Assembly: GCA_965248445.1 (NCBI GenBank)
Contig: CBDFJG010000004.1
Location: forward strand, 1,088,001-1,152,000
Source: Planctomycetota bacterium
GTDB lineage: Bacteria; Planctomycetota; JAJSAM01; JAJVHW01
Reading direction: 5' to 3'
Length of the DNA: 64,000 nucleotides
Part shown: one piece after another, positions 1-64,000 of the stretch
Layout: each line of letters starts with the position of its first letter
How positions within the stretch are numbered: the stretch's first letter is position 1
Notes under the pieces: generated by a model
Seen by the model: only the letters and a program-made list of their open reading frames with translations
The model's database searches: none
Told to the model about the DNA's origin: nothing
Position numbers and translations under genes: made by a program

Positions 1-47
1 CCCGATCACGCGCTGAGGCCGCGGATCGTCATACCCTGAACGGGTAC
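1..47 (+). mobile_element. Right end of a second IS66 copy (truncated by window start)
   Basis: 1-47 is the exact reverse complement of 6890-6936. It contains the last transposase codons and the terminal repeat CTGAACGGGTAC. Confidence 0.95.
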
Positions 48-1317
48 ATCCCGCCAGGGCTCGCGGCGTCGTCTCTCTTCTTGGGCAACGAGGAGCGGCT
101 AGCAGCCGACGAAGACGACGCCGTCGTCCCGGTCGCCCCCGCTTCGCCGCCGACCGCGCCCGCAACGCCTCCCGCCGATCCCCGGGTTGACGCGGGCGCG
201 AACTGGCGCGACGACCCGGACCGCGTCGAGTCCGGCGAGTTGGGCCCCGCGCACATCAAGATCATCTCAGGGCCGGCGGCCGCGCCCCTGAGGTTGCCCC
301 AGCGGGCACCCGAGATCCCTGGGTACGTCGACGAGCCGCACATGCGCATCGCGCCCGGCACGACGCAGTGCTGGGCAACGACGCATGAGGGCCTCCGGTG
401 CTGGCGGAGGACCAAGTTCCCGAGCCACCGGTGCTACGTGCACTTGGGGCCGTTCGATGACGTCGACGGACTCGCGGCCGCGCAGGCGCGAGTGGACGCC
501 GCCCTCCGAGACCGCGTGGATCACGACGAGGAGACGCACGAGCTGGTCATCGACTCCTCGGCGGAGGCGGTCCGGGTCACAGTTCCGTGCACCTTCGACG
601 TGCAGTGGGCCAATGGCCACGGCGGTACTCTCTCATTCGTCCGCTTCTCGATCGGCGCAGATGTCACCGCCATCGAGGAGATCGACTACTTCGCCTTCTC
701 GATGCGACGCGATGTTACGGGTGCGGATTGGACCGCTCGGCGCGCGCGTGTCCCGACCAAGGAGATCGCGGCGCTCGTGCACCTGGCCCGTGCGCAGGAC
801 CGCACGGTCGCCGAACTCCGATTGCGCCCCGGCGCGGACGAAAAATGGGGCGGGGGATCGGGCCTCCGCTTCGTCCTGACGCGCGTGGTCGCGGGCGGGC
901 GCCGCCTGTTGGAGCGCGAGTTCTCCGGCAGCCCAAGGTTTCCTGAGCGGCCGCAAACCGCCGGGCTTCAGTTCGTCGCGGGCGCGGTCCGCGAGCACCT
1001 CGACGCCATCACCTCTTGGACGGAAGTGCCCCCCGAGGACCTGCGCGCTACGCACTGGAACGACGCTTTCGTAGCGAACGCGGACATGATGCTCCGTAAC
1101 AAGTGGGTGATGCACCGCTCCGTCGAGGCGCTCGGCGTGTTCGGAACGCCAGCGGCGGTTCCGACGCTGCGCCGTCTCGACGCTGTCGGGTCTCGGTCCG
1201 CGGTCCCTCGCGCGGCTCCGCAACGCGCTCGCACGCCCTGAGTACTACCTCATGGGCGATCCACGGACCATCCCGTGGATTGGGCCGCCGACCGTGCCTC
1301 CCGAGGACGAGAAGTAG
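48..1317 (+). pseudogene. C-terminal part of an IS66-split lipoprotein, paralog of 10561..11571, with a frameshift near 1190-1210
   Basis: Shares long stretches with 10561..11571 (GLAAAQARVDA, ELVIDSSAEA, PCTFDVQW.NGHGG, LRATHW, RSVEALG.FGTP). The homologous tail RNALARPEYYLMGDP continues in another frame to TAG at 1315-1317. The N-terminus is at 8612-8422. Confidence 0.8.
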
Positions 1318-1409
1318 AACTCCGGCGCGGAGGACGCGGACGAGAAGTGAAGAACTTTCTTGGCTGCGGGACCGTCCAACTCGCTCACCAGCATGGAAGG
1401 ACCGTGTGC

Positions 1410-1742
1410 ATGCTCCTCGACAGATTCGTCGTCTTCTTCGTCACGTGGACGGTCCTCGTGCTGGCGAACGGTCTCTTCCTGTGGAAGGGATCGCCCGCGG
1501 CGAAGCGGGCGTGGTTCCCACGCATCGCGATCCTCGAGTGCGTCATCTTCGTTGCGTTCACGTACTGGGTCGCGCCGCATGCGCTGGTTCTCTGCGTGGT
1601 CGTTCCGATCGCGGCGGTCATGGCGTTCCTCAACGTCCGCACCATCAGGTTCTGCGCCAGTTGCGGCGCCGTCCATCAGAGTTTCGGACCGTTCAGGGCG
1701 CACGACGGCTGCTGTCGGAAGTGCGGAACGGATCTCTCGTAG
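1410..1742 (+). CDS. Small membrane protein with a C-terminal CxxC...CxxC zinc-ribbon-like motif
   Basis: Three hydrophobic segments, then FCASCG...CCRKCG. GGAAGG precedes the start, and the stop abuts the next ATG. Confidence 0.6.
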   Translation: MLLDRFVVFFVTWTVLVLANGLFLWKGSPAAKRAWFPRIAILECVIFVAFTYWVAPHALVLCVVVPIAAVMAFLNVRTIRFCASCGAVHQSFGPFRAHDGCCRKCGTDLS

Positions 1743-2879
1743 ATGAGAACCCGCATGCAGTCATGGCATCGCACAGCACTGGTCGCACTCGTTGCGTTCT
1801 GCGCCGGCGCACTGATCGCGACAGCGGTCGTTCCGGGAGTGGAGCGCGACGGTGCGCCTGCGCAACAACCGTCGCCGGACGTCCCCGTGGAGCAGGCCGC
1901 GCCGCCCCCGCGGGAGCGCGTCCGCGTCAACGATGTTGACGCAGCCCTCTCTGGGGACGAACTCGAGTTCCTGCGACGCGCCCTCGCGGCGGAGCGCGTG
2001 CGGCGTCGCGGGGCACGCATCCCTCAAGACCTTCCAGGCCTCGACGTCGTGCAGAGGTGGATCGATGGGGCCGACGTGACGGACCTCGTCTCCGATTTCG
2101 CGGCGATGCGCGCGCATGTCCGCACGGCGCCCGAGCCCGTCGCGTTCGTCGCGTCGACCGGAGGGCGCACCGACGTCGACCTGAGCGACTACGCCATCGG
2201 CGATTCGGGCGTCATAGAGTTCGGGCCCGGCACGTTCGTGCTTCAGACGGAGAACGACGCCTGGAACGAGACACGGGGCAACACCGAGTCGCTGGAGATC
2301 CGCGGCGCCGGCATGGACAAGACCACGCTGATCGCACCCATGCACGCGTTCCTCGTGGTGAACAAGGGAGGCTACCTGCGCAACGTCGTGATCCGCGACC
2401 TGACCATCGACGCTGACGGCGAAGCGATCATTCTCAGCACAGGTGGCGGGTTGGCCGTCGCGCTCGAACGCGTCCGCCTCCGCGGCTGGAAGCTGGCAGG
2501 CCACGCTGCGGCCATCGGCGTGACCGGCAGCGGATTCCTGGCGCTCAGGGGCTGCGAGATCATCGGCCCGGGCGACGGCTTTGCGCTGAGCCTCCGGGGG
2601 CGCACTCTGGCGACTCTCGACTGGTGCACCATCAAGGATGTCGAGCAGGTATTCGTGGGGTGGGAGAGCCCGCGTGCTCACGGCTTCGCGTACGCCCGTG
2701 ATTGTCGGTTCGAGAACGCGAAGCTCGCGGACTCGCGCGCCACGGGCGTTGAGATCCACGTCTCCGGCGGGTCGGTGCTCCTCGGCTCGGCCGGGGAGTC
2801 CGAGGAAGCTCGTTTGGAGCGGTGGGGAGCGAAGTACGCGAAGTCCGTCGAAGACCTCATCTTCGAGGACGTCGAGTAA
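1743..2879 (+). CDS. Secreted/anchored protein with a probable right-handed beta-helix (pectin-lyase-like) domain
   Basis: N-terminal hydrophobic segment. The pattern FGPGTF...LEIRGAGMDKTTL...NVVIRDLTID is typical of beta-helix starts. Confidence 0.6.
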   Translation: MRTRMQSWHRTALVALVAFCAGALIATAVVPGVERDGAPAQQPSPDVPVEQAAPPPRERVRVNDVDAALSGDELEFLRRALAAERVRRRGARIPQDLPGLDVVQRWIDGADVTDLVSDFAAMRAHVRTAPEPVAFVASTGGRTDVDLSDYAIGDSGVIEFGPGTFVLQTENDAWNETRGNTESLEIRGAGMDKTTLIAPMHAFLVVNKGGYLRNVVIRDLTIDADGEAIILSTGGGLAVALERVRLRGWKLAGHAAAIGVTGSGFLALRGCEIIGPGDGFALSLRGRTLATLDWCTIKDVEQVFVGWESPRAHGFAYARDCRFENAKLADSRATGVEIHVSGGSVLLGSAGESEEARLERWGAKYAKSVEDLIFEDVE

Positions 2880-3500
2880 GTGCGAAGTCGAATCGCGTGG
2901 TGGAGTCTGGCCGCCGTGCTCGCCGTGGCGTGCGGTGACGCGGACCCCGCCCCTGCGTTCGCCCCCGGCTACGTGACCGCGGAGCCGATCGAGCCGGGCT
3001 ACGACATCTACCGGATCGTGTACGACGTTCCGCAGCTGCGTCCCGACGTGGCGATGGTGATGTGGAACACGCAGGGCGATGGCGGCATGGTCTACTCGAT
3101 CCGAGCTGCAGAAGAAGACCTGCGGATCCGGTCCGTCGCGGAACTCAAGCCGTACGTGGCACCGATCGAGACCGCCGACGACGCCATCGCGTACGCCCGG
3201 CTCGTTCGCTACACCTTCGACATTCCGGAGGCCGAGGTCCCCGGGGAATCGTTCAACCGTTTCGCCGTCGGCATCAAGGAGAAGTTCGGCGCCGAACTCG
3301 AGACGACGGCTGAGCGGAATATCGGTTTGCTTCCGGCAGGGTGGGTCGTGCGCCGCGCCATCATGGAACACGTCGACCGAGAGTGGCGACTCGTGAGGCT
3401 CGAAGAGCACATTGACGCCGACGGCACCTACACGTTCAACCGGCTCCGCACTCTCGCCTCCGGCGACGAGGCGCGGCCTTTCGTAGTCTGGCGCCACTGA
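2880..3500 (+). CDS. Hypothetical lipoprotein
   Basis: Lipobox-like LAVAC. Translationally coupled to both neighbours and similar to 3500..4129. Confidence 0.7.
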   Translation: MRSRIAWWSLAAVLAVACGDADPAPAFAPGYVTAEPIEPGYDIYRIVYDVPQLRPDVAMVMWNTQGDGGMVYSIRAAEEDLRIRSVAELKPYVAPIETADDAIAYARLVRYTFDIPEAEVPGESFNRFAVGIKEKFGAELETTAERNIGLLPAGWVVRRAIMEHVDREWRLVRLEEHIDADGTYTFNRLRTLASGDEARPFVVWRH

Positions 3501-4129
3501 TGAGACGACTGGTCTTGTGCGCAACGGTGGGGACGATTCTGCTCGCGGCGGTCGCGGTGTGGTCCTTGCTGGACGTGTACCGGCCCCATCCCGAGCACAT
3601 TCTGACGGGCGACTGGATCACCGTCCGCGAGCACTCCGAAGCGGTGCTCCCGGACGGGGTGACGCTCGTCGTGGGGCACTTCGACAACGGCTACCCGGAC
3701 CTCCGCTCGCAGGTGCGCGACGTCGACGGCAACTTGCACCTGATGAAGAAGATCCAGGACTTTCAGGTGCACCTCGCTCCGCTGACGTCCGCCGAACTCG
3801 CGCTCGCCTACAGCGACTGCCTACGGCGCCTCCACCTGCGGAACGGCGACGTCCGCGGGCGGACCTCGTGGTCGGTGGGCGAATGGACGAGATCCCGTGA
3901 ATTCTACGAGCAGGCGCAGGCCATGGGCGTCGACGGCCACACCAGGGTCGTGCAAGAGCATGAGACGGGGTGGGTGCTCTTCCGGCCCACGCTTCACTAC
4001 ATCGACAGCAAGCTCTGCCTCGTGAGGCTTGTGGAGAGGATCGGGCGGGACGGCCAGTACCGGTTCAAGATCGAAGAGACGCTGGCCCCGGACGCCTCGG
4101 GGCTGCTCTACAGAAGGGAAGACTACTGA
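3500..4129 (+). CDS. Hypothetical membrane-anchored protein, paralog of 2880..3500
   Basis: TGATG overlap and an N-terminal TM. GWV..R....D....LVRL.E.I..DG.Y.F is shared with the upstream gene. Confidence 0.7.
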   Translation: MRRLVLCATVGTILLAAVAVWSLLDVYRPHPEHILTGDWITVREHSEAVLPDGVTLVVGHFDNGYPDLRSQVRDVDGNLHLMKKIQDFQVHLAPLTSAELALAYSDCLRRLHLRNGDVRGRTSWSVGEWTRSREFYEQAQAMGVDGHTRVVQEHETGWVLFRPTLHYIDSKLCLVRLVERIGRDGQYRFKIEETLAPDASGLLYRREDY

Positions 4130-5340
4130 TGACAGGAACGCGCACCCGTTGTCTCAGCGCGGCGCTCACGTTGGCGCTGCTCGCATCCCCGGCGTTCGCG
4201 CAGGATCCGGACCCGAACGCCATCGTGGCGTTGAACAACGTCGCGCACGCGCTCTCCGAGGTGTCCTCGCCCGTGACGCTGGCGCGCGTCGGCCGCGTAC
4301 ATGGGCGTTGCGCGGACACGCTGGAGGACGCGGCCAAGTACCACCTCAACGTGCTGCAGCGTGCCGCCGAGGGGCGCGGCGATGAGGCGCAACGCGCGTT
4401 CGCGGCGACGAGATGGTATCGGTTCGCCCACCGGCGCAAACTCGAGCACCGCGGGGCGATTGCGTTCTTGCTGTCGAGCCAGGACCCCATCAACTGGGCA
4501 ACCGCGAGCGCGGTGTTGGCGCGACAGCGTCCGTCCGCCATCGCCCGTCACCTACGGTCGGACGAGCGACCAGAGATCAGGCTGATCGGTGCGCGGCTTG
4601 CCAAGTTCACCTACCTCTTCGGCCCCGACAAGGACCGGGAGCACGCGATCAAGGCGGCCGTGCGCTCGCTTAGCGTCGAAGACGTAGGCGTGGCGGTCCG
4701 GTTCGCGCGAGACGCGTACGACTTCCGAGAGCTGCGCGTTGTCGACGCGCTGGCCGCCCTGCTTCGGGAGACCCGGGTGGTCGAAAGAGACGGGCGGCAC
4801 GGGCGCGTCTGTGACTTGGTGGGCCCGCTGCTGCATGGCCAGCTGATGAGCGATCCCGCGCTGGACGACGTGCGCGACGAATTCCCAGAGCACTACGACC
4901 AACACCTGCTTCTGCGGTGGCTCAAGGAGAACAGGGATCGCCTGGACTTCGACCGGCCGGGCGACGGTCGCGTCATCGTTCTCAACGAGGTGGTCCGTCT
5001 GGAGGAAGACGAGCCGAGGCGACTCGAGCTGCCGGGCGATCTCGGTTCATTGACGTTCAACGTCTCGAACGTCAGGCGGGGGGCCTTCGCGACGCGTGGC
5101 GCGCTCATCGCGTTCGACCTGTCCTGCAAGGGGGAGGGGGAGGTGAGCGTAGACGGGTCCAATAGCGACGGCCCCATGTTCGGGCTCTACGAAGTTCATG
5201 GCATGGGCATCAGTGCGGGCTCTAGGAAAGTCGACATGCGGATGTTCCTGAAGGCCACGACCGAGGAGGGGCGCTACGACATGCACTTCTTGGTCGGATT
5301 GACTCGGGGGCTCCATCCTCGCGGCGGACATCCAAGGTGA
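4129..5340 (+). CDS. Hypothetical secreted protein
   Basis: ATG overlaps the upstream stop. Signal peptide ends in ASPAFA-Q. Confidence 0.65.
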   Translation: MTGTRTRCLSAALTLALLASPAFAQDPDPNAIVALNNVAHALSEVSSPVTLARVGRVHGRCADTLEDAAKYHLNVLQRAAEGRGDEAQRAFAATRWYRFAHRRKLEHRGAIAFLLSSQDPINWATASAVLARQRPSAIARHLRSDERPEIRLIGARLAKFTYLFGPDKDREHAIKAAVRSLSVEDVGVAVRFARDAYDFRELRVVDALAALLRETRVVERDGRHGRVCDLVGPLLHGQLMSDPALDDVRDEFPEHYDQHLLLRWLKENRDRLDFDRPGDGRVIVLNEVVRLEEDEPRRLELPGDLGSLTFNVSNVRRGAFATRGALIAFDLSCKGEGEVSVDGSNSDGPMFGLYEVHGMGISAGSRKVDMRMFLKATTEEGRYDMHFLVGLTRGLHPRGGHPR

Positions 5341-6233
5341 CCCCGCCCCCCGCTCGCCCGTCACGCGTCGCGTCGCCCGTCGTCGCGCTCCTGCTGGCGG
5401 CGCTCGCGCTCGGTGGCTGCTACTGGTGCGCAGGGGACGACGACGCGGCGGCGCCCGACGCTTGGTGGATGCCTACAACTGGAACTACGCTAGTTGCGAC
5501 GCAGGAAGTCAAGCGAGACGGCGTAGCCTCGACGAGTCGCGCCGCGACCGCGTGGTCGTTTGAATCGGCGGGGGAGCGCGGTTGTCCCACGCGCGTGGTC
5601 GTCGCGCCCGTAGGCATGGCCGACGGACATCTGGCGAGCCTTCGTATCGACGATCTCGGGACGCTGCAGAGCGTCGAGTTGGGAGATCTGGCTGACGCTC
5701 TCACGGCGGAGTACGCCCAGTCCGCCGACCAGCTCTCTCGCGATCTGGCTCTGTCGCCGGAAGGGGCCGCGAAGGCGAAGCTAAGGATCGCGATGCTGTG
5801 GCTGGCCACAGGCGCGGGGTGGGTGCGACAGCTCTCGGAGGACGAGGATGTTGGCACTGGCTCGCTGGTCGTGCCGGTTGTCGGCGGCGTCGCCCGCGTG
5901 CAGTGCACGATACAACGCGGTGGGGAACCGAAGGCGGGATCGACTGGCTTCGTCGCGTCCTACTCGGTGACTGGGCACAACGCTCGAGAACTCCGGCCCG
6001 AGTTGCTCCGTCGAATTCGCGCGACAGACGACATAGGCGAGAGGCTCTGGGCGCACACCACCGTCGATGTACGCGGCACCATTGAGTGCCACATCAGCAA
6101 CGACACGCGCCGGCCCGTGTCCGCGGTCTGGGAGGAGACGACTGAACTCGGGCTGGGCGGGGAGACCACGTCGAGTTCGACAGAAGTTCAGTCGATAGCG
6201 TTCGACTTCCGCGAGAAAAGGGAGTCGCGGTGA
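5337..6233 (+). CDS. Hypothetical lipoprotein/secreted protein
   Basis: GTGA overlap with the upstream gene. Hydrophobic leader with LGGC. Confidence 0.55.
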   Translation: MTPPPARPSRVASPVVALLLAALALGGCYWCAGDDDAAAPDAWWMPTTGTTLVATQEVKRDGVASTSRAATAWSFESAGERGCPTRVVVAPVGMADGHLASLRIDDLGTLQSVELGDLADALTAEYAQSADQLSRDLALSPEGAAKAKLRIAMLWLATGAGWVRQLSEDEDVGTGSLVVPVVGGVARVQCTIQRGGEPKAGSTGFVASYSVTGHNARELRPELLRRIRATDDIGERLWAHTTVDVRGTIECHISNDTRRPVSAVWEETTELGLGGETTSSSTEVQSIAFDFREKRESR

Positions 6234-6246
6234 AACTGCTGACTAG

Positions 6247-6889
6247 CCGCATCTGTTCACGAGACGTCGCGATGACGGTGCTTTCGGAGTCCACAGGGTC
6301 AGATCTTGGCCAGGCGAGGGCGGATGCTGTCGTCGTTGCCACAAGGGCAACGCGAGTGAGCGGCCGAAACGGCGCGGATTCTGCGGTGTGGGCAGACCGT
6401 AGGCCGGGCGGTGGTGTGGCGGACGGCGCGGCGGGACGTCAGGTCGGCTTCGGGGATGCCAGCAGTCGTTGCGCGCAGCGCTCGAAGACGTGCTGCCAGG
6501 GCCACGACGAGGACATCGAGACCCAGATCCGGCGCGTCGTGATCCGCACGAGCGCGCCGATCTTGAGCAGCCGCAGGCGGATCGTGCCGGCTTGCGCACG
6601 CGCCATCTCGGTGCCGGCGAGACCGATGCGTCGCAGCGCACAGGTCAGGACGTAGGCCATGGCCGACATGGCCATCCGCACGGCGTTGCCCTGCATCGTG
6701 TGCACCGACAGACGGGTGCCGAAGAGCTCGAGCTGCTGCTCCTTGATGCGATTCTCCGCCTCGCCCCGGGCGCAGTAGAGCTGCTCGTAGAGACGCTTGC
6801 TGCTCCAGCTACGAGGCGGCAGATTGGTCACCACGAAGCGGGGATTGCGCTTGCCGCCCGGCAGGTGCTCGGCCTTGGCGACCACGCGA
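6247..6889 (-). mobile_element. 3' fragment of an IS1380-family element (transposase C-terminus 6439-6889), cut by IS66
   Basis: RVVAKAEHL..NPRFVVTNL...LYCARGEAENRIKEQQL.LF..R.S..AN.VR...IRLRLLKIGA is characteristic of IS1380 DDE transposases. A putative end GTGAACAGATGCGG sits next to CTAG at 6243-6246. Confidence 0.85.
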
Positions 6890-8421
6890 GTACCCGTTCA
6901 GGGTATGACGATCCGCGGCCTCAGCGCGTGATCGGGAGCGCGACGAGAGCCGGCGGCGAGCGGTTGTGCGCGAGTGCCGCGCTGACGTCTGCGAGGTAAT
7001 CGAAGACGCTCTCGCCACGCTGGCGGAGCGTGGCGGTGACGGTCAGGATGCGCTCGACGAAGCGGAGTCCGCGCTCGCTCTGACTTCCGTGCGTTGCGCG
7101 TCTCCACAGGACCGGCTTGCGCACCGCGCGCTCAGCGGCGTTGTTCGTCGGGGAGACGCCAGGGACGTCGGCGAAGGTCCACAGAGCCTCCGCTCGGTCG
7201 AGCAGATGCCGAGTCGTTCCGCGTACTCGGCGGTGCTTGCTGTCTGCGCCGCGCACGAGCAGCGTCAGGAGTCGGTCCCATGTGAGACGCAGCTCACGCC
7301 GCATGCGGTCGCGGTCCCCGTGCTCGCCGAAGTGACGCTGAGCTCGCATGACAGCCTGGGCGAGACGCACGGCCTGCTTGCCGAAGCGCCGGCCGCCGCG
7401 CGAGCCCTCGGCCAGCGCTCGAAAGTCCCTCTCGAGATGCGCCCAGCAGATCTGGCGGCGCTCGGTGGGATGCTGGTCGTAAGCGCCCATACGGTCGGTC
7501 ACGAGGACGCCCCTGAAGCGCTTGCCCACGAGTCGCCGCATGGCCTTGGCGCTCCTGCGCCGATCGATACGATGGACCGTGGCGTGCTCACAGACCGCGC
7601 TCCACAGCCAATGCAGCGTGCCACGACGCGACCACGGTGTCTCGTCTACATAGGCGACGCTGCTCGTGCGTACGGCCCCGAGGGCCTCGATGTGCGCTGA
7701 GGAGATGGCTCCCGACACCCGCTCCTCGATCGCACTGACCGTGCCCGGTGACATCGAGACGCCGATGACGTCACGCAACAGACGACTGGTCTCGCGCCGC
7801 GACAGGCGGAAGACGCCGACCAGAGCCGCGGTGAGCGCACAGAGTCGCGGGCCGAAGGGACTCGCCGTCACACCGCTTGGCAGCGAGGCAGTGGACGTGG
7901 CGCCACAGTCCGTGCACCGTGCCCGGTGCAACCGGTGCTCGGTCACCTGGATCAGCCGTGGCGGGACCTCGAAGACCTGCTGGCGTGTCGGGGCGCGATC
8001 GATCGGGACGAGCACGTCGCTCCCACACGCGCTGCACTCGCGCGGGCGGTGGTCCTCTACGCCATCGACCTCGGACTCGTCCACGAGCTTGCGCGTCGCC
8101 CCTTTGTGGCCGGGCTGCGCACCCTGGCGCTTGTCCGACGGCGGCTTGCGCCGCCGCCGCTTCTTGGACCACGACGGATCCGAGGACGGTGGGCGCGAGG
8201 AGGTGCGGGAGTCCCGGCGAAGACGGCTCTCGAGATCGTCGATCCGTGCCGCCTGCCGCTCGATCACCTCCGCCTGCTCGGCAATCGTCTCGTCCCGAGC
8301 GTCCAGACGACGGGTCAGGCGCTCGACCAGATCACGCAGCTCATCGGTGCCCACATCCGATTCATCGACCGAACGGAAAGCGATCTGGATCCGAGCTCAG
8401 AACCAAGGGCTGAACGGGTAC
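6890..8421 (-). mobile_element. IS66-family insertion sequence, single-ORF (ISBst12-like) type, 1532 bp
   Basis: 12-bp terminal inverted repeats GTACCCGTTCAG (6890-6901) and CTGAACGGGTAC (8410-8421) enclose one transposase ORF. Confidence 0.93.
6921..8354 (-). CDS. IS66 family transposase (TnpC-like)
   Basis: Coiled coil, SS.PPSSD, GAQPGH.G, CxxC zinc finger, DET.W, VTDR..AY, Q.CWAHL.R, PTNN.AER..R motifs. Confidence 0.95.
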   Translation of the reverse strand: MGTDELRDLVERLTRRLDARDETIAEQAEVIERQAARIDDLESRLRRDSRTSSRPPSSDPSWSKKRRRRKPPSDKRQGAQPGHKGATRKLVDESEVDGVEDHRPRECSACGSDVLVPIDRAPTRQQVFEVPPRLIQVTEHRLHRARCTDCGATSTASLPSGVTASPFGPRLCALTAALVGVFRLSRRETSRLLRDVIGVSMSPGTVSAIEERVSGAISSAHIEALGAVRTSSVAYVDETPWSRRGTLHWLWSAVCEHATVHRIDRRRSAKAMRRLVGKRFRGVLVTDRMGAYDQHPTERRQICWAHLERDFRALAEGSRGGRRFGKQAVRLAQAVMRAQRHFGEHGDRDRMRRELRLTWDRLLTLLVRGADSKHRRVRGTTRHLLDRAEALWTFADVPGVSPTNNAAERAVRKPVLWRRATHGSQSERGLRFVERILTVTATLRQRGESVFDYLADVSAALAHNRSPPALVALPITR

Positions 8422-8612
8422 GGCGGGATGGCGATGAGCCCGCAGGGACCGTCACGATGCGTTCGCGGGGGCGGAGGCGGCGGGTAGGTGACGTGCACGC
8501 GGACGGGCAGCTCGGGCGCCACCACGACAGCCGCCGGCGGCTGCTTGCAGCACGCGGAGAGCGCCAGGACGGCGCAGAGGAGGAGAGCGGGCCGGAACCG
8601 TGTGAGCTTCAT
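8422..8612 (-). pseudogene. N-terminal part of an IS66-interrupted lipoprotein (continues at 48..1317)
   Basis: MKLTRFRPALLLCAVLALSAC lipoprotein signal. It ends at ATCCCGCC, which also flanks the other IS copy at 48-55, and the join is in frame (GLIA-IPP-GLAASS). Confidence 0.85.
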
Positions 8613-10536
8613 CGTCGCTCGCGAGGCGAGACGTCGAACGTGACGGTCGAATTCTCCCCCGAACGCACACGGACGGACTGCGCTCCGGTCACTGACCAAT
8701 CCGCCCCGAGGTCCCCCACGAACTCCAACTTCCACTCGCCCTCTCGAAGAATGCAACCCCCGGAGCGATCTCGTGGCTGTCACCTGGGGACGTGACTCTG
8801 ACGCTGAATGGAGCCGTATTTCCGCCCTCAAGGGGGACTCCATCTAGTCGTACCTGCGCCGTCACGGTCCCTCCGCGCGTCATGGGGATCTCGACGGCCA
8901 GGGGATCGACTCCAGGCGGTACGTCAACGTCAGCGCTCGCCACCAGCAACTCGCTCTTCTTGCCTACGTCGCCCACCTCCACGCGAAGCCTGTCCGCGCA
9001 GGTCCGGATCGAATACCGCTTCCCAACCTCGATCGTCTTGACTTCCCCCTGTGACGCAAACAGCGGATGGTCCCACCCTTCGCCGCGCCGCGGAGCCGAG
9101 ACCTCGACGTACCCACCAAACGCCTCGTGATCGCTCGTGCTGGGCCACAGCAGCACAATCTCGACAGTTCGGGGTGGCCCAATCGCTATCACCAGATCTC
9201 GACCCGGCGCGTGCAGCATCCCTGACCATCCGTAGGGCCGAATTCGTGCGAGGTAGCGACCAGGGCGGAGGTTCCCGATCGAGAACTCGGCGACCGTGCC
9301 GTCGCCGGTCGTGTCAGACTTGAACGTAACGGAGTCCTGCGACCAGTGGCCATGAGCAGGCGAAGTGGAGTCGTCGTAGAGCAGATTCAGGAATCCCTCG
9401 CCGCCGCCCTCGCTACCCCACCCCGGGTCAACCTGGATCGAGCCCTCGCACGAGACGCGCTCGACGAGTGGGGGGCCGTCGAGGACGCACTCGGTCGGCT
9501 CCTCCGTGTCGTGGACGACGACGCGTGCCTCAGCCCAAGTCGGCTGCTGCAACCGCGGCCCGAGGAAGGTCTCTCGCACCACCAGATCCCAGGTCCCTAC
9601 GGCCACGCCGGTCAGTTCGAACTTCCCGTCCCCCCGACGATCGGGACGGATCACCTGAGCGACGCCGTAGCTGGACGACCGCAGGACCAGACTCGGCCGG
9701 GTCAGCTGGCTCCAGCCACTCACGTTCACGTTGATGCGACCGGCGCGCGGGGGCGTGACCATAGCGAGCGACGCAACCCGCGACGCGACCCACGCGCTCC
9801 CCGGCTCTCTAACACAGACGACCCGGTCGAGGGGATCAACCGGACCAGCAAACCGCGCGCTGCGGTCGGGACCCGTCGGTGGCAAGAGATCCAGGGGTTT
9901 CGGATCAAGATCATCCTCAAGCCACGTGGGCAGGACGACGGGTCCGCCTGGTCGGACGCCGCGAACGTAGGACTCGTTGACTGCGACCGCCTCGAGGTTC
10001 GGGCTCGGCTCTACCCCGAGTCGCCCGCTCCACAGGACGCCGACGACAACCTCGAACGTCCCGTCGTCCAGGTCGACTCCGGAGTTCCATGGCATGGTGT
10101 GGAAGCCGTTCCGCTTGATGACCGAGCGCACGACCCACTCGCGCTCGCCGGCATCCGGTAGCACTACGGCGATACTCTCGGGATCGGCGCCAGCCGGCGC
10201 AATGTGCCACAGAACGCCCTCTGCATCGATCGCTTGGAAGACGATCCAAACCGGGTCCCAATCGGAACCGGGGAAGTCTTCGCGATCTTCCAGCAGTCTG
10301 CCGACGAGCGCGGTTGCTCCGTCCTCTAGTTGCGGGCGGCCGCCGCCGTCCACCGGACGGATATCTGCGCGCGCTCTCGGCGCGCGGGCGCTCTCGTCGG
10401 CCACGACGACGGGGGCGTCGCCGTCGCTCTCACGTGGCGACTCGACGGACTGAGCCGCCGCCCACCACAACACGATCACGAGCGAGAGCGCGAGCAGCGC
10501 CGCCGCCAGGGCGGTGCGGGGGAGCTTCATCGCCAC
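8609..10536 (-). CDS. Membrane-anchored protein with tandem beta-sandwich (carboxypeptidase-regulatory-like) domains; probable frameshift near 8749
   Basis: N-terminal TM and LRPGRY/VAVGTW strand motifs. An alternative-frame tail LREGEWKLEF...VRVRSGENSTVTFDV ends in a TGA overlapping the ATG at 8612. Confidence 0.6.
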
Positions 10537-10560
10537 CGGTGCTCGTGTCCGCGGGGGCGC

Positions 10561-11571
10561 CTACTTGTCGGGCCGCGACGCAACGACGGCGTCAAGCGTC
10601 TCCGGGACCCTTTTGGGTTCGCCCGCGAGGTAGTGGTCGGGGCGCGCGAGCACGTTGCGGATCTTAGCGCGCTGCCGCGGCCTGGGGTCCTGGTACTCGG
10701 AGTCGAGCCGGCGCAGCGCCGGCAGCGCCACGGGCGTTCCGAACGCGCCGAGGGCCTCGACTGATCGCTCCATCACCCACCAGTGGGCGTCGCGGAGCAT
10801 CACGGCGGCGTTCGCGTCGACGGCGTCGCTCCAGTGCGTGGCGCGTAGATCGTTGCAGGGGAGCCATGACGCGACGCCGTCGAGGTGCGCGCGGACCGCG
10901 TCCACGACGAGACGCGGTCCGACGCTGAATGGGACGTTGTCCCCTGAGCTGTAGCCGCAGAACTCACTCTCCAGCAAGCGGCGCTCGCCCGCGACTACGC
11001 GCGTCAGCACGAAGAAGTCGTTCGATGACCACCAGTGGCCCGCGCCAGGGTCTGCGTCCGGGCGGAGACGGAGTTCGGCAGTCGTGCGCGCCTCGGCGCG
11101 GGCGAGGTGCAAAAGTGGAGCGATGTCTGAGGTCGGGACGCGTGCGCGCCGAGCAGCGCACTGCCCAGAACGGCGACCAGGCCACTCGGTCACGTACGTC
11201 ACCTGCTCGACCGTGGTCATCTCGGCGCCTACCGAGAAGCGCACGAACTCGAGATCGCCTCCGTGCCCATTGCCCCACTGCACGTCGAAGGTGCACGGAG
11301 CGGTCACCTGGGCCGCCTCTGCCGAGGAGTCGATGACCAACTCGTACTGCTCCTTGTCGTAGTCCGCGCCGTCGAAGCTGGCGTCCACTCGCGCCTGTGC
11401 GGCGGCGAGACCGTAGTCGTCGTCCAGAGGGTCCGGGGCTGCCGCCTGGGCGACGCCGACGCCGTCGGCGTCGCGCACCGTCCCGAGCAAGCGGACACAG
11501 CCGGCCGCCGCCAGCGCAACGGCCAGTGCGAGGAACGCCGTACGGCGAGGGCTACTTGCCATGCTTTTCAT
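10561..11571 (-). CDS. Lipoprotein directly downstream of the Rhs tip, candidate immunity protein
   Basis: Lipobox-like LAAAGC. Its start overlaps the Rhs C-terminal frame, and it has a paralog at 8612-8422 + 48-1317. Confidence 0.65.
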   Translation of the reverse strand: MKSMASSPRRTAFLALAVALAAAGCVRLLGTVRDADGVGVAQAAAPDPLDDDYGLAAAQARVDASFDGADYDKEQYELVIDSSAEAAQVTAPCTFDVQWGNGHGGDLEFVRFSVGAEMTTVEQVTYVTEWPGRRSGQCAARRARVPTSDIAPLLHLARAEARTTAELRLRPDADPGAGHWWSSNDFFVLTRVVAGERRLLESEFCGYSSGDNVPFSVGPRLVVDAVRAHLDGVASWLPCNDLRATHWSDAVDANAAVMLRDAHWWVMERSVEALGAFGTPVALPALRRLDSEYQDPRPRQRAKIRNVLARPDHYLAGEPKRVPETLDAVVASRPDK

Positions 11572-14500
11572 TGTAGCCCTTCTGCTCCTTCGCGTTCTTG
11601 CCGTGGTCGGTGTCCTTGTCGTACTTCTCTTGGCTGTCCCTTCGCTTTTTCTCCGCTTGGTCCTTCTTCTTCTTGCGCTCCTTTTGCGACTTGTCGCTCT
11701 TCTCGCTGCCCTCGATTTGCACCGGGTCGTCGCCGTTCTTACCCTCTCCAGTCTCGTTCGCCTTTTTCGCGGCCGTCTCGTCGAGGTCTCTGTGGATTTC
11801 CTCGTGCTTCTTCACCCACTCGTCGCCGCTCGGGTAGAGGGAGACTGTCTCTATGACGAACACGCAGAACGTACCGAACGAGACGAACGTCACCCCATCC
11901 GAGGAGGTCATGCCGGTGTACGTGCCGAGCTTCGCCTTCAGTTCCCTGGCCGCTCTGCCCAACAGTTCGATCTCGGTGTCGGTGAGATCCATGGTCGCGG
12001 CGGCGGTCTCCACCGCATCGTCGATGTTGTCCTTCGTCTCCTTGTCGGTCTTGCCTGTGTCGTAGGGGACCGCCTTCCCTTGTAGTCGCTCTGTTTCTTC
12101 TTCGCGGCTTGGGCCTTCTTCTTGTCCTTCTTGTCGCTGAGTCCTAACGGGTCGGTCCTGGAGGTGGGCCCTCCGGAAACGTACGCCCGCGCGTTCGGGC
12201 CATCCACGTACTCCAGCGGATCCCGCTGCAGGAACCTCGCGTTCTCCGGATCGTAGTGCCGTGCCCGGTAGTAGAAGAGCCCCGTCTCTTCGTCCAGCCT
12301 CCGCGCCGTGTAGAGGAACGGATTCCCGATCTGCGAGCCGGACACCACCGAACTCCCGATGTCGAAGATCGTGGACTCCCCGTACGGCCCGTAGTCGTAG
12401 CTCTCGACCACGACCTCGTCCGGATCTGTGATGTGCGTGACCGACCCAACGAGCTGTTGGTGGTAGTAGAACCGCTTCAGCTCCGTGGTGTCGGCGTCGG
12501 CGTCGACATCCGCGACGTCGGCAGCCTCCATCATCACGATCTCGTCGAGCGCCTCGCCGAACGCGAAGACGCGCAGGAGGTCGTCCGAGCCGTCCAGCTC
12601 CTCGAGGCACTGCTGGTCGGCGTAGATGAACCGCGTCGTGTCCGACCCGACCACCTTCTCGATCCGACGGCCGCGCCCGACAGCGTCGTAGGAGTACGTG
12701 GCGACGACGTCCGTCGTGCCCGAGTCCTCCACCTTGATCAGGTGGTTGTGCCAGTCATAAGTGTATTCGTACGTGCCGTCGTCGGTGAGGTTGCCGTTGT
12801 CGTCGAACGTGCGTGACGTGCCGCCGACCGCGGAGTACTCGTTCATGCCGTTCGACGTGAAGCTGACGGTGGCGGCGCTCCCGCCCTGCGGCGTCGTCAC
12901 CACCGACGTGAAGTTGAGCACGTCGTCCAGGTTGTAGTCGATCTTGTCGACGTAGACGGTCGGGTTCGCGGGGTTGGTAGCGTCCTGCAGCACCTCGATC
13001 AGGCGGTTCGCCTGGTCATAGCCGTATGCGTCGCCCGCGTTCGACTGGTGTCGGCGCGTCTCGTAGAGCGGGTTGTCGTTCTTGTCCCAGCCGTACTCGA
13101 ACCCGGCGAACTCCGTGGCGCCCGAGTTCGCGTGCGCGAGGTCCGTCTGGCGACGGAAGCCGTCGTACAGGTAGCTCGACGTCGTCCCGTTCGCGAAGCT
13201 GACCTGCTTGCGCCGTGCGCCTGCGCCGTACAAGTCGAAGTCCGCGATGCCGGCGTCCGTCTTGTCGTCGATCGCCGTGAGGCGGTGGATCGTGTCGAAT
13301 TTGCGCCTCGCCTCGAAGCCGGACGGGTACGCGATCTTCGTCGAGTTCCCCTCTGCGTCGAACGTGAACGTCACGGTCTTGGCCGCAGAACCGAAGGGGT
13401 TCGGGCCCTGCTTCTCGGTCAGCGCGCGGCTGAGCGAGTCGTACGTGTACTGGACGATGGAGTCGTTGTCCTTGGCCTCGGTCAGACGGTCCAGCGCGTC
13501 GTACGCGAAGTCCTCGGCCGTGTCACCGCCGACGCCCGACCCGAGCGTGGCGTCGCGGTCGGTCAGACGGTTGATGTCGTCGTAGGCGCAGTCGACGTTC
13601 GTGCCATTCTGGTCGGTGAAGTCGATGACATTGTTCGCGTCGTCGTACGCGTACGTCGCCGTCTCAAGGTCGTCGTAGGTCGTCGTCGTCAGGCGTCCGA
13701 GATCGTCGTACGCGTAGCCCGTCGTGTTCGCGTTGTCGTCCTTCAGCTGGGTGACGTTGTCGAGGTCGTCGTACGTCCACTCGGTGACGATGTCGTCGGC
13801 CCCGGACATGTCGCGGGTCTGCTTCGTAACCCGGCCCAGGCCGTCGTGAACGAGGGTTGTGTTCCAGACCATGGGGTCGATCGTCTTCGCGACCACATTG
13901 CGGCTGTTCCACTTCCACTCCGTGACGTGCTTGTTCGTCGAGAGAGTGCGGTCGACCACCAGCTGCTTGGTGCGCCGGTTGATCGCGTCGAACTCGAAGT
14001 CCGTCACAAAGGCCTCGGTCGACTGCGATCCCGGGATCGCCTCAGTCTCGGTCAGCTTGGTGACGTTGCCGTTGTCGTCGTAGGCCCAGCCGACGTTGCT
14101 GCCCTCCGGATCGATGGCGCCGATGCGGCGCCCAGCGCCGTCGTACGTGAACGTCGTCGCGTCGTTGCGACGGTTCGTGCGCTTGGTGACGAGGCCGCGC
14201 TTGTCGAGTTCGAGCGTCCTCGTCACCCACGTGGTCGTCGTGTCGATCAGCGCGGCCTCCTCCTTGAAGAAGCGGTCCAGCTCGTCGTACGTGCTCTTCC
14301 TGTGCGCCATCAGCACGTCCGTGGTGCCTGCCTCCTCGAACCACTTCCGCTCGGTGACGTTGCTGTTCTTGTCGTAGACGGTCTCGACGTAGTGGGTGAT
14401 CGCGTTGATCGTCTTGTCGCGACGGTCAAACCCGTCGTACTCGTGCAGCGTCGCCTTGCTGCGCGGATCCGTGTACTGGGACAGGTTGCCGTTGGCGTCG

Positions 14501-16100
14501 TAGGCGTACTCGTGGACCGCGTTGATCGCGGGCGCCGCGCCTTCGTCACCGACCCGCTTGTGCAGGAGGTCGCGCTCGTCGTAGTGCAATGAGAACGCCA
14601 CGTCGCTGACGGCGACGCTGCTGCGGTGGTCGTTCGCGTCGTACGTGTAGTTCGTGATGCGGTTCGTGGACGCGCCGATCGCCTCGTTAGCCTGCAGCAT
14701 CCGATCCATCTCGGTGTAGGTGTAGTGCGTGTCCCACCACGCGAGCGGCGTGGACTGCGCCGTCCCGTTCTCGTCGATGTTCTTCACCTCGCGCAGCGTG
14801 ACGTTCAGGTTGCCGTCGTGGGCGAACTTCGTCTCGTACCCGAGACCCGTGGGATAGGCGATCTTGGTGACGTTGCCGTAGGCCTCGACCGTGTAGGTGG
14901 TCTTGTTGCCCTCGGGATCGGTGACCTCCTTGACGGCCCCCCAGTCCGTGTAGTCGTACGTCGTGACCAAGTCCAGCGTGCCGTCATCGACCTTGACCGT
15001 GTGAACGCGGCCCTTCTTGGCACTCGGCGTCGTGTAGTAGGCGTAGCTCGTCTTCTTGCCCTCGCCGTCCGTGCGCGAGGCGAGCGTGCCGTTCGCGTTG
15101 TACGTCAGCGTCTCGCTGATCTCCTGCGATGGGCTGATGTGCGTCGAGTCCGGGTAGTCGATCTGCGTCGGCTGCCCGTCCGAGTTGAGCGTGAAGTCGG
15201 TCTGGTTGCCCTCGGGATCGACGGAGGACGTGCGCCCCCAGAACTTCATGTCGTCGTACGCGATGCTCGTCACGAGGTCGGTCGCGTGGTTCGCCGCATC
15301 GACGTCCGTCTTGCGCCGGATCGAAGTCGGGAGCTTGACCGAGTTGAGCGTGAACTCTGTGCCGTTGCCGGCGGGAAGCTCGACCTCGGTCAGGTAGCCG
15401 TCGGCGTCGTGGGTCCACTCGGTGATCCAGCTGACCGGGTCGCTACTGCGGACGTCACGGTTGCTGAACTGCGTGAGCTTGGTCTTCGTCAGCTTGGTGC
15501 TGTGCCACTCCCAGTCGCGGTCGTTGCCGGCGCGGTCGGTGACGCTGGTCTTCTGGCTTCCCTGGTTCGTGTAGTCGAACTCGAGGTCGTCAGCGGGCCC
15601 GACCTTCTGGATGCTCACGCGATCGCTCGTGTCGTACTCGTTGTGCAGCCAGTGGTTGCCGCGGCCGTCGAGGACGACGGTCATGTTGTTGTTCAGCGAC
15701 CCGTCTGCAGAGCCGTTGATGTAGCGGAACTCGCGGACGATGCCGTTCGGGAAGCTGGTCGTCGCCGGGCCCTCGATGCGGGTCAGCTGCGCCTGGACGT
15801 TGTAGATGAACTTCCATACGCGGCCGTCGGCGTACGTGATCGTCTTGACGCGGCCTGTGTTGTAGTACGCGATCGTGTGGGACACCCCGCGCGTGTCGGC
15901 GATCGAGGTGAGCTGACCGGACCCGTTGTGCGTGGCGGTGATGGCGTTGCCGAACCGGTCCGTGATCGTGTCGATCTTCCCACCCGTGAATAGGAATTGA
16001 AGCCCGTCCGGGAACGTGTACGTGAAGTCGCCCGAGTCGGGATCGGTCTCCTCGAGTTTGCCGGTCCAGCCGCCATCATCGTGGTCCCAGCCCCGCGCAA
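11552..16100 (-). CDS. Rhs/YD-repeat protein with Rhs-associated core and HExxH C-terminal tip; frameshift at about 12078; N-terminus fused to the DUF4236 gene
   Basis: Dozens of YD repeats and the core NPFLYTARRLDEETGLFYYRARHYDP...FLQRDP...DPLGL. The tail continues in the 11552..12610 frame (HEEIH...YDKDTDHG). Confidence 0.9.
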
Positions 16101-16946
16101 CGGGATCCGTCTCGATGAACCGTGTTGTGCCGCCGCGAAGACGGAGTTGCGAGTACTCGAGGAACGCCGCGCCGCTGGCGTCGTACACGAGAAGTCCGTC
16201 CGGCAGGAGGTAGACGATTGCCGACCAATCTCGATGGCCGGGACGCGGATGTTCGTGTCGAGCCAGGGCGGATCTGCTGAGCCGACGCGCACGGCTTCGC
16301 GACCGATCAAGATGCCGGCGCCGGCCTGGCGCCGCTGATCGTTGGTCTCCTGCGCAGTCTGCACTCTCCAGACCTTCATCGAGCCCGCAAGCTCGTTGAA
16401 CGCCTCGATCAGGTGCGCGTACGCGGCATCCCAGGACTGCGACAGGTCGTACTTGACGCGCACGACGCGGCGCCGAGATTCCCAGTCCCAGAGCGCACCG
16501 ACACAGGCGGCCGCCACGGCGAATGCAACGACACCGGGGACGGCCCCGAACTTGAAGAACGCAATGCCGATCACGGGCGCCAACAGCACGGCACAACACC
16601 GGTCCCACCGGAAAGCGGTCGACGCCCAGGTGAGCTGTCGCGCCATGTCGTTCGCGCTAGAGCCCCCGCCGATGTCGCGCGCGTCCGCAAGTCGGAACAC
16701 CTTCACCGCGGCGTCGCCGCCGTCCGCCGGAGAGGCGTCGTCGGGGACGCGATCGCGGGGACTGGCGCGGGAGCCACCGAGTTCCTGTCGGTAGTACAGG
16801 CCGTGGCGCCCCGCGTGCACGTAGGAGCGCCCGTTCGGTCGCACGCCGTAGCGGAAGCCCTTGACACCGACGGAGGCGCCGACCCCGCTCTTCGAGAGGT
16901 TCAGGCGGATTGGTCCGACACGGATGCTCTTGCGCAAGTACCACAT
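16095..16946 (-). pseudogene. DUF4236-domain membrane protein, frameshifted near 16215 and truncated/fused into Rhs
   Basis: MWYLRKSIRVGPIRLNLSKSGVGASVGVKG is the DUF4236 signature. Two TMs follow, then TNI.VPAI.IGRQ / VYLLPD.LLVYD...TRFIE, which continues in the Rhs frame. Confidence 0.8.
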
Positions 16947-17023
16947 CGAACGCTCCTTTCCAGGGGGCGCGCGGACTTATCAGGACTCGTGACGATCGCT
17001 CCGTGCATCGGAGTCGTCCGTCG

Positions 17024-17440
17024 TCACGGGAGGCTAGGTCCGAAGGCCGCCTCAGCGACGCTCCAAGCCTCGTGATCGTCGTCGGGGTCGCCGAAGGCCG
17101 ACCCGTAGACGCTCCGCAGCTCGACGACGGCCGTTGTGGGATCCAGTCGTCGGGCCGTCAGGCTCCATGCGACTTGCGAAGTGAATCCGTCGGTGTGCAA
17201 GGCGACGACCTCGCCCGTGTCGCCGACTTCCAGCTCTCGGCGCGAGAAGAAGACACCGGGGATGGTACGGACCAGGCGAGCGGCTCTCTGGAGCGCCACG
17301 TCGCACGGTTGGCTGGCGGCCGCGCAGGGGTAGGCCCGAGTGGCGTCCGGGGGGCGCGCGGCTAGCTCGGCGGCTGTCCTGCACCCGGAGAGCGTTTGCA
17401 GAACGACGGCGAGCAGGAGGAGCGCGCGGCGAGCGCTCAC
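17024..17440 (-). CDS. Hypothetical lipoprotein
   Basis: LSGC lipobox. GTGA overlap with the upstream gene. Confidence 0.6.
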   Translation of the reverse strand: MSARRALLLLAVVLQTLSGCRTAAELAARPPDATRAYPCAAASQPCDVALQRAARLVRTIPGVFFSRRELEVGDTGEVVALHTDGFTSQVAWSLTARRLDPTTAVVELRSVYGSAFGDPDDDHEAWSVAEAAFGPSLP

Positions 17441-19734
17441 CTCAACCTCCAGACCTCGAACTCCATCTGGAACCTGCCGTCGTACCTCTTCAGGTCGTCG
17501 AGCGTCTCGAAGCCGTGCACAGTGAGCAAGAGCGTCACGGCGTCACCGTCGTTGAGTTGCTCGTGGAGCTGCGGATCCGGCACGCGCACCCAATGCTCCG
17601 CAGCCTGCGCTCCCCAGCGTCGATCGCTCTTCTTCTCGGCAGCCAGCAGGCGCCCCTTCACGCGAACGAGCGCCTCACCGTCCCTCACCCGCACGACGCT
17701 TCCCGGGATGGCGTACCGTCGCTTGGATGCACTCCGGTACTGCGTCCACGCGCTCGACCATCTCCCGGCCATGGCGTCGTCGGCGTAGTTCCACAACCAC
17801 CGCTGAAAAGACCCGAGGTCGAGAGGCGGTGGGTCGGTCGCGCGGTCCTCCGGCCCGGGGTTCGGCTCGAACACCCGCCGGTAGCGGTACGGCGCTTCCA
17901 GCGTCAGGCAGTTCACCGCCGTGGAGTAGATGCGTCCGCCCTCCGGCGCCCATGGGTCAACGGGGTCCCACGAGCCGACCTCATCGCGTTCTACGTCGGT
18001 GCGCTGGTGCTGCACGATGGCGGTCTCAGTCGCCGCTCTCCATCTGGGCCAGTACTTGCCGCCGACCTGGAACATCGAGAGCGTGGCGTAGTACCAGTAG
18101 TAGAAGTCGATCGCGCCTGCGTCGACGTCCCAACGCGGGGGCTTCTTGGCCATCAGCGCGGCGCCCTTCTTGATGAACTCGTTCCTCGCCGGGTCCTGGC
18201 CGGCGAAGATGCGCACGAGCAGTCCCACACCGGAGAGCGACTCGCTCTGGTCGGCCGGGAATTTCTCCTGCATGTCTTGCGTACGCGCCGGCGGACCGCC
18301 GCGACGCTGATAGCCGACGCGACCGGTCTTGGGATCGGTCATCTTCTCGATCCACGCCATGGCGCCGCGGAACGCGCCCGCGTCGACCTTGAGTTCCGCC
18401 ATCTTGGCGGACTTCAGCACCATCACGGCCCAGCCGGTGACGGACGTGTCGTTCTCCCCATCGCGGATGCCGTAGCGCCAGGCCAGGTAGGGGTTCTGCG
18501 ACTTGTGGACGAAGTTGACGCCGCGCTGTGCGGGTCGCTCGAAGATGGGCGACCCGGTCATGCCGTACGCCTCAACCATCGCCAGGGCGGCGCACATGTG
18601 GTTATACGTCCACTGGTGCCCGACCTGCGGGCCGAAGCAGCCCTCGCCGTCCTGGATGCCGGTGAGGTAGCGCAGGCCGCGCCCCACCGTCTCCTTGTGC
18701 TGGCCGCTGTTATGCGTCTCGCCCGCGCCGAGGAAGCAGAGGAGCGCGAGGCCGGACTGCGCCGGGTCGTACACGCTCTCGCCGGGGGCGCTGCACTGGT
18801 TGACCTTGCACAGGTCTTGGAACCCGTCGGAGTCCCAGTGGCCGCCGGGGCTCTGGTGGTTGCTCAGCCACTCGAGCGCGAGGTCCACGGCGACTTGCGA
18901 CTTGCGGCCGCCCTCGCTCCCACGCAGCTTGGCCCGAGCAGCTCGGCGGTCGCCGAATGCGTTGCCGCCGAGGACGCCGCCACTCGTGGGCTGCGTGTCT
19001 GCTGTGTCCTCCTCAGCAGGCACGGACACGCCGCCGGCAACGTCCGTCTTGGCTGGGCCTGGAACCGCCAGCCCGAGGGCCCAGTGGTAGAAGTTGAGAT
19101 CCCATCGCCGGCTGTCGATCCCGGTCGGGCTGACGCGGAAGTAGAGCGAGGTCTTGCCGGTCGGCACCCGCCCCGCGAACGCCGCCCCGGGAGCTGCTCG
19201 CGCGACCACCTCCGCATCGTCCGGAAGACCGCCAACGGTGATCACGTGCTGCGTGGTGCGGAAGCGCAGCTTGCCACAATCGGTGCTCACGACGTGATCG
19301 ACGGGCTCCGCTGCGAGCCCACTGCTGCGCTCGCTCAGACGGCGGTGCGAAACCTCAAGGCCGAACAGTTCGCCGTACGTGACGAGTTCGTCGTTCTCCA
19401 GCAGGAACTTCGCCTTCGTCGATGCGAGCCAGTTCCGGAACACCTGGCGTTGCACGGACGAGAGTGCATCGACATCCAGGTCGAGGGCGACGAAGTCCTC
19501 CGTGTACGCGGGGTTCTCGCGGAGTCGCCAGACGTCCGACTTCGTGACGTACCGGATGGTGGGCCGCTGCCCTGACCGGATCGCGGCGTCCATCTTCTCC
19601 AGGACCTCCGGCGGGATCACGTCCTCGTCCGCGACGCTCCTGTCCTGCGCGTCGGCCCGTTGCACGCGGAGCTGCGGCGCCCAGCACGCGACGAGGCAGA
19701 GCACCCCGCCGATCCCGATATGCGTTCGCTTCAT
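17437..19734 (-). CDS. Secreted chimeric protein with a central prenyltransferase/squalene-oxidase-repeat (alpha/alpha barrel) domain
   Basis: Signal peptide. LEWL..HQSPGG.W, LALLCFLGAG, IQD.EG.F, WRY....DTSVTGW, YYWYY, GSWDP, GGR.YSTA motifs are near-identical to 38853..40421. Confidence 0.85.
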   Translation of the reverse strand: MKRTHIGIGGVLCLVACWAPQLRVQRADAQDRSVADEDVIPPEVLEKMDAAIRSGQRPTIRYVTKSDVWRLRENPAYTEDFVALDLDVDALSSVQRQVFRNWLASTKAKFLLENDELVTYGELFGLEVSHRRLSERSSGLAAEPVDHVVSTDCGKLRFRTTQHVITVGGLPDDAEVVARAAPGAAFAGRVPTGKTSLYFRVSPTGIDSRRWDLNFYHWALGLAVPGPAKTDVAGGVSVPAEEDTADTQPTSGGVLGGNAFGDRRAARAKLRGSEGGRKSQVAVDLALEWLSNHQSPGGHWDSDGFQDLCKVNQCSAPGESVYDPAQSGLALLCFLGAGETHNSGQHKETVGRGLRYLTGIQDGEGCFGPQVGHQWTYNHMCAALAMVEAYGMTGSPIFERPAQRGVNFVHKSQNPYLAWRYGIRDGENDTSVTGWAVMVLKSAKMAELKVDAGAFRGAMAWIEKMTDPKTGRVGYQRRGGPPARTQDMQEKFPADQSESLSGVGLLVRIFAGQDPARNEFIKKGAALMAKKPPRWDVDAGAIDFYYWYYATLSMFQVGGKYWPRWRAATETAIVQHQRTDVERDEVGSWDPVDPWAPEGGRIYSTAVNCLTLEAPYRYRRVFEPNPGPEDRATDPPPLDLGSFQRWLWNYADDAMAGRWSSAWTQYRSASKRRYAIPGSVVRVRDGEALVRVKGRLLAAEKKSDRRWGAQAAEHWVRVPDPQLHEQLNDGDAVTLLLTVHGFETLDDLKRYDGRFQMEFEVWRLR

Positions 19735-19838
19735 CCCTCACCTCCTGCCGGAGTGGCCGAGTCGCGTTCCGAGCAAGCTTCGCGCGGACGCCCGCACTTC
19801 GCCAGCGTGACCTCGAAGCCGACGCCGGAGCGTGCCCG

Positions 19839-21245
19839 CTACCCATCTGCTTGGAAGGGGTCTGCGGGGAACTCACCGCCGGTCGGAGCTGCATCCGCGC
19901 CGGTGGCCGGCACGGCGGCGTCTCGCAACGCGAGTGTCTCGCGGTACTCCTGGGCCTCGGCGAGCAGCGTGAGTTCGAACGGCACGCCGCGCTTCTCAAG
20001 GGCGACGCCGATCTCATCCGTCGTGACGCGGAAGTACTCCTTCCGGCGGTTCACGAGGTTCACGCGGCGGTCGTCGAATTCGCGATGGAGCGCGGCCTCC
20101 AGGCCTGGGGCGTCCTCGGAGAACATCATGCCGTGGACGTCGAAGCCGAACGGCACCGACGCGTCCCCCAGTTCCTTCACGCGGTCCATCGGCTTGAGGC
20201 GCCTGGTCATCCCGATCTTGAGGATCCCGTCGCCGAACGACCCGACGTTGGACACGACGTAGACGAAGCCGGCGCGCGTCATCTGCGCGCGTGAGATCGC
20301 TCGCACCGTGTCCGAGTGCGCCTCGTCGAGCTGGGCCTGCAGTTTCTCGATCCGCTCGCTGAGGGCGTCGCGCTCCGCGCCATCGGCCGAGGCAATCTCT
20401 GCGCGTGCGGCCTCAAGCGCCCTTGCGTGCCGTGCCTCCTCGTCCTCCGCTTGCTTTCGCGCCTTCTCGATCTCCCGCTGCGCGCGTTCCTCGTCGCGCA
20501 TCTGCGCCCGGATGGCTCGCTGCTCCTCCGCCTCGGCCTGCTTCTTCTCGGCCATCTCGTGCCGTAGGCGGAGTTCCTCCAGCCGGAGCTTGTGGTAGCT
20601 CCACGTCAGCTCGATCTGCATGACGCCGCCGAGCTTGTTGATCGCGGCGAACGCCTTCTCTATCCGTGCTTCCATTCTCGTGACGTTGTTCCACTTCACC
20701 TTCGCAACGCAGGCATCGACCTCACCGTTGAACGCGCGCAGCAGGAGCTTTGCGTACTGCTTCTGCATCCGCTCGCCGTCGCGTCGGCTGCCACCGACTG
20801 TCCACTCCGCCAAGTAGTGCACCGCGCTACCGTCTCGCACCGCGCCGCGCTGCCGTTCGGAGAGACGCTTCAGGGCAGCCTTGTACTTCTCGGAGGTGTC
20901 GAAGTCGTAGTGCGGGCGATAGACCCCGAACGAGATGTCCTCCAGGTTGCCTTCCAGCAGATCGACATCGGCCTTGAGCCGGTCATGGAGCGCCTTCGCG
21001 TGCGTGTACGCTGCCTGCAGACTGGCGCGGCGTTCGGCAGCGGCGCTCTCGGCGCCTTCGATGGCGGCGCGAACGCCCAAGAGGTCCGCGCGCGCTTTCC
21101 GTGCGTCCTCCTCGGGATCGAGCACGCCCGCGAATCGCGCTTCGAGCGCACGGTGCTTCAACTCGAGGGCGCGCCTCCGGATCCAGAGGAACACGACGCC
21201 GGCGCTTGCACCGACCGCAACGAGGAAGACCAGGAACTCGAACAA
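19839..21245 (-). CDS. TM-DUF4041-GIY-YIG (T5orf172-like) nuclease, PD-lambda-1/SNIPE-like anti-phage protein
   Basis: N-terminal TM, coiled coil, KLLLRAFNGE.D (DUF4041), then AGFVYVVSNVGSFG..KIGMTRRL..RV.ELGDASVPF.FDVH...LE..LH..F...VN..N.RKE.F. Confidence 0.88.
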   Translation of the reverse strand: MFEFLVFLVAVGASAGVVFLWIRRRALELKHRALEARFAGVLDPEEDARKARADLLGVRAAIEGAESAAAERRASLQAAYTHAKALHDRLKADVDLLEGNLEDISFGVYRPHYDFDTSEKYKAALKRLSERQRGAVRDGSAVHYLAEWTVGGSRRDGERMQKQYAKLLLRAFNGEVDACVAKVKWNNVTRMEARIEKAFAAINKLGGVMQIELTWSYHKLRLEELRLRHEMAEKKQAEAEEQRAIRAQMRDEERAQREIEKARKQAEDEEARHARALEAARAEIASADGAERDALSERIEKLQAQLDEAHSDTVRAISRAQMTRAGFVYVVSNVGSFGDGILKIGMTRRLKPMDRVKELGDASVPFGFDVHGMMFSEDAPGLEAALHREFDDRRVNLVNRRKEYFRVTTDEIGVALEKRGVPFELTLLAEAQEYRETLALRDAAVPATGADAAPTGGEFPADPFQADG

Positions 21246-21287
21246 CGCTCTCTCCGTCTCGCTGCCGCGCTTAGAGGAGGTCTCTCT

Positions 21288-21695
21288 TTAGAGGACTTCC
21301 TGCAGCGTGTCGAGCCACTGCTCGCGCAACCACACCGGCGTGCCGGCGGCCTCCACGCCGCCAGGCTTCCCCGTCGCGATCTTGAACAGCTCGATCGCCT
21401 GGGCATACAGGGCGGCGGCGATCCCTTCGTTCCCACGCTTCGACTCGCACTCCGCGGCCTTCATCCAGATGAACAGCGCGACGTTGGCATCGCTGAGCGC
21501 CTGGAACGTCTCGTCCACCCGCGACTTCCAGCTGAGGTCGAGGCTGCCGGACTGCTCGTTGATGTCAGCGGCGAGAGCCGTGACGAACTCCCTCTCCGTG
21601 GACGTGGAGATCCGGTTCTCGGGCACGGTCACGCTGCAGCAGCCCGTGACCACCAAGAGCGCTACGAGCCCGAACAACAGTGCGATCTTCGACAT
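21288..21695 (-). CDS. Hypothetical lipoprotein
   Basis: AGAAGGA RBS-like sequence and MSKIALLFGLVALLVVTGC lipobox. Confidence 0.65.
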   Translation of the reverse strand: MSKIALLFGLVALLVVTGCCSVTVPENRISTSTEREFVTALAADINEQSGSLDLSWKSRVDETFQALSDANVALFIWMKAAECESKRGNEGIAAALYAQAIELFKIATGKPGGVEAAGTPVWLREQWLDTLQEVL

Positions 21696-21736
21696 CGTTT
21701 CCTTCTCCTCTATCGAGTGAAATGGGGGTTCGTGTG

Positions 21737-22396
21737 CTACTGCAGCAGCTTCGTCTGCTGCCCCGCGTGCCCCGCGTGCCGCGCGCCCAGCAGCAACCCG
21801 CGCCTGGAGTTCCGCAACCACGTCGCGGCAGACGGAACGGCCAGGTCGTGCGCGCGATCCGACGCCGTGTTGACGATCTGATCGACCAGTGCGCCGACCA
21901 GCATGCCCAGCACGTTGTCCTGCTGGTCCGACGAGTTCTGCTCGGCGACGTGCGATCCCTCCTAGAGCAGCGTGCCGGTCTGAGCGTCCACCAGGCGGCC
22001 GCTGACCGACACGATCGTCTGCGAGTTCAGGACCTGATAGCTCGTTCCCCAGTCGTGGACGTGGAGGTAGAGCACCGCGTCGGCCCCGATGATCTCGTGC
22101 AGCTTCGAGAGTTCAGCCGTACGCATCTCGGCGGGCGTCGGCAGGCCGTTCTCCTTGAGCATGCTGTCGACCACGGCGACGGGGAAGACGTAGTAACCGT
22201 GCTCCGCAATCGGCGCGGTCGCGACGCTCAGGTAGTTGTACGACGCGAGCGGTTCGACGGACTCGTTCGTGGGCGGCAGCACCAGGATCGAGCTGGGCAT
22301 GTGGGCCAGGTACTGGCTGTAGTCGTGCGGTTTCTGAGGCGCATTGCATGCGGCGGTCACCAGGAGCGCGAGCGCGGTCGCGACCACGGTGCGCAT
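21737..22396 (-). pseudogene. DUF799 (GNA1162-like) lipoprotein with an in-frame TAG at 21962-21964
   Basis: P.SILVLPP.NES, GYYVFPVAVV, ADAVLY....WG..Y motifs. The frame continues past TAG (in place of the usual Trp in TG.LLW.G) to a stop at 21737. Confidence 0.8.
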
Positions 22397-22740
22397 CACC
22401 GGCTCATCCTCGCGAGCAGCCCGTCCACGAACACCGCGGACTCGGGGAACGCCGCCTTCTCGGCTGACAGCATTCGCGCCCCCGCGTCGCCGTCGCCGGC
22501 CCTGAAGTACAGATAGCCCAGGTGGGCGCGGACGCCTGGCGGGACCGCGTCGGCTTCCGTCTCCGCGACCTGCTCCTCCAGCTCGAGGATGTGGTCGCCG
22601 AGTTCGAAGTCCTCGGCGTCGACCCACATCTCGTAGAGCGAGTCCTGGTAGTCGCCCCACGCGTACATCGTCTTCCGTGCGCACCCGGTCATGCAGACCG
22701 ACGCCAGAAGAGCCGTCGCAAGCCACATGCGCGCGCGCAC
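22396..22740 (-). CDS. DUF4810 lipoprotein
   Basis: MTGC lipobox, YAWGDYQ..LY, VPPG..AHLGYLY, EKA.FPES..F.D.L. Confidence 0.85.
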   Translation of the reverse strand: MRARMWLATALLASVCMTGCARKTMYAWGDYQDSLYEMWVDAEDFELGDHILELEEQVAETEADAVPPGVRAHLGYLYFRAGDGDAGARMLSAEKAAFPESAVFVDGLLARMSR

Positions 22741-23492
22741 TAGTTGCCCCACGCGCCGCTCTCGACCGACGCGACCAGCTTGTTCACCGCGTCGGTGATC
22801 GACAGGTTGAGCACCTTGCCGTTCAGCGTCGCGTCGTACCCGGCGGTGCTCGCGAACCCCACGACCTCGCGCGTGCTGAGCGCGTACTCGCCCGCGCCTT
22901 GCACGGAGTAGACGACGCGCGACGTGCGCGTCTCCACGATGTTGAGCGACACCTTGGAGTAGGCCATCTGCTTGTGGCCGCGCCCGAGGATCCCGTACAG
23001 CTGACGATCCCCAGTGTTGCGGCGACCGAACTCCGTGACCTCGCCGGTGATCACGTACGCCGCGCCGGTGAGCGACTGGGGCGTCCCCAGGACGTCCGAC
23101 TCCCACGCGATCTCGTCGAGGTTGTCGCGATCGAGGAGCACGAACCGGCCCGACTGCGACAGGTGCGTCTTGAGGATCGTCTTCGCCTGAGTGCCGAGCC
23201 GGTCCTCGCCCGACGAGAACATGCCCTGCATGTACGGAGAGCGGTTCTGGAAGTTGCTGATCGCCAGACTCGGTCGGTGCCCGGAGTACGCCGTGCCGTA
23301 GCTCGTGACGGACTGCGTTGCGACGACCTGGTGGCTCTCGGACGCGCACCCGCTCGACACGCCAGCGACCAGCGCGGCCAGGGCGAGGCACGCCGCCGCG
23401 CGAGGACGGGTTCTCGGTCGAAACCTAGGCGGGCTTTCAGGGTCCGCGTCGTCGAAACTCGCTACGAAACGGGTGGCCAAACTCGTAAGCAT
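22740..23492 (-). CDS. CsgG/HfaB family lipoprotein
   Basis: F.NRS.Y..G.FS.G.DRLG.QAK.IL.THL.QSGRF.LLDR.N, ITG.VTEFGR, S.QGAGEY. The start codon is uncertain. Confidence 0.88.
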   Translation of the reverse strand: MLTSLATRFVASFDDADPESPPRFRPRTRPRAAACLALAALVAGVSSGCASESHQVVATQSVTSYGTAYSGHRPSLAISNFQNRSPYMQGMFSSGEDRLGTQAKTILKTHLSQSGRFVLLDRDNLDEIAWESDVLGTPQSLTGAAYVITGEVTEFGRRNTGDRQLYGILGRGHKQMAYSKVSLNIVETRTSRVVYSVQGAGEYALSTREVVGFASTAGYDATLNGKVLNLSITDAVNKLVASVESGAWGN

Positions 23493-23505
23493 ACGTTCGT
23501 GAAAT
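23486..23505. promoter_or_regulatory. Putative operator, copy 1 (TAAGCATACGTTCGTGAAAT)
   Basis: 18/20 match to 24230-24249. AT-rich and located at the csgG start. Confidence 0.5.
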
Positions 23506-23656
23506 AGGTCATGATCGGGTGCCCCGTCAAACCTAAAACTCGGAAGACGGCTGCCCGTCCTCGGGCTCGGACGAACTCGTGCCTCGCGCCAGGGCCGGGC
23601 GAACGCCGGTGATCGCACCGGTCTCCGGGTCGGTAGCGCGGGGCACGACACGCCAC

Positions 23657-23914
23657 CTACGCGGCGGTGGAGAGGTCCGTTGCGGCGGCCCGGAGGGCGT
23701 ACTGGAGGTCGAAGAACTCGTCCGCGGTGGGGTGGCGCTTCCCCGACTCGATGGCCTCGAGCCACGCGATCGAACGGAGGGCTTCCCCAGCGACAGCCTC
23801 TAGGCTGAGGCCCATCTCGCGCCGGAGCGCGCGCGCCTTCCACGCTGAGAAGCGGCGGCGGCGGGAACGGCGCCGAGGGAGGCGCGGGAGAGGGCGACGG
23901 CGGCGAGCGCTCAC
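23657..23914 (-). CDS. XRE-family helix-turn-helix protein
   Basis: RALRREMGLSLEAVA....SIAWLEAIESGKRHPT. Confidence 0.75.
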   Translation of the reverse strand: MSARRRRPLPRLPRRRSRRRRFSAWKARALRREMGLSLEAVAGEALRSIAWLEAIESGKRHPTADEFFDLQYALRAAATDLSTAA

Positions 23915-23924
23915 GAGCCGGAGG

Positions 23925-24179
23925 CTACTCAGTGAAGTCCAGGACCTCGCACTCCAGGAGGAAGGCCAGGGCCAAGAGCTGATCGGCGTTCGGCTGCGTC
24001 TTGCCCTTCCTCCAGTTGTAGATCGTCTCGTTCGTGACCTCGCAGGGCTCCGCCAGGTGCCTGGTCTGGAGGCGGTCGCCGCGATCCTTGGCGCGGCTCT
24101 TCGCCTCCTTCCAGAGCACGGCGAACTTCTCGCTCGACCACCGCCGGCGGCGTGCGCCGCGAGACCTTTTTTCCCCCAC
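23925..24179 (-). CDS. XRE/Cro-like helix-turn-helix regulator
   Basis: LAE.CEVTNETIYNWRKGKTQP.ADQLLALA..L. Confidence 0.8.
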   Translation of the reverse strand: MGEKRSRGARRRRWSSEKFAVLWKEAKSRAKDRGDRLQTRHLAEPCEVTNETIYNWRKGKTQPNADQLLALAFLLECEVLDFTE

Positions 24180-24229
24180 CTAATCGCGCCCTCCGGCCCC
24201 GCCCCCACGCTCCAACATGGGCACACAGT

Positions 24230-24267
24230 TAAGCATACATTCGTTAAATCCCTTTTGGTGAACGAAT
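24230..24267. promoter_or_regulatory. Divergent promoter/operator region, operator copy 2 plus the inverted pair ATTCGTT/AACGAAT
   Basis: AT-rich gap between divergent HTH genes, containing a repeat of 23486-23505. Confidence 0.5.
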
Positions 24268-24343
24268 TTGGATATTGACCGAGCCGCGGCGGTGTCACAG
24301 GCTCGTTGAAGAGCGATACCAATCGAGCCGGAGGAAGCCCGCA

Positions 24344-24697
24344 ATGCAGGTGATCAGCCACAGGGAACGTCTCAAAGAACGTCTGGCTGCGCTCGTCCGC
24401 GAGGACGCGGATCGGGCGGCAGAGCGACTCGAGCTAGTCGGGCTCCTCCGCGGCTCAGGAGGCCCGACGACAACGCCGACCCAACGACGGTTGCTGGCTG
24501 TGCTGCGGGAGGAAGGGGCGCCGATGCGAGCGTGCGAGATTGCGGACCGTCTCTCGCTCGTGGGGGGCCGGGCACGCCACGGCATCGCCACGGACTGCTG
24601 CATCCTCCTAGCGCGGGGACAGCTCGCACGACTCAGGCGCGGCGTGTACGGGCTGCCCCCCGAGGCGGCGGGCGCGGAGGAGGGGAGCGGGAGGTGA
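24344..24697 (+). CDS. Winged-HTH-like DNA-binding protein
   Basis: GGAGG RBS. TPTQRRLLAVLREEG.PMRA.EIADRL...LARLRRGVYGL. Confidence 0.65.
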   Translation: MQVISHRERLKERLAALVREDADRAAERLELVGLLRGSGGPTTTPTQRRLLAVLREEGAPMRACEIADRLSLVGGRARHGIATDCCILLARGQLARLRRGVYGLPPEAAGAEEGSGR

Positions 24698-25149
24698 GCA
24701 CCACCGTCCACTGCCTGTCCCGACGCGAGATCGAGTCGATCGATTGGCGCTCGACCGAGCCGGGCATCGCGATCTGCCTGGCGTACCCCAACGGCCGGAT
24801 CCACCGCGTCACGCCGGGGGATGGGCTCGTCGCCGTGCACCACACCAGGTTCTCTGACTGCGACGGCGAAGGCCGCTGGACGTTCCCGGAGAACAAGGCG
24901 GGCAACACGCCGATCCCGATGCTCCGCGGGCAGGCGCTCGACATCCTGGACTTCGCCCGCGCGCACGGCGACGTCGACGACGTGTACGTCGCGTGCATGG
25001 GCGGGGTGTCGCGGTCGCGCGGCGTCGCCGCTGGTCTTTGCGCCGTGCTCGGTTGGGACGACGCCGCCGTCTACGCGGAGGGCCAGCCGAACGCGCACTG
25101 CAAGTCGATGATCGTGGCGGCATCCCGACTTTGGGACGGAAGACCGTGA
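24694..25149 (+). CDS. Protein-tyrosine/dual-specificity phosphatase-like protein
   Basis: CX5R P-loop VYVACMGGVSRSRGVA, an upstream F.D.D acid loop and a downstream PN motif. GTGA coupling. Confidence 0.75.
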   Translation: MSTTVHCLSRREIESIDWRSTEPGIAICLAYPNGRIHRVTPGDGLVAVHHTRFSDCDGEGRWTFPENKAGNTPIPMLRGQALDILDFARAHGDVDDVYVACMGGVSRSRGVAAGLCAVLGWDDAAVYAEGQPNAHCKSMIVAASRLWDGRP

Positions 25150-25661
25150 TCGCCAGCGACCGCGAGCTGCTGTGGGCGGACGTGCCGAACGCCGTCAAAC
25201 TCGATGCGCAGCGACAGATCGACGACGCCGTGCAACGGGAGCGAGAGGCGATCCTGCGCCTCGACAGCGTGCGCGGGAGAGCGTGGTTCGAGATCCGCGG
25301 CCGCGGCGCCGGGGCGGCTGAGATCGCCGACGAGGAGGCGGAGCTGCTCCTTGCCGCCGTCGGCGGTGACGCTTCGAAGCTGCCCGCCATCCTGTGTCGC
25401 GGCGCCGCCCTGTTGCGCGAGGCGGAAGCGTCCGTAGCTCTCAGCCGTGACCCGGGCTGTCAGACGCACGCTGTCGCGCCCCACTTCGCCCCTCCTGACT
25501 CGCTTCCATCGTGGGCTGTCGCGCGCATCACGCGAGCGAGCGGGCTGTACGAGGGCCAGTGCGAGCACGGCATCGGGCATCCCATCGGCACGTTCCCCGA
25601 AGGGTACGGCGTCCACGGTTGCGACGGGTGCTGCGCACCGGGCTCGGGGCTACTGCCGTGA
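25146..25661 (+). CDS. Phage-like hypothetical protein with a Cys/His metal-binding tail
   Basis: CEHGIGHP...HGCDGCC. GTGA coupling. Confidence 0.6.
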   Translation: MIASDRELLWADVPNAVKLDAQRQIDDAVQREREAILRLDSVRGRAWFEIRGRGAGAAEIADEEAELLLAAVGGDASKLPAILCRGAALLREAEASVALSRDPGCQTHAVAPHFAPPDSLPSWAVARITRASGLYEGQCEHGIGHPIGTFPEGYGVHGCDGCCAPGSGLLP

Positions 25662-26014
25662 ACCTCCTCGACTTCCTGAGCGTCGTGATCGAGGACGGCA
25701 TCGCCGCGGCGCGCAAGAGCTACGCGAACGACCCCGAGAAGCGCGCCGGTGCCGTTGCCGGCTTCGAGGCGTGCCGTGGCAAGTCGCCGACCGAGTTGCT
25801 CGCGTTGCTCGAAGGCGCTCGCTCCGACACGCGACTCGCCTACGTGCTGGACGCCCGCGACTACTGGCGCGCACGGTGCTACGAGGCCGAGATCGAGTGG
25901 GTCTGCAACTGCGTCAGCGCCGTCCTCGAGAACGAGGGGCACGCACCGATCATCAACCCGACGTACCGGGGCGTGATGAAGGCGAACGCCGTCCTGCAGG
26001 GAGTTGCCGGGTGA
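25658..26014 (+). CDS. Phage-like hypothetical protein
   Basis: GTGA coupling at both ends and coherent codon usage. Confidence 0.6.
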   Translation: MNLLDFLSVVIEDGIAAARKSYANDPEKRAGAVAGFEACRGKSPTELLALLEGARSDTRLAYVLDARDYWRARCYEAEIEWVCNCVSAVLENEGHAPIINPTYRGVMKANAVLQGVAG

Positions 26015-26421
26015 GCCTCCCGGTCCTCCTGACCGTGCCAGAGGTTGCCGAGTACTTGGGGGTCTCCCCGAGGACTGTGCAGCGCATGTGCAGCGAGGGG
26101 CGCATCCCCAGCGTGTCGTTCCGCGGCGGCTACCGCGTCCCGAGTGACGAGCTGGAGGCGTTCATCCGTCGGGCTGCGCGCGGGAGCGTTCGAGAGCCGC
26201 AGGAGCCTCGGCCAGCTCCCCCTCCCGAAGCGCGCGGTTATAGACAGTCTGCGACATCCGAGGCGATCGATGGCCCAGCAGCCGAGCGGTGGCTTGCGGA
26301 CGAAAGGCGTCTCCTTCGAGAGAAGATACGAACATTACGCGGAGGTCCTGAATGCGCAGCGTCGGGTGGCCGACGCGCTTCCGAAAGCGGCGCCAATACA
26401 GCCGGAGACCGTTCACGGTGA
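26011..26421 (+). CDS. Excisionase-like (HTH_17) DNA-binding protein
   Basis: LLTVPEVAEYLGVSPRTVQRMCSEGRIPSV...YRVP..EL..FI. Confidence 0.85.
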   Translation: MSLPVLLTVPEVAEYLGVSPRTVQRMCSEGRIPSVSFRGGYRVPSDELEAFIRRAARGSVREPQEPRPAPPPEARGYRQSATSEAIDGPAAERWLADERRLLREKIRTLRGGPECAASGGRRASESGANTAGDRSR

Positions 26422-27232
26422 CCCCGGAGAACACGCGATGAGGACCATGCAGCGGAGCCGGGCCGCGGTGCTGCCAGAGGTGTGCGAGAATCTTGCGCAG
26501 CCGCGGGCTCATCTGGCACTCGGGCCGATACCCGCGCTTCTGCGCCGGTGGTCTCGCGGTCGAGAAGTCGTCGGCCACGAACTTCCACTCCAGCCCGAGT
26601 GCCTGCCCGCGCCGCACGCCCGTGTCCACGTAGAACGTGATGATGGGCCGGTACTTGTCGGACGCCGCGTCGAGGATGGCGTCCAGCTCCGTGCCAGGGA
26701 GATTCCGGACCTCGCGTGGCCTCGTGGACTCGAAGGTGATGACCCGGCGCCGTCCGCCCCCGCGGAAGGGGTTCCGGACGATGTGCCCGACCTCCTGCGC
26801 CTCATCGAACACCGGGGCGAGCACGTTGAACTCCCGCTTCAGCGTCGCGGGCGACAGCTGTCTCGCGCGGAGCCCGGCGAAGTACACCCGGATCTGCGCC
26901 GTGGTGATCTGGTCGAGCGGCGTGTGGCCGAAGAAGGCGTCCGCGCTGTTGAACGTGAAGACCGCTCGGTCGAACGTCGCGGGCATCACCTGCGCCGCGT
27001 AGAGCGCCAGGTAGTGGGTGTGGAGGAACGTCGTGAAGGCGGGGACCGCGACCTGCTGATGACGCGCGAACTCGAGGTCCGCGAGGAAGTCGGCCTGCCA
27101 GCGGCGGGCGTCGCGCTTCTTCTCCCCGAGGGCCTTCTTGCGGCGCCGCTTGCCAGCCGAGTCCGTGAAATCGAACCACCAGCCGGGCCGCTCAGCCCGC
27201 CGGAAAAGAACCGTTCTATCGCCTGTAGCCAT
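26162..27232 (-). CDS. Tyrosine recombinase/integrase
   Basis: Arm domain WWFDFTDSAGKRRRK, TGVRRGQALGL.W, LRIQDLR, LLGH.S..M...Y. Adjacent to the tRNA 3' end. Confidence 0.92.
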   Translation of the reverse strand: MATGDRTVLFRRAERPGWWFDFTDSAGKRRRKKALGEKKRDARRWQADFLADLEFARHQQVAVPAFTTFLHTHYLALYAAQVMPATFDRAVFTFNSADAFFGHTPLDQITTAQIRVYFAGLRARQLSPATLKREFNVLAPVFDEAQEVGHIVRNPFRGGGRRRVITFESTRPREVRNLPGTELDAILDAASDKYRPIITFYVDTGVRRGQALGLEWKFVADDFSTARPPAQKRGYRPECQMSPRLRKILAHLWQHRGPAPLHGPHRVFSGVTVNGLRLYWRRFRKRVGHPTLRIQDLRVMFVSSLEGDAFRPQATARLLGHRSPRMSQTVYNRALREGELAEAPAALERSRAQPDG

Positions 27233-27341
27233 GAACAGACCGTACCAGAAAGTGCTGCCCGCGTTGCTGCCCCGATCCCGATGCGCCTCTGGAGCGCTTG
27301 GCCGGTGATCGCTCAAACCCTTGCAAATACTGGGCTTAGCG

Positions 27342-27417
27342 TGGTGGGCAGAGGCAGACTTGAACTGCCGACCCCTGCATTTTCAGTGCAGTGCTCTACC
27401 AACTGAGCTACCTGCCC
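27342..27417 (-). tRNA. tRNA-Phe (GAA)
   Basis: GGGCAGG acceptor stem, D-arm AGCTCAGTTGGTAGAGC, anticodon arm CTGCA-CTGAAAA-TGCAG, TTCAAG T-loop, encoded CCA. 76 nt. Confidence 0.97.
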
Positions 27418-27566
27418 ACCGTCGTGTCGGACGTCGGGAGCGACGGTTCCACGCCGCTCCGCCGGATTGTCCCGGGGCGCCGAAGGTAGCCCGACGCGAC
27501 GCCGTCGGGAAGCAAGGTTGCCGGCGCGGCGGCGAGCAGGCGGAGCGGATCCGGCTGCGGTCGGGC

Positions 27567-28520
27567 TCAGTCCGAGCTCCACGTGTCGTCGGCCATGCAG
27601 GCAGTGACATCGGCGACATCGCGCTCGATCTGCGCGCGCAGTGCCTCGGGCGTGTCGAACTTTCGCTCGTCGCGAAGCTTGCCGAAGAGCGGGACCTCGA
27701 GTTGGAGTCCGTAGAGGTCGCCGTCGTAGTCGAGGACGTGGACCTCCACGGTGTCGGCGTCCTCGCCCTCGGGGAAGAACGTAGGCCGTCCACCGACGTT
27801 GATGGCCGCCGCGTACCGCACACCATCGATCGTCGTATGACCGGCGTAGACGCCGCGCCCGGGGCGCAACTCGCGCTGCATGTCGAGGTTCGCGGTCGGG
27901 TACCCGAGTGTGCGGCCGCGGCCGTCGCCCTTCACCACGACGCCGAACAGTGCGGGAGGGCGGCCGAGCAGGCGGGCGGCGGCAGCGAGATCCCCGCTCG
28001 CGACGGCGGCGCGAATCGAGGACGACGAGACGACGGTGCCGTCGTCGAGCGTCACCGCCTCGGTGCGCAGCACCGGGACGCCGCGCGGACCGAGGATCCG
28101 TTCGAGCAGCGCGTGGTCCCCCTCGCGGTCGTGGCCGAAGTGGGTGTCGTGGCCGACGACCACACCCCGTGCGCCGATCCGGCCGAGCAACACCTCCTCG
28201 ACGAAGCGCTGCGCCGTGGTCTCGCGCAGCGACGAGTCGAAGCGGAGCACGACCGTCGTGTCGACCCCCTCGCGGGCCAGCAGCGCCAGACGGTGCGGGA
28301 GCGACGTGATCAGGGGCGGAGCGCGGCCGACGGTGAGCTTGTGCGGGTGCACGTCGAACGTGAGGACTACGACCTCGCCGCCCTCCCGGGCGGCCATCTC
28401 CCGGGTGCGCGCCAGAACGGCACGGTGTCCGCGGTGCACGCCGTCGAAGACCCCCAGCGTGACCACCGGGCGGCGGAAGCGCTCGGGGGAGAGATCAGCG
28501 GTGCCGTGCAGGACGCGCAT
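27567..28520 (-). CDS. ribF: Bifunctional riboflavin kinase/FAD synthetase
   Basis: GVFDGVHRGH, VSSSSIR, GRTLGYPTAN, LRDERKF. Confidence 0.96.
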   Translation of the reverse strand: MRVLHGTADLSPERFRRPVVTLGVFDGVHRGHRAVLARTREMAAREGGEVVVLTFDVHPHKLTVGRAPPLITSLPHRLALLAREGVDTTVVLRFDSSLRETTAQRFVEEVLLGRIGARGVVVGHDTHFGHDREGDHALLERILGPRGVPVLRTEAVTLDDGTVVSSSSIRAAVASGDLAAAARLLGRPPALFGVVVKGDGRGRTLGYPTANLDMQRELRPGRGVYAGHTTIDGVRYAAAINVGGRPTFFPEGEDADTVEVHVLDYDGDLYGLQLEVPLFGKLRDERKFDTPEALRAQIERDVADVTACMADDTWSSD

Positions 28521-28684
28521 GGAGCGAAGGAGCATACGAAGATCCGAACTCGATCCGTAACCGTGACGGCGGTTCGCACGTCCTCACGCTTCGGGATCCA
28601 ACGCCCGACGCGGCTCCCCCCTTGGGAGGGTGGGGGTTAGGGATGGTGCACGCGCTGCGGCAACCAAGTGGGTTGGAGGCGTGC

Positions 28685-29218
28685 CTAGGCCTGCGGAGCC
28701 GCGCGCTCTTCGAGCCTGCGCAGGGCGCGGCGGTTCGCGAGCTTGTCGGCGGGCGACATCTTGGACAGGAACGTCACCCCGTCCAGGTGGTCGATCTCGT
28801 GCAGGCAGCAGCGGCCGAGGAGGTCGTCGTCCTCGAGCTCGTAGAGCTCGCCGTCCAGGCCCGTGAAGCTGATTTTCACGCCCTCGGCGCGGGTGATCGT
28901 CGCCGCGACGCCGGGGAACGAGAGGCAGCCCTCTTCCATCGCCTCCGAGCCCCAGGTCTCCTCGACCACGGGGTTGATCAGGACCAGCGAGTCCTCGGCC
29001 AAGCCGTTGTCGCTGACGATCGCGACCCGCGCGTCCCAGCCGACCTGCGCCGCCGCGAGCCCGATCCCGTGCGCCGCCACCATCGTGGCGATCATCCGCT
29101 CGGCCATCTCGCGGACCTCGTCGGTGACCTCGGTGACGAGGTTCATCCGGCGCCTCAGGAAGGCGTCGGGGTACTTCACGATCGGAAGCAGTTCTGGCTC
29201 GGTGGTTGTGTCGGTCAT
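28685..29218 (-). CDS. def: Peptide deformylase
   Basis: GIGLAA.QVG, EGCLS, HEIDHLDG. Confidence 0.96.
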   Translation of the reverse strand: MTDTTTEPELLPIVKYPDAFLRRRMNLVTEVTDEVREMAERMIATMVAAHGIGLAAAQVGWDARVAIVSDNGLAEDSLVLINPVVEETWGSEAMEEGCLSFPGVAATITRAEGVKISFTGLDGELYELEDDDLLGRCCLHEIDHLDGVTFLSKMSPADKLANRRALRRLEERAAPQA

Positions 29219-29422
29219 GGCTGGTTCCAGGGCCCTCTCCGCGAGCGGACGGGCCCCGTCAGACTCCAGAGTACGAAGACGCCCACGATACGAAGACGGA
29301 TTGAGCGGCCGGGACATTCCGCCCGGGAGCCTCCCGACGGGCCGCGGTACTATCGGGGGTTCACCCCTGAGCTATCGGACATCGGGGGCCGAGAACCGAG
29401 TGCGAGAGGAATTGGAGAGCCC

Positions 29423-30751
29423 ATGGCGATCGACGTCAGTAAGCAGATCGTGAAGGCGGACACGGCCTTCAAGAGCCGCAAGTACGACCTGGCCATCGAG
29501 ATCTACCTGCAGGCCCTGCAGATCGACCCCGACAACCGCAACGGACGGCGCGGCGTCCGGCTGGCGGCCCTCAAGAAGCACGAGCACTCGTATCCGAGCG
29601 CGTTCTCGATCAAGCTCGGGACAGCCGGCGCGCGGGTGGGCATGGCGAACCCGAGCATCGAACGGCGCCTGCCGTCGTACGAGAACTACCTGCGTGTCGA
29701 CCCGAAGCACACGGGCATCGCCTACAAGCTGGCGGAGGCTCTCGAGAAGGCGGGCTACGCGAACGGCGCCATCGGCGTGTACGAGGCCATGATCACGCAC
29801 GCGCCGAAGGAGGAGGCCGCGTACGTGAACCTCGGCCGCCTGCTGGGCGGCAACGACGTCGAGAGAGCGATCGAGCACCTCGAGCGAGCGCTGCAGGTGA
29901 ACCCGAAGAACCAGCAGGCCATTAAGCTGCGCAAGGACCTGGCGGCAGAACTCTCGATCAAGAAGACGGGTTTCGAGACGGCGCGCACCACGCACGACCT
30001 GCTCCGCAACAAGGACCAGGCGCAGCAACTGAACGAGGCGGATCGCCTGCAGCGCGTCGGCACGGAGGGCACCGACTACATCGGTCGGATCAAGGGGCAA
30101 CTCGCCGAGAAGCCGGGCGACAAGGTCCTGCTGCGCAAGCTGGCGACGGCGCACGCGCAGGCGCAGGACTTCGAAGCGGCCGAGGAGACGTGGGGCCAGC
30201 TCATCGAGTCCGACCCGACCGACTTCGACGCGCGCGTCAAGCTCGGCGACCTTCGCATCAGCAGGGCCCACCGCGCGCATCTGGCGGCGAAGCAGTCAGG
30301 CGACGAGGCCAAGACCAAGGAGATGGCCACGACGCTGCGGACGATCCGGATCGCCGAGTACCGCACCCGCGTTGCCGAGCACCCGACCGACCTGGGCCTC
30401 CGCTTCGAGCTGGGCAAGGCCCTGCTCACGGGCGGTGACATCGACGACGCAATCGGGGAGTTCCAGAAGTCGGTCAAGGACCCCCGCAAGCGCTTCGACA
30501 GCCTCAGCCTCCTGGGCGAGTGCTTCCTGCGGAAGAAGCTCTGGGATCTGGCCGCACGGCAGCTCGAGCGGGCCCTCGCCGAGAGCCCTGGTTTGAACTC
30601 GGACCAGGGGAAGAGGGTCGTCTATAACCTCGGGATTCTCCGCGAGAAGCAGGGTCAGAACGACCAGGCACGGGAGCATTTCCTCCAGATCTACGAGGTG
30701 GACGTCTCGTACCGGGACGTGGCCGACAAGGTCACGGCGCTCTCCGGCTGA
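29423..30751 (+). CDS. Tetratricopeptide repeat protein
   Basis: GGAGAG RBS and multiple TPR consensus helices (ALQIDPDN, ALQVNPKN, LGECFL). Confidence 0.85.
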   Translation: MAIDVSKQIVKADTAFKSRKYDLAIEIYLQALQIDPDNRNGRRGVRLAALKKHEHSYPSAFSIKLGTAGARVGMANPSIERRLPSYENYLRVDPKHTGIAYKLAEALEKAGYANGAIGVYEAMITHAPKEEAAYVNLGRLLGGNDVERAIEHLERALQVNPKNQQAIKLRKDLAAELSIKKTGFETARTTHDLLRNKDQAQQLNEADRLQRVGTEGTDYIGRIKGQLAEKPGDKVLLRKLATAHAQAQDFEAAEETWGQLIESDPTDFDARVKLGDLRISRAHRAHLAAKQSGDEAKTKEMATTLRTIRIAEYRTRVAEHPTDLGLRFELGKALLTGGDIDDAIGEFQKSVKDPRKRFDSLSLLGECFLRKKLWDLAARQLERALAESPGLNSDQGKRVVYNLGILREKQGQNDQAREHFLQIYEVDVSYRDVADKVTALSG

Positions 30752-30787
30752 CGGCCGCCGAAAGACAGCTACACAGGACAACCCCAC

Positions 30788-31069
30788 ATGGCCCACACAC
30801 GTCACCGCAAGAAGACGCTCCGCAAGGCCGAGGCAGCACGCCTCAAGAACCGCGCCGAGCGCTCCGACATGCGTACCGCCGTCAAGAAGTCGCTCGGTTC
30901 CGCGGGGGCAAGCGAGGGGAACGAGGGGGGCGCTGACGACGCCGAAGCATCGTTGCGGGCAGCCACCAAGCGCCTCGACAAGGCCGCGAAAAAGGGTCTC
31001 ATCCACAAGAACACCGCCTCGCGGGCCAAGAGCCGGCTCGCCCGCGCGAAGAACGCCGCCGTCAAGTAG
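30788..31069 (+). CDS. rpsT: 30S ribosomal protein S20
   Basis: RLKNR...S.MRTAVKK...LDKAAKKGLIHKNTASRAKSRL. Confidence 0.96.
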   Translation: MAHTRHRKKTLRKAEAARLKNRAERSDMRTAVKKSLGSAGASEGNEGGADDAEASLRAATKRLDKAAKKGLIHKNTASRAKSRLARAKNAAVK

Positions 31070-31116
31070 CCCCGGTCCTGAGTCTCAGCGTTGATTCATC
31101 GGGCTATCCTCGCGCC

Positions 31117-31851
31117 ATGAGCGACGCACCCGAGTTCACGCGCCAGTCGGGGTCCGCGGTCCGATTCGGCTGGGGCGCGAGCGGACTCGCCGCAGTCGGC
31201 CCGGGCAGCGACGCCATAGTGATCGTGGACGTCCTCTCGTTCGCGACGGCTGTGGACGTCGCACTCGGTCACGGCATCGCCGTCGTGCCCAGCCGATGGA
31301 GGGACGCTCGGGCCGCGGAGATCGCCGCGGAGCACGACGCCATCCTGGCGGGATCCCGCGGCGGTGAGGTCTCGCTCTCCCCGACCGCACTCGCCCGGCT
31401 GAGCGGCGTCGCGCGCATAGTGCTCCCGTCGCCGAACGGCTCGACGCTGGCGGCCGCAGCGAATGCGCTCGGGGCAGACGTGTACGTCGCCTGCCTGCGC
31501 AACGCCCATGAGGTTGCGCGGGCGATCGGCGACGCCGCCCCCACCGCCGTGATCGCTGCGGGCGAGCTCTGGCCCGACGGATCGTTGCGCCCCGCCCTCG
31601 AGGATCTGCTCGGCGCAGGCGCCGTCATCGACGGACTGGGCGGCCGGCGCTCCCCTGAGGCCGCCGCCGCCGCACACGCGTTCGCGGCGCAGCGTGGACG
31701 GGCTGCCGAACTCGTGTGGGACTGCGCCTCCGGGCGGGAGCTGCGGGAGATCGGCTACGACGGCGACGTGCGGATCGCGGGGGAGTTCGCCGCGTCCACG
31801 ATCGTGCCCCGCCTCGCGGACGGCGTGCTCGTCAGCGGTAGCGCGACATGA
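31117..31851 (+). CDS. comB: 2-phosphosulfolactate phosphatase family protein
   Basis: VIVDVLSF.T, SPNGS, ACLRNA, AGE.W, EDLLGAG, SGREL. Confidence 0.85.
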   Translation: MSDAPEFTRQSGSAVRFGWGASGLAAVGPGSDAIVIVDVLSFATAVDVALGHGIAVVPSRWRDARAAEIAAEHDAILAGSRGGEVSLSPTALARLSGVARIVLPSPNGSTLAAAANALGADVYVACLRNAHEVARAIGDAAPTAVIAAGELWPDGSLRPALEDLLGAGAVIDGLGGRRSPEAAAAAHAFAAQRGRAAELVWDCASGRELREIGYDGDVRIAGEFAASTIVPRLADGVLVSGSAT

Positions 31852-33010
31852 CCCGCTCGAAGCCCGGAAGAGCGTTGCGGATCGTCGCATCCTCCACGCA
31901 ATAGCTGATGCGCATGTGGCCGGGCCGGCCGAACCCACGGCCTGGGACCGTCAGGATGCGCTCTTCCTGCAACTCGCGTACGAACGCGACGTCGTCGGGG
32001 ATCGCGGTCTTGGGGAAGATGTAGAAAGCACCGGTCGGTTCGACGATCTCCATGCCCATCTCGCGCAGCGCGGGCAAGAGCACATCGCGCTTCTTGCGAT
32101 AGATCTCCGGGTCGATGGTCGTGCCCTGGAGTTGTGCCACAGCGCGCTGTTGAGTCGCCGGCGCGTTCACGAACCCGAGTGTCCGCGTCGCGAACGTGAG
32201 CCCGGAGACGATGTCACCGAGCCCCTCCATCCCGGGTGCGGGTGCGATGAACCCGATCCTCTCGCCCGGCATCGCGAGGTCCTTGCTGTGCGACGTCACG
32301 ACGATCGTGTCCGGGTAACTGTGGTAGATCCACGGCACCTCGACGTCGTACGCGATGTAGCGGTACGGCTCGTCGCTGATCAGGAAGATGCGCGTGCCCC
32401 GGCGCTCGGACTCCTCGGACAGGAGCGCACCGACGGCGTCGAGCGACGCGTGCGGATACGTGACTCCGGTCGGGTTGTTCGGGCTGTTGACGATGACGGC
32501 CTTGGTCCGGTCCGTGATCGCTGCGCGAATCGCGTCGACGTCCGGCAGGAAGGACTCGTCCGTCGGCACCTGGACGGTCTTGCCCCCGTGGTTGTCCACG
32601 TAGAAGACGTACTCGACGAAGAACGGCGTGAGCACGATGACTTCGTCCTCGGGGTCGAGGAGAGTCTTCATGATCACGTTGAGGCCGCCGCCTGCCCCCA
32701 CGCACATCACCACGCCGGCGCCCGTGAACGTCAGCCCCGTCTTGCTGGAGAGGTGGGCCGCCACCGCCTCCCGCACGTGGGGGTACCCGGCGTTCTGCAT
32801 GTAGCGGTGCGCCCCCCGCTCCGTGGTCCCCGCCGCGGCCGCGAGCGCGTCGATCACCTGCTTCGGCGGCTCGACCACGGGGTTGCCGAGGGAGAAGTCG
32901 TAGACGTTCTCCGCGCCGTGCTCGGCTTTGAGGCGGGCGCCCTGCTCGAACATGCGCCGGATCCAGGACGATGACTTCATCGCCTCGGCGATCTTGCGCG
33001 AGATGGGCAT
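31832..33010 (-). CDS. PLP-dependent class I/II (aspartate) aminotransferase
   Basis: NSPNNPTG, SDEPY, SHSKDLAMPGERIG, PG.GFG..GH.RISY. Confidence 0.93.
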   Translation of the reverse strand: MPISRKIAEAMKSSSWIRRMFEQGARLKAEHGAENVYDFSLGNPVVEPPKQVIDALAAAAGTTERGAHRYMQNAGYPHVREAVAAHLSSKTGLTFTGAGVVMCVGAGGGLNVIMKTLLDPEDEVIVLTPFFVEYVFYVDNHGGKTVQVPTDESFLPDVDAIRAAITDRTKAVIVNSPNNPTGVTYPHASLDAVGALLSEESERRGTRIFLISDEPYRYIAYDVEVPWIYHSYPDTIVVTSHSKDLAMPGERIGFIAPAPGMEGLGDIVSGLTFATRTLGFVNAPATQQRAVAQLQGTTIDPEIYRKKRDVLLPALREMGMEIVEPTGAFYIFPKTAIPDDVAFVRELQEERILTVPGRGFGRPGHMRISYCVEDATIRNALPGFERVMSRYR

Positions 33011-33143
33011 CAGCTCTGCTCCCCTCAAGACAGTTCATCCGACCAGTCCGTTCGCCGGCCGCCTCACCGGACACTCGCCCGGGAAGCACGAACCGCCGAG
33101 GGTACCCGAAGGCATAGGGGCGCACCGCCGGTACGATCTCAGC

Positions 33144-34376
33144 GTGCAGGTCACGACGATGCGGCGTGTGGACAGATGGCTCGGGCGGCCCCTCTGCTTC
33201 GGGCTGACCCTGCTCCGTCGCGTTCTGCCCGAGCGGGAGATCCCAGCCCGGGACGCCGTGCGACGGGTGCTCTTCGTGAAGCTGTCGGAGATGGGCGCGA
33301 TCGCGCTCGCCGCCCCGGCTTTTCGCGAGGTCCGATCCGTCTTCCCGGACGCGGAGCCGCACCTGCTCTGCTTCGAAGGGAGCGCCGAGATTGCGACGGT
33401 CGCCGGCGGGCTCCACCCGGACCAGGTCCACGTGGTCAGGACGGGAGGGCTGTTCCGGACCCTGTTCGGCCTGTTCGGCGGCGTGTGGCGCATGCGGCGG
33501 CAGCGCTTCGACGTGATCGTCGACCTCGAGTACCTCTCCCGCGTCGGCGCGGCGCTCACTTACCTGGCGCGGGCACCGGTGCGGGCCGGGTTCCACCGCT
33601 TCCTCGCAGAGGGCCTGTACTGCGGCGATCTCTACACGCACCGCGCGACGTGGAATCCGTATCTGCACGTTGCGCAGTCGATGGTCATGCTGGTTCGCGC
33701 CGCCGCGCGCAGCCCCGAAGAGAGCCCGCTCCCCAAGGAACCGGCGCCGAGTCTCTCGAAGCTGACCTTCCCGAGCTTCACGCCGACGGCCGAAGGACGC
33801 GCAACGGTCATCGCAAAGCTGCAACAGGCCGGCGTCCGGCCCGGCACGGAGCTGCTGCTCGTGAACCCGAATTCGAGCGACCTCCTGCCCCTCCGGCGAT
33901 GGCCCCGGCAGCACTTCATCGAGCTGATCCAGCAGATGCGTTCGGCGCGGCCCGCGTCCTGGATCGTGCTCACCGGCGCGCGAGACGAAGTCGAGCTCGC
34001 GAACATCATCATCGCGGAGCTCTCGACACTCCCGGGCGGGCGCGATCGCGTCTCGTCGCTCGTGGGGCAGACCTCGTTTACCGAGCTTCTGACGCTCTAC
34101 TCGATGTCGGCGATGCTGATCAGTGCCGACAGCGGCCCGCCGCACTTCGCGTCGCTCACCGACATCCTCGGGATCGCGCTGTTCGGCCCCGAGACACCGG
34201 ACTTGTACGGACCGGTCTCGCGACGCATCCGTCCGATCTCGCGCGGACTGGCGTGCAGCCCGTGCATCCACGCATGGAACCGGCGCGCGTCGTCGTGCAC
34301 GGACAACGTATGCATGCAGGAGATATCCCCACGCGTGGTCACGCAGGCCGCGCTGGCGCTGCTTGCCGACAAGTGA
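33144..34376 (+). CDS. Glycosyltransferase family 9 (heptosyltransferase-like)
   Basis: LFVKLSEMG, RRWP..HF, DSGP.HFA, LFGPE, CSPC...C..N.CM..I. Confidence 0.9.
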   Translation: MQVTTMRRVDRWLGRPLCFGLTLLRRVLPEREIPARDAVRRVLFVKLSEMGAIALAAPAFREVRSVFPDAEPHLLCFEGSAEIATVAGGLHPDQVHVVRTGGLFRTLFGLFGGVWRMRRQRFDVIVDLEYLSRVGAALTYLARAPVRAGFHRFLAEGLYCGDLYTHRATWNPYLHVAQSMVMLVRAAARSPEESPLPKEPAPSLSKLTFPSFTPTAEGRATVIAKLQQAGVRPGTELLLVNPNSSDLLPLRRWPRQHFIELIQQMRSARPASWIVLTGARDEVELANIIIAELSTLPGGRDRVSSLVGQTSFTELLTLYSMSAMLISADSGPPHFASLTDILGIALFGPETPDLYGPVSRRIRPISRGLACSPCIHAWNRRASSCTDNVCMQEISPRVVTQAALALLADK

Positions 34377-34907
34377 GGTTCCCCGGCCCTCCCGGCGATC
34401 ACACGAAGCGCTTCACCGACCGCGTCGCCAACTACGTGAAGTACCGCCCCGGATACCCGGCCGGGGTGCTCCCCCACCTGCGCACAGTGGCGGGCCTCCA
34501 GCCGGGGCAGGTGATCGCGGATACTGCGCCCGGGCGGGTTCGTGGCACTCATCTGGAACGAGCGCCGCACGGACTCGTCGGGCTTCCTGCGCGGCTACGA
34601 GTCTCTCCTGCAGCAGTACTCGCCGGAGTACCCCGTGGCGTCGATCCAGCACGAGGCCGACACGTCGCTCCGGACGTTCTTCGGTGACGCCGGGTTCGCT
34701 CTCGCGCAATTCGACAACGAACAGGTCTTCGATTACGAGTCGCTGCGCGGCCGAGCGCTCTCGAGCTCGTACTTTCCCCGCGAAGGCCACGCGAATCACG
34801 CGCCGCTCCTGGCCGAGTTGGAGGCGCTCTTCGCCGTCGAACAGAGAGACGGCCACGTCGTGTTCGAGTACGACACGCACGTCTACACCGGTGTGCCAGC
34901 ATCGTGA
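34373..34907 (+). pseudogene. Class I SAM methyltransferase with an internal deletion and frameshift
   Basis: RF.DRVANYVKYRPGYP...VIAD is joined out of frame to LRPGGFVALIWN.R. The GxGxG motif and central region are missing. Confidence 0.85.
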
Positions 34908-34938
34908 ACGCGCGGCCGGAGTCGGCTACGCTTCCAGA

Positions 34939-36138
34939 ATGAGGTCTGTCGGACTGCTGACCATCGCGCTGCTTTGCGCCGCCCCGCCGAGTCTTGGGGC
35001 AGACGACGACTTCGACAAGAAGGCGCGCACAAAGCCGATCGCGATCCACGAGATGCCGCTGCACATGTACGCGCTTCCACGCGGCAAGGAAGTCAGCGAG
35101 GCGGCCACCGCCGTCACGACCAAGATCGCGAACAAGAACATCGTGTTCGTCGACGTCGACGCGAACGGCAAGTACGACGATGCGGGCGTCGACGGCTGGG
35201 TTGTGAACGCCAAGGGCCGCAACTACATCGTCCCGATGGAGGAGTGGATCGTCGTCAAGGGGCGCCGCATCTGGCTGCGATTCGACGAGGACGGCAAGCA
35301 GGTTCTCTATCGCGAGGAGAAGCCTGTCTGGCCGAGCCGGCTGCCACGGCTCAAGGGCAAGGGCGCCGGCATCGAGCTGAGGCAGACCAAGAAAGACGTG
35401 TCTAAGGGGCTGCTCGTGTGGAACGACCTGCGGCTCCGGAACGGGCTGCCGCCGCTCTACCTGGACGAGGAGCTCACGTTCGGTTGCATCATGCACGCGC
35501 GCTACATGAGCCGGCACGGCTTGGGGCACGACGAGGACCCCGAGCTGGGGGGATTCACCGAGGAGGGGCGCACTGCCGGCAAGAGCGGCAGCGTCGGCTC
35601 ACTGTCGTCCGCGCAGGAGATCTACGGCGCGTACTCGACGCTCTACCACCGTATCTCGCTGTTCCACCCGTACACGCGGGGAGGCGGCGTCGGTGATGCG
35701 CGCAGCTTCTCCTGCTTCAACGGTACGGAGAGTCGCGCCAAGCGCAGGTGGCAATGGCCGGTCGCGGTACCCGCGGACGGGTGCGAGGACGTGCTCCTCA
35801 CCTACGCGGGCGAGCGCCCGGTGCCCCACCCCTACCTGCGCAAGCGGGGTGTGTTCACCGGTGGCGGCGGGTTCCCCATCACGCTGACGTTCGAACGTCC
35901 CGAGGTCACGGACGTCACGGCGGAACTGCGGAAGGACGGCCCCGAGGGCGCAGCCATCCCGTTCGCACTCTCTTCGCCGGAGAAGCCGGCCAACGAGACC
36001 GTGCCGACGAACTACAAGACGATCTGCCTGATGCCCCATGCGCGGCTGAAGCCGCGCACCACGTACTGGGTGCACGCCACTTGGAAGTACCGAAAGAAGC
36101 CAGGTGAACGCACCTGGTCCTTCAAGACCGGCCGCTGA
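34939..36138 (+). CDS. Secreted CAP (SCP-like) domain protein
   Basis: Signal peptide, DVDANGKYDD, N.LR..NGLPPL..D.EL..G...HA.YM...H.E, YHR, and an Ig-like tail LKPRTTY.V...W.F.TG. Confidence 0.75.
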   Translation: MRSVGLLTIALLCAAPPSLGADDDFDKKARTKPIAIHEMPLHMYALPRGKEVSEAATAVTTKIANKNIVFVDVDANGKYDDAGVDGWVVNAKGRNYIVPMEEWIVVKGRRIWLRFDEDGKQVLYREEKPVWPSRLPRLKGKGAGIELRQTKKDVSKGLLVWNDLRLRNGLPPLYLDEELTFGCIMHARYMSRHGLGHDEDPELGGFTEEGRTAGKSGSVGSLSSAQEIYGAYSTLYHRISLFHPYTRGGGVGDARSFSCFNGTESRAKRRWQWPVAVPADGCEDVLLTYAGERPVPHPYLRKRGVFTGGGGFPITLTFERPEVTDVTAELRKDGPEGAAIPFALSSPEKPANETVPTNYKTICLMPHARLKPRTTYWVHATWKYRKKPGERTWSFKTGR

Positions 36139-36237
36139 GTCCGGTGGGCTGCTGTCGCGACGGGCACTTGAGGTCCGACCCAAGGGGGCACAGAATGCGG
36201 CGGGAGGGCTCGGCATGACGCCGCAGGACATGACACC

Positions 36238-36990
36238 GTGAAGGACTTCTTCAGCAAGTTCACGTTCGGGTTCCTGATCGCTCAGGTCGTGCCCGGGGCG
36301 ATCGTCATCGTCGCGCTCACGCTGGTGTACGAACTGATCAGCGGCCCGCCACAGGCCTCGCTGCTCGGGCTGGTGGCCGAAGCGAAGCGGGACTGGGGAG
36401 CCAACACGGACAGGCGGCTGGCGTTCCTCGCGGCAGCCGTCTTCGCGGGAATGCTGGTTCACGGCCTGCACTGGACGGTGCTCGGCTTCCTGGAGACGGA
36501 GGACTTGGTTCCGGAGGACGACGAGCGGTATCCCGTGGTTCTTCCGACGTGGGTCCGCTCAGGAGTAGTCGCCGACACGTTCTGCCACCGCGCGCGTTTC
36601 GCCTACCAACTCGGATTCGCGCCCGTCAAGCTGCTGATCGAGATCGTGCTTCTGCTGATCTACGCCAGGGATCCGCGGAAGATCGCGATCGAGGAGAACA
36701 CGCACTTGATCGACAAGGACCACATGGCGCAGTTCCAGTGGTTGCAGGACTTCTACCTCCACTTCGCACAGTTCTTCGCACACACGTCCTACGCTCTCGT
36801 CACGCTGACCGCAGCAGTCATCTGGGTCGTCGCAGAACTCGGGGCGACGCCCGGTCGCATCTTTGCGGCCGCACTCTGCTACCTACTTTGCGGGCTCTGC
36901 TTCGTGATCGCGCGCGTCCAGCTGGCATCGCTGTACAAGAACGTGCGCGCTCTGCGCACACCCGAGCGCGTGCCGATGCCTCCGATCTGA
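36238..36990 (+). CDS. Hypothetical integral membrane protein
   Basis: Several hydrophobic segments and typical codon usage. Confidence 0.7.
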   Translation: MKDFFSKFTFGFLIAQVVPGAIVIVALTLVYELISGPPQASLLGLVAEAKRDWGANTDRRLAFLAAAVFAGMLVHGLHWTVLGFLETEDLVPEDDERYPVVLPTWVRSGVVADTFCHRARFAYQLGFAPVKLLIEIVLLLIYARDPRKIAIEENTHLIDKDHMAQFQWLQDFYLHFAQFFAHTSYALVTLTAAVIWVVAELGATPGRIFAAALCYLLCGLCFVIARVQLASLYKNVRALRTPERVPMPPI

Positions 36991-36996
36991 ACTCGG

Positions 36997-38682
36997 CTAC
37001 CGGCCGAAGACGCGGCCGTAGCGATAGGTCGTCTCCAGAGTCAGGCAGTTGAGCGCCGTCGAGTAGACGCGTCCGCCCTCGGCTCCCCATGGACCGATCG
37101 GATCCCACGAGCCGCGCTCGTCGCGGCCTCGGGTCATGCGCTGATGCGGCACGAGGGCAGCATCGACCGATTGCGACCAGTGCGTCCAGGATCGTCCGCC
37201 GACCTGGTACATCGCGAGCGAGCCCCAGAACCAGTAGTAGGAGTCGATCGTGCCGGCTTCGACATCCCAGCGTGCCGGCTTCTTCAGCAGCAGTTGGGCG
37301 CCCTTCTCGATGAACTCGTTCTTGGCGGGATCCTGGCCGCAGAAGATGCGGACCAGCATGCCGACGCCGGTGAGTGACTCGCTCTCGTCGGCCGGGAACT
37401 TGTCCGCCATGCCTTGGGTGCGCGCGGGCGGACCGCCGCGGCGCTGATAGCCGACGCGGCCGAACTCGGGCTCCGTCATCTTGTCGATCCACGCGAGCGC
37501 GCCCCGGAACGCACCAGCGTCCACGTCGAGTTCCGCCATCTTCGCGGATGTCAGCGCCGCGACCGCCCAGCCGGTGACGGAGGTGTCGTTGTCGCCGTCG
37601 CGTACGCCGTAGCGCCAGGCCAGATACGGGTTCTGCGACTTGTGCACGAAGTCGACCCCGCGCTGCGCCGGCTCCTTGAAGAGCCGCGAACCGCTCAGGC
37701 CGTACGCCTCGGTCATGGCGAGCGTCGCCATGAAGTTGTTGTACTGCTTCTGATAGTTGTTCTGCGGGCCGAAGCGACCCTCGCTGTCCTGGATCGACTT
37801 CAGGTAGCGCAGCGCGTTCTTGACGGTGTCCTTGTACGGCCCGCTGTTGTGGGTCTCGCCGCGGCCCAGGAACGCCAGCGTTGCGAGAGCAGTGGCGCCG
37901 GGATCGTACTGGGCTTCTCCAGGCCCGGAGCAGCGGTTCAGCTTGCACTGCGCGTGGAATCCGTCCGCATCCCAACTACCGTCCGGACTCTGGTGGTTCG
38001 CGAGCCACTCGAGTGCGAGATCGACGGCGGTCTGCTGCGACTTGACGCCAGTGCGACGCGCCACGCGCGGGTTGCCGCGCCCGCCGGTCCCGCCGCTGAC
38101 GCCAGGCGTAGTGGCGACGAACGGTGCCTTGTCGAACTCCTCGACCGGATCGGGCGGAAGCCGTGGATCGCGACGGGCTCCCGGCGGGCGTCGCCGGGGG
38201 CGGTCCTTCTCCACGTGCTCTTCACCGTGTCGACTGACGACCGGGCTCTCGAACGGCTCGTCCTCGGCGATGTCGGGGACAGTGGTGTCCGCGATCCGTG
38301 GCGGAGGCGCGCCGGCGACCGTGAGCGACGCGTGGATCTGCATCTCTCCGTAAGCGGTGGGCATGGACTCGAGGATCTTCGGTGCGAACCCGTCCTTCTC
38401 GAGACGCACCGTGTGACGTCCCTCGGCAAGCCCTGTGACTGTCAAGGGCGTCAGCCCGCGGGGGACTCCGTCCACGGTGACCATTGCGCCCTCTGGCTCG
38501 CTGAAGACGCGCAGCGTCGCGATCGCGGTCTCCTGCGAGGCGCCGGACGACGCGCGGCCGCTCAGCATCCACGCAGACGAGATCAGGGCGATGGCGACGA
38601 TGCCCGCCGCGAGGACGACGTACGCGCGTCCGCGTTCGCCGATGTCCTTGCCGCTGATGTTCTCGAATCTCGAATTCGTCAT
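36997..38682 (-). CDS. TM-PEGA-prenyltransferase/squalene-oxidase-repeat protein
   Basis: SEPEGA.V.VDG..RG.TPL.V..L..G.H.V.L.K.GF (PEGA), then the same barrel as 38853..40421. Confidence 0.88.
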   Translation of the reverse strand: MTNSRFENISGKDIGERGRAYVVLAAGIVAIALISSAWMLSGRASSGASQETAIATLRVFSEPEGAMVTVDGVPRGLTPLTVTGLAEGRHTVRLEKDGFAPKILESMPTAYGEMQIHASLTVAGAPPPRIADTTVPDIAEDEPFESPVVSRHGEEHVEKDRPRRRPPGARRDPRLPPDPVEEFDKAPFVATTPGVSGGTGGRGNPRVARRTGVKSQQTAVDLALEWLANHQSPDGSWDADGFHAQCKLNRCSGPGEAQYDPGATALATLAFLGRGETHNSGPYKDTVKNALRYLKSIQDSEGRFGPQNNYQKQYNNFMATLAMTEAYGLSGSRLFKEPAQRGVDFVHKSQNPYLAWRYGVRDGDNDTSVTGWAVAALTSAKMAELDVDAGAFRGALAWIDKMTEPEFGRVGYQRRGGPPARTQGMADKFPADESESLTGVGMLVRIFCGQDPAKNEFIEKGAQLLLKKPARWDVEAGTIDSYYWFWGSLAMYQVGGRSWTHWSQSVDAALVPHQRMTRGRDERGSWDPIGPWGAEGGRVYSTALNCLTLETTYRYGRVFGR

Positions 38683-38797
38683 GACTCATCCCTCCCCGTT
38701 GTCGGGACGGATGACGCGGCAGTCCGCGGGATGCGCTCGCGAACGCTCGGCGTCAGATGATCCGTCCGTCAACGGCCAGACTGTCCATCAACACACA

Positions 38798-38827
38798 GCG
38801 CCCCGGGAGCCAGTGCTCCCGGGGCGC
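38798..38827 (-). terminator. Intrinsic terminator-like hairpin
   Basis: GCGCCCCGGGAGC-CAGT-GCTCCCGGGGCGC perfect 13-bp stem just after the 38853 stop, followed by TGTGTGTT on the minus strand. Confidence 0.7.
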
Positions 38828-38852
38828 GTTGATCGCCTAATGGGAGCGCGGT

Positions 38853-40421
38853 CTATTTACGACCATCGGCTCCGAACACGCGGCCATAGCGGTAGTACAC
38901 CTCGAGGCAGAGGCAGTTCATGGTCGTCGAGTACACGCGGCCGCCCTCCGGCGCCCACGGGTCCACCGGGTCCCACGAACCGATCTCGTCGCGGCCCGCT
39001 TCCTTGCGCTGGTGGTTCACGATGGCTTCTTCCATCGAGCCCTTCCAGGCCTTCCACTCCTTGCCACCGACCTGGAACATCGCCAGCGTCGCGTAGTACC
39101 AGTAGTAGAAGTCGATCGTGCCGGCATCGACGTCCCAACGTGGGGGCTTCTTGCCCATGAGGCCGGCGCCCTTCTTGATGAACTCGTTGGTCGCCGGGTC
39201 CTGGCCCACGAAGATGCGCGTGAGCACTCCCACACCCGTGAGCGACTCGCTCTGGTCGGCCGGGAACTTCTCCTGCATGTCCTGGGTACGCGCCGGCGGA
39301 CCGCCGCGACGCTGGTAGCCGACGCGACCGAACTCGGGCTCGGTCATCTTCTCGATCCACGCCAAGGCGCCGCGGAACGAGCCCTCGTCGACGTCGAGTT
39401 CCGCCATCTTGGCGGACTTGAGCACCATCACGGCCCAGCCGGTGACGGACGTGTCGTTGTCGCCGTCACGGATGCCGTAGCGCCAGGCCAGGTACGGGTT
39501 CTGGGACTTGTGGACGAAGTTGACACCGCGCTGCGCCGGCTCCTTGAAGAGTCGCGAGCCGGTGAGGCCGTACGCCTCGGTCATCGCGAGCGCCGCGCAC
39601 ACGTGGTTGTACTGCCACTGGTGTCCGACCTGCGGGCCGAAGCAGCCCTCGCCGTCCTGGATGCCCTTCAGATAGCGCAGACCGTTCTTGACCGTCTCCT
39701 TGTACTGACCGCTGTTGTGCGTCTCGCCTGCACCGAGGAAGCACAGGAGCGCGAGGCCGGACTGGCCGGGGTCGTACACGGACTCACCCGGACCGCTGCA
39801 CTGGTTGAGCTTGCACTGGTCCTGGAAGCCGTCGGAGTCCCAGTGGCCGCCGGGGCTCTGGTGGTTCTTCAGCCACTCGAGCGCGAGGTCCACTGCGCTC
39901 TGCGTCTTGCGACCACCGCCGCCTGCGCGCAGATTGCGCCGACCGCCGCGGCGTCCGCCGAACGAGCCGCCCGCTCCGCCACCGATGCCGATCGTGCCGT
40001 TCGTGCCCGGGCCCTCGAACGGTGCGTCCGAGTTGAACCGCGGGTCGCCGAGCGACTCGTTGTCATCCATGTCGTTGTCGGTCTCGTTGTGGTCACTGAC
40101 CTTCGCGTCCTTGATGACGGGGTCCTCGACCGCCTTCTCCATCTCTTCGATGGGCTTGTCCTCTTCGACCTCCGGCTCGATCTCTTCCTCGAGTTCCGGG
40201 GTATCGACCGCCTGTGACATCTCGATGCGCTTGGGCGCGTCCTCCGTGCCGATGTCGGTGGGCATCAGGAGGAGAAGCAGGAAGATGACGCCGTGCACTC
40301 CGATGGAGCACAGGATCCACGGGGCGTTCTTCATCTGCTGGTAGAGGATTTCGCCGAAGTCGTCGGTGCCCTCCCCTTCCAGGATCTCCCGCTTGCTGCG
40401 GTAGCTGTCGATCATTGCCAT
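38853..40421 (-). CDS. Membrane-anchored prenyltransferase/squalene-oxidase-repeat protein (planctomycete type)
   Basis: TM with S..VH, an acidic linker, a Gly-rich GIGGGAGG.FGGR segment, then L.WL..HQ..G.W ... DTSVTGW ... EVYYRY. Confidence 0.9.
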   Translation of the reverse strand: MAMIDSYRSKREILEGEGTDDFGEILYQQMKNAPWILCSIGVHGVIFLLLLLMPTDIGTEDAPKRIEMSQAVDTPELEEEIEPEVEEDKPIEEMEKAVEDPVIKDAKVSDHNETDNDMDDNESLGDPRFNSDAPFEGPGTNGTIGIGGGAGGSFGGRRGGRRNLRAGGGGRKTQSAVDLALEWLKNHQSPGGHWDSDGFQDQCKLNQCSGPGESVYDPGQSGLALLCFLGAGETHNSGQYKETVKNGLRYLKGIQDGEGCFGPQVGHQWQYNHVCAALAMTEAYGLTGSRLFKEPAQRGVNFVHKSQNPYLAWRYGIRDGDNDTSVTGWAVMVLKSAKMAELDVDEGSFRGALAWIEKMTEPEFGRVGYQRRGGPPARTQDMQEKFPADQSESLTGVGVLTRIFVGQDPATNEFIKKGAGLMGKKPPRWDVDAGTIDFYYWYYATLAMFQVGGKEWKAWKGSMEEAIVNHQRKEAGRDEIGSWDPVDPWAPEGGRVYSTTMNCLCLEVYYRYGRVFGADGRK

Positions 40422-40716
40422 CGGTGTTCCTCTCGGCGCTTCTTCCGGCGATCCGGCTCGCGGATCGGTGCGGAGACGGGCGCGCCGCGCCCCGTCATGT
40501 CTCGACTAGTCGGCTTCCTTCTCGCTGTCGCCGGCCCGGATTGGACTCTCCGGCCGGCCGTCGGATCGTAGCCCGGGTCCGACACCTCTCTCAACGAATG
40601 GGCTCAGGAAAGGTTCGGGGGTCGGAGAAGAATTCACAAGACGTTGCGGCTAAAGAGGTTATGGCCGCGCCAGCAAGCTCGCTCCGAAGACGGACCGAGG
40701 CCGGCCGGCCAACAGC

Positions 40717-41895
40717 TCACAGGCTGAACTGCTCGAGCACCGCCGTGCGCGCGTCCTCGAGGACGCGGCGGAGGTCGTCTGCCCGGTGCACGGGCCGGAC
40801 GGTTGCCTGCTCGAGGAGACGCAGTTCGACTTCGTACGCGCCGAGCTGGCGCTTGCGATCTCCGAGCAGCGTCCGGATCTTCTCGTGCACGTCGTCGTAC
40901 TCGAGCGTGCGCGCTTCGACGGCACCCTCGTTCTGCATGAGGTAGAACGTGCCGCCCTTCTCGATGACCTCCGAGACAGCGCCCGACGGAGTGCCGAATG
41001 CGAATTCGTCGATCCATGGCGCGCGCTCGCCCGGTGCGACCTCCAGCAGCGCGTACGGATCCTCGGCGGCCATCTCGGGCACCGTCTCGCGGTAGACGGG
41101 CACCCAGTCCTCGCCCCCGCGAAGCCGCCGCTGAGCGTTCTCCGCCTTGCTCCTGGCGGCCATGTGCGCCGCCTCGTAGTCGCGGGCGTCGGGACTCGGC
41201 TGCACGATCATGATCCGGAGCTTCCCGTGGCGAGGGATGTCGAACACCTCGGGGTTGCGCTCGTAGAAGTCCTTCACCTCCGCGGGTGACACGTACGGAT
41301 CGATCATCGGGCGCACGCGCGGGTCGCCGCCGCCAACGCCCATCGCAGAGCGCAGGTAGCGCTCCATGACCGTCGTGCGCACGATCTCGCGCTCGTACTC
41401 CCGGCGCGTCATGCCGCGCTCGCGCAGGAACGCCTCGAGCGTGCCGCCGTTCCGCTTGATCTCCTCGACGCGCGCGTCGCGCAACTCGTCCAGCTCGTCG
41501 CGCTTCAGCTCGACGCCGGCGTCCTTCGCAGCGTGGTAGATGATCCGGTCGCGCAGAATGCCGATGAGAGCGCGCTGCTCGATCGTGGACTTCTCGGAAC
41601 CAGGCGCGAGCACAGCGAGTTGAGGACCGACCTCGAGCAGGACGTCGCGGTACGTGACAACCTCGTCGTTGACCCACGCGACTACCCGGCTGGACGAGCC
41701 CGGATCCGGAAGCAGTTCCTCGGTCGGCACCTCTTCGCGGGCCGCCGTCGCGCCCCGCCGCTCGAGCGGAGCGGCCACGTCGGTGTCGTCGCCGGTGAAG
41801 ACCGGAGGCGGGCCGCCCTCGCCGGGCAGCGGGCCCGACGCGCAAGCCAGGACGAGAGACGCGAACGCGATGAGAGACGGTGTTGCGATCCGCAT
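40717..41895 (-). CDS. SurA-like chaperone/peptidyl-prolyl isomerase lipoprotein
   Basis: LAC lipobox, VVAWVNDEVVT, VSP.EV..FY..N...F, FAF....G.VS.VI. Located downstream of mfd. Confidence 0.8.
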   Translation of the reverse strand: MRIATPSLIAFASLVLACASGPLPGEGGPPPVFTGDDTDVAAPLERRGATAAREEVPTEELLPDPGSSSRVVAWVNDEVVTYRDVLLEVGPQLAVLAPGSEKSTIEQRALIGILRDRIIYHAAKDAGVELKRDELDELRDARVEEIKRNGGTLEAFLRERGMTRREYEREIVRTTVMERYLRSAMGVGGGDPRVRPMIDPYVSPAEVKDFYERNPEVFDIPRHGKLRIMIVQPSPDARDYEAAHMAARSKAENAQRRLRGGEDWVPVYRETVPEMAAEDPYALLEVAPGERAPWIDEFAFGTPSGAVSEVIEKGGTFYLMQNEGAVEARTLEYDDVHEKIRTLLGDRKRQLGAYEVELRLLEQATVRPVHRADDLRRVLEDARTAVLEQFSL

Positions 41896-41904
41896 GCGGG
41901 GAGG

Positions 41905-44900
41905 CTACCCGGCAGGCGCACGGCCGCGGGAATCAACCCGCCCCGCCCCGTCACCGCCACCGGCACCGCCGCCGCCCACGGGACGCAGCGCCTCCAGCAC
42001 GGCATCGAGGATCGCCGCCCCGCGCAGATCCTGCGCCGGCAGCAGAAGATGGCAGTGGCGCCCATCCACTGCGCGGATGCGCTTCCCCAGTCGTCCGAGC
42101 GACTGGCGGACACGTATCGGGTCAGCCGTCCGCAGGAGGACTCTCTCTTCACCGTCGTGCACGATCATCGTGAGACGCGTCACGCCCAGCAGCTCGCCGA
42201 GCAGGCGGACGCGGGCAACCCGCGCCAGTAGGCGGATCTCCTCGGGTGGCGGACCGAAGCGGTCGGCGCACTCGCCGATCAGCGCAGAGACTTCCTGGTC
42301 ATCGCTGGCCGCCGAGAAGCGCCGATACGTGTCGATGCGCTGGCGGTCGTCGTCGATGTACTCCCGGGGGATCGCGGTGGCCGCGGGCAGGTTGACGTGA
42401 CAGACCGTGCGCAGCGACTTCGTGTCGTGCTTCACACGGCCCACAGCGTCGGAGAGGAGTCGACAGTACAACTCGTATCCGACGGACGCGATGTACCCGG
42501 ACTGCTCCTGTCCGAGCAGATTGCCGGCGCCCCGGATCTCCATGTCGCGCATCGCGATGCGGAAGCCGGCGCCGAGATCCGAGAGTTCCTCGACCACGCG
42601 CACGCGTCGCTCGGCATCCGTCGGCATCCGCCGCGCAGGCACCAGCAAGTAGCAGTACGCGCGCCGGTCGTAGCGACCCACGCGCCCGCGCAGCTGGTGC
42701 AGGTCGGCCAGTCCGAGCCAGTCCGCGCGATCGATGAAGATCGTGTTGGCGTTGGGGATGTCGAGTCCGGACTCGACGATCGTCGTCGCGACGAGCACGT
42801 CGACCTCGTGATCCACGAATCGGAGCATCCGGTCCTCGATCTGCGAGTCGGGCAGCTGTCCGTGCACGACCTCTACGCGCGCCTCGGGCACGGCGTGCCG
42901 CAGCCGTCCTGCGACCTTCTCGATCGTCTTCACACGGTTGTGGATGAAGTACGCCTGCCCGCCGCGTTCGAGCTCCGTGACCAGCGCACCGCGGACGATC
43001 GCGTCGTCGTCGGCGATGACGCGGGTCTCGATCGGGCGGCGGCCGAACGGAGCCGTGGTGAGCGAGGAGATGTCGCGCAGGCCGAGCAGCGCCATGTGCC
43101 TCGTCCGCGGAATGGGCGTTGCCGTCATCGTCAGCACGTCCACGATCGCGCGGGCTTGTCTGAGGCCGTGCTTCGCCTTCACCCCGAAGCGCTGCTCCTC
43201 GTCCACGACCAGCAGGCCGAGGTCCCGGAACGCGACGTCGCCGGAGACCAGCCGGTGCGTGCCGATGACGACGTCCACGCGGCCGTCCGCGGCGCGTTCC
43301 AGGATCTCACGCTGCTCGCGAGCAGTGCGGAAACGCGAGAGAACCTCGACGTTGATCGGATAGCTGGCGAAGCGCTCGCGAAACACCTGTCCGTGCTGCT
43401 CGGCGAGCACGGTCGTCGGCACGAGGAGCGCTACTTGCTTGCCGGCGAGCACCGACTTGAACGCCGCGCGCACCGCGAGCTCGGTCTTCCCGAAACCCAC
43501 GTCGCCGCAAAGCAGCCGATCCATGGGAACGTCGTTCTCCATGTCGGACTTGATCGCGGCGAGTGCCGTCTCCTGATCGGGTGTGAGATCGAACGGGAAC
43601 GTCGCCTCGAACTCGAGCTGCTCCGGTCCGTCGGGCGGGAACGCGAGGCCCGGTCGCGCCTTGCGCAGCGCCTGTGTGCGGAGCAGTTCGAGGGCGACGC
43701 CGTCCACCGACGTCGCCACGGACTTCTTGCGGCGCTCCCACGTACGGCCGCCGACCTTCGAGAGCCTCGGCTTCGCCTCACCGGCGCCGACGTAGCGATG
43801 CACCAGCGCCGCTTTCGTCACCGGCACGTGCACCAGCGTCTCACCCTGGAACTCGATCGTCAGGTGATCCGTGGGTACGCCGTCCTTCTCCCGAGGAGAG
43901 AGTCCGCGGTAGATGCCGATGCCGTGAGCCAGGTGCACGACGGGGTTCCCGATCTGGAAGTCGGTCCACTGCGGGGCCGACACCGGGCGGCGGGTGGCCC
44001 GTCCTCTGGGCCGAGGCAGCCGCGTGCGTCCGAACAGCTCGTCGTAGCTGAGCAGCGCGATCCCGAGCGCAGGCACCTGGAAGCCGTGGGAGAGACAGCC
44101 CTCGGAGACCGAGAGGCGCTCGTCGTCTGCCACACCCGCGTCCGACAACATCGACCGAACACGCGACACGTCTCCCGCCGTGGCGCAGAGCAGGCGGACG
44201 TCGCGGTTGCGCTCGAGCAGCGCACTGAGCGCCTCGCGGAACGTCACGAGGTCGCGCGCCAACGCCGACGCTCCGAGGATTCGCGCGTTCACGCCGTCGC
44301 CGCTCTGCACGGGGGCAGCCGACAGACGGAGCGCGCAACGGTCCAGCGCGTCGAGCGAGAACCGGGCGTACATGGTGCCCAGCTCCTCCTCCGGGCGCGC
44401 GCTCTCGAAGCGAGCGAGCCAGGCCGCCGCCGCCTGCTCTTCGACGTGCACGATCAGGGCGTCCGTCGAGAGCAACGATGTGATCAGGCGCGCCTTCTTC
44501 AGCGCCCGGCGGACGGTGGTGACATCGGCGCCGGCCGGCAGGCCGACCGCATCGGCCGCCGAGAGCAGCGGGACCGCGACCGACTCGAGGGTCTCCACGG
44601 AGCGCTGCGAGATCGGATCGAACACGCGCAGGCTCTCGACGTCGTCGCCGAACAACTCGACGCGCAACGGGAACTCGAGGCCGCGAGGGTGGATGTCGAC
44701 GATTCCGCCGCGCTGCGACCATTCACCGGTCGCCTCCACCATGGGCACGCGCGCGAATCCGGCGGCCGCGAGGCGACCGCCCACCTCGCCCATGTCGAGC
44801 GCCTGACCGGTTCGGAGGAGGAGCGTTCCCGCCGCCAGGATCTGCGGTGACGGTACCGGCTGCAGGACGGCTGCCAGCGACGCCACGATGTAGCGGGCCG

Positions 44901-45285
44901 ACCCCGCCGCCAGCGCCTCGAGCACACCGGTGCGCGCGGCGAGACGGCCGCGCTCGCGAGCCCTTGCGTCCGGCAGCGTCGCATCGAACGCCGGGAACTC
45001 GAGGACTTCCTCCGCGCCCGGCGCGTCAGACAACCCCTCCCTCTCCGACAAGAAGTGGACGAGGTCGTCGTGAAACGCTGCCGCTTCCTCGGCACCGGGC
45101 GCGACGATCAGCCGGGGGAACGGAAGTTCATTGTCGAGCGCCGCGAGCAGCGCAGCGCGGGAGGCGCCCACGAGGCCGCCCACCCTGAGCGCGCGGCGTT
45201 CGCGCACGGCGAGCCCGACCTCCCGGGACACATCCAGTCCCGCGAGGCGCGTGAGGAAACCCTCCGAGCGCGCCGCGCCCTTCAT
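41905..45285 (-). CDS. mfd: Transcription-repair coupling factor
   Basis: RGGIVDI, VVH..HGIG.Y, MDRLLCGDVGFGKTE, DEEQRFGV, TATPIPRT, QLRGRVGR, RGAGNLLG.EQSG. Confidence 0.97.
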   Translation of the reverse strand: MKGAARSEGFLTRLAGLDVSREVGLAVRERRALRVGGLVGASRAALLAALDNELPFPRLIVAPGAEEAAAFHDDLVHFLSEREGLSDAPGAEEVLEFPAFDATLPDARARERGRLAARTGVLEALAAGSARYIVASLAAVLQPVPSPQILAAGTLLLRTGQALDMGEVGGRLAAAGFARVPMVEATGEWSQRGGIVDIHPRGLEFPLRVELFGDDVESLRVFDPISQRSVETLESVAVPLLSAADAVGLPAGADVTTVRRALKKARLITSLLSTDALIVHVEEQAAAAWLARFESARPEEELGTMYARFSLDALDRCALRLSAAPVQSGDGVNARILGASALARDLVTFREALSALLERNRDVRLLCATAGDVSRVRSMLSDAGVADDERLSVSEGCLSHGFQVPALGIALLSYDELFGRTRLPRPRGRATRRPVSAPQWTDFQIGNPVVHLAHGIGIYRGLSPREKDGVPTDHLTIEFQGETLVHVPVTKAALVHRYVGAGEAKPRLSKVGGRTWERRKKSVATSVDGVALELLRTQALRKARPGLAFPPDGPEQLEFEATFPFDLTPDQETALAAIKSDMENDVPMDRLLCGDVGFGKTELAVRAAFKSVLAGKQVALLVPTTVLAEQHGQVFRERFASYPINVEVLSRFRTAREQREILERAADGRVDVVIGTHRLVSGDVAFRDLGLLVVDEEQRFGVKAKHGLRQARAIVDVLTMTATPIPRTRHMALLGLRDISSLTTAPFGRRPIETRVIADDDAIVRGALVTELERGGQAYFIHNRVKTIEKVAGRLRHAVPEARVEVVHGQLPDSQIEDRMLRFVDHEVDVLVATTIVESGLDIPNANTIFIDRADWLGLADLHQLRGRVGRYDRRAYCYLLVPARRMPTDAERRVRVVEELSDLGAGFRIAMRDMEIRGAGNLLGQEQSGYIASVGYELYCRLLSDAVGRVKHDTKSLRTVCHVNLPAATAIPREYIDDDRQRIDTYRRFSAASDDQEVSALIGECADRFGPPPEEIRLLARVARVRLLGELLGVTRLTMIVHDGEERVLLRTADPIRVRQSLGRLGKRIRAVDGRHCHLLLPAQDLRGAAILDAVLEALRPVGGGGAGGGDGAGRVDSRGRAPAG

Positions 45286-45300
45286 GTGAGGCAGAGACTA

Positions 45301-46650
45301 CTAGGAAGCCTGCTTAGTCGAGCGCCGTCGGCGTCGTGCCGGTGTTCGGGAGCCCGTCTTCTTGGCCGCGCGCTTCCGCGGCTTCTTGCGGGCCTTCTCG
45401 CGCAGGATCTCCTGCAGCGCCCTCTTGGCGGCCGCCTGCTCGGCATCCTTCTTGGTCTCGCCAGCAGCGAACGGGAAACGGCGGCCGGCGACGATCGCGA
45501 CCACCTCATACGTGCGGGCGTGATCCGGACCGCTCCGTCGCACGACCTCGTACCGCGGCGTGTCGCCGTGGTCCTTCTGGGCCACTTGCTGCAGCACCGA
45601 TTTGAAGTTGCGGTCGCCGCGCTCCGAAAGCGCTTCGGCGATGAACGGGCGCAGCTGGTCGAGCACGTACAGGCGCACGGCTTCGTACCCGCGATCGAGG
45701 TACACGGCCCCGACCACCCCTTCGAACACGTCGGCGATCAGCGAACGCGGGAGCCCGTCCTTCAGCTGGATACCGCGGCCGACGGCCAGGTACTGGTCCA
45801 GTCCGTGCTGCATCGCAGCGGCGGCCAGACCTGTTGTGCTGACGACCTCGGACTTCACTTTCGTGAGCTCGCCTTCGTCGCAATCGGGGAGGAGTTTGTA
45901 AAGGTGCTCGCTGACGATCAGGCCGACGACCGAGTCCCCGAGGAACTCCAGCCGCTCGTACGAGGGTCGGTCATCGTCCCTCACCGAACTGTGCGTGAGC
46001 GCGAGGTGGAGCAGCGAGACATCGCGGAAGTGGTAGCCGATCGCCCGCTGACACTCGTAGAGCCGTTCGTCGTCGAAGAACTCGTCGGCGGACAGCGTCG
46101 AGCTGCGAGAGGCGGTCTTGCGGGGCCGGCGCGCGGGAGCGCCGCCCTCGTCGTCCGCTGCGGCCCGGCGGCGGGTCGATTGGCGGCGCGGGGTCTTGGC
46201 GGCCGTGGTCGCCTTCCGGCCGGTTTTGCGGACGCCGGTCTTCCGCGCCCCGGTCGTTCGCGTGCCGGCCTTGCGGGCGCGAGTCTTCCGCACGGGTGCC
46301 TCGCCCCCGTCGGCCTCAGCGGTCGTGCGCCGTGTGGTCTTACGCCGCGTCCGGGTCGTCTTTCGCGCCGGAGCGGAGTCCGCGGTCCCGGAGGCGGCAG
46401 ACGCTGGGGCGTCGGTGGTCTTGCGCGCCCGCGATCGGCGGGTGCGTCTCGGCTTCTCTGCGGCCGGGGCGTCGCTGTCGGCGGGGCCGGCGTCCGAGGC
46501 AGCGTTCTCGCTCGCCTCGCCGTCGGCCGGGCCGTCCTCACCGCGTCGCCGCGTTCGCCGGCCGCCGCGACGCCGTGGGCGCCGTCGGCCGGCGGGCGCG
46601 GCGTCGTCCTCGGTGGGACGCGCGCCCGGCTCGGTGTTGTCGTTCCGGAT
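45301..46650 (-). CDS. rnc: Ribonuclease III with long basic low-complexity N- and C-terminal extensions (start uncertain)
   Basis: ALTHSS, YERLEFLGD, EGELT, ADVFE...GA.YLD, and a dsRBD (KS.LQ...GPDH.R...GETKK.AEQ.AA). Confidence 0.9.
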   Translation of the reverse strand: MRNDNTEPGARPTEDDAAPAGRRRPRRRGGRRTRRRGEDGPADGEASENAASDAGPADSDAPAAEKPRRTRRSRARKTTDAPASAASGTADSAPARKTTRTRRKTTRRTTAEADGGEAPVRKTRARKAGTRTTGARKTGVRKTGRKATTAAKTPRRQSTRRRAAADDEGGAPARRPRKTASRSSTLSADEFFDDERLYECQRAIGYHFRDVSLLHLALTHSSVRDDDRPSYERLEFLGDSVVGLIVSEHLYKLLPDCDEGELTKVKSEVVSTTGLAAAAMQHGLDQYLAVGRGIQLKDGLPRSLIADVFEGVVGAVYLDRGYEAVRLYVLDQLRPFIAEALSERGDRNFKSVLQQVAQKDHGDTPRYEVVRRSGPDHARTYEVVAIVAGRRFPFAAGETKKDAEQAAAKRALQEILREKARKKPRKRAAKKTGSRTPARRRRRSTKQAS

Positions 46651-46795
46651 AGTCGGTTCTCCTGTCTTGCCTGTTCGCCAGGTGGTCGCCCCGCTCGGCG
46701 GGTCTCCGAACTGCGGCGCGAGATGATCAAGCGCCCAGATGATCAAGCTGCACAGCGACCGTGGCGCCGCTGGACTGTGGTGAGGCCGGACGCAC

Positions 46796-46875
46796 TGCCC
46801 GGACACATGCCCGGACACAACTGAGCCGGGCTCGCCGATCAGAGGCGCTGTCGATCCGCGACCGTCGCGGATCGA
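46796..46875. repeat. 12-bp tandem repeat (TGCCCGGACACA x2) and 25-bp palindrome in the rnc/gltA divergent region
   Basis: Tandem repeat at 46796-46819. TCGATCCGCGAC-C-GTCGCGGATCGA at 46851-46875. Confidence 0.7.
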
Positions 46876-47131
46876 GACTGCGGTCTCCGTTCGCGCCGTC
46901 GCCCGTCTCTCTATATGTCGTGACAGGCGCCGGGCCGCCCCGCGAGTGGGCGGGGCAAACCTCCGAATGGGGTACGTGGAATCCTACCCCCAGGCGGCCC
47001 CGCGGGGCGGAAAACCCACTCCGCGCCGCTCAGGGAGGCTCAGCAACCGAGCCCGCTGTGCGCTCACCGCCCGCATCGGTATCCCTCGGTCCTCGCGATA
47101 CGATCAGGAGTCAGACCCCAGGGAGAAGCGC

Positions 47132-48394
47132 ATGTCCATCGCGAAACTGAGTGTCAACGGCAGCGAGCACGAACTGCCCATGGTCGTCGGCAGCGAGGGC
47201 GAGACCGCCGTGGACATCTCGAAGCTGAGAGGATCCAGCGGGATCATCACGCTCGACTCCGGCTACGGCAACACGGGTTCGTGCGCCAGCGGGATCACGT
47301 TCATCGACGGTGAGAACGGCATCCTGCGCTACCGCGGTTACCCAATCGAGGAGCTCGCATCCAAGTGCTCGTTCCTCGAAGTCGCGTACTTGCTGATCCA
47401 CGGTGATCTGCCGACGGACGACGGCAAGCGCGACTTCCTCAAGGGCATCTCGCGGCGGACGCTGATCCACGAAGACATGAAGAAGTTCTTCGAGGGGTAT
47501 CCGCACCACGCGCACCCGATGGCAATCCTGTCGTCCATGTTCACGTCGCTGTCGACGTTCTATCCCGCGGGCGGCGACCCGGAGGCGGACGGGCTGAACA
47601 TGGTCCGGCTGCTGGCCAAGGCGCCGACGATCGCTGCGTTCTCGCACAAGAAGAGCCTCGGCCAGCCGTTCGTGTATCCACGCAACGACCTCGACTACTG
47701 CGAGAACTTCCTCAACATGATGTTCTCGGTCCCCACCGAGGACTACACAGCGCCCACTGCTCTCGTCGAAGCGCTCAACCTGCTGCTGATCCTGCACGCC
47801 GACCACGGGCAGAACTGCAGCACTGCCACGGTGCGCATGGTCGGGAGCAGTCACGCCAACCTGTTTGCGTGCATGGCCGCCGGCGTGGCCGCGCTCTGGG
47901 GACCACTGCACGGTGGTGCGAATCAGAAGGTCATCGAGATGCTCGAACGCATCCGTTCGGACGGCGGCGACTATCAGAAGTACGTCTCGATGGCGAAGGA
48001 CCGCGAGTCGGGCTTCCGCCTGATGGGGTTCGGTCACCGGGTCTACAAGAACTTCGATCCGCGCGCCCGCATCCTGAAGTCGGCGGCAGACCGCGTGCTC
48101 GACGAACTCGGTTTCGACGATCCGCTGCTCGCCATCGCGAAGAACCTCGAGAAGATCGCGCTCGAGGACGAGTACTTCGTAGAGCGCCGCCTGTATCCGA
48201 ACGTCGATTTCTACAGCGGCATCATCTACCGCGCGATGTCGATCCCGACTGAGATGTTCACGGTGATGTTCGCACTCGGCCGGCTGCCGGGGTGGATCGC
48301 ACAGTGGAAGGAGATGCGCGACGACCCGAAGGCACGCATCTACCGACCGCGCCAGGTCTACGTCGGTCCCACCGAGCGTCACATCGATCGCTGA
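47132..48394 (+). CDS. gltA: Citrate synthase
   Basis: ITFIDG..GILRYRGY, HPM, LHADH.QNCST, GPLHGGAN, GFGHRVYKNFDPR, YPNVDFYSG. Confidence 0.97.
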   Translation: MSIAKLSVNGSEHELPMVVGSEGETAVDISKLRGSSGIITLDSGYGNTGSCASGITFIDGENGILRYRGYPIEELASKCSFLEVAYLLIHGDLPTDDGKRDFLKGISRRTLIHEDMKKFFEGYPHHAHPMAILSSMFTSLSTFYPAGGDPEADGLNMVRLLAKAPTIAAFSHKKSLGQPFVYPRNDLDYCENFLNMMFSVPTEDYTAPTALVEALNLLLILHADHGQNCSTATVRMVGSSHANLFACMAAGVAALWGPLHGGANQKVIEMLERIRSDGGDYQKYVSMAKDRESGFRLMGFGHRVYKNFDPRARILKSAADRVLDELGFDDPLLAIAKNLEKIALEDEYFVERRLYPNVDFYSGIIYRAMSIPTEMFTVMFALGRLPGWIAQWKEMRDDPKARIYRPRQVYVGPTERHIDR

Positions 48395-48433
48395 GCGCTG
48401 TGTCTCTGGCTCATCCGCCGACGCGGATGATGC

Positions 48434-48967
48434 TCAGCGTGCGCGCACGTCGCGCGTGACGTCGTCGGTCGTGTCGGACTTCTGGTCGCGCCCGTCCGAC
48501 ATGAGCAGCGCATGGTCGAGGTCCCGGCGCTCGTAGCGAACGGGTCGGCCGTACGGATCGTCGGGCAGTGCTTCGGGCAGCGACTCGGGGAACCCGTTCG
48601 TGTCCGCGTGCAGAGAGAGCAGGTAGCCCTCCAGTTCGTCGAGGAGGCCGGCGAGGTCGCTCGCGATGGAGCGAGCCCTGTTCATCTTGAGGATCTCCGC
48701 CTCGGTGTGCCGTGTGGCTTCCGCAAGACCGGCGTATGCGATGCCGTACGCACCGGCGCTACAGACCAAGACGAGCGGCATGGCGATCAGGAGGAGCACC
48801 ACCGCCACGACGGCCAGACCCGGCGGGCCGTCCTTGTTCTTCCTCTTCCGTTCGAGGGCCGCGGCGCGCGGCAGTGGCGGCACGTGCTTCTCCGGAGGCT
48901 TCGCGGCTTGCTTCTCCGGCGGCTTCGGCGGCGGGTCTGTTGCTCCAGGTTCAGGGCGAGACGGCAT
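48434..48967 (-). CDS. Membrane protein with a GspG/pseudopilin-like C-terminus
   Basis: Pro-rich N-terminus and a TM, then FPESL...DPYGRP.RY...S.G.D...T.DD. The start overlaps the purH stop. Confidence 0.6.
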   Translation of the reverse strand: MPSRPEPGATDPPPKPPEKQAAKPPEKHVPPLPRAAALERKRKNKDGPPGLAVVAVVLLLIAMPLVLVCSAGAYGIAYAGLAEATRHTEAEILKMNRARSIASDLAGLLDELEGYLLSLHADTNGFPESLPEALPDDPYGRPVRYERRDLDHALLMSDGRDQKSDTTDDVTRDVRAR

Positions 48968-50532
48968 CAGTGGCGGAAGTGTCGCATGCCGGTGAAGACC
49001 AGAGCGGCACCGGCCGCGTCTGCGGCCGCGATGACCTCGTGGTCGTTGCGGCTGCCGCCGGGTTCGATGGCCGCTGCGATCCCCGCCGTCAGCGCGACCT
49101 CGAGGCCGTCCGCGAACGGGAAGAAGGCGTCGCTCGCCAGCACGGAGCCCTTGGCACGTGCGCCCGCCTTCATGACCGCGATCCGCGCGGCGTCGACGCG
49201 GCTCATCTGACCCGCACCCACTCCGACGACCGCGCCATCCTTGGCGAGGACGATCGCGTTGGACGTCACATGCTTGACGGCGCGCCAGGCGAACCGCAGG
49301 TCGCGCATCTCGGCTTCGGTCGGCGCGCGCTGCCCGACCGACTTGACTCCCTGTTCCGTGACGTCCCGCAAGTCGTACTCCTGGACGAGGACGCCCCCCA
49401 GCACGCGGCGGATGTCGCGATCGCGCGGCCCGAGTGGCTGGTCCATCTCCGGCAGGTTGAGGATGCGCAGGCTCTTGCCCCACTTCGCTCCCGAGGTCAG
49501 CGCCTGGATGGCTGCGGGCTCGTAGCCCGGCGCGATGATGCACTCGACGAAGTGCGTCGGTACCGCGATGGCCTTGGCGGTCTCCGCGTCCACGACGCGG
49601 TTGAAGCCGAGCACGCAGCCGAACGCCGACATCGGGTCGCCGCCCATGCCCTTCTTGAACGCCTCCAGCACGGACTCGCCGACGCCGAGGCCGCACGGAT
49701 TCGTGTGCTTGATCACGACGCACGCCGTGTCCTCGAAGTCGCGCACGATCCGCAGGGCGGAGTCCAGGTCGATGAGGTTGTTGTACGACGGCTCCTTGCC
49801 CCACAGCACCTCGGCCGTCGTCACCGACGGTCCGCCGCCTCCGTGTTCGCGGTACATCGCGGAGCGCTGGAACGGGTTCTCGCCGTAGCGCAGATCGCGC
49901 ACCTTCTCGAAGAACGGAGCGACGAACGACTGGAACTCGTCGCCCTGCCGGCCGGACAGGTGGTTGGCAATTGCGGCGTCGTACTGTGCGGTGCGCCGGA
50001 ACGCCGCGCGCGCGAGGTCCGCGCGCAGTTCCTCAGGCAGCGACCCGCCGCCGGCGCGCAAGGCATCCAGGATCTCGGGATAGCGAAGCGGCGACGTCAC
50101 GACCGCGACGTGGCGGAAGTTCTTCGACGCTGCGCGGATCATCGCCGGCCCGCCGATGTCGATCTGCTCGAGCGCCTCGTCGAGTGTGCAATCCGCCCGC
50201 GCGACCGTGTTCTCGAACGGATAGAGGTTCACGCAGAGGAGGTCGATGGGCGGGATGCCGTGCTCCGCCATCGCCTCGACGTGCGCGGGGACGTCCCGGC
50301 GGGCGAGCAGCCCACCGTGAATGCGCGGGTGCAGTGTCTTGACGCGCCCGTCCATGATCTCGGGGAACTCCGTGACCGACGCGACGTCCGTCACCTCGAC
50401 TCCCGACGAACGCAGCAGGCTCGCGGTGCCTCCGGTGGACAGGAGCTCGACGTCGTTCTCGGCGAGCCCGCGGGCGAAGTCCACGATCCCGGTCTTGTCG
50501 GACACGCTCAGAAGTGCGCGGCGAACCTTCAT
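48967..50532 (-). CDS. purH: Bifunctional AICAR transformylase/IMP cyclohydrolase
   Basis: ALLSVSDKTG, STGGT, GRVKTLHP, IDIGGP, LRYGENP.Q, KH.NPCG, ASDAFFPF, RHFRH. Confidence 0.97.
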   Translation of the reverse strand: MKVRRALLSVSDKTGIVDFARGLAENDVELLSTGGTASLLRSSGVEVTDVASVTEFPEIMDGRVKTLHPRIHGGLLARRDVPAHVEAMAEHGIPPIDLLCVNLYPFENTVARADCTLDEALEQIDIGGPAMIRAASKNFRHVAVVTSPLRYPEILDALRAGGGSLPEELRADLARAAFRRTAQYDAAIANHLSGRQGDEFQSFVAPFFEKVRDLRYGENPFQRSAMYREHGGGGPSVTTAEVLWGKEPSYNNLIDLDSALRIVRDFEDTACVVIKHTNPCGLGVGESVLEAFKKGMGGDPMSAFGCVLGFNRVVDAETAKAIAVPTHFVECIIAPGYEPAAIQALTSGAKWGKSLRILNLPEMDQPLGPRDRDIRRVLGGVLVQEYDLRDVTEQGVKSVGQRAPTEAEMRDLRFAWRAVKHVTSNAIVLAKDGAVVGVGAGQMSRVDAARIAVMKAGARAKGSVLASDAFFPFADGLEVALTAGIAAAIEPGGSRNDHEVIAAADAAGAALVFTGMRHFRH

Positions 50533-50542
50533 TTCACTCTCC

Positions 50543-51647
50543 CTAAGCGTCGCCGCTCTCGCGGCGAAAGCGCATATGGGCCTCGATGAAGTCATGGATG
50601 TCGCCGTCGAGCACGTTCTGCGTGTTCCCGGTCTGGTGCGACGACCGCAGGTCCTTCACCATCTGATAGGGGTGCAGCACGTAGGAGCGGATCTGGTACC
50701 CGAAGTTGATCTCGCCCTTCTCGCCGTACGCCTTCTTCAGTTCCTGTTGCTTCTCGAGCTCGCGCTGCCGGTACATCTTGGCCACGAGCAGCGCCATCGC
50801 GGTGCGCTTGTTCTTGTGCTGACTCCGCTCTGACTGGCACTGCACGACGATGCCGGTCGGAATGTGCGTGATCCGCACTGCGGAGTCGGTCTTGTTCACG
50901 TGCTGTCCGCCGGCCCCGCCCGCGCGATACGTGTCGATGCGGAGATCCGAATCGGCAACGTCGATCTCACCCTCTTCGAGCTCGGCCACCACATCCACGG
51001 ACGCGAATGACGTCTGCCGCCGGTGTGCCGCGTCGAACGGTGACAGCCGGACCAGCCGGTGCACGCCGATCTCGTTCTTGAGGTAGCCGGTCGCCCACTC
51101 GCCGGAGAACTTGTACGTCACCTTGCGCACGCCCGCCTCTTCGGCCGGAACGGAGTCGACCTCCTCGATCTTCCAGCCGCGGCGCTCGGCGTAGCGCGCG
51201 TACATGCGACCGAGCATCTGGGCCCAGTCCGCCGCGTCGGTGCCGCCGGCGCCTGCGTGCACGGAGAGGTAGCACGGCAGGACGTCGTGCGGGTCGTCCA
51301 TGGAGAGCTGGAACTCGAGGCTCTCCAGCTGCCCGGCGAGCGCGTCGGCGCCCGTGGCGACCTCACCGAGCGTGTCGGCGTCGTCCTCGGACTCGGCCAG
51401 CTCGAGCAACACCGTCAGATCCTCGAACTCGCCGGCGAGCGCCTGGACCGGGCCGAGCCGGCGCTTCAGGAACTTCAGCTCCTGGACGGTCTTCCGGGCA
51501 CGGGTCTGGTCGTCCCAGAACCCGGGTTTGGCCATGTCCTGCTCGAGCGAGGCCATCCGTGCGAGCCCGCCGGGGAGGTCAAAGGGACTCCTGCAGGGAT
51601 TGCAGCCTCGCCTCGAGGTTGGTCAGCGTGTCGCCGAGTTCGGACAT
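50543..51647 (-). CDS. prfB: Peptide chain release factor 2 (programmed +1 frameshift)
   Basis: GVHRLVR.SPF, GGQHVN, QIRSYV.HPY. A 22-codon first frame ends CTT TGA C. Confidence 0.97.
51578..51592 (-). promoter_or_regulatory. prfB +1 frameshift signal AGGAG-TCC-CTT-TGA-C
   Basis: Internal SD 3 nt before CTTTGAC, matching the canonical RF2 autoregulatory site. Confidence 0.95.
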
Positions 51648-51714
51648 GGGCCCGGGAGTCTAGTCAGCCGGGCTGACGAGCCAACCGAGATCGGGGGCGG
51701 ACCGTGTGTCCTGC

Positions 51715-52986
51715 CTACGGGTAGGCGTAGCCCTCGGCCTCCGCGGGAGACAGGATGCGCCAGCCGACACGGGAGATCGCGCCGGCAGAGAGCGCGCCGA
51801 GGTTGAGGTTCTCGTCCATGTGAATGCCCGCGTTGCTGTCGAGGGCGATCTTCCACGCGACCAGTGAACCCGAGACCTGCGCGTTGCTCTTCAACTCGAC
51901 CTTGGACGTCGGCGAGTAGATCCGCCCGGTGACCTCGGCGTTGCTGTCGATCAGGAAGGGACCGTCGTTCTTGGAGAAGTTGATCCACAGGTCGTTCGGA
52001 TCGCCGCTCGTGGGATACATCTCGAAGTTGCTGAGGATCGCAACACTGTGCGTGAAGTAGAAGGCGACGGGACCGTGCGTCGTGTCGGCGATGATCGTCC
52101 CGTTCGAGTCCAACAACGCCTCGGTCGCGCGGATGTTCGCGGGGCCGACCACCGTGACCGTCGCGTCGGACAGGACCTCGAACTTGCTGTAGCGCTTGTT
52201 GCCGGAGATCGTCACCGACGCGGTCCCGTCGGCCTTGAAGTCACCCAGGTTGGAGCCTGTCCCGGGGATCACGATCGGATCCAGGACGTTCGTCGACGAG
52301 AGGTTGCCCGTCGTTCCCGTGACGGTCGAACTGCCGCCGGTGGTGACCGAGCCGGTCGGGCCGGCGTTCGCGTCGCCGTAAACCGTGGCGTTCGAGTCCA
52401 TGATGATGTCGCCGTTCGCGGCCACGCTCCCGTCCGAGTTGTTCAGCGGCATGCCGCCGGAAGTCGTCCCGCCCGCTTGCGAGGCGTGCGAGCCGAGAGT
52501 CGAGTCGTAACTGTCGACGTACGCGTCGCTGTTCAGCGAGATCCAGCGGTCACCGAAGACGAGCAGGCTCGGGGGACCGGAGCCGCTCTTGAGGACCAGC
52601 TGTTCGCCGGCGGCCGCGCCGTTCTGCGCCGCCGTCGCGATCAGGACGATCAGGTCGTCGTTGACGTTCGCGTCGGTGTCGCCGTACGTGATGTCGATGT
52701 CCAGCGTCATGCCGCGCACCGTTCGCGGGAACCCAGAGTTGGTGCGCAGCGCCTCCCAGCCCGTCTCGTTCAGACGCGCCCAGGCCTCGTTCAGTACGCC
52801 TTCGGCAGCGATGCGCAGTCTCGCGCGCGCCGCCGTCGCCCGCTGCTCCTCGTTGCTCCGCTCGGCCATGGACATCGCGCCCGCGCCGATTGCCACGACC
52901 ATGATCACGACCATCAGGACGAGAGCCACCGCAGCCACGTTGCCGCGCTCTGCGTCCCTGCGAATTGCCCTGTGCATTGCGTACAT
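51715..52986 (-). CDS. PilX-like minor pilin with a C-terminal beta-solenoid adhesin-like domain
   Basis: ERG|NVAAVAL hydrophobic helix without Glu5, A..AAEG, VDSYDS, repeated DSNA.V.G motifs. Confidence 0.7.
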   Translation of the reverse strand: MYAMHRAIRRDAERGNVAAVALVLMVVIMVVAIGAGAMSMAERSNEEQRATAARARLRIAAEGVLNEAWARLNETGWEALRTNSGFPRTVRGMTLDIDITYGDTDANVNDDLIVLIATAAQNGAAAGEQLVLKSGSGPPSLLVFGDRWISLNSDAYVDSYDSTLGSHASQAGGTTSGGMPLNNSDGSVAANGDIIMDSNATVYGDANAGPTGSVTTGGSSTVTGTTGNLSSTNVLDPIVIPGTGSNLGDFKADGTASVTISGNKRYSKFEVLSDATVTVVGPANIRATEALLDSNGTIIADTTHGPVAFYFTHSVAILSNFEMYPTSGDPNDLWINFSKNDGPFLIDSNAEVTGRIYSPTSKVELKSNAQVSGSLVAWKIALDSNAGIHMDENLNLGALSAGAISRVGWRILSPAEAEGYAYP

Positions 52987-52988
52987 GT

Positions 52989-53642
52989 TCAGTTCCTCAC
53001 GCGGACTGTTCTCGAGATGGTGTGCAGGCGTATTTCGTCTCCGGGAAGCACCGAGGAGAGGGTCAGCCTGAAGACGATGCTGTCATCGACGCGCGTAATG
53101 CAGAGGCCCGCCTCGTCCGTCAGTCCGTTGCTGTTCTGATCGCCGCTGCTCGAGTCCTCGCCCTCGAGGAACTCGGGCACGCCGCGCGCCAGGACGATCT
53201 CCTGCGCAGTGATCTCGCCCGCGTCGTAGGTCACGACGAGCTCACCCTCGTCCACGAGTCCGTCGCCGTCGTTGTCGTTGCCGTCGTTTGTCTCCGAGGC
53301 CTCGATCTGCCAGCGCACTCGGATGCCGTTGAAGCCGGCCGAGCCGGCCACGAGGTCCACGGATCCGATGCGCTCGAGCGTCGCGTCCGATGTCCACGCC
53401 GGGTAGTCCGGAACGAGGTCCAGGCTGTCGCTGGACACACCCCGGAAGAGGCCGTCCAGCCGATCCGCCGCCCGCCGCCCGCGCGTCTCGACGTCGGAGT
53501 TCGCTTCGAACTCGTTCAGCGAGGACACGGCGGACAGGGTGATCTGCGCCACCGGCCCCATGACCACGAGGAAGATCGCGGTTCCGATCACCATCTCGAG
53601 GATGGAGAGACCGGACTCCTTGCGAAGGCGCTGGTTCCGCAT
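52989..53642 (-). CDS. Prepilin-type (PilW-like) protein
   Basis: KESG|LSILEMVIG cleavage/methylation motif and DNDGDGLVDE. Confidence 0.78.
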   Translation of the reverse strand: MRNQRLRKESGLSILEMVIGTAIFLVVMGPVAQITLSAVSSLNEFEANSDVETRGRRAADRLDGLFRGVSSDSLDLVPDYPAWTSDATLERIGSVDLVAGSAGFNGIRVRWQIEASETNDGNDNDGDGLVDEGELVVTYDAGEITAQEIVLARGVPEFLEGEDSSSGDQNSNGLTDEAGLCITRVDDSIVFRLTLSSVLPGDEIRLHTISRTVRVRN

Positions 53643-53643
53643 C

Positions 53644-54192
53644 TCAGTCCAGCCCCGCCAGGACAGTGAAGTACTCGACCGTGCTCTCCCCGTTGCCGCC
53701 CTTCCAGCGCACGACGATGCGCACGGGCAGGAACTTGCGGCTGGAGGTGACGTTCGTGTCGTTCGCGTCGCCATCGATGTTGATGTCGCGCGGCATGCTC
53801 GGGAAGCTGCTGGGCGTTTCGGTCAGGCGGCCGGGTGCCCCCGTCGCGACGGGAAACAGGATCTCGCCTGCCATGCCGTCCGAATCACCGTCCGCCGGCG
53901 AGAGGCTCGCCACGGCAAAGTCGCCGCCTGGGCTCGTCCCGGCGGTCGGGTTGTCCGCGTTGGTTCCGTTGTACCGCTCGAACACCTCGTCGAAGTCCGC
54001 CGCCAGGAGTTCCTCGACCATGTTGACGGCCGCCTCTTCGGCGATGCCCTGCTCGTACGTCGTGCGACGCAGTGAGAGCGCCGAGGAGACCGTCTTGAGA
54101 GCGGCGAGGAGACCGATCAAGATGATCGAACTCGCCACCATCATCCAGACCATCGCACCGCCGCGTTCATCGTGTCCGAGGAGCCGCCTCAT
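53644..54192 (-). CDS. PilV-like minor pilin
   Basis: ERG|GAMVWMM hydrophobic helix, A....EEL.A.DF, and a C-terminal V.I.VRW. Lacks Glu5. Confidence 0.65.
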   Translation of the reverse strand: MRRLLGHDERGGAMVWMMVASSIILIGLLAALKTVSSALSLRRTTYEQGIAEEAAVNMVEELLAADFDEVFERYNGTNADNPTAGTSPGGDFAVASLSPADGDSDGMAGEILFPVATGAPGRLTETPSSFPSMPRDINIDGDANDTNVTSSRKFLPVRIVVRWKGGNGESTVEYFTVLAGLD

Positions 54193-55490
54193 CGACTACC
54201 TCCTCGTTGCGCGGTGTCCGCCTCACGGACCCGGCCACCGCACGCGGCGAGCGCGCTCCGCACCGCCCGGCGGACACTGGGCAGCGGATCCAGGAGGGCC
54301 GCGCGCAGCGCGTCCTGCGCTGCGGGCTCAGCCAGTCGCTCGAGCGTCAGGCAGGTCAGCGTGCGGACGGACGGGTCGTCGTGAGTCAGGCCGTTCGCGG
54401 CGATCTCCGCGAGCCGTGGCCGGTCGAGCCGCCGCATGGTGATCTCGTTCAGCGCGCGGACGGCGTCCGCGCCGTCTCCGTCGCGGAGCGCGCTGCGCGC
54501 GGTTTCCGCGCGATCTCGATGCCACGTCCGCTCCGTCGCGATCCAGCGCATCCAAGGCCCCTCCTGGGCCGCCAGGTTGAGTCCGCTGATCTCGCGGAGC
54601 GCACGGTGCGCCGCGGCGCGAACCCTCGCATCCTCGGCCTCGAGGACCACGATGAGATCCTCGACGTGCGCCTCGCTGCGCAGGGCGCCCATCAGGGTCG
54701 CGGCCGCGGCAGGGTGCGCCGATGCCGGGTCGCCCAGTTCCAGCTCGGCGACACGGAGGCTCTGGCGGCGGACGGTAGCGCTCAGGACATCCGGCACGGC
54801 AGCCAGCCCGTGCAGCGCGGCTCCGCGGCAGACCCAGTCCGAGTAGGCGACCTTGGCGAGCCACTCCGCGACGTCGGAATCGTGGACGCTCGCGGCCTCG
54901 TCGATCGTGCACGAGCGGATCGCGTCCGAAAGGACGGGCCATGCCGCGATCACACTCTTGATCCGCTTCGGGTCGGCGTCGAGGTGTGTGCGGACGGTGT
55001 CCGCGAGCGCCAACTGCAGCGACGGCGACTCCGCCCAGTCGGCGGACGTGCGGAAGCGCTGCGCCACGCGCAGCGCCTCGACGATGGCGCGGTCGTCGTC
55101 GAGCCGCGCCAGCACCTCGAACTGCGCGATCCGGGATGCGACGCTGTCTTCGCGCGACGACTCGGCATCCAGTGCCCGGCGGACCGACTCGAACGGAAGT
55201 TGGTCGAGGACCAGCAGCGCAAAGTCCCGCTGCCGCGCGTCGAGCCGCTCCGGCTCCTCCGCCTCGACCGGCAGGAGCTTCCCGCGCAGTACGATCCGGA
55301 CGAGCGACGGGGCGACGTCCGCTTCCAGACTCTGCAGCGCGCTCGAGGCCTCGTCCCGCTCGCCCTCGCTCCACTCCGTGGCCCGGGCCACGACGGTCTG
55401 GACGCGGCGGTCCACGTCCCCGTCGACTCCGGCTCCCGCCTGCGTGGACAGGCCGGCCAAGAGGGGCAGGAAGAGCAGAGTCCTTCGCAT
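54189..55490 (-). CDS. Secreted HEAT-repeat protein
   Basis: Signal peptide and L.DED.RVR.AA..AL, L.D..PSVR..AL repeats. Confidence 0.8.
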   Translation of the reverse strand: MRRTLLFLPLLAGLSTQAGAGVDGDVDRRVQTVVARATEWSEGERDEASSALQSLEADVAPSLVRIVLRGKLLPVEAEEPERLDARQRDFALLVLDQLPFESVRRALDAESSREDSVASRIAQFEVLARLDDDRAIVEALRVAQRFRTSADWAESPSLQLALADTVRTHLDADPKRIKSVIAAWPVLSDAIRSCTIDEAASVHDSDVAEWLAKVAYSDWVCRGAALHGLAAVPDVLSATVRRQSLRVAELELGDPASAHPAAAATLMGALRSEAHVEDLIVVLEAEDARVRAAAHRALREISGLNLAAQEGPWMRWIATERTWHRDRAETARSALRDGDGADAVRALNEITMRRLDRPRLAEIAANGLTHDDPSVRTLTCLTLERLAEPAAQDALRAALLDPLPSVRRAVRSALAACGGRVREADTAQRGGSR

Positions 55491-55746
55491 GGTCCGAGTG
55501 GTGGAGGCGCAGCTTCTCCCGTTTCCCCATCGGGATTGACCGGGTGCGAGTGAAGAGGGACGAGATCGAGGCCGCTCTCTCACGCACACGCTGAGCCTGG
55601 GAGTCCCTCCAGCACGGCAGGCTCGGTCGCCGCTCCGTCGCGGTCCAACGACCGCCAGGCACCTTGGACAGGTAAGTCCCCGTGACGGCAGTACCGATAG
55701 GGATGCGGAGGAACCTCAGTCCCTCCTCCGAGTCTGGAGAGTCCCC

Positions 55747-56340
55747 ATGCGTCGAGACAGGTCCATGCGCAGGAAGAAGAACGAACAGGGCATGTCCCTG
55801 GTCGAGGTGGCGTGCTCGGGGGTCGCCGTCGCGGTGGCCCTGATCGGCGCCTCGGCGGCGGTGATCTCGAGCGTTCAGCTGAACGACTCGACGAACCGCA
55901 CCCGCGAGTCCGCCCGCGACGTCGCCACCCTGATCGAGGACATCCGAAACACGCCCTTCGACGACGTGGATGACCTGCACGACACGCTCCACGACATCGA
56001 CCGGGGCGACGCCTCGCTGAGCGTCACCGACATCACGGCTCGCTCGACGTCGCGCTGGAAGGTCTACCGCGTGCAGGTGGACGTGAACTACGACGACACT
56101 GTCGCGGACGGGACGCTCTCGTTCGTCACCTTCGTCACCGACCGTGATCAGAGCAGCAGCCTCTCCGGAGTCGGCACCACCGGCGCCGACACACCCTCGA
56201 ACGGCGAGCCGATCGACGTCCCCGATGAGGGCGACGATCCCCCGCCGGACGACCCGCCCACCGACCCCCCGCCGGACGACCCGCCCCCAGATGACGGCGG
56301 CAACGGGAACGGCAACGGGAACGGCAACGGGAACAACTAG
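55747..56340 (+). CDS. PilV-like minor pilin with a Pro/Asp and (GN)n tail
   Basis: EQG|MSLVEV motif, IEDIR.TPFD, tail DDPPP...GNGNGNGNGNN. Confidence 0.75.
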   Translation: MRRDRSMRRKKNEQGMSLVEVACSGVAVAVALIGASAAVISSVQLNDSTNRTRESARDVATLIEDIRNTPFDDVDDLHDTLHDIDRGDASLSVTDITARSTSRWKVYRVQVDVNYDDTVADGTLSFVTFVTDRDQSSSLSGVGTTGADTPSNGEPIDVPDEGDDPPPDDPPTDPPPDDPPPDDGGNGNGNGNGNGNN

Positions 56341-56342
56341 CC

Positions 56343-56873
56343 GTGCATATGCTTCGTTCCCGCCGGCAGTCAGGGTTCACCCTGATCGAGACGATCATCG
56401 CGACGACCCTCGTCGCGGCGATCCTCGGCGGAGCGATCTCCTTGCTCGACGCAAGCCAGAAGCTGGCGGAGTCCGCCACGAACGAACGCACGGCAGCGCG
56501 GCGCGTCGACCGTGCGCTGACCCGCATGTCGCAGGAACTACGGCGCGGCTCGCTCGCCACCGTGCGCCAGCTCGACGCCTCATCGTTCGACGACGGGGAG
56601 ACCGACCTCGGCTTCTCCGTTCAGCCGGTGACCGGCTGGGACGGCGGCCCGATCCTCGGCGATCGGGTCACGTACGAGTTCGACGCGACGACGGGTGAGC
56701 TGGTCCGCGACGACGGACTGGTCGAGACCGTCCTGTCGCGCGGCCTCACCGCGTTCACGGTCTCACGCACCGACACGATGTTCACCTTCTCGACAGCGAC
56801 CACTGCCGGCCCGACGGACGACCGCCGGCGCACGGCAACCGGCACGCTGTCGATGGTCGCGAGGAACCCCTGA
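56343..56873 (+). CDS. Prepilin-type (PilW-like) protein
   Basis: QSG|FTLIETII motif, L.R..QELR, ends in ..RNP. Confidence 0.82.
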   Translation: MHMLRSRRQSGFTLIETIIATTLVAAILGGAISLLDASQKLAESATNERTAARRVDRALTRMSQELRRGSLATVRQLDASSFDDGETDLGFSVQPVTGWDGGPILGDRVTYEFDATTGELVRDDGLVETVLSRGLTAFTVSRTDTMFTFSTATTAGPTDDRRRTATGTLSMVARNP

Positions 56874-58006
56874 TGCTCGACCCCAACAAGTACTCGAAAC
56901 ACCGCGACGAGCGCGGCAGCGGCATGATCGCCGTGTTCGTGCTCGTTATCACGTGTGTGGCCATCGCAGCCAGCGTTCTGCTGCCCGCCATGTCGCGGCA
57001 CCGCGAGGCCCAAGCGCACTTGCAGGGGCAACGCGCCTTCTATCTGGCTGAAGCCGGAGTGGACTGGGCGATCAGCGAGCTCCGCTCGACGAACGGCGTG
57101 ATCCCGGGGAACACGACAGAGACGCAGAGCCCGCAGGGGCAGGGATCGTTCACGCTGACGTACACGTCCGGCGACGCGAACGGCATCGACGACGACGGCG
57201 ACAACGTCACCGACGAGTCCGACGAGGACGAGTACACGACGCTTCTGAGCGTCGGCACCTCGGGCGACGAGTCCCGCGCGGTCTCAGTGCTCATGCGCAC
57301 GGCCATCACGGCGCCAGAGTTCACGAGTTCGATCCTCATCAACGTGGATGCACCCGTGTTCGAGTCGAACAGCAACTCGATCTACGTGGACGGGCGTGAG
57401 CACGACATCGACGGTGTCTTGGATCCGACGGGCGTCGTACGCCCCGCCATTGGATCGCCGGCACCCGTGCAGGACCTGATCGACCAGATCAGCCGTCCGC
57501 ATCTCTTCGTCGGCAGCGGCGGCACGCCCTCGGCGGAGCAGCTGCCCGCGATCGACCTGCAGGCGCTGGTCGAGCAGACCAAAGCCGCCGCCACGATGGT
57601 CGTCCAGTCGGGCACGCACTCGGGCGTCGACTGGGGCACGGCGACGATGGCGGGCGTTGAACTCGTCTACTGCGACGGCGACCTGCACCTCTCGGGCAAC
57701 GGCAGCGGTGCCGGCTACCTGGTAGTCGATGGCGACCTCATCATCTCTGGCGGGTTTACCTGGCACGGCGTCGTGCTGGTGCGCGGCAAGTCGCGCATGA
57801 CAGGCGGCGGCTCGGGCAAGCGGATCATCGGTGCCATGGTCGTCGGCGAGGAAATCGAGGCCGTGGGCGGCGGCGGCGCCACCACCCAGACCGTGCAACT
57901 ACGAGGAACCGTCGACCTCCTGTTCTCGAGCGAGGCGATCCGGATCGCCAGCGCACGCGTCTCGATCGTCTCGATCCAGGGCTGGTACGAGGTTCCGGTC
58001 CCTTGA
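56873..58006 (+). CDS. PilX-like minor pilin with a C-terminal beta-solenoid domain
   Basis: ERG|SGMIAV, AFYLAEAGV.WA (PilX N-terminal signature), GDL.LSG...G.G.LVV.GDL.ISG...W.GVV.V.G. Confidence 0.8.
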   Translation: MLDPNKYSKHRDERGSGMIAVFVLVITCVAIAASVLLPAMSRHREAQAHLQGQRAFYLAEAGVDWAISELRSTNGVIPGNTTETQSPQGQGSFTLTYTSGDANGIDDDGDNVTDESDEDEYTTLLSVGTSGDESRAVSVLMRTAITAPEFTSSILINVDAPVFESNSNSIYVDGREHDIDGVLDPTGVVRPAIGSPAPVQDLIDQISRPHLFVGSGGTPSAEQLPAIDLQALVEQTKAAATMVVQSGTHSGVDWGTATMAGVELVYCDGDLHLSGNGSGAGYLVVDGDLIISGGFTWHGVVLVRGKSRMTGGGSGKRIIGAMVVGEEIEAVGGGGATTQTVQLRGTVDLLFSSEAIRIASARVSIVSIQGWYEVPVP

Positions 58007-58890
58007 TCCGCACTGTCTTCACATTCGTTCTCCTGGCGGCGCTCTCCACGAGCGCCGTTGCTGCGGAACAGATCCGCCTGCGCGACGGCAGCGATGTCGT
58101 CGGTGTGATCGAGTCGCGCAAAGACGGCGTCCTCAAGGTGCGTACCGAGAAGGGCGTGGTGGCCGTGTCCGAAAAGGACGTGGTCGCCATCGCAAGGATC
58201 CCGGGCACGGCGGAGGAGGAGCGGAAGAAGGAGACCGTCGAGGCAAGCAGCCGCGCGAAGCCGAAGGAGAACGAGAAGACGGAGCGCGCGCGGGTCGTGC
58301 TCGAAGAGGACGACCCGCGCGCCGAGGCCGTCAACACACTGCTCGCGGCCCTCGTTCACGAGAAACACGAGACCCGCGCAGGCGCCGTCGAGATGATCGT
58401 CGAGCTGTGGCCAGAGTCCGCCTTTGCGCTGGATGTCGCCCTGGACCACGACAAGGAAAACGTGCGCAAGGCCGCCATCCGACTCCTGCGCGACGAGCGC
58501 CTCGGCGATCAGTCGGTCCGCCTGAAGCGTAAGCTCTCGGACTCCGCGCCGCGTGTCGTCATCGAAGCGCTGCGCGCGATCCGCTCGCTCGGGCTCCACC
58601 AATTCGAGATGGACGTCCTCAGGCTGCTCGACAGCAACGCCGAGTGGCTCGTTCGCCAGGACGCCGCACGCACCCTCGAGCGCATCGGCGGAGAACGCGC
58701 GTTCCCACTCGTGGTGGCGCTGTGGTCGGTCGAGCCCGACGAGCACCGCAAGCGGCGCTTCAAGCGCGTCATGCGCGAGATCGCCCGCTGCGACCTCGGG
58801 GACGACGCGAAGGCCTGGCAAGAGGCCGTGTCCGAGGTGTTCCTCGGCAAGCGCGACGTGCGCGACCCGGCCACGGCCGGCAAGCGCTGA
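58003..58890 (+). CDS. Secreted HEAT-repeat protein
   Basis: Signal peptide, I.L.DG..V.G.I, and L.D....VR..A...L repeats. Confidence 0.78.
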   Translation: MIRTVFTFVLLAALSTSAVAAEQIRLRDGSDVVGVIESRKDGVLKVRTEKGVVAVSEKDVVAIARIPGTAEEERKKETVEASSRAKPKENEKTERARVVLEEDDPRAEAVNTLLAALVHEKHETRAGAVEMIVELWPESAFALDVALDHDKENVRKAAIRLLRDERLGDQSVRLKRKLSDSAPRVVIEALRAIRSLGLHQFEMDVLRLLDSNAEWLVRQDAARTLERIGGERAFPLVVALWSVEPDEHRKRRFKRVMREIARCDLGDDAKAWQEAVSEVFLGKRDVRDPATAGKR

Positions 58891-58897
58891 GCGCCGC

Positions 58898-58967
58898 ACT
58901 TCGCGAACGGCCCGTACTTCGCAATCGCCCCGCTTCGCAAACGGCCCCTACTTTGCAAATGGACGGT
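58898..58967. repeat. Four imperfect 16-18-bp tandem units (A/G)CTT(C/T)GC(A/G)AA(C/T)GG.C
   Basis: Units start at 58898, 58916, 58932 and 58950. The last unit encodes the C-terminus of the VWA gene. Confidence 0.65.
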
Positions 58968-60309
58968 GCACGTGACGCCCGCCGTTCTGCTCCGCGAGGG
59001 CCGGCAGCAGGTCCAGCACCTCGTCCCCCAGAGACACGGTGTGCAGCCGGAGGCGGCGCGTGTTCAGCGCCGTGACCGCCTCGAGGATGCGCTCGGAGTC
59101 CTTGATCTTCCCCCGGTTCGGGATGCCGTCGGAGAGCAATACGATCTCGTCGAGGCGAACCGGCTCGTCGATCGCCTGGGAGCCGACGCCCGTCAGCCCG
59201 AACGCGCGCTCGAGCGAATCGTAGATGTTCGTGTACGACTTCGTCTCCTGATCCGGAAGGTAGCGCACGAGATCGAGCTTCGCTTGCGGCGACGCCGGCA
59301 GCGGCACGTCGCTGAACGACCAGACCTTCTCGTTGAACAGAATCACGCTGAACCGGCTTCGGCCGGGTAGGCCCTTCACCGCGGCGATCAACTCGGCCTG
59401 CGCGGTGTCGCGGCGCGGCCCCCACATGGACTGTGAGAAGTCGATCACGAACGCGTGGTCGCGCCCGCGCAGTGCGATCCCGAAGAACCGCGCGAACGTC
59501 GGGCGCACGACAGGTTCCCAGTCGTCAGCCGTCGGATCGGCGTCTCCCCCACCCTGGGGAGAAACGCTCGGCGGCGCATCCCCCTCGCGGTCCGGGAACT
59601 TGAACACCTCGCCGTTGTCCGCCCACCACGCTTCCCACTTCGCGGGATCGACGCCTCGATCCTGCCCCACCAGGCCTACGAGTGCCTCGCGGGACTCCGC
59701 GCGCACCGACACGTCCGGGTGCCTCAGATGACGCAGCAACACGGGGATGACGTCCAGGCGCCGGTTGTACGCGAGCCCGCGCACCGCGCCGCTGGCGACG
59801 GCCCAGTGCGGACCGGTGGTGAGCAGCGCGAGCACGTCGTCGACGCCAACCGCCCGCGGCAACCCGCCCAGGGCCTCCACAGCCAGCGCCGCGGCGCGCT
59901 CGTCGTCGTCGTACGCGATGCGGGCCAGGCGTCCGCGGAGGTGCGCGTGGTCCCCCTCCGCCCCGCGGCAAGCGCTCGCCAACCGCAGGGCCGTTTGGGG
60001 ATCTCGCTCCCGTGCGAGTGCCGCGACGACGGCGTCGTTAGCCGCATCCACGTGCAATCGCACCAGCGCGCGTGCCGCGCCGCCGCGATCCCGGCCGTTC
60101 TTGGCCTTGCCGAGGATCTTCACGAGCACTGGCAGGAGAGCCCGGCCGGCCGCACGCATCTCGTCGGTGGGGACGGACTCGAGAGCCGTCAGTCCCTCGG
60201 TCTCGTGACTGCGCTGACGGAGCAGTTTGAGCGCGTCCTGTGTGTCCGCCAGAGCGGGCGTGGTCAACCACAGCACCACGACGAGGGCGACTGCCAGCCG
60301 GCGGGACAT
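58948..60309 (-). CDS. Secreted HEAT-repeat + von Willebrand A domain protein
   Basis: HEAT repeats, FFGI, MIDAS DFSQSM, TNIYD.L..A, LLSDG.PN.G, LA.QNGG. Confidence 0.85.
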   Translation of the reverse strand: MSRRLAVALVVVLWLTTPALADTQDALKLLRQRSHETEGLTALESVPTDEMRAAGRALLPVLVKILGKAKNGRDRGGAARALVRLHVDAANDAVVAALARERDPQTALRLASACRGAEGDHAHLRGRLARIAYDDDERAAALAVEALGGLPRAVGVDDVLALLTTGPHWAVASGAVRGLAYNRRLDVIPVLLRHLRHPDVSVRAESREALVGLVGQDRGVDPAKWEAWWADNGEVFKFPDREGDAPPSVSPQGGGDADPTADDWEPVVRPTFARFFGIALRGRDHAFVIDFSQSMWGPRRDTAQAELIAAVKGLPGRSRFSVILFNEKVWSFSDVPLPASPQAKLDLVRYLPDQETKSYTNIYDSLERAFGLTGVGSQAIDEPVRLDEIVLLSDGIPNRGKIKDSERILEAVTALNTRRLRLHTVSLGDEVLDLLPALAEQNGGRHVHRPFAK

Positions 60310-60375
60310 GCCGAGAGACTACCCGGGTCCGCGTTCCCTGGCAGGCGCGGCGCGGACGGATACGATCTCCGCCCC

Positions 60376-61578
60376 ATGCCGGATGCCGAGCGCCCCGAAG
60401 ACGACGATCCCGCCGCCGACCTGTTCGGCGCGGACGGCGCTCTGGACATGAGCGTGGTCGGTCGGCGGCTGCGCACGCTGCACGAACTGCTGCGGAAGCA
60501 CGACGACTGCCTCGACCTGCGTGCGGATGTGGATCGGCTCACCGAGATGCTCGCCGGCGACGAGGGTCGCGCGATCCGCGAGGCGCCGACCGAGGACACG
60601 GCAGACGAGGCGATCCGCGTGTTCTCACGGGACGCGGTCCGTCAGCTCAAGAGCCTCTCGGACGACGAAGAACTGTCTCGCAAGAAGCGGCGGGCAGCCG
60701 CGGTCGGCGTGGCGCTCGCGGGCAGCCTCCTCGACACCCTCGGATTCCGCGGGCACGGCCTGGCAGACGTGCTGCTCCGCGTCACGCTCGAGGAAACGCA
60801 CGCCCATCAAGCACTCGTGCAGCGAGGAAGGGCCGAAGGCGGCCTCGACACCAAGGAGCTCGCAGCGTTCTGGTCGGAGTACCCCGCGGTGCGCAAGCGG
60901 TTCGAGCAGGCGTATCGACGCAACGTCGCGCGCGTTCTCGACGACATCGACCACGACGTGATGCCGGAGTCGGTCTCCATCGATCTTGCGATCCGGGGTG
61001 TCCACAAGCTGCTGCTGGCGAGCGCCGAGACACCGGCCAGCGAGCCGATCCCCGCCGACCGTGTCCGGCAGCTGCTGCTCGAGACGTTCGAGGACGACAT
61101 GCTGGACGGCGGCCGCGCGCTGGTTCTCTCTCGCTGGCAGTCGATCTCTGCTGAGACCGATCGCGACGAACGGTCCCGCCGCGCTGCCGCCCGGGCCGCG
61201 CTGATCGCCTCGTCACCCAGCCCGGGGAGCGAGGCCGTCTACTTCCAGGCCTACGCTCGGGCGGTGATCTCGGGCTTCTTCCACGTGCGCACACAGGAGG
61301 AAGCCGCGGCGGCACGGGGAGCGTTCGGCGACGACGGACTCCGAGCCGACGGCTTGCTCGCGTTCGGACGCCACCTGCGCGAAGCCGGTTGGCACCACGA
61401 CGTCTCACGGGTGCTGGAGGCGGCCTACGAGCTCTGGCCGTCTCACGACGGCGTCCGCGTCGCCCTCAAACTCGATGCCGAGCACCGCATGTCCGACGCA
61501 CGCGGTCACCGACTCGGCCCGCGGTACGAGGAGGGTGAGACCGCGGACGGCGAAGCCGGCACGCCCGACGACGACTGA
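60376..61578 (+). CDS. Hypothetical alpha-helical protein
   Basis: Long ORF with coding-like codon usage, divergent from the VWA gene. No motif recognised. Confidence 0.65.
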   Translation: MPDAERPEDDDPAADLFGADGALDMSVVGRRLRTLHELLRKHDDCLDLRADVDRLTEMLAGDEGRAIREAPTEDTADEAIRVFSRDAVRQLKSLSDDEELSRKKRRAAAVGVALAGSLLDTLGFRGHGLADVLLRVTLEETHAHQALVQRGRAEGGLDTKELAAFWSEYPAVRKRFEQAYRRNVARVLDDIDHDVMPESVSIDLAIRGVHKLLLASAETPASEPIPADRVRQLLLETFEDDMLDGGRALVLSRWQSISAETDRDERSRRAAARAALIASSPSPGSEAVYFQAYARAVISGFFHVRTQEEAAAARGAFGDDGLRADGLLAFGRHLREAGWHHDVSRVLEAAYELWPSHDGVRVALKLDAEHRMSDARGHRLGPRYEEGETADGEAGTPDDD

Positions 61579-61693
61579 TCGGGGGCTCTCCAGGGGCACC
61601 GCTGCCCGGAAGGGCCGGGCCGGGTAGGGTATCCGCCGTAGCCGAACCGATTCGGCCCGTCGTCCGGGCTCGGTGCGGTCGGGAGGGTGCCCG

Positions 61694-64000
61694 ATGCCGA
61701 AGCAGCGGCAGAAATCCAGTCCGGGGAAGATCCTGTTCGGACTCGGCTTCGTACTCCTGCTCGGCGTGATCGCGGCACTGTTCGCCGTGCTCGGCAGTGA
61801 TCCCGGTGAGGGCGAGGGGCTGTTCGGCGCGCCCGATCCCGCCGACGTCGCAGAGAACGGCGACGACGAGACCGACACGGACGAGGACGCGTCAGGGAAG
61901 AAACCGCGCCAGCCGGGGAAGAGCGCGAGCGGCACCGCCGATGCGGCCGTGGCCGCCGCCGTTCGCGGGGTGGTGCGGCTGTACCACAACCGCCTGCCGG
62001 TCGGGGGCCTGCAGCTCAGTCTGACGCGCACGATCGGCACCGGCGACGGCGCCGAGACGGAGACGCTCAGCGCGACCACCGGCACCGACGGCGTCTTCCG
62101 ATTCGACATGCTCGAGCCGAGCGGCGGCTACTCGCTGCGCGGAGAGCAGGAACCGTACGCGCCGCTCGACGTTCCGGGGATCGCGCTCACACCGACAGAG
62201 ACGACGGACCTCGGCACGCTCTGGCTCGCGATCCCCGTGGACATGCACGTCCTGGTGGTCACGACGCAGGGCGTTCCGGTCAAGGACGCGGTCGTGCACG
62301 CGTACGGCACGTCATCGAAACTGAAGGCCGCGACCGACCCAGCCGTCGTCACGCAGGCCGAGGCGATCGTGTCGGAGATCGCCCCCACGGCGGACGCGAC
62401 GACGACGGAGGACGGCACGGCCGTCATAAAGGGACTGCGGCCGGGCCGTTATCACGTCCGCGCGAGCGCCGACAGCTTCGGCATCGCCGCTCGCAAGAAC
62501 GTGCTGGTTGCGCCCGAGAAGAAGTCGCCTCCGATTCAGCTGATCCTGTTCCCAGGCCACCCGCTCGCGGGCACCGTGGTCGACGTGGAAGGGGCGCCCG
62601 TCGCCGGCGCGTCCGTCGTCGCCGCGCCCGTCCTGTTCGGCAGCGCGAAGTTCGACAAGGTCATCGTCGCAACCGACGAGAAGGGCGCGTACGCGATGAC
62701 CGGTCTCGCGCCGGGCCGCTACCAGATGTACCTCTCTCGTCCGGAGACGCCGGTCGTGCTCGGCCAGCAGATCGGCATCCCCGACACGAAGCGCTACGAC
62801 TTCCGCCTGCGGCCGACCGCGACGATCCTGGGGACCGTGACCGCCGAAGGCGGCGAGCCCATCGCCGACGCCGAGGTGCGATACGCAGCGCAAGGTGGCC
62901 GCGCCATCACCGCGCGAACCGGCGAGGACGGCGGATACCGCATCGAGAACGTGCCACCTGGTCCATCGCAGTACTTCCGGGTCAAGGCGGAGGGGTTCGT
63001 CCCGTTCCCCGACCCGAGCGCGCCCCAGCAAGGCTCCGGCGAATCCCTGCGCGAGGGCGGGGAGATCCGCCGGGACATCGAACTCCTGCGCGGTGCGACG
63101 GTGGTCGTGACCGTGACGACCGCGGCCGACGGAAAGCCGGTCGAGGGCGCCCGCGCGACGCTGCACATGGCGCAGATGTGGGGATCGGGCCAGGGCAACC
63201 AGTCCGCCTCGACGGACGCGAACGGCGTCGCCAACGTGACGGGTCTCCTGCCGGGTCCCTACATCCTCGAGGTGCAGTCGTCCGGGCACGTTCAGCCGGA
63301 TCTGCCGATCGACTTCCGCAACAGCCTGCGCAAGCCAAACGCAATGCCTCCGCGATGGCGCATCGACGTGCCGCGGGAGGGCCGGCTCGAGGTCGCGGTG
63401 CCGATGGTCGCCGGCGCAACCGTCAGCGGCACCGTCAAGACGAAGGACGGCGAGCCCGTCGTCGGCGTCGAGGTCACGGTCACCGGGGCGCGTCCCCTGG
63501 TGCCGGTGTTCACCGACGAGGCCGGCGCCTTCACCGTCGGATCGGTTCCCGCGCACAGACGTGCGACGGCCACGGCCAAGCCGAGCGACCTGCCGTCCGC
63601 GACCAGCGAGCCGTTCCTGGTCGAGGCCGGCAAGCCGGTGACCGAGATCGAGATCGAGCTCACCGCCGGCGGGACGATACGCGGCAAGGTGCGGTCGCAA
63701 GAAGGCGGCCCGCTGAGCGGCGCAGTCGTCCGCTTCCGCCCCGGGAAGCTGCAGGGCACCAACACGTGGCAGTTCAACCAGTTCAACAACGCCAAGATGT
63801 ACCCGGTCAAGGACGACGGCTCGTTCGAGATCACCGGAGTGACGCCCGGAAACGTCACGGTGCGGGCGGACGCGGAAGACCACCTGCCCGCCTGGGACAA
63901 CACCGTCGAGGTCATCCAGAATCAGGAGACCGGCGGCATCGACCTCATCCTGAAGACGAGCGTCAGGTTGTCCGGCCGCGTGGAGTCGCCGGACGGACGC
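61694..64000 (+). CDS. Large membrane-anchored protein with tandem carboxypeptidase-regulatory-like beta-sandwich repeats (truncated by window end)
   Basis: GGGAGG RBS and an N-terminal TM. Repeated G.V....G.PV.GA.V...TD..G.Y...GL.PG.Y units. The frame is open to the window end. Confidence 0.85.
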   Translation, partial: MPKQRQKSSPGKILFGLGFVLLLGVIAALFAVLGSDPGEGEGLFGAPDPADVAENGDDETDTDEDASGKKPRQPGKSASGTADAAVAAAVRGVVRLYHNRLPVGGLQLSLTRTIGTGDGAETETLSATTGTDGVFRFDMLEPSGGYSLRGEQEPYAPLDVPGIALTPTETTDLGTLWLAIPVDMHVLVVTTQGVPVKDAVVHAYGTSSKLKAATDPAVVTQAEAIVSEIAPTADATTTEDGTAVIKGLRPGRYHVRASADSFGIAARKNVLVAPEKKSPPIQLILFPGHPLAGTVVDVEGAPVAGASVVAAPVLFGSAKFDKVIVATDEKGAYAMTGLAPGRYQMYLSRPETPVVLGQQIGIPDTKRYDFRLRPTATILGTVTAEGGEPIADAEVRYAAQGGRAITARTGEDGGYRIENVPPGPSQYFRVKAEGFVPFPDPSAPQQGSGESLREGGEIRRDIELLRGATVVVTVTTAADGKPVEGARATLHMAQMWGSGQGNQSASTDANGVANVTGLLPGPYILEVQSSGHVQPDLPIDFRNSLRKPNAMPPRWRIDVPREGRLEVAVPMVAGATVSGTVKTKDGEPVVGVEVTVTGARPLVPVFTDEAGAFTVGSVPAHRRATATAKPSDLPSATSEPFLVEAGKPVTEIEIELTAGGTIRGKVRSQEGGPLSGAVVRFRPGKLQGTNTWQFNQFNNAKMYPVKDDGSFEITGVTPGNVTVRADAEDHLPAWDNTVEVIQNQETGGIDLILKTSVRLSGRVESPDGR

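Follow-up and report, generated by a model that had tools for sequence, protein, structure and literature searches.

We analysed a window of 64,000 nucleotides from a Planctomycetota bacterium (on contig C4 of its assembly) and conclude that positions 1–27417 very probably hold half of a tailed temperate prophage, which integrated into a tRNA-Phe gene, was parted from its other att site and is likely to be non-excising. This half carries an intact SNIPE nuclease that is predicted to be active, and a Rhs–lipoprotein block that was probably joined to it by deletion from the remnant of a second prophage. We regard the prophage as split and gutted because a duplicate of the tRNA-Phe end, an arm-type repeat, and replication and tail remnants lie on another contig (C3). 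As a broken prophage half with a known SNIPE stands beside broken genes, we see ordinary genome decay here and not a new defence-and-attack system. This ordinary cryptic prophage contributes an intact SNIPE of a lineage about which little is known and serves as a worked example: a co-directional run of envelope genes can be a mosaic made by deletion, and a missing att site can sit on another contig.

Table 1 Features of the prophage half and its surroundings (window coordinates)
Feature	Position	Strand	Evidence or remarks
End of second, inverted IS66 copy (C4:1086516-1088047)	1..47	+
Inverted block, seven envelope-protein ORFs	48..6233	+	formerly co-directional with cargo
IS1380 stub	6247..6889	-	3' 643 of 1669 nt
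IS66	6890..8421	-	32 full copies in genome
Lipoprotein, 5' part, split by IS66	8422..8612	-	remainder at 56-1241 (+)
Exported protein	8689..10536	-	61% paralogue behind intact Rhs on C2
Lipoprotein	10561..11571	-	lipobox; weak HEAT; no immunity family match
Rhs fused to DUF4236 stump	11552..16100	-	first ~195 residues missing; tip frameshift near 12.08 kb
DUF4236 gene	16100..16946	-	frameshift near 16.22 kb; cut off near 16.10 kb; lesion also in short-read contigs
Small lipoprotein	17024..17440	-	lipobox; no family match
Exported chimera with prenyltransferase-type (squalene-cyclase-type) barrel	17437..19734	-
SNIPE / PD-lambda-1, TM-DUF4041-GIY-YIG nuclease, intact	19839..21245	-	PADLOC 1.5e-157
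Lipoprotein of no assigned family	21288..21695	-	lipobox; no PADLOC, PHROG or NCBIfam match
GNA1162/DUF799 lipoprotein, pseudogene	21737..22399	-	in-frame stop at 21962-21964
DUF4810 lipoprotein	22396..22728	-	PF16068 2e-21
CsgG-like lipoprotein, NMB1126 type	22740..23492	-	PF03783 8e-21
20-nt motif copy 2	23486..23505		contains likely csgG start codon
XRE regulator 2	23657..23923	-	HTH_31 2e-6
XRE regulator 1	23925..24179	-
20-nt motif copy 1, divergent immunity region	24230..24249
Early operon, four small ORFs	24344..26014	+	wHTH-like, phosphatase-like (by eye), two of no assigned family; mostly no family match
Excisionase	26011..26421	+	HTH_17 1e-17; phrog_66 8e-14
Tyrosine integrase	26162..27232	-	PF00589; phrog_1 1e-39
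Tandem arm-type repeat TGCTGCCC-N4-TGCTGCCC	27253..27272	+	second copy at C3:15555
att core, 51 bp	27340..27390		100% duplicate at C3:15423-15473
tRNA-Phe(GAA), integration site	27342..27417	-	tRNA call

Integration site and att pair

The tRNA-Phe gene lies downstream of ribF in 7/7 same-family genomes. The tRNA call and profile matches bear out an earlier, sequence-only reading of this DNA, in which an integrase, an excisionase and two XRE genes adjoin tRNA-Phe. The att core is a copy of the tRNA 3' end, and its duplicate, with common arm sites, marks the far boundary, as in tRNA-integrated prophages. That reading had proposed looking for the second att site upstream of the window; none was found upstream on C4, and the tRNA-Phe 3' duplicate sits on C3. 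The arm-type repeat occurs at exactly two sites in the whole genome (5.4 Mb), one beside each att, and its copies are likely to be the arm sites of the integrase. The integrase retains R, R, H and Y, with Gln in place of the His of HxxR; viral and metagenome searches returned no relatives of it.

The radical-SAM gene that flanks the att site on C3 had no orthologue in 30 relatives (best match 36%). The comparison with empty-site relatives that had been proposed yielded none with an empty site beside this gene, and we therefore infer the original boundaries of the element.

Prophage remnants at the far att site

Beyond the C3 att site lie replication and morphogenesis genes of a tailed phage: DnaB (7e-79), TerS (9e-4), an HNH gene, a tail chaperone (6e-9) and a tape measure (6e-25). 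A sister prophage at C4:457-493 kb, 49–71% identical to this half, keeps the missing blocks. The TerS on C3 is without the first 94 residues of the sister's protein and is cut by a gene on the opposite strand, the tail chaperone has lost its C-terminus together with 360 bp downstream, and the tape measure is full length. For the large terminase, portal, capsid and tail tube, neither half holds a credible match to the genes of the sister prophage. With these genes absent and the att sites not on one continuous element, this is not a functional (inducible) prophage. The earlier statement that no capsid, terminase or replication genes are in view is correct for 1–27417, where none was found; replication, packaging and tail remnants do exist at the C3 att site. 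No relatives of the tail chaperone were found, the tape measure had one weak match in 400 phylum genomes, and no close relative of the tRNA-Phe phage was found.

PICI-type satellites redirect packaging by TerS, and the element might likewise redirect a helper phage, the sister prophage, with the TerS, tail chaperone and tape measure that it encodes. C3 keeps just these three as structural genes, with DnaB, the integrase and defence cargo in addition, and PLEs encode TAC and TMP, redirecting tails (PMC12987554). We consider this reading highly improbable: the tape measure alone is whole among the would-be redirecting genes, TerS and the chaperone being truncated; the two att sites are on separate contigs, with no compact, recurring element between them; and searches for close relatives returned no related element. 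Thus, of the satellite-like or remnant element proposed from the sequence, the integrated remnant at tRNA-Phe stands and the satellite does not, the element being one half of a tailed prophage.

Insertions, inversion and broken genes

Window coordinate 1 lies inside IS66 and is no element boundary. The inverted block spans 48–6889, with IS66 at its flank. Where IS66 split the lipoprotein gene, the 8-bp target duplication is divided and the frame is open across the old site. Of the 32 full IS66 copies in the genome, 18 are bordered by flanks that do not match, and in 14 cases the sequence on the left is the right flank of another copy.

Could the split of the att sites be an assembly artefact at IS repeats, the halves being contiguous in the cell and still a decayed prophage? 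The genome holds dozens of identical IS copies of 1.5–1.7 kb, at which mis-joins would also give flank swaps. We think this unlikely, given that the four contigs of 0.65–2.0 Mb run through many such repeats (a probable sign of long reads), that partial IS copies and swap chains look like real events, and that the deletions within the halves do not depend on the att split.

Mis-joins at repeats could likewise produce att sites that are split and IS flanks that are swapped; the read comparison covers the half in the window.

The run of about 15 kb of co-directional, mostly coupled genes that had been described is right for direction before the inversion; the array at 81–6233 now lies on the opposite strand, behind IS66 and the IS1380 stub. 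At the 13 tabulated gene junctions, two overlap by 4 nt and the rest have gaps of 1–366 nt. Profile searches confirmed the calls of CsgG, DUF4810, DUF799, DUF4041, the barrel, DUF4236 and Rhs, and the cargo is indeed mostly envelope-directed: a hydrophobic N-terminal stretch is present in 14 of 18 cargo genes versus 1,035 of 3,440 genome ORFs (30%; binomial 4e-5, the genes not being independent). Lesions disrupt four of the cargo genes, namely DUF799, DUF4236, Rhs and the lipoprotein at 8612, and those in the first three are also seen in short-read contigs. The ‘operon’ is a mosaic.

Assembly error behind the DUF799 stop, the frameshifts and the DUF4236–Rhs junction was considered and rejected: there were 0 differences there, with identity at the DUF799 site, in short-read contigs of runs X1–X3, which represent one sample, possibly the source sample, and end at IS elements.

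The DUF4236–Rhs junction

The Rhs gene keeps the YD-repeat core and the Rhs-associated core, and has neither an export determinant nor an in-frame C-terminal toxin domain. Intact copies on C2 and C3 share 77% identity with it, and its missing N-terminal part corresponds to the signal peptide and TSP3-like repeats of the paralogues. On this comparison, the DUF4236–Rhs join was probably made by deletion. A natural DUF4236–Rhs fusion family was rejected, as 0 of 28 longer homologues have an RHS domain; DUF4236 had no match in phage records. By its position, the lipoprotein at 10561..11571 is a possible Rhs immunity protein.

On C2, an intact Rhs and the paralogue of the 8689 protein are bounded by prophage late genes on one side and a tRNA-Pro att-like site on the other; the late-gene labels of this tRNA-Pro family were set by eye, save an HNH. 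An int–xis–primase stub of the same family, 90–100% identical and matching in orientation, lies 3–5 kb left of the window. These arrangements tip the balance slightly towards the Rhs–lipoprotein array having once been part of the tRNA-Pro prophage family of this genome. Alternatively, all of the cargo, with the Rhs array, could have been the accessory region of the tRNA-Phe phage itself, the DUF4236–Rhs junction being an internal deletion with no second prophage involved. With the inversion undone, all cargo genes run in one direction over about 21 kb, and no att site or integrase lies between DUF4236 and Rhs. This single origin is possible, though we doubt it, in view of the recurrence of the Rhs–8689 pair on C2 in the tRNA-Pro family, the stub of that family just left of the window, and the lineage-wide, multicopy nature of the Rhs family.

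SNIPE and its neighbours

Profile searches found DUF4041 and a T5orf172/GIY-YIG domain in the SNIPE protein, and by hydropathy only, hydrophobic residues 4–22 form its N-terminal membrane anchor. Its Glu383 aligns with the catalytic Glu414 of a 500-aa PD-lambda-1, assuming that the numbering of the latter is that used in PMC13190303. The enzyme is predicted, and likely, still to cut incoming phage DNA and protect the host. The proposal of a phage-entry nuclease on an integrated tRNA-Phe remnant holds, through the PADLOC call and the Glu alignment; the DefenseFinder/PADLOC check that accompanied it, made with PADLOC on 28 proteins, returned SNIPE and nothing else. SNIPE is common prophage cargo, and relatives were present in 41 phage records; DUF4041 was found in 25 of 400 other phylum genomes, and SNIPE as a single-sequence query returned no relatives. 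In the neighbouring chimera, the barrel shares 83% identity with a host gene at 38853–40421, 20 kb away, and no relatives of the N-terminal part were found. Atlas searches with two orphan proteins gave scores under 0.9.

The CsgG–DUF4810–DUF799 trio and the 20-nt motif

The trio is a known, widespread cluster. Its three genes are in tandem, in the order of related loci, and one is no longer intact; no solved relative was found by sequence. PHROG matches raised the trio as phage cargo, a reading that we rejected: the sole IMG/VR locus has the trio among chromosomal genes, and only 2 INPHARED records match.

The two copies of the 20-nt motif agree at 18 of 20 positions, which was equalled in 2 of 300 shuffles. 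The motif occurs nowhere but upstream of the XRE gene and at the start of csgG; no other cargo gene is preceded by it. An in-frame TAG stands between the ATG of copy 1 (24236) and the ORF of XRE regulator 1. No sigma-70 promoters were found (0), and terminators were at chance level. The motif ties the csgG start to the immunity region, the one point that supports the shared switch of the sequence-only reading.

Taken together, the motif and the envelope enrichment amount to some order in the cargo, which counts against a pure decay mosaic.

An integrase, DUF4236 or Rhs occurs in 0 of 84 csgG loci and the trio in 0 of 160 SNIPE loci; one of the 84 has SNIPE 2 kb off, on the opposite strand. Nor was the combination found in 400 phylum genomes, where the genome-level co-occurrence test is weak, with under one overlap expected. 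The gene neighbourhoods therefore gave no recurrence in the samples searched, a result that had been named beforehand as the mark of chance accretion.

These counts bear on whether SNIPE, the CsgG module and a Rhs toxin form a selected envelope defence/offence operon under an XRE switch. The envelope signals, the co-direction, the intact SNIPE, the motif common to the XRE and csgG upstream regions, and the one csgG locus with SNIPE nearby would fit such an operon. We judge it very unlikely, as four of its genes (DUF799, DUF4236, Rhs and a lipoprotein gene) carry lesions, the Rhs is without an export leader, the other cargo genes lack the motif and the combination does not recur. The proposal of a satellite-like element that unites a nuclease, a CsgG module and a polymorphic toxin behind a single switch thus falls: the toxin is a leaderless fragment and the trio has lost one gene.

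A narrower version is a long shot. Before its decay, the phage might have placed csgG–DUF4810–GNA1162 behind a duplicate of the signal in its immunity region and transcribed the trio together with SNIPE, pairing an outer-envelope exclusion module with an inner-membrane entry nuclease. If true, this would be the first tie of the ‘curli-like cluster’ to phage defence, and a block to phage entry would give this conserved cluster a function; the trio behind an element-specific motif is the one open lead.

Proposed history

We envisage that a tyrosine integrase inserted the phage into tRNA-Phe, and that the lysogen likely expressed accessory genes downstream of the XRE genes, csgG being preceded by a copy of the immunity-region motif. 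The phage would then have lost its terminase and head genes and most of its tail genes, and a deletion running from DUF4236 into an Rhs gene would have fused the accessory region to the Rhs–lipoprotein array. Later, IS1380 and IS66 may have inserted, a segment may have been inverted and the far half may have moved elsewhere in the chromosome; finally, DUF799, DUF4236 and the tip of Rhs would have decayed by point changes. The order of steps is our arrangement of what was observed directly, namely the att pair, the common arm repeat, the C3 gene remnants, the lesions and the IS66 split.

Comparison with known systems

A ‘curli-like’ csgG cluster has been described in Acinetobacter baumannii and as Neisseria NMB1126–GNA1162 (10.1101/2021.05.19.444899). 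As described there, it likewise has a csgG-like gene and two lipoproteins in identical order, and the likeness extends to CsgG identities of about 56–66% across phyla. Unlike that cluster, the trio here lies in a prophage accessory region, next to an integrase that 0 of 84 other loci have, and its third gene carries a stop.

Sec-exported Rhs polymorphic toxins (PMC3482391) share with our Rhs the YD-repeat core, the Rhs-associated core, a variable tip and downstream candidate immunity genes, and the intact paralogues in this genome carry signal peptides as those toxins do (PMC3482391). Unlike them, the copy here is leaderless, fused to a DUF4236 stump and frameshifted at the tip.

The element resembles PLE satellites, as portrayed in PMC12987554, in having an integrase, a replication gene, defence cargo, a chaperone and a tape measure, with no capsid or large terminase. 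Unlike PLE and PICI satellites, it has TerS and chaperone fragments and widely separated att sites, and the searches revealed no family of elements of this kind.

SNIPE, or PD-lambda-1, is a known anti-phage nuclease (PMC13190303, PMC9519451). The protein here is 42% identical to a 500-aa PD-lambda-1 and agrees with the published accounts in its N-terminal TM, DUF4041 and GIY-YIG domain with the position of the catalytic Glu (PMC13190303, PMC9519451); it differs in its shorter N-terminal linker, the protein being 468 aa long. The known prophage SNIPEs of Javan180 and CDMH1 lie between an XRE gene and the integrase, and SNIPE here is also downstream of XRE genes, with the difference that four lipoprotein genes intervene.

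The element as a whole parallels the cryptic (‘grounded’) prophages described at tRNA genes (PMC6379469). With these it shares a tyrosine integrase beside a tRNA, a duplicate of the tRNA 3' end, missing head and tail blocks, IS insertions, inversions and kept accessory genes (PMC6379469); unlike them, it has its att sites on different contigs and its accessory region fused to a Rhs array.

Gene content of the tRNA-Phe element

The window spans C4:1088001-1152000 of its source genome (5.4 Mb, GC content of 68–69%, four contigs, C1–C4). This genome is rich in insertion sequences: one IS66 is present in 32 full copies, and one IS1380 has 78 matches. All of the genes named in the sequence-only reading of the element were recovered: tRNA-Phe, integrase, xis, two XRE genes, CsgG, DUF4810, GNA1162/DUF799, DUF4041 with T5orf172, a squalene-cyclase-type barrel, DUF4236 and RHS. 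Envelope signals are enriched in the cargo: by a simple hydropathy test, 14 of 18 cargo genes have an N-terminal hydrophobic stretch versus 1035 of 3440 genome ORFs (binomial 4e-5, a figure overstated because neighbouring genes are not independent). Describing the genes as mostly coupled was too generous, with 4-nt overlaps at 2 of 13 tabulated junctions but gaps of 1–366 nt at the others. In the supposedly chimeric protein, the barrel shares 83% identity with a host gene at a distance of 20 kb, and 11 matches to it occur genome-wide; searches for relatives of the protein's N-terminal part found none. Two neighbouring host genes share the prenyltransferase-type barrel and differ in their N termini.

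Features of the window and the second att site
Feature	Position	Strand	Basis
Block, putatively inverted	48-6889		
IS66 copy	6890-8421		
Lipoprotein gene	10561-11571		
Out-of-frame Rhs tip	11552-12088		
SNIPE gene	19839-21245	-	PADLOC
20-nt motif, csgG copy	23486		
20-nt motif, XRE1 copy	24230		
18-codon ORF	24180-24236		
att core	27340-27390		
tRNA-Phe	27342-27417	-	
Host barrel gene pair	36997-40421		
Duplicate of att core	C3:15423-15473		

A tailed phage, probably gutted and split

The second att site had been expected upstream on C4; it is not there, and a 51-bp, 100% identical duplicate of the att core sits on C3 instead. A tandem repeat, TGCTGCCC-N4-TGCTGCCC, lies 70–80 bp inside both att cores and is absent elsewhere in the genome; the pattern was derived by comparing both arms, so the genome count is a measure of specificity, and the repeat was not discovered independently of the arms. 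Behind the C3 att are genes for DnaB (7e-79), a weak TerS match (9e-4), HNH, a tail chaperone (6e-9) and a tape measure (6e-25), with counterparts 49–71% identical in a sister prophage (C4:457-493 kb) that additionally has a DUF4055 portal-type gene, a weak capsid match, a tail tube and a large terminase labelled by eye. Compared with the sister prophage, the C3 TerS lacks its first 94 residues and the tail chaperone lacks its end and the 360 bp behind it; the remaining structural genes have no credible match in either half of the element. Because of these remnants, truncations and missing structural genes, and the att on another contig, the element appears to be a former tailed phage that is now gutted and split.

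The sister prophage (loci L143 and L144) carries terminase, portal, capsid, tail and holin-like genes; no integrase was seen adjoining it. On C3, a complete copy of tRNA-Met, matching a host tRNA at 96% identity, and a HEPN-like gene pair (C3:24720-26181; L001:11721-13182) occupy the place of the missing portal-to-tail-tube block.

Flanks are unmatched for 18 of the 32 IS66 copies, 14 of which pair with a different copy. Thirteen tRNAs have a 19-nt 3′ duplicate, and for 8 of them such a duplicate lies on a different contig (other tRNA genes were left among the matches). Splits of this kind look common in this genome; assembly mis-joins at repeats would give a similar picture of split att sites and swapped flanks.

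tRNA-Phe lies downstream of ribF in all seven same-family genomes, none of which has the element's cargo at this site, although in two of them the contig stops less than 1 kb on; in another, an unrelated barrel gene lies at a distance of 10 kb. In genome G005, an integrase that is 35% identical directly follows tRNA-Phe. After that integrase and xis are tandem ORFs of ~120 aa starting MAGE..P...PR.TT (L136:9006-16664); the same type occurs in genome G016 (L117:6920-8205), 7–9 kb from a SNIPE gene, and the two scanned had no Pfam match.

Lesions and mosaic structure of the cargo

The cargo, as its junctions and lesions read, is apparently a mosaic. The DUF799 gene has an in-frame stop. Alignment to DUF4236 homologues (11 of 28 used) continues beyond a frameshift near 16.22 kb and ends at about 16.11 kb, the point at which the window sequence becomes Rhs. 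Compared with its paralogues on C2 and C3 (77% identity), this Rhs is missing the N-terminal ~195 residues, a stretch that holds TSP3-like repeats and a signal peptide in the paralogues; a second frameshift, near 12.08 kb, disrupts the Rhs tip. The out-of-frame tip has an HExxH motif and a weak DUF922 match (0.004), which suggests a metallopeptidase domain. Short-read contigs (runs X1–X3) show zero differences at the DUF799, DUF4236, Rhs-junction and Rhs-tip lesions; this check covered four runs from one sample, possibly the source sample.

The 8-bp target duplication of the IS66 copy is shared out between it and an inverted copy ending at 47, and the reading frame is open across the old site, yielding a lipoprotein of ~460 aa that is 60% identical to the tabulated lipoprotein gene. 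The adjoining block was therefore at one time co-directional with the cargo and was later turned round, either in the cell or during assembly.

Members of the Rhs family were found in 6 of 7 genomes of the same family and 9 of 16 of the class, commonly as several copies, and intact copies have leaders. On C2, an intact Rhs is followed by a 61% identical paralogue of the window gene at 8689; prophage late genes (identified by eye) flank this Rhs locus on one side, and an att-like site of tRNA-Pro (74.5% over 161 nt) flanks it on the other. An int-xis-primase stub of the same prophage family (90–100% identity) lies 3–5 kb left of the window, in the orientation expected after deletion of the prophage middle. 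On balance we lean slightly towards derivation of the Rhs block from this tRNA-Pro prophage family; alternatively, the tRNA-Phe phage itself would have carried the array as cargo.

Five identical large-terminase-like genes and tRNA-Pro att sites mark this family (C2:866-898 kb, C4:1-25 kb and the ends of C4, C1 and C3), and contig breaks fall inside its copies. Two IS66 copies (C2:851326-852857 and C4:1077199-1078730) have reciprocally swapped flanks, and at each of the two old sites the reading frame runs through unbroken; DNA lying 9 kb to the left of the window thus formerly adjoined the C2 Rhs locus.

Recurrence of the combination

CsgG, DUF4810 and DUF799, read from the sequence as one operon with SNIPE (a transmembrane DUF4041–GIY-YIG nuclease), DUF4236 and Rhs, do not recur with the full set of these partners in the best-match samples of 84 csgG loci and 160 SNIPE loci or in 400 phylum genomes. 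Among the csgG loci (the best 80 of 503 genome matches, 1 viral and 3 relatives; 49 are at least 20 kb), DUF4810 is found with csgG in 84 and DUF799 in 81; SNIPE occurs in one, on the opposite strand, and none contains an integrase, DUF4236 or Rhs. For A. baumannii, the trio has been described as a widespread cluster of three genes that has no known role but affects matrix and biofilm (10.1101/2021.05.19.444899). Trio genes, DUF4236 and Rhs were likewise found at none of the SNIPE loci (the best 80 of 506 metagenomic matches, only 18 of at least 10 kb, and the best 80 of 277 viral matches, many near-redundant), of which 3 metagenomic and 48 viral loci have an integrase. The 400 other phylum genomes include 25 with DUF4041, 15 with DUF4810 (9 over the cut-off) and none with both, the expected overlap being <1, which makes this a weak test. 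Two other csgG loci have tRNA-Phe nearby (L069:9517-9592 and L071:58-133), with no integrase in the DNA examined.

Literature searches on DUF4041 with GIY-YIG in phage, the trio, DUF4236 in phage, and planctomycete prophages with Rhs, covering few subscription journals, returned no paper describing the combination, a lack of precedent best explained by its one-off nature.

A motif shared by XRE1 and csgG

One observation supports the proposal of a single regulatory switch: a 20-nt motif is common to the XRE side and csgG but precedes no other cargo gene. Its two copies, identical at 18 of 20 positions (a level also reached by 2 of 300 shuffled versions of the 1.1-kb region), have no counterpart elsewhere in the genome at ≤4 mismatches. 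The motif ATG shares the reading frame of csgG and, if one stop is passed over, that of XRE1. In the XRE1 copy, it opens an 18-codon ORF whose TAG directly precedes the XRE1 GTG in the same frame, either a leader ORF or a nonsense mutation. A promoter search found no sigma-70 promoter. The motif is likely to be a promoter, operator or leaderless start common to the repressor-side transcript and csgG.

SNIPE and relation to known systems

A PADLOC search of 28 proteins recovered SNIPE (468 aa; PD-Lambda-1, 1.5e-157) but no other defence match. The protein shares 42% identity with the PD-lambda-1 (500 aa) of phage PhiR26_1, which adjoins ren, and its Glu383 aligns with Glu414; SNIPE is reported to require E414 and DUF4041, to cleave DNA during injection while leaving resident prophages alone, and to have a homologue in 33% of well-sequenced clades (PMC13190303). 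Relatives were found in 41 phage records, lying between an XRE-type regulator and an integrase in the two firmicute phages opened. Prophages are described as main reservoirs of such defence systems (PMC9519451).

In the history we propose, a temperate phage that carried accessory genes behind the XRE genes would have inserted into tRNA-Phe and lost most lytic genes; a deletion would have fused the accessory region to the Rhs array, and IS-mediated rearrangement would have cut the element apart. SNIPE and some lipoproteins are probably still able to work.

A PLE-like satellite (PMC12987554) is very unlikely given the truncated TerS and tail chaperone. Rhs toxins exported through Sec form an established class (PMC3482391). 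The element fits among cryptic or 'grounded' prophages, a described class (PMC6379469) that it resembles as a tRNA-integrated phage with lytic genes lost and IS rearrangement.
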